Shown piece by piece: positions 1-64,000 of a DNA stretch of 64,000 nt. Origin of the DNA: Rhina ancylostomus (taxonomy: Eukaryota). Position numbers and translations under genes: made by a program. Each line of letters begins with the position of its first letter. Position 1 is the stretch's first letter. The stretch lies in contig JARFYF010000012.1 in the NCBI GenBank assembly GCA_030265395.1, positions 29,752,394 to 29,816,393 on the forward strand, given 5' to 3'. The notes under the pieces were generated by a model. The model ran no database searches, was not told where the DNA came from, and saw nothing but the letters and a program-made list of their open reading frames with translations.

Positions 1-67
1 TGAAGTTTTAGTTGCAATTTTCTTATTAAAGTAAAATTCAGAATAAACATTGTCCACAATTCCATAG

Positions 68-198
68 GTGTTCTTGCAATGGAAGCATTACATCGACAAG
101 TACTTCCTTTCTTGCTACGCAGAATGAAGGAAGATGTCCTTCAGGATCTTCCACCCAAGATAATACAAGACTATTACTGCAATCTCAGTACTTTACAG
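68..198 (+). CDS. BTAF1: BTAF1 (TBP-associated factor 172 / Mot1 SNF2 ATPase) internal coding exon
   Basis: AG acceptor at 66-67, GT donor at 199-200. Encodes (G)VLAMEALHRQVLPFLLRRMKEDVLQDLPPKIIQDYYCNLSTLQ, the SNF2-family PFLLRR.K..V...LPPK motif as in BTAF1. Confidence 0.97.
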
Positions 199-1269
199 GT
201 ATGTTGTAATATCATGAAGAAAGCTCCAACAAAATCCCTGAGCCTAGAAACTCATGTAATTATTTTTGTGTGCCGTATGATTGTAACATACAGAAATGCA
301 GTTGCTAAATCTGTTCAGGTACTTTGAATGGAGGTAGTGCATTTACAATATTTTTTTCTGGGCCTTCTATTTGTTTCACATATACGTGCATGGAGGGCAA
401 TGGGAAGACATAGTGATACCAAGTTGCAACAACACTTAGGCATCACTTGCACAAAATTTTTCCACAATCATCAATTTTCTCACAAAACAAATCAAACTTA
501 ACTGGAATTATTTGAACAGGGGCTGACTGAACCTATCTACTACCAGGAAATCCTATAGTCTTCCACATAGATTCTATTGTGTGTGGTTTGGATTCAGGTT
601 AAGAAATGTAGCATAATGAAGGTAGTGGTATTCAACATTTACATGGGGAAGGCAGTTTGGCCGAATGAGAGAGTGGTGTCTTCGCTCCACCTTCTTCTTT
701 TCTGCCCTTCCGAGCTTCCACTCTTTTTTTCCCCCAAACAAACCAAGCTATCCCCGTACCATAGCTGATGTGATCAGTGGCCCCTATTTGCCTCCATGTA
801 TGTTGGTCTTTCCCCTAATCCTCCCCCAAACTTTACTGCCTCTTGGGCCTTTCTTCACCCCTTCCCCAATGGTTTTCACTTTGACTGACTTCCTCTACTT
901 CAGATGAAGAAAGGCCTTTGTACACAGTGTCAGTGGCCTGTTCTATAATTGCTCAGAGGATTGCACAAGTTTGGCATAGGCATGCAGAGTTGTCTTAATA
1001 CTCCTTTGTAGGCACTGCATAATTTATAACTTATAATTTTCTTGCTTTGGCAATTTTAATATTAATCAACTTTAATCAAATAAACAGTAGAAAGATTATG
1101 AAATTCAATAATTTTTTTTAGAAAGTTAAGTATTATAAATAATTCTATTTTAGAAAAAAATATTTCCTTGAAATGACCTTCTAACTGGGAATGTTCCAAT
1201 AGACAAATTTGATAGATGAATGATTTTGTTCCTTGTGAGCATTGAGATGGTTGAACATTTTATTTATAG

Positions 1270-1395
1270 GTACAGCTATATGAAGATTTTGCCAAATCTC
1301 GTGCTAAGTGTGATGTTGATGAAACAATATCTTCAAGTGCAATCACAGAAGAAAATGAGAAACCTAAACTGAAAGCCACTGGGCATGTATTTCAG
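1270..1395 (+). CDS. BTAF1: BTAF1 coding exon
   Basis: tttatag|GTA...CAG|gtaaat, 126 nt, phase 0-0. Encodes VQLYEDFAKSRAKCDVDETISSSAITEENEKPKLKATGHVFQ. Not in the ORF track. Confidence 0.96.
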
Positions 1396-2059
1396 GTAAA
1401 TATTGTTTTTCTGAGATCCTGTCAAGCTCTTGACACCAGTTGTGCTTGAGATTAGTATTATATTGCTCCAGTTCTGAAAGCAAGAAAGCTCAATGCTTTG
1501 CTTATAGCTTGCCAATTTTTATTAGTTCTGGGTTACTAAATCACTGATGGAAGTTGCAGATGGAAGGTTTGAAATTACAAGTGGAAGATTTTTCATCCTA
1601 TCTTAACCACAGGGTATTCAGTTCCTGATATGATGAATTCATGATTTAAAAAGTGTGGCATTAGATTTTGTCAAGCTGTTTAATTTTAAATTGTAAATTT
1701 GCACATTTGAAATTTGTTATTTCATTTTTAATAAATACATGTCATGTGCATTTATTGCCAGACAGGCTTGGATTCAAGGTAAGAAATGTAACACACAATG
1801 AAGGAAATGATTATTGGACATATACCCAGGAGAAGATTAGTTTGCTAAAGGGAAGGTGAAGTACGATGGTAAAACACTACACACAGAATGATTGAGGTTA
1901 GACGTGTTGAAGTCAAGAGGCAGAAAGTGAGCAGATGTGTTCAACAGATTTAGACAGGATGAGATACATTTTTTATGGCTGAACCCATTATCAATAATGT
2001 TGGCGTTTAACCTTTTATTCTGATGATTTTGGCAAAGTAAGTCACCGCACTCACAAGTT

Positions 2060-2700
2060 ATTCTCTAGCTAAATAAGACATCACTACTTCAGAATCTTAT
2101 TCAAAGCTAATCCTGGTCTCTGGCTTCATCTCCTCTGATCAGAAGGATTGGCTTCTATCTCCATAGCACTGCCTGTCTCCATCCCACTCTGCCCATCTGC
2201 TGCTGACACTTTCATCCATTCCTGTATCATCTATGGATTCTGCTGTTTCATTGTCTTGGCTAGCCTCTCATCCTCCATCATTTGTAAGCTCAGTAGAATC
2301 TTAGCTAAAATTTCAACTTGTGCATTGTCTTCAATGAATTATATGGGCTGATACTCCCTCAAATTTAACGTTCTCCTTCTATTCAAATCAAAATATAGTC
2401 TTAGCCCCTCCTCATCTCTGTAACCTCCTCTGGTGCCAAAGTTCATATCCACATGCTCACTATTCTTATGACTCTTATCCCGTTGTACACTCTTCCACTT
2501 TTGGCAGACACTTAACCATGATACAGAAATTCCTTCCTAAACACCTGCATTTTTCTGCTCCTTTGAGATTGTCCTGTAAACATAACTCTTTGACCAGGCT
2601 TTTTGTTTTCTCAACATGATCTATTTGTTATCTTATTTGCAACGTGATCAGGGTCATTTTTACTTACCAAAGGTGATGTAAAAGTGCTTTGAATCTCAGT
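2060..2700 (+). mobile_element. Old L2-like LINE 3' remnant
   Basis: Pyrimidine-rich degenerate sequence resembling an L2 ORF2 C-terminus and 3' end. Heavily decayed, boundaries approximate. Confidence 0.4.
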
Positions 2701-3305
2701 TGAATAGAGAGGAAATAGAAATTGAAGGTTTGGGCATGGTAGTTGTTTCTGGCTGAATAAAACTTGTGCACAATGGGAGCATTACATGAGGAAAACATAG
2801 CATTTTCTATTTTGCCCCAGCATCAGTCTTGGGAAATTCAATTGCTAAAGGCCTGGGAAGCAAGATGTATAGTTTGACTGTTTTTCAAAACACCCAAGAA
2901 TAGGGGCCAGCAGGTCTATGGGTGGCAGGAGGATTGAGGCAATAAATATGAATTGTCCAAGGGAGAAGGCATTATGAACCATTGATAGGTGAGGACAAGC
3001 AGGACAAGTTGCATGTAAAACATTGGGAGCTGTGTGGAGAGATTCATGAGGTTAGTGGTGCCTAAAAGTATAATGCTTTAATATCAATTAATTTATAAGC
3101 TGAATGGAAAGCATGAAGTCAATATATTTTACAGTTTAGAAATTGTTCATAATATTGTATCACCTTTTAAGCTGAGGAAATAACTTCCATTAGAGAGAAA
3201 ATAATTCCTAGAAGCCAAAGACAAACTACTGCATGAAGATTTTGATCATTAACAATCAATGGAAAATCAACTGGATGTTTTTTTTTGTTATTCCTTTGTT
3301 TCTAG

Positions 3306-3458
3306 GCTTTACAGTATTTGAGGAAACTTTGCAATCATCCTGCACTAGTACTGACTCCACAACATCCAGAATTCCAGCATATTAAGGAGCAGCTCGCTGC
3401 TCAGAATTCATCTCTGCATGATATCCAGCATGCTCCAAAGCTCTCTGCCTTAAAGCAG
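3306..3458 (+). CDS. BTAF1: BTAF1 coding exon
   Basis: tttctag|GCT...CAG|gtact, 153 nt. Encodes ALQYLRKLCNHPALVLTPQHPEFQHIKEQLAAQNSSLHDIQHAPKLSALKQ (LRKLCNHP motif). Confidence 0.96.
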
Positions 3459-4203
3459 GTACTCTTTCAACTTTAGTATATTTTTCCTTTTGTGTTCATT
3501 TCATTGTTTTTGGCGACAATTATTGTTCTACACCAATTTGAATTATTTTACATTACATTTGCAATTATAAATATTTTAGTAATATTTATTCATTTTAAAA
3601 GCTTGAGCATGTGCAAGTTGTTCTAAAAGTTGTATAATGATGGCTGCATACAAGACCTGTTCATCCCCTCACAGGTTGATTGTGTTGCTGAGAGGTGAGG
3701 GGGACTTGGACACCAAGAGGAAAGTAAAGTGTATGGAGAATACACTTTCCTGTTGAGTACCTGATGTTAACAATAACTATTAGACTAAATTATCTTGTAA
3801 GAGGAGGAATAACATAGCTTCCTTGATTATAAAAGCATTTTTACTAAAACTTGATGTAGTGAATTGGAAAATTTGATTACTTTCTATATTTTAGATCAAG
3901 TTGCATACAAGAAACTGCCCACCATCCCTCTCGCTTCCCGACCTAAGTTAGTTGTGAAATTGGTATTGGGTGCTACAATATTGTTATTTTGATTAATCAT
4001 CAGGTGGTACTCTATAAGTGGCACCAACCTTGCCAGTTTTTCATAGGATTGCATGGCAGCATGCAAATGTAAACGAAAAAACAGAACCGTAAGATTTTAC
4101 TGCCCAAGTCAAATGAATTTAAAAGAATAAAGGTTAAAGATTTTGAGAACTTCCTGTGGCCAAGTTAAAGTAAAAAAAAAATCTTCCTTTTTTTTTCCTC
4201 AAG

Positions 4204-4415
4204 CTGCTTCTTGATTGTGGACTTGGGAACAGTGCAGCATCAGAAAATGGCACTGAATCTGTTGTAGCTCAACACAGAGTTCTTATTTTCTGTCAACTGA
4301 AGAGCATGTTGGACATTGTAGAACATGACTTGCTGAAACCTCAGATCCCAAGTATCACTTACTTAAGATTGGATGGTAGTGTTCCTGCAGGTCAACGACA
4401 TTCCATTGTGGCAAG
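4204..4415 (+). CDS. BTAF1: BTAF1 coding exon (start of helicase C domain)
   Basis: Poly-T tract then caag|CTG...AG|gtaggc. Encodes LLLDCGLGNSAASENGTESVVAQHRVLIFCQLKSMLDIVEHDLLKPQIPSITYLRLDGSVPAGQRHSIVA(R). Confidence 0.96.
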
Positions 4416-5124
4416 GTAGGCAAGATATCTAATAGCTAATGATTGCACTAATAGTCCGTCGAAGAGCTCCCATGGCTTAGTGATTAAGTGCCATGTGCCC
4501 TGCAGGAGACAACATTGATCAGAAGACTTTGCCACCTGGTCTATGAAAGATTTTAGCCATGATCTTGAGCTAGATTATTACATTTAGTTTCTGCAAGGAA
4601 GAAAATGGTGAATATTTTCGTTTATAGCCTCTGGTTCCTGTATGGGGGAGAAAGTGCGTGTCTCTCAGTAGCAAGACATAGCATTCTTGAGCTTCATGCA
4701 CAAAAAAGTGGATACTTGTGTCTGGTATCAAAGGACTGCTGGAGCTTTTAGAGGCATTCACCAGCAAATGTCACCGCTTTGACAAGTAAGGAAAGAATCA
4801 CTGAATAAGTGTTTTGAAACAATTCACCTCCAGCAGTCTAGAATACAATTTAATTACATCAACAATGTTACTTGTGTGGAGTCTCTTTTCCAGACATCTA
4901 GACTATATCTCCTGCTGGATACATGGAACAAAGTGCTTTCATACAAAGGTTTGCATAGATTGACCAGTGGTAGTTTTGGGCACTCTGTCACAAGCTGCCA
5001 CTCAAACTAAAATTATTTAAAAAAACAACTTGTTCACAGGCATTATCATTACACAGCAAAGTATGAGCAAATATTTATAAACTGTTGAATCTATTAACAT
5101 GACAACCAATTACAGACACTAAGA

Positions 5125-5410
5125 TAACAGTGGCCATGCCACTTCCTGCCTCAGTTTCGCCGCTTCAGGTTTGATTATGACTTTGGGTGCTTTCTGTGTG
5201 GAGTTTGCAAGTTTCTCCTTGTGATCATGTGGGTTCCTGCTGGTTGCTCCAGTTTCTCATATACTAAAGATGTGGTGGTTAAGTTATTTAGCTGCTGTGA
5301 AATATCCCTAGTACAGGTGGCTAATGGGAGTATGGTGGGGTGGTAGTAGGCAAATGAGAGAATAGGTTACAAGGAAAATCAATTGAAGGAATGGGTTTGA
5401 CAGAAAATAT
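5125..5410 (+). mobile_element. HE1/V-SINE-like tRNA-derived SINE (degenerate)
   Basis: B-box-like ggtttgatt followed by the V-domain-like tgtgtggagtttgca..ttctcc..gtga.c..gtgggtt..c, shared with the copies at 43515 and 46553. Confidence 0.65.
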
Positions 5411-5619
5411 GATATGAAAAAAGAGGAAATAACCCAAAATTTTCTGCCAACAGCAACCTGCTTGTTGGCTAATTATTCAATAAGTTCACATTTTTTTAGC
5501 AGATTCCCTGGGGCTACATCCTGCAAAGTACAAGCCCAATCCTAAATAAAGTGGCTGTGCATGCTGACAAGATTTGCATATGCATATAAATCTTGAGATG
5601 TGAGTTTTTGGAATTGTCT

Positions 5620-5800
5620 TATATAAAGGACAGTGGAAGCAGAGTCTTTGCATATTTTCAAGGTAGAGGTAGGTAGATGAACAGTTAACACCAGTGGAAG
5701 GGAATATGGAGTCAAGGTTGCAATCAGATTAGCCATGATCTTACTAAATGGCAGAGCAGGCTTGAGGGGCTGAATGACCTATTCCTTCTAATTCACATGT
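5620..5800 (+). mobile_element. CR1-type LINE 3' end fragment
   Basis: gtggaagcagagtc...gggaatatgga...gatcttactaaatggcagagcaggcttgaggggctgaatgacctattcct resembles the 3' ends of the larger CR1 copies in this window. Confidence 0.65.
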
Positions 5801-6210
5801 ATAAATCCTTTCATGTTGAGGGTTGCAGGAGTGTCCATGAAGCAGATGAAGAAAGTTCTGACAGCAGCTGGCTTAAGTAACTAAGAACTGTTAAGAAAAA
5901 TGAATTTTTCTGAATGTCTGGCATTTGAAAATGTTTAAAACTTTTTAAAATCAACCAAAAATGCTATATAAATTAGAAACTCAGTTCAACTAACTATTGG
6001 AGCTCTGTGAGTAAAAGCTGATAAATAGCTGTGAGCAGCTTTGGCCATTCAGATTCGCACACGCTGGCATTCATATGGAAAACTCCTGGCAATCCCATAT
6101 GGAACTGTCAGCACTTTCCCCTAAAATCAGAGCCAAAGCATTCCTAAAATTGTATTACATTTTGCCTGTTAACCAAAAATTATGTGAAGTTATTGTGATT
6201 TTACTTCTGA

Positions 6211-6534
<324 letters not shown>

Positions 6535-7654
6535 TAAGGCTTAAGAATTAATTTTTATGCCCAGGTTGAGAATAATTAATTCTCAGGACCACATTTTGAA
6601 GGGATGTCAATAACAATTGATGTATAACCTGTTCTAGTAAACAAGAATGTATTTACATACTTTTTTAAAATTTTTACTTGAAATGCCTTCATATGTCCTT
6701 GTAAGAATTGGAGTGATCTACCATTTTGAATTTGTGCAGTCTTGTGAAGGAAGCCTTTCCAGTGTTATGTTGGATAACAATAAAGTAAGAAGTCAGAAAA
6801 GTGTACAACTTGAAGGGGGAATTACAGATTTTGATTCCATGCTTCTGCTATCCTTGTGCCTCTGGTGGTATGTCTATATTTGGAGTTCATTTTGCAGCTG
6901 CTATGCATTCAACAATGGTGTCCCAGGGAGGGAAGGAATGAATATTTAAGGTATAGTTGCATCACACGAGTCCTAAACCATGCATACTTCTACAACTCTG
7001 ACATGGAAAGTGATCACCAGAGAACGTACAGAAAATGCCTCCCGGGTAATCGCAAAGCCTCTTGGGGGGGGGGGGGGGGGGGGCGGGCGGGGGTGGGGGG
7101 NNNNNATTGCTGGCCAATGATAGCTCAGAATAGAGGAGGAATACCAGGAATGCACCTGAGTACATTGAATCTCTTCGCTAGAGGAAAGGAAACCTAGCAG
7201 AAAGAGCATTGCATCTACCACCTACCCAGCCACGCACTGTGAAAGAGCCTGAGAGACGTGCTTCACGAGCCAACTCGCAGCTCACATAGCTGGAGTTTGA
7301 AGGCAAGTCATCCTCAAGACCGAGGAACTGCTTAAGAAGGTGGAGGTCATGATGGTAGCTGAGCATTCACAGGGAATGCAACAATCAAGCCACATATTTC
7401 TACAGCATGTACAAGATCTGCAACAAATGTGATATGTAGGATTTATATGTGTCAATTTTTGCATATTTTTCATCTTCTGGGTTGAATATGTGAACACACA
7501 TCAGTAACCTTTAGTTATGCATTTTTGTTTTGGATGATTTTGGGGGGAAATCATAACCCCTCTTGCGCCTTCATTGCACGTTCCCCTGCCATGTGAAGAG
7601 CAGAAGCCCATAGTTTGGGTGACCCTAATTTACACACATTAATTATTTATTAAG

Positions 7655-7800
7655 ACACAAGAGATTGCAGTGTGTCAGGCAGAATCTTTAGAGGGACAGT
7701 TGAAGTTTCAGGTCAAGACCCTTCACCTGGACTGGGAGAGTAGAGGGGAGGTAGCCAGTATAAAGAGGGGAGAGGTGGAACTCCTCTCCCAGTAGAGGGG
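7655..7800 (-). mobile_element. Penelope-like element terminal fragment with degenerate hammerhead motif
   Basis: Reverse complement reads tttatactggctacctcccctctactctccCAGTCCAGGTGAAGGGTCTTGACCTGAAACTTCAACTG, closely similar to the copy at 15700-15920. Confidence 0.7.
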
Positions 7801-8089
7801 AGAGGGTTTTTGAATTTTTTTAGGAGTGGTTGATTGATTTTGTTTTTGTAATGTCCTGTCCTGTGCTGCTGCTGCAAAAAGCTAATTCTCATGGCATTTA
7901 TACCCTGGGTATGTTTGCCCATGACAATAAACTTGAACATAACTTGATTAGCCAGGGCCTGAAAGGTTATTGGTGGTAAATGGAAATGCAAAGCTGAGGT
8001 TACAATTAGATTATCCAACAAAGTTGAGCAAGCTCAATGTGCTGAGTTGCCTGCTTCTGCTCCTATGTTTATAACCTCAGTGACACTGC

Positions 8090-9130
8090 CCTGAATTTTG
8101 TAGATGTGTAAACCGTGACCATGGTGCTCTAAGGATGTAGGGGGTGAAGGATAAGGATGGTGCCAATCAATCTGGTGTCTTTATCCTGGATGGTGTCTAG
8201 CTTCTTGAGGGTTGTTGCAGTTGACAATTCGGACATGTGGAATAGATTTCATCGCACTGAAGACATGAATCTTCTAAATGGCAGTTTCTAGGGAGGCAGA
8301 AGGTGAAACTCACACTCCAGAATATGTGTCCACTGACCTGTTGGAGGTGTTATGTAGTTTATCCAGTTATTTCCAAGTTGGTTTTAACTCCCAGGGGGTT
8401 GATTTATTTGTGGCAGTAATGCTGAATGGGGTAGTTAAGCTTGTTGGTATTTTCATTGCCCGACACTTGTATGGCACAAATGTCATTTGCGACCAAATAG
8501 TCTGTGATTGAATGTTGTCCAGCCAGTCCTGCATACAGGCACAAACAACCTTTTTATCTAAGCAATTACAAATAGAGCAGAAAGTTCTGCAGCCATCAAT
8601 TAAAAGAACCACTTGCAACACACAATGGAGAACATCTCATTGAAGCAGTGTATGATTGGACTTAAAAGCTACTAGATGACTTTGCGATAATTGGCTTCCC
8701 ATAGCCACCACTACCCTATTTTGTGTTAGCTGTAACTTAAAGCAGCGGAGAATCTCCTAAACATTTTATTTTATTAATGCTCCTTGCTCACCTTCTATCT
8801 TCATGACAAAACTATCACTCTTCCTCATTATCTGAACTTAGCCCAAGCGTGGACAGAAGTTCTAAGTCTATAATTAAGGCCAGAGCAGAGTGGTCCTAGT
8901 GAAACCAAAACTGAACATTAATGAGCAAATTATTAGCAAGTGCCAATTGATAGCAATGTCATTGACACCTTCCATCACTGCTAATAGATTGAGAGTAGAC
9001 TGGGGTGGCAATTAGCTAGATTGACATTAATCTGTTCTTTGGGCACAACATACCTGGACAACTTTTCACATTTTCTGGTAGACACCTGTGTTGAAGCTCT
9101 GCTGGATCAATTTGTCTGGGGTACAGCACA
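8090..9130 (-). mobile_element. Degenerate LINE remnant, family uncertain
   Basis: Shares blocks with 31330-32100 and 42720-43275 (e.g. tgttgcag/gagctgca, ctgaat.ttgtcc, cattaatgagca..ttatt). Confidence 0.5.
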
Positions 9131-10703
9131 AGCATTTGCCAACAAAGGATCTTGTTAAGGTTCATAGGTTGGGAATTCCCAAGCACCCATGTTTTTTTTA
9201 TATATACACTCAGTGTGTTGACTGAAAACTGGGAAAATGGAGGTGACCTCATGATATGAAAGATTTGCGCAGTATTTTTGGCTCAAGACCTAAAATACTT
9301 GTACAACATTAAAGATTAAAGTACTTCTCGATCTCAATGTATTGCCCTTGAGAGGTAGAGTTAATCTTTTAATTTTCTCTTGTTTCCAACTATGATCATT
9401 GGCCAATATGAATGAACTTTACTTGACATCTTAATGAGTTTGCATTCCTGTAGTTGGTCAACTAATTGTAGTCAAAATTCTTCTAATTCCACCCCATTGT
9501 ACTAAGAGTTATGAGGTGTCACTTGCATTAGCTACTGATAATTCTGTTGTATAAAATGTACCTTGTTAACTGAGTGAATCACATCACAGTGCCCCATCTT
9601 ATAGGTTTCATTTGTAATATTTCAGGAATTTAAAAGGATTTCTTCCATACTCTAAGTACTTAGACTTAAGGTACTGTATTATTAACAAAATCTGTCTGTA
9701 TTGGTTTATAATTTCCCTCCCTAAATTTAAACAGGGAAGCACTGACATGATCAACCTCTTTTGCTGTGCTATGTTGAGTCCAGAGTGTTGTAGGGCCAGG
9801 TTAGATGGCCAGATGAAAGTTAATTACAAGAGGAGTTTGAAGGGCATACAGAAGTTTATTTTTGAAGGACAATTCCAAAGGTTCAGTTATTAAAATAAGT
9901 TTTGACTGACTAAAAACTGTTATGGGTTATAATGAGTCATTAGTTCTATCAGTCAAGGCTGGATTCCAACTCAACTCAAAAGTTGTAGGTCAGAACAGAA
10001 AATTAATCACAGTTCCTTCCTCAATATGAAGTCAACTGGCACCAAGATTCCCCATAATTTTTGCAATTTATCATAAATTTTAATGTTCTTAACTCCAGAA
10101 CCAATATTTTATATTGGAACATTGGCAGAGTAATATTCAGTTTTTCAGAGGACTTCTGTTGATTTGGCTTCAGCCCACAATCTTTTGTTACAAGGATTAG
10201 TGTGCCCTACTTCTGCTGCCTGAGTATCCTTGGCTGATTCAGACTTATGTGATTTGTTCTTTGTGACTTGCATGTTAATTTGAATGTGTTGACTTAGAAA
10301 TCTGTCAAAAAGATTTAAAAACAAAACACTCAAGTCATTCTGGATCTGTGAAGTTAATATTTCAGGTGCAGCCTCTTTAATATTTTAAGGTATTTTAGAT
10401 AACCAACGTAAAATAAATAAAGTGAAGAAGTAAGTCAAGTTTCATACATTGAGGGAAGCAACTGAAACACTTGTAAGGTGCTCAAATGGAAAACAAGGTT
10501 CATTTAATTGGTGATATATATGAGACAGTACAAACATACGGAGAGAAATTCAACATCTGCAAGACACTAGTTTTGAACAGGCAGGTTAGGATGGGGAAGT
10601 GAGCGTGTCAAGCAAATAGAAGCATTGAAGACTGCCAATCTAGTGCAAGCCAGCCTAGAATGAAAAGGTGTTGATTATGTAACCATTTTCTTTATCTCCC
10701 CAG

Positions 10704-10874
10704 AAACGTGTTGTTAATATTTATCGATTAATAACAAGAGGAACCTTAGAAGAGAAAATCATGGGATTGCAGAAGTTTAAAATGAGCATTGCAAATACCG
10801 TTATTAGTCAAGAGAATGCAAGCTTGCAGAGCATGGGGACAGATCAGCTTCTGGATTTATTCACTCTTGATAAG
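10704..10874 (+). CDS. BTAF1: BTAF1 coding exon
   Basis: tctccccag|AAA...AAG|gtaatg, 171 nt. Encodes KRVVNIYRLITRGTLEEKIMGLQKFKMSIANTVISQENASLQSMGTDQLLDLFTLDK. Confidence 0.96.
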
Positions 10875-12458
10875 GTAATGTGGAAAAATTATTAAATTCT
10901 TTTCTCCAAACATATGCTTATTACTTGTTTAAAGGCAAAAGAGAACATGTACAAAATATATTGTTAAATTATTCATAATATATATCAGATTTTCTTTGCA
11001 TCAAAATAAATTTTATCACTTGCATGGATATGTCAAATTAGTTTGCTTTGTGCATCCATTAGTGTGTGATGTTCCCTGTGTATCATGAAGCAGTCCTAGA
11101 AATGCAAGCACTGTTTATTCACATTAGCCTACAGTTTGCTTGCACTTAATCCTAACAAACCATTCAGTCAAAAGTATGAATTTCCAAAACAAAATCACTT
11201 AATACTTGGAGATCCTTTAAGCCTGATGTTGTTATCTCCATACTAGTTTAATGCCTTCTTCCTCTGATGCTTGTGTGCTCAGTGAATTCAAATGAAACAA
11301 ACATTAAATCTTTCAATTTAGTTAAATGCTTTATTAATGTTTTATGGAGTCCATGTATACCTGGCTGGAGTCCATGTATGTTGAAGCTGTGGACTAACCC
11401 TCATCCATAAATATTTCCATTCATGACATTACTAAAGATCTTTACATTGAGGTGCCTGTAGATTCTTGAATGAGCAGTATTTATGCTGTGGTTTTTTTTT
11501 TCCCCCAAATGGTATACAGACTACATGTTGAATGTAAAGAATATCCAGGTTTTCCTTTTCCATCAATCTGTATGTTGTGAATTTGGAAAGGAGTTAGAAC
11601 CCATAATATTAATGTACTACCGCATGAATCCCGAGAACCTCTGTCAAGGCAGTTAACCGTGGCTTTTTGAGTGTTCTTGTATCTTAGCACCACTTTCAGC
11701 AAAACCAAAGTAGCAGCTTTTCCAAAATATTCACTACCTAGAAGGGTTAAAGTCAATAAGAGTTTATAATTTAAGAATCGTACTTATTATTCCACCTCAA
11801 ATGAACACGAGTAGAAATCTGTCAGTAATGGTATGTGTTCAGAAAAAATATATCGGTTTATTGTGAGGGAAAAGATTGAACTTTTAATGCTAGTTTTAAT
11901 GGGAGCATTGTATCTCCACTGAGTTCATTTTGAAAACTGACCTGTAGTCATTGCTATCCCATGAAATAGTATGACATGAATCAAGACTGATGCTTTCTGC
12001 TCAAGGGTTTCAACCCAAAACATCAACAATTCCTATCCCTGCACCCCCCCCCCCCCCCCACCCCNNNNNNNNNNNNNNNNNNNNNNNNNNNNNNNNNNNN
12101 NNNNNNNAATTGTTTGTTACTCCAGAAAGCACCTTTTTGTCTTTGGAAAACTGATGTGCCTGAGGGGAAGCACATAACACACATGAAAATGTGTGCATGT
12201 AATTTTAGGTATCTAGTGCTTAGAACTCTAATTGTAACAACTATAACTGGGGTTATATTTGGGTGAAAATGTGAAAACAGCACTAAATGGGTGCTATGCT
12301 AATGAGGCATCTTCATTTTAAAAAAAGTCTGGTTTTTGCTTGCACTTTTGATCATAATTCTCGTCAGTCCTCTGCAGGCAAATTAAAATAGGGTTACTTA
12401 AAAGTTTAGCATTCCATCATTGTTAGGCACGATTTTCATGGAGAAGCACACATGGCCT

Positions 12459-12483
12459 CCACTCTCACTCTCACTCTCACTCT
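12459..12483. repeat. (CACTCT)n microsatellite
   Basis: Four tandem CACTCT units. Confidence 0.9.
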
Positions 12484-13210
12484 ATGTTTAGAGAAAGCTG
12501 GTGGATAGGTATGCCCTATCCCAGGGAGGAACAGAGTGGAAACACTGTTTGGGTTCTAGGATGCATCACTGGAGGTTCTGGTGTGGGCACTCCAGATAGG
12601 GAAGAGTATCCTGTATTCACAGGGGGAAAAGATTGCACTTCTCTCCCTCCAGCCATTGTTATTGCTGCTGGACCTAGCCTTCCTTTTCTCCTGCAGGCCA
12701 GTCACTAAGCTGCAAATGACTAAACACTCCCTTTTCTCCTGGTGATTTCTATTAGGTGAGAAATAAAAAGGTGCTGTACTTATATGGAGAAAAAGTCTTT
12801 AGTAACAGACAACAAACTTGTCAGTTGCTCACTGCTCAAAGAGGGTATAATGCACATTACTAGCTATCAGACTGGCTTCTTTAATGATTGCCACTTAAAT
12901 CACCTGCTGGTGATCAGCATACTGTTTGTAGCACATGCTTCAGCTCAAGCCAAGATGTGTTATGGAACACAGTTTAAGTCACCATTTCTGCTTATAATTT
13001 CACCACCTCAGGCTATTTGGGGAAGTCTCTTTCTACAGTCAACAAAACTCTAGGTGAAACTGCAATGTACTTTTCATACATGCAACCATGGCTCATTGTT
13101 GGCTCATTAAATAACTGGGCTACTTACAGGTCATTGCTTATGTTAGAGCTGATGTGTGATTTTGATTGTGCAAAATACCTCTTTCTGATTACACTTTTTT
13201 TTACTTTAAG

Positions 13211-13351
13211 GATGGCCAAGAAAACAAGGGGTCTGGTTCCACAGAGAAGTCATCTGTAAAGGCAATCTTGGAAAACCTTGGAGAACTTTGGGATCAACAA
13301 CAATATGACACAGAATATAATTTGGATAATTTCATGCATTCACTAAAATAA
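13211..13351 (+). CDS. BTAF1: BTAF1 terminal coding exon
   Basis: ttactttaag|GAT. Encodes DGQENKGSGSTEKSSVKAILENLGELWDQQQYDTEYNLDNFMHSLK, then TAA. Matches the BTAF1/Mot1 C-terminal LWD..QY..EY.L..F motif. Confidence 0.96.
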   Translation, partial: DGQENKGSGSTEKSSVKAILENLGELWDQQQYDTEYNLDNFMHSLK

Positions 13352-13872
13352 AATTACTTGGATAATCGCAGCTAAGCCATGAGCCTTTCACAAGATTTTT
13401 CTGCTGATATTCAGCAAGTTTTGAAGACAATGAAATGTTGAGAGTAATGTGTAAATACAGGCAGTTGAAAAGAGCAAGCATAAGATGGCTATTTTGGAAA
13501 CCAGTGGTTCAGAAAAAGTAGAGCAAATAGTTATCTCGGCTTAGTTTGCACAGTTTTACATTAGACATTTATTCAGCGCAGTTATACTTGAAGCAACATT
13601 CTTAAATGTCTTAGGAAACAGAAAAATTGTTCTTAAGGAAAACGTTTTCCTATAGTTAAGGAATTATATGCCATTAAGTGACATAGTATGATACAGTAAT
13701 TTGCTGTACACAAGTGCACAACCAGAATTGATTTAAAATGTAGACCACCTCCACTTTTTCCATAGTGGAAATTGACTGATTTTTGCTGCCTATTAGTGAT
13801 GGCTTTCAGTTTACTTGCAGATGCATTGATAATTGTAGGTGTTACATAGAAATAACTTTGTACTTGAGTTGA

Positions 13873-13924
13873 AATAAAATTTCTGAAACCTCTAATCCAT
13901 GGCATTCCTTGGATCAAAAATAAA
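13873..13924 (+). terminator. Candidate BTAF1 polyadenylation signals
   Basis: AATAAA at 13873-13878 and 13919-13924, about 520-570 nt after the stop, followed by T-rich sequence. A further AATAAA is at 14095-14100. The site actually used cannot be determined from sequence. Confidence 0.5.
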
Positions 13925-25539: not shown

Positions 25540-27035
25540 TAAAAATTTACATAGGTAGGCACAGATGGAAAAAAAACTTAGCAAAGGCTAAAGTGGGCCC
25601 TTACAGAGACTGGAAAAATTACATTGAATTATATTAATTAAATAATTAAAACTAAGGATATGGCAGAGAGATTATCTTGTGCTGACCTTCATAAAACACA
25701 AGACAGAGCAACTCTTGGAAATAGCAGATGAGGAATTGAAAGAAAGTAGCAATAACAACAGAAAAAGGTACTGGTAAAATTAACACCAATTATGCAGTTC
25801 AGATCAATGACAGAAAACCAGCAAGTCCTCAGAAACAGATGACCTGCATCCCAAATCAGTTTTAAAGAGAAGTGGCTATGGTCACTGGTGCAGGATCAGT
25901 AGTTGTACTAGTTCACATCNNNNNNNNNNCATCTTGCAAAAAATCTATTGATTTCAAGGTAGCCAATGTAACCCCACTCTGCAAGGAAGGAAGAAGTAAA
26001 CAAAGAATTATACATCAGTTAGCCTGACGTCAGTGGTAGGGCAATTACTGGAAGCTACTATTAAAGAAGTGGTAACCAAACATGACAAAATTAAAAGAAT
26101 AAGGCAGAATCAACATGGATTCACAAAAGGGAAATCATGTTGAGAAATCTGCGAGCATTCTTCAGGTCGTAACTAGCAAGATAAGACGAGGTGGTAGTGG
26201 GTGTGTCATAGTTGTACTTTCCGAAGGCCATCAATTAGAGCTCATTAAAATTAGAGCACATGGGATTGGGAACAATATATTAATTTAGCCAGAGGATGAG
26301 TTAACAGGTCATCTTTGAGTGGGAGGCTGGCAAGTGGGATGCACAGATGTCAATGCTCCCCAACTGCTCACAATCTATATCAATGATCTGTATAAGGGAA
26401 CAAGAATAATGTAGTTTGCTGATGAGACAAAAGCAGGTGGCACAGAGTATGCAAAGAGAAGGCTGGGACATGCTAACAGAATGGGGAAGGTTATGGGAAT
26501 GTAATTGGAAAGATTAGGTCATGGCAAAAAAACTGGAAAAGTGGAATATTTTTCATCTAGTGAAAGGTTAAAAGATTTTGTGTTCACAGGCAGATGGGTG
26601 TCCTTGTAAACTAATCACTGGAAGTTAATGTGCGGGTAGAGCAAAGTATGCTGGCCTTTACTGTGAGAGGATTTGAATCCAAGCGTGAAGATATGATGTT
26701 GCAATTTGAGATGGTAGATGCAAAGATAATGCTTCCCACGGCTGAGGTGTGCAAAGTCAGGGATCAGTCTTAAAATGGAGTCAGCCATTCAGTACTGAAG
26801 ACAGTTCTTCATCCAGAGGGTGGTGGATCTTTGCAATTTTCTACCCAGGAGGGTTGCAGAAACTCAGTCCTCAAGCACGTGTCAGTTAGAGATTGGATAC
26901 TAAGGGTATCGAGGGGTATGGGGTTGGTATAGGAAAGTGGTGGTGTGACAAAAGATCAGCTATGCTTCTATTGAATGATGCAGCAGCAGGAGGAGATGAA
27001 CGGCTTAGACCTGCTGTATTTCTCATGTCCTTATA
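25540..27035 (+). mobile_element. Old CR1-type LINE, RT C-terminal half and 3' end (decayed)
   Basis: Degenerate matches to the same RT motifs as 37168-38635 (caacatggattcacaaaagggaaatcatg = QHGFTKGKS; tttgctgatgagacaaaa = FADETK) and a CR1-type tail. Confidence 0.8.
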
Positions 27036-29999
27036 ATCATGAATGCAAGGATGAGAATAGCAAAAGCTGGCTGTTAGGAACTTATTAACTGATCCAGCCT
27101 ATCAATCATCTGGACATCATGAGCGAGCTAAAGCAAACCCCCCTCCCCCCGCCCCCCAAAAAAAGTGAAGACATTAGGAGGAGCTCACCAGACATTTAAT
27201 CCAGCTACAGAAAATAATCTGGGAGCAGGGTAATAATTTATGACAACTTTCTAATCTCTCATTGCCTAAAGTGTACAATGCCTTCAACACCTTAACTGCA
27301 TTAAAATGGGCAGGGTAGATCCCTGCTGAAGGGACACCTTGTTAATGTGTCAAATGTGGAAAGAGCTTCAGAGAAAATTATTGAAAAATTCACACCACAC
27401 GACTAGTGACCGTCAGTTAATAACAGTCAGTCATTTTTCATTATTAATGTTATTTTGTTTGTTACCTTAGGAGTGCTCATATAGATGTGATACATTTTCT
27501 GATTTCCTCTGATGATTAGGCAATGCAACTACCTTAGTCACATAATATGTATTAGTCCATCATAAAATGATTAGCTCAACCATTAGTGCAATTTGGTATG
27601 GTAGATGTCAGGTGATTCAAATGCAATACAATTTAGGCATTCAATAAGCACTAGATGTGAACAGCAAGCCTCCAGATTCTTCTCTGATGAGCAGTTAAGG
27701 TGAATGGGTTAAAGATCCATCTGGTACCTTTTAATTAATATTCTCCACAATTTTTATGGGTTTACAATCACAGGATTTGTGCATTCCTATAAGCAGTGGG
27801 ATATACTTAGTAATATTCACAGTTAGTTAATCTGCAAAAAAAAAATCACACTTTGTGAATTACAGCAGAATTCTAACACTTCTATTCATTTAAGATACAC
27901 TTTTCAATGTTTTAGAAAGTTACGAGAGGCAATACAAAGGAAATAGAAATGTTAAATTAAAAATGGTTTGACAGTAATTGAATGATTACAAGATACTATT
28001 TGTTAAATGTTAACATCAAATTTTGTTCCATAAAGTAATTGTGTAGATTCTACAAACCTATTAATTATATCAGAATAAATGGGAGGCATATTAAATATTC
28101 TTGCAGATTATTGCAAAAGATTATTTGAATATCACACATATTCAATGCTTAAAAGGTATGATTTTACCATTGTGTAGAAGGAATAATTTTGTTCATTTTA
28201 TAATATGGATGACTAAAATATAGATTGCAGTGGATATTAAAATATTTTCCTTGTTTATCACAGCAAAGCTAGAAAATATTTTGTGAAATCCTATTCTAAT
28301 AAGATATTCACACAATAGCCACAAATGGGAGTCCTGCTGTTCAAAGAACAGAGAGCAGATGCCCTGAAAATGAAAGCAGCCACTTGGAAACTGCATTTCC
28401 TCAGCCACACACATTTCTGCAATCAGCACGATGCTCCAAATCTGCAATATTAATTAGTCACATTTGGCTGAAACATCCACATCAAGAAAAGTTGTCAAGA
28501 ACTCTGACTACATTTTTATCACAAATTCATTTCAAATGGAAGTAATTTCTTAAAACTTTGCTCCATCTACACACAATAGCAAACAGACTGCTCCTTCTCA
28601 GCCTTTATCACCTGGCCCATTTCCTCTGAGTGTTAATCAGGATCAAACATGCAAAATAAAAATTAGACTGATACTTCCAAAATGTCCTAATTAATTACTG
28701 AAATGGCTACCATACCATCTTTCCTGATAAACGGGCTTCAATTAGTTTTGTATCTGGATTAAAATGGAAATTAAAAAAAGTTGTCATATGTAATAAGCTG
28801 GGCAGAGAATTTGTTATATATAAACAAAAGCAGAACAACTTGAAATTATCTGTGTTCCCAGCACTGTATTAGCCATGGTACAAATCACAACACGCAGTAC
28901 CTAGAAGTTCAATCACATAATGCTGCCTTTATTAAGCACCATGCAACTGAAAACTAAATTCCCCACACACCTCACCCGAGTGTGGAACAAGATAATGACC
29001 ATTTCCAGTTTTTTTTAAACAGTCACGCTGAAAAATTCAACCAGATACCTTCAGGCATGAGGCACATTTGGCCAGCAGGAGGGGCACACAGGATAATGTC
29101 ATTCCCCATACAATGCTCCTTTTGGAGCACCATGTTGGAAGTAATACAATGTTTTCCCAGGTGTATCCACTATTGGTCAACTAGGTCTTCCCAAATTACA
29201 CCACACCTCAATTACTATCTTCAAACATAATTCTTGATACCCTACCCCATCACCCTGTGATGTTGCTTCTCGACTCCCAAACACAATGATCCATCCAGAC
29301 CCAAGGCCTTGATCTCCAGCACCACACTTCTACCCATTTCCTCACTGCAGCCCTGCATCCTCAAACACAATCCTGGACTGTCCTCCATGACCTTTAGTCA
29401 ATCATTACCTTTTGCTCAAGCAACACTCCCCACCTTCAGGCATAAGGGAAAAGATCAGATCCTTCCCTTCAGCACCCTCCAACCTTCCACCCTGATTCTT
29501 CCTGCATCCCACTGCACTGAAACCCCAAAGCATAGATTCCAATCTCTCCTTTCCAGCCTACCCACCCAACAAAGAGACTCTTATCCCTCTTCCCAATTTT
29601 AAGCCTTTCAAACCACGGTGCAGACCTGATATGTCTCCTAACCCCAGCATGGGATCAATTCACTCTTCCCCCATCCCCTATCTAAAGCTCGGGTACCAAT
29701 CCCTCTCCATCTCCCCAAACCATCACAACCCCAAGGACCTGGCCTCTTACACTACTTGAGTACACTAGAATTTTTAGACTAGTGTCTCTCTCCCACTGAT
29801 CAGTTGGATATTAAAAATGCTTCTTATCCTCATCTGCAAGATTAATACGAAGTTCTTTTGGAGTACTTAATGCAAAAGTTTTATCAACAAAAGAAAAGAC
29901 CTGACTTTTCCTGAACTAATTAGGTAGAGGTGACAGGAAAACCAAGAGCAAAGTAGAGAACTGTAAAGCAAACAAAATATTGAACTAAATGCAGGATCA

Positions 30000-30780
30000 A
30001 GTAAAAGGTGATTTATCAAAATTATATAACACGCTGTGTACTGGTCACAGCTCAAATACCACATTAGTTCCTGATCACTGAGACGGAGGTGAAATATCTT
30101 GGCAACAGCACAGAGGGGCTTATTATGTTGATCCATCATGCAATGTGATGCAAATTACAGGGAAAGGTCAGTAAAATTTGGACTTTTGATTAAAAATAAT
30201 CTTGGAGGAATGTAGGGCATTAACTTAAATAGAAAATGTTAATGCTAAGCATTATTCAAGTCATTAAGTGTAAGTACAGAGATGAGTATAAACTGAGAAA
30301 GTTGGGAAAAAAACTGGGACAAATGCAAGAAGGAACATGTTCAAGCAGAGAGCAACTAATACATGAAATTGTCTGCCAAGTGGAGTGCAGCACAGCCAAA
30401 AGCTCTGATATCAGAAGGCAGGTAGATGTTAAAATTAGCTTGAGCATGGGAATCATGGAAAAGATCACAGGTTCCCATAGAAGGAAGGCAGGCCAGTAAT
30501 TTCTGAATACAGGTCAAAATTCAGGGGCAATGGATTTAAAGTAATTGGCAGAAGGTATAGAGGACAGATGAGGAAATGTTTTTTTCCCCAACCAGAGGAT
30601 GGTAGGAGTCTAGAATTCACTGCCTAAAAGCATTGAAGATCACATTTAAACAGTACTTCAAAAAGCAGAGACCAGCAGGCCTACGGACTTGATACTGGAA
30701 GGTGAGATTTGGTGGACAGTCTTTATTAATTGTCATGGACTTAATGGGGTGAATGGTCTCCAGTGTCATAAATTTTCTAA
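30000..30780 (+). mobile_element. Highly decayed CR1-type LINE fragment
   Basis: Residual CR1 3' features (ttttttccccaaccagaggatggtaggagtctagaattcactgcct). Confidence 0.5.
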
Positions 30781-30829
30781 ATCATTACATTATTGTTTGT
30801 GTACACAAACATTTTATCTCCTAAAGCAC

Positions 30830-31135
30830 ACAGTCTTTTTCCCAGGGTTATGAAATCAAGAGCTAGAGAGCATAGTTTTAAGGTCAGAGGGAAGAGGTTT
30901 AATAGGAACTTGAGGGGTGACTTTTTCCACCCGGAGGGCGGTGATCAGTATATGGAATGAGCTGCCAGAAGAAGTGGTTGAGGCAGGTACTTGGGCAGAT
31001 ACATGGATAGGAAAATTTGAGAGGAATGTGGGCCAAATGCAGGCAAAATTGGACTAGTTTAGATGGAATCGTGGTGAGCATGGACCAGTTGGGCCAAAGG
31101 GCCCCTTTCTGTGCTATACAACTCTATGATTCTCT
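30830..31135 (+). mobile_element. CR1-type LINE 3' end
   Basis: ctagagagcatagttttaaggtcagaggg...tggaatgagctgccagaagaagtggttgaggc...ttgggccaaagggcccc...actctatgattct, similar to 38330-38635. Confidence 0.85.
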
Positions 31136-31329
31136 ATATGCCTGCAAAATATTCACTATATTTCAAACTAACTAATTTTATATGCAACAGATTTGAAGAT
31201 GTGTGATAAAATATGGCATGTACTAAACAAAGCACTTGGAAAATTAGGTAGCCAAAATTAATCCCCCCCCCCAAAAAAAGCTATTTTAGCCCAGTGTAAG
31301 CAAGCAATACACTCTTCCTCAATAACCGC

Positions 31330-32100
31330 TGCAGGATACCCATCCTCTAACCTGCCACATACATGGCTGGACTAGTTATGATTTTGGTCAATTGTGACCT
31401 CCAGTGTGTTGTTGATGGGGATCTGATGATGGTAATGCCATTAAACATCAAGGAATGTAGTTAGATTTTCCTTTTTGTTGGAGATTGCTAGTAGTTGGCA
31501 ATTATGTGACCTGAATGTTATTTTCCACTTTCAACCCATGCCTGAATGTGTTCTTGGGCTTAATATATACAGCCAGAGACTGCTGCTTTACCTGAGGGGT
31601 CGCAAGTAAAATCAACTGACAAACGTCCCCACTTCTGAAGTGAGGATTTTGGGAAAGTCAATAGTGAAGCTGAAGAACGTTCAGCCCGGGAGATTGCCTC
31701 AAGGAGCCCCTGCCACAATGTCTGGGAGCCAAGGTTATTGGTCAACGGCATCCAGAACCATCTTCCTTTGTGGAAATTGTTTCGAGCCAGTGAGGAGTTT
31801 TCACGATTTCCATTTTTTCCAAACTTTACTAGAGTTCATTAATGCCACACTCAGTCAAATGTTGCTTTAATGCCAAGGGCAATTGCTCTCACTTTACACC
31901 TGGAATGACTCTTCTGTTGATGTTGGGATCGAGGCTGTTGATCCAGGTGTGGAGCTGGACTGCCTCTGGCAAAATTCAGTGACCATTAATGAGCAGCTTA
32001 TTTTGTGAGAAGTACCACAAGTTACCATGGTGAATGATAATCAACAATAACATAATGGCAGTAGATGGATGGGGCTGCAGCTAGTCAGATTGGATGTGTC
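31330..32100 (-). mobile_element. Degenerate LINE remnant (same family as 8090-9130)
   Basis: Colinear similarity with 8380-9020. Confidence 0.5.
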
Positions 32101-32149
32101 ACATTGGATGTTTGCTGAGAATAGGAAGGGATTGGGGCTAGGTAGCCAG

Positions 32150-32510
32150 TTTTGTTTGGATACATTTCTGGATTCAATGTTGTTTGACTATAACTATTCC
32201 AGATAATCTGTCCTTTCTATTAATACCTCCTCCAGATCCATATTGTGCTCCCTTACCTGCTCCATTACCATTTTGGTTTTGTCCAATTAGTTCTTGCATC
32301 ATCTGATCTTATCCACCTTCCACCCTATAACAGCCCTTCCCTTTTGTTCTTTCTTCTCTCACTGCTTTCCCTTACTCTTGTTGAAAAAAGTTTGTATCTT
32401 TAACACGTTCTGATGATAGGTCATTGACCCAAAATGTTAATTCTATTTCTCACGCCACTGATCTCGGCAAATCTATTGGGTATTTCCAGCAAAAACAGTT
32501 TTCATCTCAC
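32150..32510 (+). mobile_element. Penelope-like element terminal fragment with hammerhead-like motif (second subfamily)
   Basis: Pyrimidine-rich lead-in, then GTTCTGATGATAGGTCATTGACCCAAAATGTTAAT and tail ...gggtatttccagca. Confidence 0.65.
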
Positions 32511-33169
32511 ATAAATTACAGAATGGGGAAGGCAGAGAAAAACTAACATCAGATTTCTGTGGCCAGAAGAGCAGAAGACAGAAAAACCCATGTTCAAGGT
32601 CAGTAGGTCAAGAACGTTCATGAGCAAAAGATCAGGTATGGTTATCCGATCCTATTAAAGCTTGGACCTTTATGTTAGCCTAACCAAACCAAGTTATTAA
32701 CCAGTGTGCTGCCAGTGGCAAACCCTTAGTTTATTATTTTCTTTATTCATTAAATGGGGTAAGAATATAACTGAAGAAAGTGAGAATTTGACTGAAATTG
32801 AAACAGTAGGTTCACCTGCTGCCCATAAAATGGGAAAAAAAAAGTTATCTGAACAATCCAAATTTGTCTTGTTCAGAGTGTGTGGGCTGAAGGACTGGGG
32901 AAATGTGCACAAAGATATATGAAAGTCAGTCAAGATTACCTCCGAATTACCTCATCACATAATCAGATGTTGGGCAAGATGAACTCAGTGGATTGGTATT
33001 GGAAATCATCAAGGACATTCTAAAAACTTTGTAACTATTAATATTTAATTCAATTCTGAATTCAATTCAAAAATGCCTACAATCAAAGTTGTTTGAAAGC
33101 ACAATGAACGAAAAAATATTGAGATGCAGCATCATCTTTCCAGGAAATAAGAGAAATTAAGTCTGCATG

Positions 33170-33659
33170 NNNNNNNNNNNNNNNNNNNNNNNNNNNNNNN
33201 NNNNNNNNNNNNNNNNNNNNNNNNNNNNNNNNNNNNNNNNNNNNNNNNNNNNNNNNNNNNNNNNNNNNNNNNNNNNNNNNNNNNNNNNNNNNNNNNNNNN
33301 NNNNNNNNNNNNNNNNNNNNNNNNNNNNNNNNNNNNNNNNNNNNNNNNNNNNNNNNNNNNNNNNNNNNNNNNNNNNNNNNNNNNNNNNNNNNNNNNNNNN
33401 NNNNNNNNNNNNNNNNNNNNNNNNNNNNNNNNNNNNNNNNNNNNNNNNNNNNNNNNNNNNNNNNNNNNNNNNNNNNNNNNNNNNNNNNNNNNNNNNNNNN
33501 NNNNNNNNNNNNNNNNNNNNNNNNNNNNNNNNNNNNNNNNNNNNNNNNNNNNNNNNNNNNNNNNNNNNNNNNNNNNNNNNNNNNNNNNNNNNNNNNNNNN
33601 NNNNNNNNNNNNNNNNNNNNNNNNNNNNNNNNNNNNNNNNNNNNNNNNNNNNNNNNNNN
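33170..33659. other. Assembly gap (largest of several N runs)
   Basis: Run of about 490 N. ORFs spanning it are artefacts. Confidence 1.
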
Positions 33660-34099
33660 ATAGGGAGATAAAGCCAAAATTGAAAGAAAAACAAGCAACT
33701 TAAATAAGCTTTTAAGATTCAACAATTAAAATTTGAAGGAGCAAGCCCCAGTCTTGCAAAAAAAAATTCTGTGGCAAAGGAGACCTTCAGCAGTAATTAA
33801 AATTTGTGCTGTTCAAAATACTACTTTAAACTGGAATAGACAAGCTCTAATATTTTTTGGCATGTTTAATCCATACTTAAGAGACAAGTAAAGGAACTTC
33901 AATTAATTTGAGCTGGGACTCATCGCAGGATGCAATTTTCATGCAATCTGATGTAGAGCAGCATTTCATAGGCGGCAAACTCCAAATTTCTTTACCTGCT
34001 ATTGCCAGAAGTTGTCTTTAGATTTGCATATTAATGGCACCGTGCACCATTAGCCTCGCTTTTGTTTTGGGAGGAAATTCAGTTTATGTGATATGATGG

Positions 34100-34560
34100 A
34101 GGCTTAGACTTAGCAGAATGGAACTAGATTCCCAGGGTTAACTTTTGAGGAGAGATTATATATACTTGGATTGGACTATAGAAGTTAACAATAACATCTT
34201 GAAATTTTCAGTTAAATTAAAGGCAAATGATGAGGTGGATAACAGGAAACTATATTTAAACTGACTGAGAAATTTTTGGAACAGGAAGCATTGTATAAAA
34301 TTGAAAAACAGGCCTTTCATGGAGTGAAGTTAGGAAACTTTCTTTCCTTTTCCAAACTAAAAATGTGGAAGTCTCTTCTGCAAGATACAATTGATCTTAG
34401 GTTAACTGTTCATTTTAAATCCAATATTATCATCAACCAAAAGTATTAAGGGATGATGAGGTATAATGAGTATGTGGAATTGGTTCACAAATATTTCTTT
34501 TTCTTATTGAACAGTAGAAAAGAACTAGGATCTCAAATGACCTACTGTTCACATTCCAGA
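34100..34560 (+). mobile_element. Decayed CR1-type LINE 3' fragment
   Basis: ttttgaggagagatta...gaagttaggaaactttc...ttattgaacagtaga...caaatgacctactg follows the CR1 3' layout. Confidence 0.5.
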
Positions 34561-34888
34561 ATTCATAAAATAGGCCATTTTCTGAACTATTAGAAATTTG
34601 CTAATGCACACGCAAAAAAAGTTTGAGGTCCCAGATTGCAAATTAGCAGTTTTTCATACAACTAAAATATTCCTGCAAGATAACAAACAGATATTCTGAA
34701 ACAGAATTTGTTAACTGAAACTGTTGTACTAATCATCACTAGGATGGAGCATTTACCTATAAGACATTTACCAGCAGATGCAGTAGCGTTGCTCAATTTC
34801 ACTCCTCTGAGATCTCTCCCACATTGATATTGATCACAGTAAAGAGCCTAATATGTCTCCAATGAAGACAACTCAGCATTTCACTTAC

Positions 34889-35070
34889 CCGTTTATCAAT
34901 GTCTCCATGCTGGAGCTGTACAAAGCGAGCACTAATAGCAGCAATGTAGCTCTGCTGATTGGAGAAAGCCACTCTACCAGCACCTTTTGGATACTTCAAC
35001 TCAGGATCTGTATCAATGCCCGCATAGCAGACTCCTCCATACAACCGATCCATGATCATAGCCAGCTCAA
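34889..35070 (-). CDS. CPEB3: CPEB3 coding exon (RRM2)
   Basis: ttccttgcag|TT GAG...CGG|gtaagt, 182 nt. Encodes (V)ELAMIMDRLYGGVCYAGIDTDPELKYPKGAGRVAFSNQQSYIAAISARFVQLQHGDIDKR. Confidence 0.98.
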
Positions 35071-37167
35071 CTGCAAGGAAGAAACAAAAGTCTGTGCTTA
35101 GAGCCACTTTCTCCCCATTACAAAAGTATTATTAAATTAATGCTGTTCTCCCAGTTCAAGTGGACCAACAAATTAATTTATACAATTAAAATTCTCTCAT
35201 TTATTTAATACATTCGCATTTATTACTTTGGTTGAATATTCTCTTCCTGATGTTATAATGATTTTCCTGACTAATAATCAGTCAAAATGTATGCCAGAAT
35301 GAAATTGAAAAGGTGATGCAAAATTGTAAACAACCATTATGTTTTAAAAAATGTTTGTGTGCCCCCAAATAGTTTCATAAAAATTAGTTGAGCACCAGAA
35401 ATTAATGGATTCAAATTCAAGGCATGGGGTTGCTCATCTCAACTTGGGAAGGTTTGTCAGGCCTTAACTTTGCTACTCTGCTGTAATGCAACAAAAGCAC
35501 CATCAACAAAAAGGTCTCAAAGTCCAATTCGTAGTCTTGTTTATTCTGTGCATTTGCCTTCCCTCAGGACACAAGTTCAGCTGGGTCTATGGAAAGGAAA
35601 TAGTGAATGGAAAAAATATTTGGTCGGGAGCTATTACCCACACTATCCAAACAAGTATCCTGAAAAATTGGATCAGTATCAACATGAATAAACTGATGGA
35701 GGTGTCTGCAGGCTAGACTATTTTCTCTAGTTTCCTGAATGACTACAGCACACAAATATTGGTATTTAATGTTTTGAGATTGGGTAACGGAGACCAGAGG
35801 GAAGGGAAAAATTTAAATAAACCCTGGCTAATGATCATTTTCAGTTTGTCAAAACTAAACGTCACTTGCATTTTGCACACATTTATCCTTAAAAGTAAAT
35901 ATTATTGAAGTTAACCTGAAAGTATGCATTTGCACACATGTGCATTGCTTTGAACATTTGGTACAAGGGAAAAATTCTGAAAATTACAAATCGATTATAA
36001 AGAATACTTCTTAAAAAGGATTCACATGAAAGTTATGTGCAAAATTTATATTTCAGCAAATACTAGTACTTTGCTGTGAAATACACTGTACTTTCCATTT
36101 GGAAACCTGTTTCTAAAACTAGCACATTTATTAATTGATTAAACTGATGCATAGGAAAAATATCAGGGTTACTTTGCTGAAAATGGAAAACAAAGATGTT
36201 ATGCGAATCATTATAAATAACTTGTTTACAACAAGATGGCATACTCCCATAAATCAGTTATGTGTTTTTACTAGTGTGCACCTTTTAATCACTGCTACAA
36301 ATAGCAGAATGTGCAATTCTCTGGATCCAAAAACAATCAGTCTACAGGAATCGTTATTTCTCTGCAGAGCAAATTTGGAGTCCATCCAGACTACAGACTA
36401 TTTTTAATGACTTTATGATGGAGTGACTTCTATGGAGTGACACTTGACTTCTATCATCAAATGTCACTGACTATAGAAGTTGGAGTGGCTGTAATCAACA
36501 GTTCATCATTTTCATCTCAGGAACTGATTCTGGGAATCCCAGCATTTCATTCCACCCTAATCTTCCCTCTTCCAGCAACCACAGTGACAAAGTAGGATCC
36601 ACTGTGGTCTGTGCTGCATAAGATTCAGATCCAGAATTAGCACAACTTCTGGGGTTGGATTCCAAAAGCAACAGACTAATTGTGTCTACAAACTACATTC
36701 ATTTTCACATTAGATTTGTCCACGGGTCTTCCAATTTTGGATTGCAAATAAAATTATAATACACTCGAAAATGCAACAGGAACACGCAAAGTACCAACGT
36801 GAAGTCATAATGGGTGGTGTGACTCATTCCTCGATGTTCACACAGAAAATAAACATGTTATCAGCCATGGGTGCTGGACTGTTGCATGGACTCGAAGGGC
36901 CAAAGGGCCTGTTTCCATGCTGTACGGCTCTGCATAATCCCCTTTTAATAATTTCTACATTTTTCCCAGCTACAAACAAGCACTTATGTATTTCAGATTC
37001 AGCTTAGTAAATAGTTACTGAAGGCCCAGTAGTTGCACTTTTATTGTTTCCCTGCTATCTTTTGTTTTCCTTTTCCCTACCATTCCCAAAATTCTCTTCA
37101 TCCCTGCCAAACAAAGAAGTACATTCTGTAAATAAAGATAAAACCTATTAAGTAAAAGTAAGTATCT

Positions 37168-38635
37168 TGTGGAGGTGCTGGAAGACTGGAGCATAGCAAA
37201 CGTTGTGCCTTTATTTACAAAGCACTGCAAGGATAGACCTGGTAATTATAGACCCATTAGCCTAATATCCGTGGTAGGTAAGTTGCTGGAAAGCATTCTG
37301 AGGGACAAGGTATACTAACAATTAGAAAGGCAGGGGTTGATTAGGGGCAGCCAGCATGGCTTCATGTGTGGGTGATCTTGTCTTACAAATTTGATTGAGT
37401 TTTTTGATGAAGTGATGAGGAAGGTTGACAAGGGGAGGGTTTTAGACCTAGTATGTATGGATTTCAGTAAAGCAAGGTTCCGGTGGTAGGCTGTCCTGGA
37501 AGGTTGGATTACAAGGCATCCAAGGAGAGCTAACAAACTGCAAACTGGACACAAAATTGGCTGGATGGTAGGAAACAGAGGGCGATGGTGGAAGGATGTT
37601 TCTCAGACTGGAGGTCGGACAAGTGGTGTGCCCCAGGGGTCAGTGCTGGTCCCATTGTTATTTGTCTTCTATATTAACCATTTGCATGAGAATATATGAG
37701 GAAGAGTTAGTAAGTTTGCAGATGACACCAAAATAGGTGATGTCGTAGAGAGTGAAGAGGAGTATCAAGAATTGCAGCGGGACCTTGATCAGCTGGGTAG
37801 GTGGGCTGAGGAATGGCAAATGGCATTTGATTCAGATAAGTGTGAATTATTATATTTTGGAAGGACAAATCAAGGTAGGACTTTTACACTGCACGGAAGA
37901 GCCCTGGGTACTGCTGTGGAACAGAGAGACTGAGTACGGGTGCATAGTTCCCTTAAAGTGGAGTCACAGGTAGATAGGATGGTTAAGAAGGCTTTTGATA
38001 TGCTGGCGTTCATCAGTCAGGGCACTGAGTATAGGAGTTGGGAGCTTATGTTGCAATTGTACAAGACATTGGTGAGGCCACTCTTGGAGTATTGTCTTCA
38101 GTTCTGGTCACCCTGTTATAGGAAGGATGTGATTAAACTGGAAAGAGTGCAAAAAAAGATTTACAAGGACATTGCCTGGATTTGAGGAACTGAGTTATTG
38201 GGAGAGGTTAGACAGGCTGAGCCTTTACTCCTTGGACCTTAGAAGATGGAGGGGTGATCTCATAGAGGTGTATAAAATCATGAGGGGCATAGATAGTGTG
38301 AGCAGTCTTATTTCCACGGTTGAGGAATCAAAATCTAGAAGACACAGTTTTAAGGTTAGAGGTGAAAGGCTAAAAAAGAATCTGAGAGGCAACTTTTTTT
38401 TTGTTTTACACAGCGGGTGGTAGATATATGGAACCAGCTGCCAGAGGAAGTGGTTGAAGCTGGAACATTAGATACATTTAAGTATGTGGACAGGTACATG
38501 AATGACATGCGTTTAGAGGGATATGGACCAAGTGCTGGGAAATGGGGTTAGTTTGAATATACATTTCAGTCAGCATGGATATTTATGGGCTTAAGGGCCT
38601 TTTCCCGTGCTGTACAGCTCTATGACTATGACTCT
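37168..38635 (+). mobile_element. CR1-type LINE, 5'-truncated RT domain and 3' UTR (frameshifted, inactive)
   Basis: Translates in pieces to EDWSIANVVPLF, PGNYRPISL.SVVGKLLE, SQHGF, SGVPQGSVLGPLLF, FADDTKIG and LYKTLVRPLLEYCLQFWSP (ORFs 37940 and 38172). Ends in a ctatgact repeat tail. Confidence 0.95.
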
Positions 38636-39395
38636 AAGCAGGATAGACAGCATTTTGCACCCTCAGATATTCTTGAGCCAAAATCTTTGCTCCAGCATTT
38701 GTAGAATATCATTCATATTTATTGCTTTAAAATGCAACCCCTCATTATCTTGTGACTGATTTCAGCTCAAGTACGAACAGTACTGGCTCTGATACAAGAA
38801 CAGGATTGCCAGCATGCATGTATAAAATAGAAAATAGCTTTCAGACTCGAAGAATACAACAGGAACTCACAATTCATCCATTGTACAAATCATAGTGAAT
38901 ACAATATTAAAGTTATAAATATGGTAAGTAAACAGTCACTTTTCCAATGAAATTCTCTATTCCCATCAAAATCTAGCAAATAAAATGTGTCTAGTAAATA
39001 CATTCACAAGCAAGAACAACATTATTATCACAAGAGTGGCTGTAAGCTGTTTTGAAGAAAATAAACCTTCATACGAGGCAAGAGAGCTGATGGATCCTTT
39101 AAGGAAACAAATGAATTGTATTTCAGCAGTTCATTTTCATTGAAGAACAAATACTGAATGTGACCAATAGTACAATATCTTTAAGCACTCCTACCTCAGG
39201 CTAGGAAATCCAATATTGGCATTTGTATGTAAACAGGTTCTGAAACAGCTCACCTTATGTCTAGAGGCACCTATATACAGTTGAACTCAACTCTATAAAT
39301 TCTACTTGCACGTGCTCAAACCAGCTTTTGAAAATTGCTTCACATTCTCATTCAACATAATCAGTTTACTGGGCACTCACTTCAACTATACTCAC

Positions 39396-39510
39396 CAGCT
39401 CGGAGAGGTCTGGGTACTCCTCCCACAAAGATAGTCTTCCTTGGGTCCAGAGGCTGAGAACCATCCATCACAAAATCACTGTCACTCAGGTTCCAGGGTC
39501 GAATTTGTAC
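39396..39510 (-). CDS. CPEB3: CPEB3 coding exon (RRM1-RRM2 linker)
   Basis: ttttttaaaag|GTA...GCT G|gtgagt, 115 nt. Encodes VQIRPWNLSDSDFVMDGSQPLDPRKTIFVGGVPRPLRA. Not in the ORF track. Confidence 0.97.
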
Positions 39511-40212
39511 CTTTTAAAAAAAAAAATCAGGATTTTGCTAAATAAACTTTGGAAGTGATGCAAAGACTGTTTAAACTACAGGAATTTCAAAACTCTCAAA
39601 TGACTATGATGTCTGGTATAGCGTATCCCATTTTTACATTATTTTGCTGCATACACAATGAAGTCAGTCAACAGAAATCAACATCTGCCTAGGCCTTCAA
39701 AATAACAGTCATAATACAACAAAAAAATGTATACTTTCATTACACAATTTTAAATTGCTAGATTCACTTTTCTACAAAGCTGAGAGATTCCAAACTGTTA
39801 GAAAATTGCTGGGGTAGTGACTAACTAACAGAGTTCATTGTGCACTTCCTTTCATTTTGTAAAAAGCCAGAGATTAGGATACAATTAGACAACAACAAAA
39901 AAAATGCTGATACTATGATCACCTACAGGGAACAAATGCTAGGCAGCTTTTTGTATGCTTATTGTTCTGGAAGCTTCAAACAAAGGCTTAATTATACGGC
40001 TCAACATTTATTAATAAATTCCTAAGACCTAATCTTCAAATTTTACTGAATATAAAGTCCCCCATCAGTAAATGGATAATCAAAATAATATAGTGCGAAT
40101 TTTCATTCATCAGGGACGAGCAGCAGACAGCCGAATAATTCCCAGGTTAAGTGGCTCATCAAATGACAAAGAGAACAGATGGTGAGCAGAACTAAGCTGG
40201 AGATCCATTTAC

Positions 40213-40331
40213 CGGTTTGTCCTTGATAGTGGGGCTTGAAACACACAGGTATAACTTTCCATCTTCCTCGATACACGCATCTATCAGAGCTTGCACAGAG
40301 CTTTCCTCTTGAAACAGCAGGAAGGCATAAC
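40213..40331 (-). CDS. CPEB3: CPEB3 coding exon (RRM1, RNP1 motif)
   Basis: ttccctaag|GT TAT...CCG|gtaaat, 119 nt. Encodes (G)YAFLLFQEESSVQALIDACIEEDGKLYLCVSSPTIKDKP. Confidence 0.97.
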
Positions 40332-41099
40332 CTTAGGGAATTAAAAAAAATTACAAGTAAAGCATAAGGCTATTGTAGAAGTCAGAAAATTGCAGCAACT
40401 TTCACTTACAATGTCCTCAACATAAAACCAGCCCCAAGGGCTTTAACTGGGAGAGATGGTGAGAGGTGACAAATTTAAATGTGTGGCACAGTTCAACGCA
40501 TTGGGTTTGATATGACATGAGATAGAGAGACAGAGAGATTTAAGGTAGTATTATTGACATCAAAACTGCAGATGCTGGAAATATGTAATAAAAACTGAAA
40601 GTGCTAGAAACACTCAGCAGATCAGACAGTATTAGTGGGAAGTGAAACAGAATTAACATTTCATCTTGAAGACCTGATGGGTATTTCCAGCATTTTATTT
40701 TTGCATTTTTCAGGGGATATGCAGTGTAGGTCCAAAGCAGCAAAAGCTCTTCCATTATGACTAAAACCAGGAAGGAAAGATTCACAAGAGCCTAGTCAAC
40801 AAAGATTGTGGAACAAGGGGTGTGATGCAGATTTGGAGAAAATGGCAGAGGTCAGATGAGGCAAGGACACTAACAGATTCATAGGATGACAAGGATTTGC
40901 TTTGGGAGGAGTGGAGGTTAGCAAGGACAATGGCTGAATGAGGCAAGTGTGGATCAGGAGTTTGTTCTGTTCTCACTGAGGACAACATCAAGACATCTAA
41001 ATCATTCCAATAACCAATCAAGTGGCTAATATCTAGAATGTTCATAACTGTTAAAAAGACCCAAAACTGATGTACAGAATTTGACCAAATTAAGAAATA

Positions 41100-41462
41100 A
41101 TAGATTTGGATTTAAAAAGCACCTCTCACAATCTCAGACCCTCCCAGTGTGCTCTACAGCTAAGGAATTACTTTTGAAGTGTGCACTCTTGGAAAAACAT
41201 CAGTGCAATGGATGACAAGTACCCTTGTTGGATAGATTGATAAGTACTGGGCAGAAGACCACAGATAACTCTTCAAGACAATTCTTCAGGATCTTTTAGG
41301 TAAACCCAAGAAGAGGACTGGGCTTCTCAAACAAATATCAGCACCTCCAGTGCTGCAATACTCTCTCTTGCTGCAAAGGAGCAGCAGACTCCGAAGCTAT
41401 GGAGTGGAACTTAGGGATGGGGGTGGGGTGAGTGCGCCACCAACTGAGCCACGGTTGACACA
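41100..41462 (-). mobile_element. Deu-domain SINE-like element (SacSINE1/AmnSINE1-like), degenerate
   Basis: ggatctttta...gcacctcc...tgctgcaatactctctc...ggagtggaactt...caccaactgagccacggttgaca resembles the reverse complement of a DeuSINE head and core. Recognition only. Confidence 0.55.
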
Positions 41463-42719
41463 ATGATGAAGTGTTCTCCAAATTTTAATGCACACTTGCA
41501 ACTGCTTAATAACAGCTCGACAAATAGCAAATCACTTCATTAAAAGCGACTTTTCAAATTACACAAGCAGAGATGAAGCAGGCCATCTGGCTGTTCGCTC
41601 CATAAATAGGAGTACCAGTGTTCTTAATAAATATTTGAAATGCCTTAAATTAATTTTCAGTCACCACAGGAAGAGATGACTTTGCAAAATTTTCTTCTCA
41701 TTCTACAGCAAACATCAATAGTTAAAGTTAAGGCACTGAAACTCCTGAGAGAGGCAAGTAGCTGGGAAGGAGAAGGACATGGATCCAGTGGTGGGGTCAT
41801 CATGGCAAAGTATTACTTTACCTACTTGAGCCTCAGGGGCTCATCCAACCTTTCTGCAAACAAGCTCTTTGCTTATTCCACACCTATTTCGACTTATCCC
41901 TCCACCGCACACTTTGTCTGACATACAATAAGGCTCTCACCTCACATCTTCACCCACCGGATCATCTGAGTTTCAGAGAGGCTGAGGAACACCCTGGGCA
42001 AAATAGAAAATAAAGGGACCTGGGAGAGGGAGGGAGAGGGGTTGAGTCCGTTCAGGAATCCTATAATAAAAGTGTGAATGTTTCTTGAGTATCTGCAATA
42101 ACTGGCTATCACCCTCAATTTCCAATCCACCCATAGCGTTTTTCCTCAACTTCAGACTGTCACTGATTAAAAATGCATCAAGTCATCAAGAATCTTTAAC
42201 AAAAAAAGGCAGCATACTTCAGGGACCTGGAAGAACTATTGAAATAAAATGCTGGTGCTTTAAAACAAAAATGTCTTCAGGGGTGGGGAACTGGACAGGT
42301 AAAAGCTCTGGAACGGGGACACAAAACATATTGGCCACTGGCAGTCAATTTGAGTGGGTACACAAGAGACAAAATGAATGGACAATGACTACTTTAAAAA
42401 AATGCAGGTGCCAAACATTATATACAGCTCCAGGTTTGAGAGAATTAGTTACCATAAGATACAATCATTACACACAGAAGTTAAGACCATGAACCTACAA
42501 TTTCCTAGTACCTTGGGTTCATGATCTGCTAAATGTTCAACACTTTTAATGCCACATAATAATTTGTACATCTTGAGATCACTTTTGCCTATTTCTCATT
42601 AGTCTGCAGAGTATGACCTTTACACATTTTTACAACTCATTCCCTTGCAATTATAATTAATATTTTATTGCTCATTGAGAAATACTACCAAGAACAGTTT
42701 TTTTTATTTAATTACTTTT

Positions 42720-43275
42720 CAGGATTTGTGTGTTGCTGACAAAGCCAGCATATGACAAAGCCATCCCTCACTGCTTGCAAGAAGGTGGTGAGCCACCTTC
42801 TTGAACCACTGTACTCCTTCTGGTAAAGGTAGCAAGCTTCAGGCTTAAGACCCTGCAACGACGAAGAACCCCCTGCAATAAATTCCCAAATTGGCACAGT
42901 GTGCAACTTGGAGAGGAGCCTGCAGGTGGTGGCATTCCCATATAACTGGTGCCCTTGCTCTCGATGGTAGAGGCTGTGGGGCTGGGGAGCTGGTATCAGA
43001 GTAGTCCGGACAAGCAACTATGGTACATTTTGTAGATGATGCACGCTGTAGCGTGCGTGCACTGGTGGTGGAGAGAATGAGTGCTTAGGGTGGTGCTAGT
43101 CGTGCGGCAGCATCCACTGATCTACCAATGTTGTTGGAGCTGCATCCACCCAGACAAGTGGGTGGTATTCCACCCAAGCTCCTGACTTGTGTCTCGCGAA
43201 TGGTGGAAAGGCTTTGTTGCGTTTTCCTCTTGATATTCATCGGCTTCAGTCTCACCAGGGCTCCTTGATGCCACA
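42720..43275 (-). mobile_element. LINE 3' fragment, family uncertain
   Basis: GC-richer block gaaggtggtgagccaccttcttgaacc...tgttgttggagctgca related to 8090-8300. Confidence 0.55.
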
Positions 43276-43279
43276 ATCT

Positions 43280-43414
43280 TGTGCCCCAGAGGGCGCAATC
43301 TTAGAATTAGAGGGAACAGGTTTAGAACAGAGATGAAGAGAAATTTTTTCAGCCAGAGGGTAGTAAGTTTATGGAATTCCTTGCCACGTACAGCAGTGGA
43401 GGCCAGATCATTGG
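43280..43414 (+). mobile_element. CR1-type LINE 3' fragment running into a gap
   Basis: Encodes RGRNLRIRGNRFRTEMKRNFFSQRVVSLWNSLP, the CR1 ORF2 C-terminal FF..RV...WN.LP motif. Confidence 0.85.
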
Positions 43415-43514
43415 NNNNNNNNNNNNNNNNNNNNNNNNNNNNNNNNNNNNNNNNNNNNNNNNNNNNNNNNNNNNNNNNNNNNNNNNNNNNNNNNNNNNNN
43501 NNNNNNNNNNNNNN

Positions 43515-43781
43515 TTAGCGTAATGCTTTACAGTGCCAGCGACCCAGGTTCAATTCCTGCCGCTGTCTGTAAGGAATTTGTACATTCTCCCTGTGTCGGT
43601 GTGGGTTTCCTCCCACATTCCAAAGACGTACAGGTTAGGAGCAGTGGGCATGCTTACACTGGCGCCGGAAGAGCGGTGACACTTGTGGGCTGCCCCCAGC
43701 ACATCCTCAGTAACTCAAAAAGACGCATTTCACTGTGCGTTTAGATGTATGTGTGACTAATGAATAAACATCTTATCTTAA
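43515..43781 (+). mobile_element. V-SINE-like tRNA-derived SINE
   Basis: B box GGTTCAATTCC at 43547-43557, V-domain-like tgtaaggaatttgtacattctccc...tttcctcccacattccaaagacgtacaggttagg, tail aataaacatcttatctt. Confidence 0.8.
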
Positions 43782-45819
43782 ATACCCCTTGACAGCACTG
43801 TCGAAGCACACAACATTTTGATGAGTTTTGATCAATGCATTATAAAACTTGCATTGACTTGTACTTATTGCTTTGAACAAAACTATCTACTGGGGACTTA
43901 AAGAATCTTCTGACATGATGCAAATATAACTACTGGGATTTATTGCATTTGTCTGTGCAAGTCCCTCTTTCTGGGCTGCTCTGGGAAGCCTGCCTGCTGA
44001 GCCAGCACCCTGTTAAACCAGGTGCAAGAGCTGCAGTCCTGTTCACATGAATGGAAGAAATGGAAAAACAGCTGGAAAAACTGAGCAAGTGTGTAATGAA
44101 CAACATCAGCAAGAGAGGTAGGGATGAGGCAATTAGTACTGACTGCAAAGTTAAAGGCAATAGCCTGGAGACAGGTGGATACTTCGGACTCTCCAACTTT
44201 GGTCCAGGAAGGATTGAGACCTTTAATTAATAGAGCAAGCCTCACCCTTTTCATTTATGAACTGCTTCAGTGGTCTTCCAGCCATAGTATAATTTAGCAC
44301 AAAAGGCGTCAAGTGAATGTTGTACATGACTCAATCTGCCTGTGCACCAGGATGTCATGCAAATAGCAGTCTTGAATAACCTCAGACTTTAGTCTCTTGT
44401 TTCAATCTAATAAGGACCCTCTAAGCCCAAAGGTTTGAGGATTTCTGGTTTAAACATTTAATGTGGTATCTACTATTATTTTAGTATCCCTTCCAGGTCT
44501 CCCCTAAATAATGCTACAACTATTATTAATATTTCTCAATGTTAAGTACCATTTTCTACACATTTACTGGACTGATCTAAATTCTTCTATAAATAGAACT
44601 CTATGAATTTGTATTACATGGTATTTGATTGACTGTGTCTGCTTGAACTGCCCTACATACTCCCCATAAACTTTATTTTTGTTCCACTGATTCAACGTCT
44701 TGCCTAAGTATTTTAATGGCCTCTGCCTCAGCTATTCTCTATAGCAAATCATTGAACATTGTAACAAATCCCATCGTAAAGATATTTCCTCCAAGCTCCA
44801 TCAATAAATGACAAATTAATAACCACTCATCCCCCATTCCTCTGAGTAAATGTTATTTCTTATTTACGTTATAAATTTATAAAACTAATTTTTGGTCTCA
44901 TTTTACTCTTTTCTTCTGCGGAAGTAGATCCCACAGTAAAAAATCTCTGTACCCTCCACATTCTTCTTTCCTAGTCTTTTCTATAATAGTGAGCAAAACT
45001 GAACTTTGGTTTGTCCTAACATAACTGAACTTTGATTTGCTTTGTGCAGATGCAAAACTGGCTTACGGCATTTGTACTTTATAATCATAGGTAGGAAAAG
45101 GGAGGGGTTCCTGCTGAAAGACTCCAAGAAGTTAGGCTGAAGAGACTGCAGATGCTGGGATCTGGAGCAACAAACCATCTGCTGGAGGAACTCCTTATTC
45201 AAGAGTAGAACCAAACATAATAATCTCTAGATATTGACAAATCAGGATAATAAATGCATGGCTAAAGGGCCANNNNNNNNNNNNNNNNNNNNNNNNNNNN
45301 NNNNNNNNNNNNNNNNNNNNNNNNNNNNNNNNNNNNNNNNNNNNNNNNNNNNNNNNNNNNNNNNNNNNNNNNATAATAAATGCATGGCTAAAGGGCCAGT
45401 CTAGGAAAGGGACTCCTTTTCAGAGAATGTGGCACCAGTTCTGGGAGAGGGAAGAGCTACATCAATGGGATAACCTTCACCTGAAATGGGAGGCAACACA
45501 TGTTCAGCAGAAAGACTAAATGGGGAGGCAACAAAGACTTTAAACTAATATTTAGCTGGGAGTAAGAATAGGGTAGACATGAAATTGGATGAAGAGAAGA
45601 AGAATAATGAGGTAAATGCATTTCAACTGGAAAGGGGAGATAACATTAATCAAACTCGAGGATAATAGAGCCACACATTTCAGAAAAATCAAGTGAATAG
45701 ACAGCAGAGGTATGACTGTACATAGGTAATTGTTCATTAGCAAGAGATGCAATGCAAGAGAACCAGTGGATAGCTCTGCAGCCAGCTTTGTCAAGGGAGG
45801 GATTAGACAGATGCATTAA

Positions 45820-46945
45820 AAACTCCTCGAAGGTTTTTGGTAAGAGAATGCAGGAAACAAGAAACAAGAAACAGAATGGTTTAACAGCTGCCTTCAGGAC
45901 TGAAAGAGGGTCGGGTGGAGGCAGGTGGGCAGTAATGTTCCACAAGGATTAGTGCAGGGACCACTGCTGTTCACAATTCACATTAATGGTTTACATATGA
46001 TACCAAATAGGGAAAGCTCTCAATATGAATGTGAACAAATTGCAGAAATGACATCAGCAATCTTGCAGAACAGGCAAATGAAGTTCATTACGAGGTAGTG
46101 CATTTTGACAGAAAGAACAAGGAAGCCATTTATTACTAGAAGGTACCATTTTAGGTGGGACAGGGGAACAAAGGGAACACCTAACACAATCATTAGAAGT
46201 TGTATCACTCTCTAGCAAGGCAATTAAAAAGGCAAATATCAAGGTTTATTTCTGAAGTGACTGAATTGGAAAGTAGGGTAATTATGCTAAAATTGTAATG
46301 AACCTTGGGAAGATCAGATGTACAGTACTGTACACAGTTCTAGCTGCTACGTTATGAAAAGGATACAGAGGAGAGGGTGCAAAGAAGACTTACATTGATG
46401 ATGTCAGCAACACAAGAGTACATATCTCAGGAAAGAACAGTGAGGTTGGATCTCTTTTCACTTGAGGAGGTGGATGAGGGTTGACCTAATAGAAGTCTCT
46501 AAAGTTATTAAAAATTTCAAAGAGTAGATACATAACATTTCCATTTGTGATTAAGAGGCAGTACAGTGGCGCAGCCAGTAAAGTTGCTACCTCATTGCAC
46601 TAGCGTCCTGGGTTTGATCCTGACCGCTGATGCTGCATGTTGTAGAGTTTGTATGTTCTCCCTGTGACCACATGGGTTTCCCCTGGGTCTTTTTTTTTAT
46701 TTTCTCCCAGATCCACTGACTACTGTAAATTGTCCCTGGTGCATGGAGAGTGTAGAGTCTGGGATCACAGTTTAAAAATAAAAGGGGTCACCCATTTATG
46801 ATCGGCAAGGCAATTTTTTTTCAGAGCATCATGAGATTTTGGAATTCCCTTCCTCAAAGGGTAGTGAAATCATTGCCTTTGTACATTTTTAAAGCAGAAT
46901 TACACAGATTCTTGTCAAGCAAGAGGGTGAAAGATTACAGGGCGC
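45820..46945 (+). mobile_element. Decayed CR1-type LINE interrupted by a SINE
   Basis: gtaatgttccacaaggattagtgcagggaccactgctgttc (VPQG.V.GPLLF-like) and FFQSIMRFWNSLP (ORF 46798). Confidence 0.75.
46553..46762 (+). mobile_element. HE1/V-SINE-like SINE nested in the CR1 copy
   Basis: A-box-like cagtggcgcagccagta, B-box-like ggtttgatcc, V-domain-like gagtttgtatgttctccctgtgaccacatgggtttcc. Confidence 0.75.
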
Positions 46946-49900
46946 CATCCACAGACCTCCCTGATGGTCTTCTGATATCTGCTGTCATGCTCACGCTTTC
47001 AGAAGCCTTTCCACCATTTCCAAATGACTTTGATGATCAGAAGCATTTACAACAGTTAAAAAAATATAAATAATTAAAATAGAAGTTTTGAAAACTAATA
47101 AACTGCAAATGTAATTTAAAAACCATACATACTGCAATAAAAATCTTTAAAACAATACTTAACAAAACTTTTTCATTCATAGATGCAAGAGTTTCATCTG
47201 AGAGAAGACAGAGGGCTCAGGTAAGTATAACCAGCTCTGCAGCTCAGCAGCTCAGCAACTCGCAGAATGCTCCTGGATTCAGTGTTGAGCCCAGGACAAA
47301 GCAAGTACAGGTCCTCCCTAGCTTAGAAACACCNNNNNNNNNNNNNNNNNNNNNNNNNNNNNNNNNNNNNNNNNNNNNNNNNNNNNNNNNNNNTTGCTGA
47401 TAGCTGCAGGCATCTTCTGCCATGTGGAAACTTGGTTCGTGGCCACATGTCCAACCTGTGAACTGTTTGGGTTATGACTGGAATTGCTGTAGAAGTCTGC
47501 CTACCGCCACCACCACCTGACGGGCAGTAAAGGGATGACTTTGTGAGCAACACCCAGGTCTCAAAAGTAATTATTTTGCAACGTCTAACTAGTTATTAGG
47601 ATTTACTTTCACCTGGATATACTGCCTTGCCTTCACATCATATGACCAACTGAAACAGAATGTATTTTTTTTAAGGAAATTGGAAAGGTGCACTGTGTCC
47701 TTTCACTATCTGGTTCAACAATGAATCCTGATTTGGAATTGCTTTGTTCTAAATTTAAAAAAAGCTCTAAATAAATCTAACCCCACAAGTATCTTTGCTT
47801 TCCTCTTCCCTGAAACATCTGATACACAGGAAATATGCAGACTTCTAATACTTACTCAGAATTGAATATGTTCACTGCCTTAATGAAAAGTAATTTAACA
47901 AAGTATGTGATGAACAATGAGCAAGACCAATAGAAGAGGCATTAGCAAATAACCTCTTATCAAAGACTTTGCAGACAAAAAAAGATAATTTTCTTGGGAA
48001 TTTATCACAAACATGAGGTGAATAATACAAAGGAACTAAAATGAGACTTTTTTCCTGGTCTTGTTCATAAGTTGGCTGAAAGGGTGCTTCTAAACCAATG
48101 CACATGAAAGACAAAAGTTCATCAACACATCCCAAGGCAAGTGTATGGTCAACTTGGCAATCAGACCAAGGGCCTGGGAAATACTTTGGTTGATACAAAA
48201 TCTTAATTGGTCAACTGATGACCAAGCAGCCTAGAAAATACTCAGAGGACGTCAATAAAAGACTTTTCTAGGTTAACAAAAGAAACACATTTTTAGTGAA
48301 TCATATTCAATGTGGGTATAGCTACAGCTTTTAAGTCATCACTAATGCTAACAGCATCCATTTTCAAAAAGTGAATTAACTAAACAGAATTTCACAGTGA
48401 GAAACAGATGAATTTCACCAGTTTCCAAAAAGCTGAAGGTCAATTCAGTCATCCTCAATAACAGCACTTCTGCACAGCTTTCCATCATTGTAAGGGTTAT
48501 GAAATGCAGCACCTACTCTCTCTCCATTCGTGAATAGGAGGACAATGCTGCATCAATGTTGAAAGGAAACAAACAATCTGACATCATCCAGCCAAGCTCA
48601 CATTTCAATGGAAATTTGGTAACCTGTTATATATCAGACAGCAAGAGTAAGGCAACTTCCTCTGGAGATGACACACTCACTGCCAATCACAAAAAAAACC
48701 CTTCCTTCCACAATCAGCAAGCCTATTGAGGATGCACAGGTATATGAAAAATAAAATAAGCATTTGTTTCTGCCCCTCACCTTACCATTTCCCATATCTG
48801 TTCCTCCATGTTATACAATTAATAACTAATTTTTTTTAGGATATGCAAAGTCTAAAGCCCTTTGGGCGGCTGGCTACATTGATCTACTGGGCGATTGAAG
48901 CACAAAGCAGGAAGATCAAAGGAGAAGAAAAAAGCTACAGATGCCGAGCTTCAAAAAACACACTCAAAGTGCTGGAGATACAGAAAGGGTCAAGTAGCAT
49001 TATAAAGAAAAACACATTAACATTTCAGAAATGGGCTCTTCCAACAAATTTCCATCAGCTTTTTTGATTCCATTTACAGATGCTGCTTGGCCTAATGAGG
49101 GTTATCGGTTTCATTTTCAATTGAGGATGATAGAGCTAGGACCCCGAATTTGCGCTCAGGTTGCCACACTCAGCCTTTATGGTAGCAGGGCTGTAACAGT
49201 GTATTTCACCATCATAATGTTTATGAGGGGAAATGAAAACAATTAATTGCAACTCTTCATGCAAAAGGAGGTATTAATACAAACTGGAATTAGAGTACTG
49301 CAGCCAAATTGCCTCATGGCTACCACTGTTGAGGTTCATCCACAAGATGCAGCAACTTAGAATATGTTACGGTCAGAAAATCATGCAAACATAGAGTAAA
49401 GGGAAGAAAGTTACATTAATGCAAGACTCAACTCCGGCCTCACTGAGCTTGCTTTAAGTAACACAGAACAGTGAAAGTAAGGGAATTCATGCCATCTCCA
49501 AAGTTGATGTGAGAAAGGAATAGAAATTCAAATTAGACTATTCTTGTGCACTGCACAGCAGGTGGTTCCAATTGGTAAAACCCTAGAAACATGCCAACTT
49601 TAAACACTTTTCCCTTCTTGCCCCATCCACAGTGAACACAAGAACCCAAAAATGGATGTGGGAATTTCTTATGGCAGAGTTTCCATTTAGTAATATAATT
49701 TACTACAAATCCTTGAAAATATTTTGCAACAATCTTTTGCTTTAAATGCACTTTGTAATTCAGCTATGTATAATAGAAATCACTCAGCACGAGCATCTCT
49801 TTCAAATTCATCCCAATTCTTCATAAAATTCATGCTACCTGCTTAAAACTAAAATTGTGGCCTTTCAAGCAGTACAAATACTCCATCTTTGGCACCAAAC

Positions 49901-52900
49901 TGACAGAATGCAATAAAAGTCATCCGTAAAGGCTGAAGTAAATATTTTACTAGAAATGATCAACTTTCATGACGGATCTGCTTTACCTGCTTGATTAGAG
50001 GATTTGATTTAAAATATCTGCCAATGGATCTTTGCATCAATGTGCAGAAAATGAGGCAGTGGCCCTTACTGAATTTTAAAATGTGTCAAGAAATCACATG
50101 ATGCAGTTGTGTTTGTCAGGAATGGAGATTAGCCCAGCAGGACCCCAGAAAGCAGCCATATCTGCATTTTAATGTTGGTTATCCCGTGTATTTGGCTCAA
50201 GTTGCTGATCCATCACATAGAAATTAAATCCAGAACCTTGACTGAGATTTAAACTGATGTCACAACTTGCATTTTAAACTAAATTTTCTTTCATTTACAT
50301 GGTCATTTGAGGGAAAAAAAATTTAACTGTGACTGGGTTTCCACTGTGATGGTCATGAATGAGCATCAAACATTGAAGTCAAAGTTTGGGTTGTCCAATT
50401 CCATCTCTTTGTATTCCACAACCAACATTGATCTGTGAATTCTTCATTTTTGAAGTGCAACAATGAGAGACAAAATCTTACCAACAATTTACACAAATCA
50501 GCACGACTCCAACAAGCTGACAACTCAGGAACAAAGGAACGTAAAGAACTAGAAAGTTCACAGTGGTCTTTGTCTGTCCAGCCTCTTGAGGATATGGTGC
50601 CCCATAGATTTTTTTCTTCCCCTGGCCCCATTCCATCACTTTTTCTTGTTGAGCTTTTTCAAATTTACTGTTGTGCTTTTTCAAATCAGTTTCTGTTGCC
50701 CCCTTTGGTAAGTTAACATAAATGGACATCATTGTCACATTAAGCAGATAAATCTGAACCATCATTTCACCTTCCTGCATCTAACATTCTGATCGTAAAG
50801 TCTTTGACTAAGTTAAACATATCTACTTAGAAAGCACATCAGTGAGTACCATTAAATGATCTACAAACAAGAGACAGTAGATTGTATTCTGCCTCAAGAA
50901 ATGTAATTTCCTTTTTTAAATTGAATTTCATTTTGAAGGCCGCACTACGATATAGAAGTTTAGTGCTACCAACCAGGGATGAAACCAAGGAAAATAATTT
51001 TATAAGTTCATCACTGAGCTTTCTTTTCCTATTGTAAAATTTCCACTGCACTGTGGTGTTCGGCCTCTCCTCACAACTTTGACCACTTTGCACTACAATG
51101 GATTTTGGGTTTTTTTTGTTCAAATTGTGTTCTCTCATTTAATTTTGTATAATTTATTTGTTAATTTATGTTTTTCTAGTGAATGTTGTACATCTGATGC
51201 TATGTGCTTGTGATGCTGCTGCAAGTAAGCATTTCATTGTACCTGTACACACGTGTATAATGATGATAAACTCAACTTTGACTTTGCTACTTAACAAAAT
51301 TATCAATATCCGAAATGGGGCATTTGTAACAAAGTTACAGCTTCACCCTATTCAACCATATTAGCGAACAAAAGCACATCATAACCTGAGGGGAAATCCA
51401 GATGTTATATGCACAGCATTGGTGGTACAATTCTGGGGGTTCAAGGTGAATTACAGGTTTTTGTTTAAAAATTAAACATCAAATTTCACTTTATAAATTA
51501 ATTCCATGTTTAATATGTTACATTGAAACACTGGTTAAATTTTAAACATCATCATTGGTTTATTTTTATTCATTTATGGTGAAGGATAAAAATAAATTGA
51601 CCCTGGGATTTTCAACAATTTCACAAAAAAATGCCTTAAATCATTCCACTTTATGCAGTTCAGAAGCCACCTAATCTCTCCAACACTGGTCTCCAAAGAC
51701 ATTGAAACCTATCCACACTGTTTCACCCCCTCCCCCCCCAATGCAACACTTTTCCTTCAAGTTCTCAGTTTATTCTAGCAATCTACTCCCTTAGTTTAAC
51801 CAGAGACTTCTCTCTCTCTCTCCTGACTGCCCCTCTATCAATATTGGAATGTTCCTTTTTTCTCCCACCCAAAAGAACTGTTTCCAGTTCTGTCCATTTT
51901 CTTCCACTGTTGTTCCTATGCACCTCCACCTTCCCTCAAGTGGGCCAGATCATCTGGGAGGTGGAACCTATTAGCCGTCATTCAACAAATGGCCACTCCA
52001 CCACGATTCTATGGTGCAAGTGGACAGCTGAATGGGACAAACCTTCCAGCTGAGCAAGACCCCAGGATTTCTAGGTTCATGCTGGACATCCAGGGTTATG
52101 GATGAGGGTAGCAAATTTGACCGACGTCGTCCATGTAAGTTGTCTGGTTTGAAATACCAGCCAACAAGACAGATATTTTGGTCAACAATTAAATGAATAC
52201 AGGAACTGATCCTAAATGTTCTTTTGTTTAAATTTTTCAATTTCTTAGCTTCACCCAGATGATCTGGGAAAACAGTTGGTTGATAACAAGCCCAGCAAAT
52301 AAGACCTTTTCCTGACTGTGCCCAAACAAGGCTTAATAAAACCAGGCTTTTGTACTCCTCAACATTAAATAAATATTCCAATAATGGTTCCTATCAAACA
52401 CATTCTTTACAGATTTCATCATCTTGGAACAAATGGTGCTTTCCTGTTTCTAGCCAGCAGACCATTTAAACTGCTAGGTGCATGCTCCATAAACTAATTG
52501 TTAAATAAGTACATTTGTTATTGATGAAATCAGAGTTAAAACATTAGGTGTATTTTCTCTAGCCTGCACCTAATCAAAACCTCCAACTTGCAAACTTCCT
52601 CAAGCAGTGGGAATACTCTAGGTTGGTAAATCCAAATTAATAGTCTTTAAATTTTACAATTCTAATTTTGAAAATAGCTTTATACTTAGCAATGAAACCC
52701 AGCAAATAAGCATCTCCTCTGCTCAGGATCCTGTTTTTAGACTCTACCCCATTAACCTCCAGATCTCTTAGGATCCCAACCAGTTGGTCTATTGGCTGAC
52801 CCAATACTATTCGGTCAAATTCCTTCCAAATTCCAGCATGGAACTGGAAAGCTGCTGTTAGTACTTCAAGTCAGCAAATTTTACAATACTTAGTAATACG

Positions 52901-55900
52901 CAATAAAAGTACACAGGACACTAATTAATTAACAGCTGATTCCAAACTCAAAGTTGTAAATCCAGTTTTTAATAATTATTAGTCATGATTGGATAGAAGG
53001 TGCTGAGGGGGTGGAATAGGTAATAAAGTCTCAGTTCTGCTATTCTCCTTCCTCTCAATTCTGACTCCCACTTTGAATTCCAATCATCTTTGATTTACAA
53101 GGCATAACACTTGCATTCAGTAATGGGCCTCATCTCACAATGTATAGCAACCACTCTACACTTTTCTCAAATGTTGCCTCTTCCTCCATGGCAGTACCAT
53201 TCTCCCAGCATATACCAACCTGTGCATTGCTAATGCAACACTTTGTATTCGCAGACACATGCCCCTTCTCCAAAGCTGCCTCACTGCATTTGCTCTCACT
53301 CGTTGCTATAACCCATTTTGCCCTTCTGGTTTAATTCACACCTTCTCTGTACATAGAATCCTTCTCTATAGAATGGAATCATTATAGCACAGGAGGTGAC
53401 CATTCAGTCCATTAAGACTATATCAACTAGTCAGCCCCATTCTGCCATCATTTGTCCATGGCCTTGAAAATGATTCTCCTTCCTGTGCCATCCAATTCTT
53501 CTTTGATTACTTTGGCATTTTTTAAAAAGAATATTTAAAAACAGAAGGTGCCTTGATTGGTTAGCTTTCCCCATCTTCAGCTATTTTCTGTGCATTTTTG
53601 GATTAAAAACATTGCTTAGGTGCCAAAACATTCATATCACCCAATCTGAACAATGAATGGGCATTCTAAAAATCTCACTTAACACATTCATACCATGTTT
53701 CTTTCTTATTACACTGCAAGATCATGGTTTTAAAAATAACTATGAATAAACTTCACTCTCTCTAATATCAAATGCTGGAGCCAGGACGTCTTCAGCCTCT
53801 GAATTGACGTACTTAGGCACTCACCCAGTGTTAATTGTAGCAACCCCTTAATTGACATATGATCCCAGTGATTATTTAATAGCCTTAAATGGAACACAGA
53901 GCTACATGTTACATGCTATAAATGTTCTTGCCCTTATTAAACCGCACATCATCTTATTTACTGTGATCAGTGTTACAGATTTCATTACTTTCTTTTAAAA
54001 AAGGAAATACTTTCTCTAAGTCTGCTATTTTGCAATTTAGTTTACAGCATCTTAAAAATAACCTTGGCTTTTCAGCTTTCTGGAAGGGTCAAGGTTGGCA
54101 GAACCAAACCTTTCTGAAACACATGGACACTATAACTAACACTATCTGAACATTCATGCAAAAATATTATAGTGGATTAGAGGTTACTTGCTGGTCATGT
54201 CTGTGGCAGCTCTTTAACAGAAAATCCACGATTACTAGGGCTTTGCTCTCCCAAAGTCTATACAAGGATTTAATCCCCTTTATAAAGTTGGTTGGGTTCC
54301 ATTCTAAAATGAGATGACAAAGCAGCAAATAATTATATGTGGTAACATCAGAAGTGACAATCAAATTTGGGGAACTAATTAAGAATCATTTGGTTTTCTT
54401 GCATTCATAAAACAGTCATAAAAAAACTTAAATAATCTGGTGCATGACACTTCGTAAATGATCCATTTCTATTGAAAAATTTCTACTGTTTTAAAAAAGA
54501 GTTTGTTCTTCGGCTGGTAACTTGGGGGCCGATATTGCAAATTATAGGCATGTGACTTGACAGAAGCTTCAAAGCTCAAGTCCTTTCGACATGATGTATC
54601 AAATATGGTTTTAAGCACGTAAGCAATTCTGCTCTCTCCAGCCATATTGAAATCCTATGAATAGTTTGTACTCCACCACAAATAACCTAAGGCAGTGACA
54701 TAACTTGACTACAGTGCTGATGTGGTGTTAACATAAAATTATCAAAATAAATTTTGTGCATATTTAACACAAATTTCAATAATAGATCCAAGAGCCATTC
54801 CTTAAATTTGTTACCCATGGTAGATGATAGATTACTTGTCCATGAGATTCTTACTTAAAGACACCCGCTGTGTACAGAATACACATTTATTAATTTTAAA
54901 GCCAGATTTGGGGGAGGGAAGAGCATTTAAACTACTGCTGCCACTTTGCTTATAAAAAGCATCACTGTCAATAACGTTTAAAATCTCCAGCACCAGTATT
55001 CACCGAGCAGAATTGCTGAAGTCTGTAATAATGTATTCCCTATACTGGTCATCATTTTTTTAAAATATTACTCTTGATCAGTGAGCTTTCTGAATGGCTG
55101 CATGTAACTGTGCTAATAAAACACTGGGAGCAAACCACTGAATCTTTTAATGGACTCCAACAGCAACTGAACGTGGTTATAAATAATCCAGATCATTTAT
55201 GACCGTCTATTCATACATTCTATTTTAAATTAGTAGCACTAGCAACTGGTAACTGTGGTGGAAATTGCTTTCCACATCACATTCATCACCAGAATAACAT
55301 ACCACAATGTAATTCAATCTCAGATTGCTAAATGTAAATGCTCATCCAAAGCTTTCCATGTCTAAGAATATTTTGCAATGAGTTCAAATCATCTACTGGA
55401 AATGCTCACCAGCAAATAATTACTCTGCTCTATTACAAATGATTTACATCCAATTCCCCATCATATATCAAGACCTGAACACATGATAAAGGCCAAATTG
55501 CAGTGGTCAACAGATAAATCTTATTTAGAAGTGGTTCCCAAGCAACTGTCACCATTTTCGAATTCAGAACATTGTGAAAAAAAGAATAAACATCATTAAA
55601 ACTGTCAACTACATCTTACATTTGTACTTTCTGCCACCTTTCCTCCTCCACCAGGCTAATGTTGATAAATGTAGAAAAGAATGTGACCTGCACAACTGCC
55701 ATCTTTCATGAATAAACAATGGTTCTCATCAGGCTACTTGACAAATGGAGGAAACAAAAATAGAATGTGAGAGCGAGAGAGAGAAATATAATGAGAGAGC
55801 CTAAAAGACACAGAAAAGAGTAAAATAAAAAGCAGAAGAAAAATAGAAAAAGCAAGGAGGGGATAGTGTGCACGCATTGAAGAGAATATGAGAAGCACAG

Positions 55901-56226
55901 ATCGACACACAAAAACACACATCTAAAACACTGTACACAAATTTACATCTGGAAACACCTGCCAATGGCTTTAACTCTCAACACAAAGGGTGACATATGG
56001 TACCTTTGCAGACACAAAGCACAGAGCAAAATTCATTTCCCCAATAAAACACCAGACATATATCTTTCTTTCCATAAATATTGTAATAGACTATAATTTA
56101 CAGTATTTTATAAGTTTCAAGTAGATATTTGACTGGTTATGTATCTATTCCAATATGCAAATGTAACAAATTCCAACATACGAGTCTCAAATCCAAATCT
56201 CGTCAAGAGTTCAATTAGTTCATTAC

Positions 56227-56316
56227 CTTTGGGTGGGAAATATGATTTGCTTTCAGCTTTATGAGGCCAATCCACCACCAGAGGTCCAAATCGACGAAAA
56301 CTAGCTGTGATTTCAT
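56227..56316 (-). CDS. CPEB3: CPEB3 coding exon (RRM1)
   Basis: tcttgtag|AT GAA...AAA G|gtaatg, 90 nt, phase 1-1. Encodes (D)EITASFRRFGPLVVDWPHKAESKSYFPPK. Confidence 0.97.
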
Positions 56317-56432
56317 CTACAAGACACATCATGAACAGGGCTTTATTAAAAATTAAAGCTACCAAAATTAGTTCCACACAATAACACTGAGTGTTAAAAG
56401 GAATTCAGAAGATTTTGATTTACAAGATGTAC

Positions 56433-56600
56433 CTTCATCGATGTCCGGAGGCAGACCTCCCACAAAGACTTTTCGTGAATAACGTTCCACCCTTTCACCA
56501 TTCTGACAGCGGGTTGGAGAGTTTAAACCTGATGTCAGAGACTGATCACCATGACCATCATCAAGAAAACCATCTTCAATAGGAAAAAGCGAAGAACGAC
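56433..56600 (-). CDS. CPEB3: CPEB3 coding exon (pre-RRM region and RRM1 start)
   Basis: tgttttacag|GT CGT...GAA G|gtacat, 168 nt. Encodes (G)RSSLFPIEDGFLDDGHGDQSLTSGLNSPTRCQNGERVERYSRKVFVGGLPPDIDE. Confidence 0.97.
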
Positions 56601-57344
56601 CTGTAAAACAGTTTACACTTTGATCTAGTGAAAACAAACCTGAAAATTATTCTGGAACTTCAATTGATGTTTCCTATTTCTCCCACAGGCCTGAACTTCG
56701 CATTGTCACCAATTTGTTAATGCTCAGCATGAAGATGTAACTGTAGAAGAATACATTTACTTTTAATTACAGGCCATATTAATACACTGTTTTGTTTAAA
56801 AAAAGGTGATGTTGGTAAAGTTTAAAAGTTTATCATTTCCATCAAAATGTTTCTTTCAAAAATATCACAGCTGTTTGTCACACACAAAAGAGGAAGCAAA
56901 CAAAACCTATGATGAACCTAAACTTTTAGCTGAATAATGCTAGAAACTATATGTCAACTTTGGTGCTGTATGAAAGGTTAATTGGATATTTCTGGATTCA
57001 GCAGTCTGGTTAAAGTCCAACGTCAATTCAAGTAGGTGTTCTTTGTAACAAACTCTTTGGAAGGAAAAAGGGAGAAGACAAGTACTTTTCCTTGTAACAA
57101 TACATATTTAAGAATTTCTCAATTGCAACTCACTGTTGGATAAATACTGAAAGAATATTAAGATATAAATACATTAAAATGGCCATTAGAAGCTTATTGG
57201 CACAATGTTCACACAAAAATAATAAAGAACTGCTAACAAAGATGTTCTCCAGGTATTCTGTTCTAAAGTTATGAAATAAAAGGTCCACTTGCCAATATCA
57301 AGTAAACTGCTTCAGCATTCATGTAACTGAATGGAGATACAGCA

Positions 57345-57715
57345 ATAAACTTCAGACTTCAGCCAGCTCCAACACGGGCACAACTCTCCCCGCCATCAAG
57401 GGCATCTTCAAGAGGCGGTGCCTCAAGAAGGCAGCACCCATCATTAAGGGCCCTCACTATATGCAACACGCCCTCTTCACGTTACTACCATCGAGGTGGT
57501 GGTACAGGAGCCTGAAGACCCACATTCACCATTTNNNNNNNNNNNNNNNCCCTCCTCCATCACATTTCTAAATGGTCTATGAACACTACCTCGTTATTCC
57601 TCTTTTGCACTATTTCTTATAGAAACTTACAGTAACTTTGTCTTGCACTGTACTGCTGCCACAAAGCAACAAATTTCATGACATATGTCAGTGATAATAA
57701 ACCTGATTCTGATAC
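57345..57715 (+). mobile_element. LINE 3' fragment (Rex1/Babar-like)
   Basis: GC-rich coding-like block (LPAIKGIFKRRCLKKAAPIIKGPH...LFTLLPSRWWYRSLK) followed by the tail gtgataataaacctgattctgat. Confidence 0.6.
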
Positions 57716-58639
57716 AACAGTTTATCCCCTTTTAATTCCAACCACCCATGGAATTTTAAAAGCTATATTCAAAAACTTTCTCCTAAATTCACTGCAGGAA
57801 TTTGGGAAAAATTAATAAGAAGAATTAACAATTAATAGAGGGAGGGAAGAAATATTCCTCCAATTACTTCCCTTTGCACCAGTTTTGATGGTCACAAATC
57901 ACTGCAGTGTAAGGTACCACAAGCAGCAGTTGTTGCACGTCCAGCATCTCATTCAAGTTACCATAGGCAAATTGTGTTAACAAGCACTTGGTAACTACAG
58001 AGATTTAGCAGGCCTTCACAGCCACTCCCAACTTTGTTCTAATTTCCAAAACTTAAAGTATTAACCCCCAGGAGCCACACCAGGCCAGAAACCAGACAGC
58101 TGTGAATATTCTGTGGACAGTTCTTTCACAAATAATTTTTGAAATTAATCCATTCAAAATTGATATTTTATCCATAGGATATACAGGTTATCCAAGCAAA
58201 AGATTAACTATTTTAGAACAGCCAAGGAGCTTAAAAATTAGATAAATATCCTCTCTAGAGTGTCTCAGCCTCAAATCTCATCAACATTTACTCGGTTACT
58301 TAGAGAGATCTTAGCTAGGCTTCCATTTAGAGTTTTGTTCAGCAATGTAGTATCCCCCTTGTTCCAGGTAGAACAAACTCCCGCAAGGAGATTCAATGTG
58401 GCACTGACACCCTATAAATTTACTGTTAATCGATGCCAATGATGCAGTTTGAAAATCTTGTTATGATAAATCAAGTGGACACTGCTAACATGATATAAGC
58501 ATTAGAGATCCATAAGTTCCAATGGGGGCTTTTAGGAACCTTCCCTAAGCAAAAACTTGTTCTACATGAATTCTTTATGGAAATTGCTAGAAGATGCAGA
58601 AGATTTTTTAAAAAAACAATAGAATAAAACTCACCAAAT

Positions 58640-58922
58640 ACATAGAACCATAGAACAATACAGCACAATACAGGCCCTTCGGCCCACCATGTTGTGCCGC
58701 CCATCAAACCACACCTCNNNNNNNNNNNNNNNNNNNNNNNNNNNNNNNNNNNNNNNNNNNNNNNNNNNNNNNNNNNNNNNNNNNNNNNNNNNNNNNNNNN
58801 NNNNNNNNNNNNNNNNNCACTGGTGCCCTGGGAAAGAGGCGCTGGCTGTCTACTCTATCTATCCCTCTCAACATTTTATACACCTCTATCATGTTTCCCC
58901 TCATCCTCCTCCTCTCTAGTGA
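58640..58922 (-). mobile_element. Young CR1-type LINE 3' end (contains a gap)
   Basis: catagaaccatagaacaatacagcacaatacaggcccttcggcccac tail. ORF 58704 encodes FSLERRRMRGNMIEVYKMLRGIDRVDSQRLFP. Confidence 0.9.
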
Positions 58923-60364
58923 GAAAAAGTCAAAAATGCAGAACATCTATTGATCACCAACAGAGGAACATAGGGAACAGGTATTGTTTGTTCAGCCCTT
59001 CAAGTCTGCTCCCCATTCATTAAGATCTTAGCTGTTCTATGACCTAATACCATATCCCAATGACTTTGGTTAACAAAAATTTCTTTCAGATTTAAATTTA
59101 ACAATTGACCCAGAATCAGTTATTGCTTGTGGTAGTTTCCCAAACTTCTATGACCCTGTGCATTTGGAAGTGTTTCCTAACTTTGCTTCTGAAAGTTCTG
59201 CCTCTAATGTTTATGCCCTATAGTCCCAAAGCCAAACCAGAAGAAATGATTAACACAAACCTTTATTTCTGACACAACAACTGAGCAAAAAGACCCAAAT
59301 TAAATCATTAACTTACCATGATCATTGGCCAAGATATGTTTATCCTTTTATAAATAGAGCATCAAGCACAGGTTCTTGACCCAAGTTACATGCCTTAATG
59401 CATTCTACAGCTTAAGTATGACTTTAAAAATTATATTAGTATATATTTTAATGTATAGCTTACATACAACAATTAAGATGAACATAGTGAAGAGACAGCA
59501 GAATTAAGTAACTCAATTAAATCACTTGGGGAAGTGTATTAAAGCAGTAGCACATAAAGGTAGTCAATTAGGTGATTTGTCCTGAATAACCTACACTGGA
59601 GTATGTGTAGCCTTATGGATTACTGACGCAAAGAAGGAATGTGTTCCTGAATGGTTATAGGTACTTAAGTGCATCTTGCAAACCATCAAGCCACCCGACT
59701 GAATGGAAATCAAGGGGAATTCATGAGGAAATACTGAGAACATTTATATTGGTTCCTCCCCAGGTTTAAAAATGTCCTTTTTCTGGTTTCCTTCTGCCAC
59801 CCACGCTGTCCAGATGGAGGTGGTGAGCAGGCATTAAAGCCTCTAGCAAATACACCGGAGACATGGGATATTCTATAATAGATCTGGTCTCTCTCCTACA
59901 GGGAAGCACTTGATTTGCACTCAAACACTCCCTCTGGACATCATGACTGGAATCTTTTAAAAAAACACTTAAACAACAAAATGAAGTACATTTATGTCAA
60001 ACAAAATACTAGACTCAAAGGAGATCTCATAATTGTTTTCAAACTAACTGCTGATGAATAATATTTCTTGAGCTACATTTAAAAACCCATTAGATTCTAC
60101 AATTTTAGAAAGAAACACAAATTAATTTTATCTAAACTTATGAAAGAATTTTCAGAGCAACAAACTGGAACCAACCAATTTCAGACCATTTGATGTTCAC
60201 TTTAGCATTTAGGGTAATTCCAAAAGGACGAGAAAGTAAATTAAAATTGTGGTAATTAACCGGAAGTTAATAATAGCAACTGGAAAATGTTAATCACTCC
60301 AGTATAGCATTGAAATGTTATTTGATTGGAAAAGCAAACACTTGAATATTAAAAGTTACTTTAC

Positions 60365-60388
60365 CTCTTCGCCGCCCAAATGTCCTTG
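60365..60388 (-). CDS. CPEB3: CPEB3 24-nt microexon (B region)
   Basis: atttttctttgtttacatgcag|CAAGGACATTTGGGCGGCGAAGAG|gtaaagt, phase 1-1. Encodes xRTFGRRR(G), matching the R[ST]YGRRRG microexon of CPEB2-4, and joins in frame to GRSSLF. Confidence 0.92.
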
Positions 60389-62494
60389 CTGCATGTAAAC
60401 AAAGAAAAATTGGGTAGTCCTGTCACCTATTAAACATTTAATCTTTTCATGAAATGCGCACAAAATTCACATGATATGAAGCAATTCATCGTCAAATCTA
60501 CCTGTGGAGGTGTTTCAGAGATACATAAAAATATAATTTTACCTTTTTTTTAAAAAAACTATTCTCGCCAAACTAGTTTTGAAACTTTTCACTACTATCC
60601 CCCTTGCTTTGTCAAATGCAACAAATAAACTGGGTTGGAAGAGGCTGCAAACAGGTTCCCATTTAAAAAAAATCACTCATGCTTCCTCCAGATAGACTAA
60701 AGTTGATCTAGTACGTAACTAAACAGAGAAACTGTATTATATTTGTGCAATCAGTATTTCTGACTGAGGAACTAACTTCTAACCCTACAACAGAATTAAA
60801 CCAGCTTGATTTACCTGGGGGGGGGGGGGGGNNNNNNNNNNCCCCCCCCCCAGAAAATAAATGAGCATGAACTTTGATTAATCTGTTTTGTAACCATTCA
60901 TTACCATTCATAACCACACTATGTTAAAAATTGGGGAAAAGCACATTTAAAAAAAAGTTTAAATGCTCCCCAACATCACTAGTATCTTCCTGTGACGATA
61001 TCAATCCCAGTTGCTTGTGCATACTTGTACAGGTCCTACATCCTCAACAATCAAAAGTGATGGTTCCTGCACCATCATTTAAAATACATCTTCATCTGCT
61101 CATCCTCCTCTTTGTACATCCGTGTAAAGAGGAATCTGGACGTTACTATCTTTAAGGTCCTGAGAGTGCATTTGTCCCTTAAATTAAAATTTGTTTACAA
61201 GTCAAAGTTGTTGGTACCTATATGAACCACAAACCTTGCTGTTCACCTTTCCATCTCTGAATGTTTAAAGTACACTTATTTAAATGGAAAATTTTCATTT
61301 TGTGAACAACGTTGTCAAATCTTTAAAGGTAATCCAGAAAGGGTTTCAGCGATGTGAAAAATACATTTTTTTTATAGAAAGGAATTATAATCTTATAATT
61401 CATCACGGAAACACATGAACAGTTTAGTAAATGAGAACCTGCAACACTTGAGTTCACACATTTAAATGTGATCCATCACAATAATCCAAGTTAGCTCAAA
61501 TCAAACAAATCCTTATTGATAAAAAAAAATGTGCTTTGGATTATTCTTGATTACAAAATACATTCAAAGATAAACTTATAATATTATTAAATATTTAAAA
61601 TGCAATTAGCAGTGATCTGTGGAAAAGGTTAATGTGCAGTGCCTAAACCAGATTCTTCCCTGCAGGTTTCTGTTTTGCAGAAAATAGAACTTAATTCAAT
61701 CTCATGCTTATTATATAGGACTTCCTTGGGCTATAAACTTTGTGCTGACTTACCTCTGTACTCAACATAGAAGCAGAATTGTGGCTCACCTATAAATTGA
61801 TTTATCAGCCTTCATCACCTGGCTGCTAAAGGAGGCAACACTAATGAATGCAGGAACATCAGAGACCAATTTTGGTAGTTCACAAACAAAAAAAAAGGAA
61901 TTCAGTGCCTAAAATAAAACAGTTAATTTACATAATTTAAATTTCACTGACATCTAAATAGGGGTAATGGAATTATCAAGTTGTTAAATAGAAACTGGTA
62001 TGATTCTGCTATCTCCATTAACCCTACATCTGGATCTCCCCATTTTCTCTTTACTTGCCTCATTATTAACCCAATTTACCTTGCATAAATATCCCTTTTG
62101 TCACACAATCCCAAGTTCTAACTATCACAGACACCTGAAAGTAGAAATTGCTTCCGTGGATTTGGCTGCATGAATTATGTACTAACCTCCGTTCACCATG
62201 CCATTGCATATGAATATTGCCAAAACAACTTTTATTTGGATTAATAACATTCAAAACAAACCTCACCTCCCTTCATATTCAAATTTTCTACCTGAGCAAA
62301 CCTGACTGTGATGAAATGCTGCCTCCAGTGGGGTCATCCACAGGGAGCAGACAAGAACAAGTTGAGTCAACAAAGCAACATTAATTTAGTAAAGTGTCCC
62401 AAATACTTCAACAACGAAAAAGAACGTGTGCCTGATATTTCATGGGTAGATTTGCAAAGGCATTGAAAGCATGACTGCAGAAGATGGTTTTTAA

Positions 62495-63012
62495 AGAACA
62501 ATAAACAATACCTCATCTTCCACCTTGGGGGTCTCCAACATTGATGTGGCCTCAAAGATCAATTTCTCCAACCGGTTAACCCCACCCTTTCTTCTCCTTC
62601 CCTCCCCTCCCCCCGACTTCCCTTATTCCTGTGGTTCCCTTCCCCCACCTTGATAACCAGTCCATCTCCTCTCCATCCTTTATTCCATGGCCCACTGCCC
62701 TCTCCAACCAGATTCCTCCTTCTTCAGCCCTTTGCCTCTTCTACCTATCAGCTTATCACATCTTATCCCCCTCCCCCACCCACCTACCTTCCCCGTTCTN
62801 NNNNNNNNNNNNNNNNNNNNNNNNNNNNNNNNNNTCACTTGGACTCACTTATCACCTGTCTCCGTGTGCTCCTCCCCCACCTTCTTATTCTGGCTTCTGC
62901 CCTCATTCTTTCCAGTCCTGATGAAGGGTCTTGACCCAAAATGTCAACTGTTTATTTCCCTCCATGGATGCTGCCTGACCTGCCGAGTTCCTCCTGCAAT
63001 TTTTGTGTATTG
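62495..63012 (+). mobile_element. Penelope-like retroelement 3' end with hammerhead motif
   Basis: 62503-62538 encodes KQYLIFHLGGLQ, resembling the end of a PLE GIY-YIG endonuclease. Then a pyrimidine-rich UTR, the hammerhead motif at 62913-62950 and the tail gatgctgcctgacctgccgagttcctcc. Confidence 0.75.
62913..62950 (+). ncRNA. Minimal type I hammerhead ribozyme motif (CpG-decayed, probably inactive)
   Basis: CAGTC-CTGATGA-A-GGGT-CTTG-ACCC-AAAA-TGTC-AACTG: stem I, intact CUGAUGA, stem II, GAAA mutated to AAAA, GUC cleavage triplet. Confidence 0.65.
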
Positions 63013-64000
63013 CAATAAGTTATGCAAATGGAATTCAGAAGAGATTGAAAAGAATAGAGCTGAAGCCCTTGCCACCGAAGATAGAACTGAAGGTGGCAAG
63101 ATACATAACAATTCGGGCCCAATGACTGCAAATATTGGAAGGGTATAAGGATATTGATGGTCATCAAGGAGAATGCAAAGAAATTTGTATTCTAAGATTT
63201 TAAAAAATTATATCCATTGGGAAGTGTGAAACCAAGATGTACAACCCAGGTGGGACTATCAACAAACAGGGATTAGAGCGTAAAAGGTATATTAATGATT
63301 TTTGCAGGTTGGGAGGACTTGGAAGCTACATCTGGATACAAAGGAAGTGAATAAGGATTTCAGCAGCAATAGGGCAGGGCTAAGATAGGAGTGAAAAAAA
63401 AAAATCATTGAAATTAATTTTATTTATTTGATGTTTTAAATTGAGCACAGAATGCCAAGTTTTCATGCCAATTGGTACAGCTTGATTGAGCAACCAAAGA
63501 TAAATTATATGGTACTGATGCAATGGCACAAATTTTGCAAAGGAACATCAGCACTTACCACTGCAATTGCCTCATTTTAGAGTCAGTCATACAATGCAGT
63601 GGAAAGGTCCTCTGACTCACCATGTCTATACCAACTATTAAGTACCCATTTACCTACCCTTATTCCATAGCTTTCTATGCCTTGCTGTTCTAAGTGCTCA
63701 CTTAGCTATCAGTTATAAGAGTACCTACTTTACTCTCTGCATAACTACAACTTTGGTATTTTAAACACAAATACTGCTCTCAAAGTTGGATTCAGCAGTT
63801 CATTAGTTTTTCTGAATGTACTCTTCTGCTGGAGTTCAGTGCAAGAGAGTGAAGCTGCAGTAATCCCCATGAGTTAAGGCTGGGAATCCATGCAAACATT
63901 CTGCACTGATTTGGACCCAATGAAAAATGTGCTTCACCATTCATTTTAAATGGAGAGCAACAGTTACAAAGGACTAAGATTAAATTAACTTCAATTCAAT

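Follow-up and report, generated by a model that had tools for sequence, protein, structure and literature searches.

The window analysed here, a 64,000-nt stretch of DNA from Rhina ancylostomus, contains a dispersed repeat family whose copies are located inside or near two genes, BTAF1 and a CPEB gene. The four copies of a hammerhead-like motif listed in the initial annotation were all recovered (Table 1), and a search using the 62913 copy as query gave family scores of 104, 69 and 55, whereas three shuffled windows scored 30 at best. Their reported setting was also borne out, with a pyrimidine-rich tract 5' of the motif (C+T of 0.62–0.86 per 50-nt bin, profiled in three of the copies) and a related tail 3' of it (69 of 86 positions identical between the 62913 and 15881 copies). 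At least six further fragments are present in the window, and the density in this single window is about one fragment per 6–8 kb. The fragments are approximately 35–515 nt long and every one covers the same 3' segment, so that they have the form of 5'-truncated copies; they differ from each other by about 20%, and two or more subfamilies are visible, as had been proposed. The family consists of scattered, broken retrotransposon tail ends which are mostly ordinary repeat, and a working motif is found in no copy here.

Table 1. Members of the hammerhead-bearing repeat family and associated features in the window.
Feature	Position	Strand	Remarks
Decayed hammerhead, subfamily 1b	7697-7734	-	Position 4 is A, with A6G and a broken palindrome; BTAF1 intron, antisense
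Whole 1b insertion	7661-7859	-	About 120 nt of upstream sequence common with the 15.6-kb copy (55 vs null maximum 35)
Truncated decayed copy, variant helix II	11995-12044	+	E 0.046 (non-seed match); ends into poly-C and gap
Decayed copy with internal deletions	14088-14166	-	E 0.0094 (non-seed match)
Probable inverted partner of 14088-14166 copy, borderline	14308-14344	+	E 0.021; 31 vs null maximum 34
Whole 1b insertion	15614-15985	+	43 nt at 15715-15757 repeated exactly at 15858-15900, 100-N gap between
Decayed hammerhead, subfamily 1b	15881-15918	+	Core position 4 is A and position 17 is G
Subfamily 2 insertion, approximate extent	32150-32505	+	Pyrimidine tract and tail
Decayed hammerhead, subfamily 2	32405-32443	+	Antisense in CPEB intron
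Subfamily 2 copy without 5' half of core	40560-40675	-	E 2e-8 (non-seed match); distal ~30-nt extension present
Inverted, more truncated partner, head-to-head with 40560-40675 copy	40670-40725	+	E 0.004; 36 vs null maximum 30 of 300
Tail-only fragment with distal extension	45140-45194	-	38 vs null maximum 27
Old subfamily 2-like copy (GAAA half and tail)	48945-49028	-	E 0.0013
Candidate Neptune-type GIY-YIG domain end, last ~25 codons	62497-62578	+	Stop and frameshift; suggestive only
Presumed 3' UTR / pLTR part, pyrimidine-rich	62579-62912	+	C+T 0.69-0.86 per 50-nt bin; 35-N gap inside
Decayed minimal type I hammerhead, subfamily 1a	62913-62950	+	CUGAUGA intact
Shared 3' segment behind 1a ribozyme	62951-63012	+	Without distal extension

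The proposal that an intact hammerhead consensus can be reconstructed from these copies was not borne out in the form given: a plain majority of five copies does not match the published descriptor even when two core mismatches are allowed, but a version in which four CpG sites are restored matches it with none. GAAA, a palindromic 15.2–16.2 and a UH cleavage site are all present in the CpG-restored consensus, while all three occur together in none of the single copies, and the restored sequence agrees with the consensus given in PMC4209133, including the extra base, the G10.1–C11.1 pair, the palindrome and a 5' flank rich in U. This additional base, which lies between positions 9 and 10.1 (A in three of four copies and T in the other), had been raised as a caveat, but as PMC4209133 lists it as conserved in the published class, this doubt becomes a point in favour of the hammerhead reading. 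Loop 2, previously given as CUUG, is most likely to have been CUCG in the ancestor (the states in the copies are TG, TG, TG and CA). Helices I and II each have 3–7 bp in the published class. Helix I is 5 bp in both the restored subfamily 1 motif and the 15881 copy (72% of cells paired over five copies), and in helix II 96% of cells are paired, with a first pair that is GC in two copies, GU in two and unpaired in one. The whole structure is paired in 84% of cells compared with 14–44% when it is slid. We consider it very likely that the ancestral element carried a small self-cutting RNA.

The present copies are damaged, and core positions have been lost in every one, as the initial annotation noted. 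CUGANGA is found in the 62913 and 32407 copies with an A at position 4 in the 15881 and 7697 copies; the 62913 copy has lost G12, the helix III palindrome and G1.1 through CpG-type changes, the 15881 copy retains GAAA and the ACGU palindrome and has helices I and II in its predicted minimum-energy fold (z -3.1), and the subfamily 2 copy at 32407 has U at 17, a U-A innermost stem I pair, a 5-bp helix II and a 3-nt loop. In the restored motif, G12, the palindrome of helix III and the cleavage site all coincide with CpG sites, and this placement accounts for the damage in every copy. Positions 11.1–12 read TG in five and CA in three of all eight copies, and positions 15.2–16.2 read CG, TG or CA in seven of the eight (both counts include three copies that were positioned by eye using GAAA); the CpG observed/expected ratio of the window is 0.18. 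CpG bases have changed in 11 of 24 cases and other bases in 2 of 90 (Fisher test), a comparison which is partly circular and was given no weight.

Searches of the raw window with the type I descriptor, suggested initially as a check, returned no matches at zero or one core mismatch and two matches at two core mismatches, one of which is the 15881 copy. An Rfam scan of the window likewise found no hammerhead at E ≤ 5 (three unrelated weak matches were returned) and no CPEB3 ribozyme. Stem covariation, which had been named beforehand as a feature to be expected of the family, was not significant, as 174 of 500 shuffles attained the observed score and 31 of 500 the observed percentage paired; two pairs showed two-sided compensatory change, which was reached by 220 of 500 shuffles in a comparison of five sequences only that is confounded by CpG decay. 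RNAalifold retained helix II alone, one of the four copies folded better than shuffles, and the restored motif had a predicted energy of -19.3 kcal/mol as a hammerhead-type dimer compared with -34.9 kcal/mol as an alternative duplex under a model that ignores core tertiary contacts.

These results allow an accidental likeness, in which an ordinary hairpin repeat is made to look like a hammerhead by picking bases from degenerate copies, and such a choice was needed in five columns of the initial consensus: columns 7 (core position 4), 25, 26 and 30 are 2:2 ties amongst the four copies, and column 34 runs 3:1 against the base that was chosen. The absence of any copy matching the descriptor at zero or one mismatch, the single copy in four that folds better than shuffles and the lack of significant covariation count in favour of this explanation. 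However, CpG sites of the restored motif account for four of these five columns, where the copies show the decay products TG or CA, and the motif was never obtained from 1500 shuffled consensus sequences given the same freedom, and we regard accidental likeness as very improbable. It is more improbable still that one or more of the copies are working ribozymes domesticated by the host in BTAF1 or CPEB introns. Conserved intronic hammerheads are described in amniotes (PMC6155905) and the copies do lie in or near these genes, but the core positions lost from every copy follow neutral CpG decay, both of the core-bearing copies in mapped introns (7697 and 32407) are antisense to the host gene, and there is no dimer partner nearby other than a probable assembly duplicate.

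The initial annotation assigned the family to Penelope-like elements (PLEs), and this is supported by a PLE-like insertion anatomy and by the fit of the ancestral motif to the PLE minimal hammerhead; a link to an RT or GIY-YIG ORF was not found. We infer the connection from structure, in that the copies have their 3' ends in common, are truncated 5', include one clear inverted pair and carry an optional tail; an inverted truncated partner and an optional tail are described in PMC8557442 as hallmarks of PLE insertions. Inverted partners were above the null for one of three candidates, namely the clear one at 40.6 kb; the candidate at 14.2 kb was borderline and that at 49.0 kb (49.07–49.1 kb) was rejected as not significant, as was a further copy at 14.46–14.5 kb, which likewise did not exceed the null. 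The distal extension of approximately 30 nt is common to the 40640 and 45170 ends (two of nine ends; null fraction 0.0003–0.001) and is marginal in the 49028 end (null fraction 0.025–0.05), with the other six ends not above the null. No true partial tandem or pseudo-LTR pair was found in the window, which only full-length loci need have. The 15715/15858 tandem was rejected as a true dimer because its 43-nt units are 100% identical compared with about 20% divergence within the family, and because the pattern recurs at another 100-N gap (exact flank duplicates occur at two of four such gaps); the duplicate (15715–15757 and 15858–15900) is probably an assembly overlap.

The 24 read-through frames examined 5' of eight copies contained no Pfam families, and the absence of an ORF is expected of truncated copies. 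The translation of the candidate ORF end at 62497–62578 (approximately 80 nt) resembles the Neptune endonuclease end by eye (Fig. S2 of PMC8557442), and a motif scan for it, with 14 matches in the window compared with a shuffled mean of 8.9 and 0.33 expected in the upstream zones, was not above chance; it also had no match in a database. Pfam also gave no matches for a C-rich ORF at 29261, a 25-aa piece at 62467 and two LINE-like ORFs. The C-rich region (29261–29599) was rejected as an old piece of PLE ORF after returning nothing at E ≤ 10 and uninformative atlas matches.

As no evidence for a PLE protein passed a test and a single inverted pair is clearly above the null, the repeat might instead be the 3' end of another, non-PLE retroelement (LINE or SINE) that carried or had captured a hammerhead. 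We find this improbable because the form lacking helix III with an extra base is described as a PLE-specific architecture (PMC4209133), and the inverted partners and optional tail are PLE features (PMC8557442, PMC11167929). It is probable, in our judgement, that the copies are dead 5'-truncated insertions of the 3' end (pseudo-LTR) of an endonuclease-bearing PLE, probably of Neptune type, with at least three subfamilies and a minimal type I hammerhead in the source element.

Subfamily 1b differs in its core. Position 4 is U in two copies and A in the two that share upstream sequence, which suggests that a subfamily whose core is non-canonical may have spread. The copies may derive mainly from short non-autonomous elements (SINE-like or retrozyme-like) which borrowed PLE enzymes and in which the hammerhead was vestigial in at least one subfamily, 1b. 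The 15881 and 7697 copies share both A4, which involves no CpG site, and the upstream sequence, with no coding sequence detected upstream of either; PLE-derived non-autonomous elements have been reported in vertebrates including one chondrichthyan (10.64898/2026.07.22.740005), and insertion in vitro was not impaired by mutation of the hammerhead of an anole PLE (PMC11167929). On the other hand, A4 is seen in two copies only, autonomous PLEs are reported to leave short 5'-truncated ends as well, and neither a tandem array nor a tRNA head was found, and we think this origin unlikely. It overlaps with the endonuclease-bearing PLE origin, the difference being what was mobile.

Returning to an origin from an endonuclease-bearing PLE, the source motif would have had a helix I of 4–5 bp, CUGAUGA, one extra base, a helix II of 4–5 bp, GAAA and the palindrome ACGU as helix III, with cleavage after GUC or GUU. 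By analogy with other PLEs, two motifs in a tandem transcript would pair through the palindrome, probably aided by a protein of the element, and cleave the precursor RNA, which the RT and GIY-YIG nuclease of the element would then copy from near the 3' end. Copying would usually stop early, leaving short ends that at times have an inverted partner or the optional tail. Methyl-CpG deamination after insertion would strike G12, the palindrome and the cleavage site, and because of this no copy here should cleave.

More tentatively, and less likely than not, subfamily 1b could be a PLE-derived lineage that multiplied in rays with a fixed A4 core, with the placement of the CpGs acting as a fast methylation off-switch for inserted ribozymes. 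If so, 1b would be either a natural experiment on a genome scale, showing that PLE-driven retrotransposition in vivo can do without hammerhead cleavage, or a new active core variant, and the off-switch could account for a large part of the variability of vertebrate PLE hammerheads within genomes, which PMC4209133 describes as hard to explain by mutation at the DNA level. The presence of U4 and A4 subfamilies in one genome could be used to test the need of PLEs for the ribozyme in vivo; canonical hammerheads are reported to be absent from some PLE clades (PMC8557442).

Outside the window, a homologue search with the translated 3' segment gave no candidates, no match to it was found amongst 1.84 billion representatives, and its sole atlas match (0.76) was uninformative. 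The core motif had no matches in GTDB genomes, and three matches to the tail motif there were rejected as chance, being on actinobacterial contigs of 66–68% GC with no flanking similarity. A PLE expansion in introns has been reported for the whale shark (10.1101/443036), which is an elasmobranch like the present host.

The family resembles the vertebrate Neptune and Poseidon EN+ PLEs (PMC8557442, PMC11167929) in its 5' truncation, inverted truncated partner, optional 30–40-nt tail and hammerhead near the 3' end, but the window differs from these in having no ORF, true tandem or pLTR pair, or clade-diagnostic linker, so that the assignment to a clade is tentative. It is also like the animal non-LTR retrozymes (10.64898/2026.07.22.740005, PMC7229834), which are described as non-coding, PLE-related and bearing type I hammerheads, with dispersed monomers and a report from one chondrichthyan genome; however, retrozymes are defined there by tandem arrays in which every unit has a complete hammerhead, and the window contains no such array and no complete hammerhead. 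Thousands of dispersed single copies of PLE hammerheads have been described in fish, coelacanth, frog and reptiles (PMC4209133). Unlike the motifs of that set, Table S1 and Fig. S3 of which include no chondrichthyan, no individual copy here matches the descriptor, most of the variation is due to CpG decay, and A4 seemingly characterises one of the subfamilies. Nevertheless, the ancestral motif shares with the minimal hammerheads described there the short helix I, CUGANGA with the extra base, helix II opening with G-C, GAAA, a palindromic 15.2–16.2 without a real helix III, the UH site, the U-rich 5' flank and the occurrence mostly as single dispersed motifs from truncated PLEs, and many of the chordate motifs listed end in C G U C/U as it does. 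As this class, the dimer model and the dispersed single copies are already published, the gain is taxonomic: if our reading is correct, rays join the vertebrates with abundant PLE hammerheads, where abundance across the genome is an extrapolation from one window.

The four copies of the hammerhead-like motif reported in the initial annotation (called 7697, 15881, 32407 and 62913 after their start coordinates) were all located, and when 62913 was used as a local alignment query the other three scored 104, 69 and 55 against a shuffled-window best of 30. A profile built from these four and a second profile round run on the window recovered further fragments, for which the decoy controls gave best E-values of 1.4 and 0.93. 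A 43-nt stretch at 15715–15757 is an exact duplicate of 15858–15900 on the other side of a 100-N gap, and we considered a tandem ribozyme pair here. Exact flank duplication across such gaps is typical of scaffold overlap artefacts, and as two of the window's four 100-N gaps carry duplicates of this kind (43 nt at 15715–15900 and 26 nt at 45247–45398), we rejected the pair and read it as an assembly overlap. Searches of protein homologue collections, the atlas and GTDB genomes yielded no copies of the family from beyond the window.

Features located in the window, with strand and basis of assignment
Feature	Position	Strand	Basis
Motif copy, subfamily 1b	7697-7734	-	Initial annotation
Motif copy, subfamily 1b	15881-15918	+	Initial annotation
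Motif copy, subfamily 2	32407-32441	+	Initial annotation
Motif copy, subfamily 1a	62913-62950	+	Initial annotation
Repeat fragment	40589-40664	-	First profile round, E 2e-8
Repeat fragment	14113-14153	-	First profile round, E 0.0094
Repeat fragment	11995-12043	+	First profile round, E 0.046
Repeat fragment	48959-49028	-	Second profile round, E 0.0013
Repeat fragment	40670-40704	+	Second profile round, E 0.004
Repeat fragment	14308-14344	+	Second profile round, E 0.021
Tail-only fragment	45140-45194	-	Score 38, null maximum 27
BTAF1 3' exons	1-13348	+	Exon mapping
CPEB-family gene 3' exons	~56640 down to 22649	-	Exon mapping
Other repeat family, decayed 3' ends	30831-31129, 36884-36931, 38133-38625, 43234-43518, 46756-47073, 58852-58927		Presumed CR1-like LINEs, by peptide and 3' UTR
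Short repeats	43574-43610, 46645-46681, 5202-5231		Presumed likeness to V-SINE/HE1-type SINE central domain
C-rich stretch with 113-codon open frame	29230-29760	+	
Candidate old retroelement fragments, family not assigned	8080-8200, 42712-43017, 57275-57571	-	ORF list and sequence inspection

No copy is a hammerhead in its present state. An Rfam scan of the window gave no hammerhead at E≤5, and the published descriptor for minimal type I hammerheads of Penelope-like elements (PLEs) (Cervera and De la Pena, PMC4209133 Fig. S7) had no match at zero or one core mismatch and two at two mismatches, one of them 15881. The proposal that the copies together reconstruct an intact consensus did not stand as written, as it had to settle four columns split 2:2 and overrule a 3:1 majority in a fifth. 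Four of these five choices sit on dinucleotides that bear the marks of methyl-CpG decay. Once the CpGs were restored, the five-copy majority satisfied the descriptor at zero mismatches, which none of 1500 shuffled sequences given equal freedom did, and this restored motif agrees with the published metazoan PLE hammerhead consensus. Decay of CpGs also accounts for the core damage that had been noted in every copy, while the other caveat, an extra A before stem II, falls away because PMC4209133 lists the base between positions 9 and 10.1 as a conserved feature of PLE hammerheads.

Positions 11.1–12 read TG in five copies and CA in three (8/8), and 15.2–16.2 read TG in five, and CG, CA and CT in one each; the weakest site is 17–1.1 (CA in three and GG in one of the subfamily 1 type, TA in three of subfamily 2). 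Three copies were anchored by eye for these tallies. Loop 2 reads TG, TG, TG and CA across copies, which makes CUCG the probable ancestral loop. These CpGs coincide with G12, the general base of the hammerhead (PMC6155905), with the helix III palindrome and with the cleavage site, and insertion into methylated DNA would thus destroy the ribozyme quickly. The window copies are best read as fossils.

Several structural results count against the motif. Over five copies, covariation was not above shuffles (the score was reached by 174/500 and the percentage paired by 31/500), although the hammerhead structure was 84% paired compared with 14–44% in slid controls. RNAalifold retained helix II alone, and only 15881 of the four copies folded better than its own shuffles. 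Helix II with the restored loop (62926–62937 and equivalents) is nearly self-complementary and could, in the folding model, pair between two molecules; ViennaRNA gave this duplex a more favourable energy (–34.9 kcal/mol) than the restored motif paired as a hammerhead-type dimer (–19.3 kcal/mol), in a model that gives no score to the catalytic core.

Core position 4, the fifth of the consensus choices, lies outside any CpG: it is U in 62913, 32407 and 11997 and A in 15881 and 7697. The two A4 copies also share some 120 nt upstream (score 55, null maximum 35), which suggests a subfamily in which a non-canonical core is fixed. A natural U4C variant has much reduced activity according to PMC3088659, the examined passages of which do not mention U4A, and our literature search found no relevant report of a U4A variant.

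Protein evidence for a PLE is weak. Pfam found no family in 24 read-through frames upstream of copies. On the strand of 62913, some 410 nt before that copy and where the pyrimidine-rich tract begins, the sequence translates to a short peptide starting KQYLIFHL which resembles the C-terminal end of the Neptune endonucleases (PMC8557442, Fig. S2); this likeness is suggestive only, the peptide being one of 14 window matches to the motif compared with a shuffled mean of 8.9, and 0.33 expected in the upstream zones. The structural evidence is better. The fragments all span one 3' segment with variable 5' truncation, and two copies at 40.6 kb are joined head-to-head (36, null maximum 30), with an inverted pair at 14.2 kb borderline and another at 49.0 kb below significance. 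Two of nine ends have in common a distal extension of about 30 nt, which is marginal in a third and undetected in the other six. Inverted partners and an optional 30–40-nt tail are described as PLE features (PMC8557442, PMC11167929), and a preprint reports that PLEs have expanded in whale shark introns (10.1101/443036).

The window DNA is elasmobranch, with 46 residues at 13211–13348 sharing 100% identity with BTAF1 of Mobula hypostoma, 98% with Pristis, 96% with Heptranchias, 91% with Narcine and 82% with Callorhinchus. Its CpG observed/expected ratio of 0.18 is depleted, as is expected of methylated vertebrate DNA. BTAF1 lies tail to tail with the CPEB-family gene, which by synteny is presumably CPEB3; Rfam gave no match to the mammalian CPEB3 HDV-like ribozyme in the window, and the intron carrying it may fall outside. 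We note that 7697, 32407 and 62913 retain most of the core and run antisense to the host gene, which for 62913 requires the CPEB gene to reach beyond 56640. No intronic copy on the sense strand (11997, 40640, 45170 and 49028) has a usable 5' half of the core; so few copies do not allow a test for selection against sense ribozymes. Among the other repeats, two of the CR1-like fragments had no Pfam match, and for the open frame in the C-rich stretch at 29230–29760, possibly a piece of a very old retroelement ORF, Pfam, the homologue search and the atlas all gave no match.

What is seen directly in the window is 3' ends and their decay. By analogy with the class, two minimal hammerheads in a tandem PLE transcript would meet via the ACGU palindrome and cleave slowly, as described for such pairs (PMC4209133; review PMC6765202), and the element's reverse transcriptase and nuclease would then deposit short 3' ends. 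It should be noted that in the sole PLE reconstituted in vitro cleavage required the element's protein, and insertion did not require cleavage (PMC11167929).

The ribozyme class is already known, and this family may already be in Lunse et al. 2016, Repbase or Dfam; it is the candidate A4 subfamily, together with the proposed CpG off-switch, which deserves a genome-wide look. Our literature searches found no paper on hammerhead ribozymes of cartilaginous fish, on Penelope hammerheads of sharks only one in which 'shark' refers to a head shape, and only a plant review for hammerhead CpG decay. PMC4209133 describes about 4,000 motifs for coelacanth and 9,000 for Xenopus, most of them single. Chondrichthyans are absent from Table S1 and Fig. 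S3 of that paper, and a 2026 preprint (10.64898/2026.07.22.740005) reports hammerhead retrozymes in the sole chondrichthyan it sampled.
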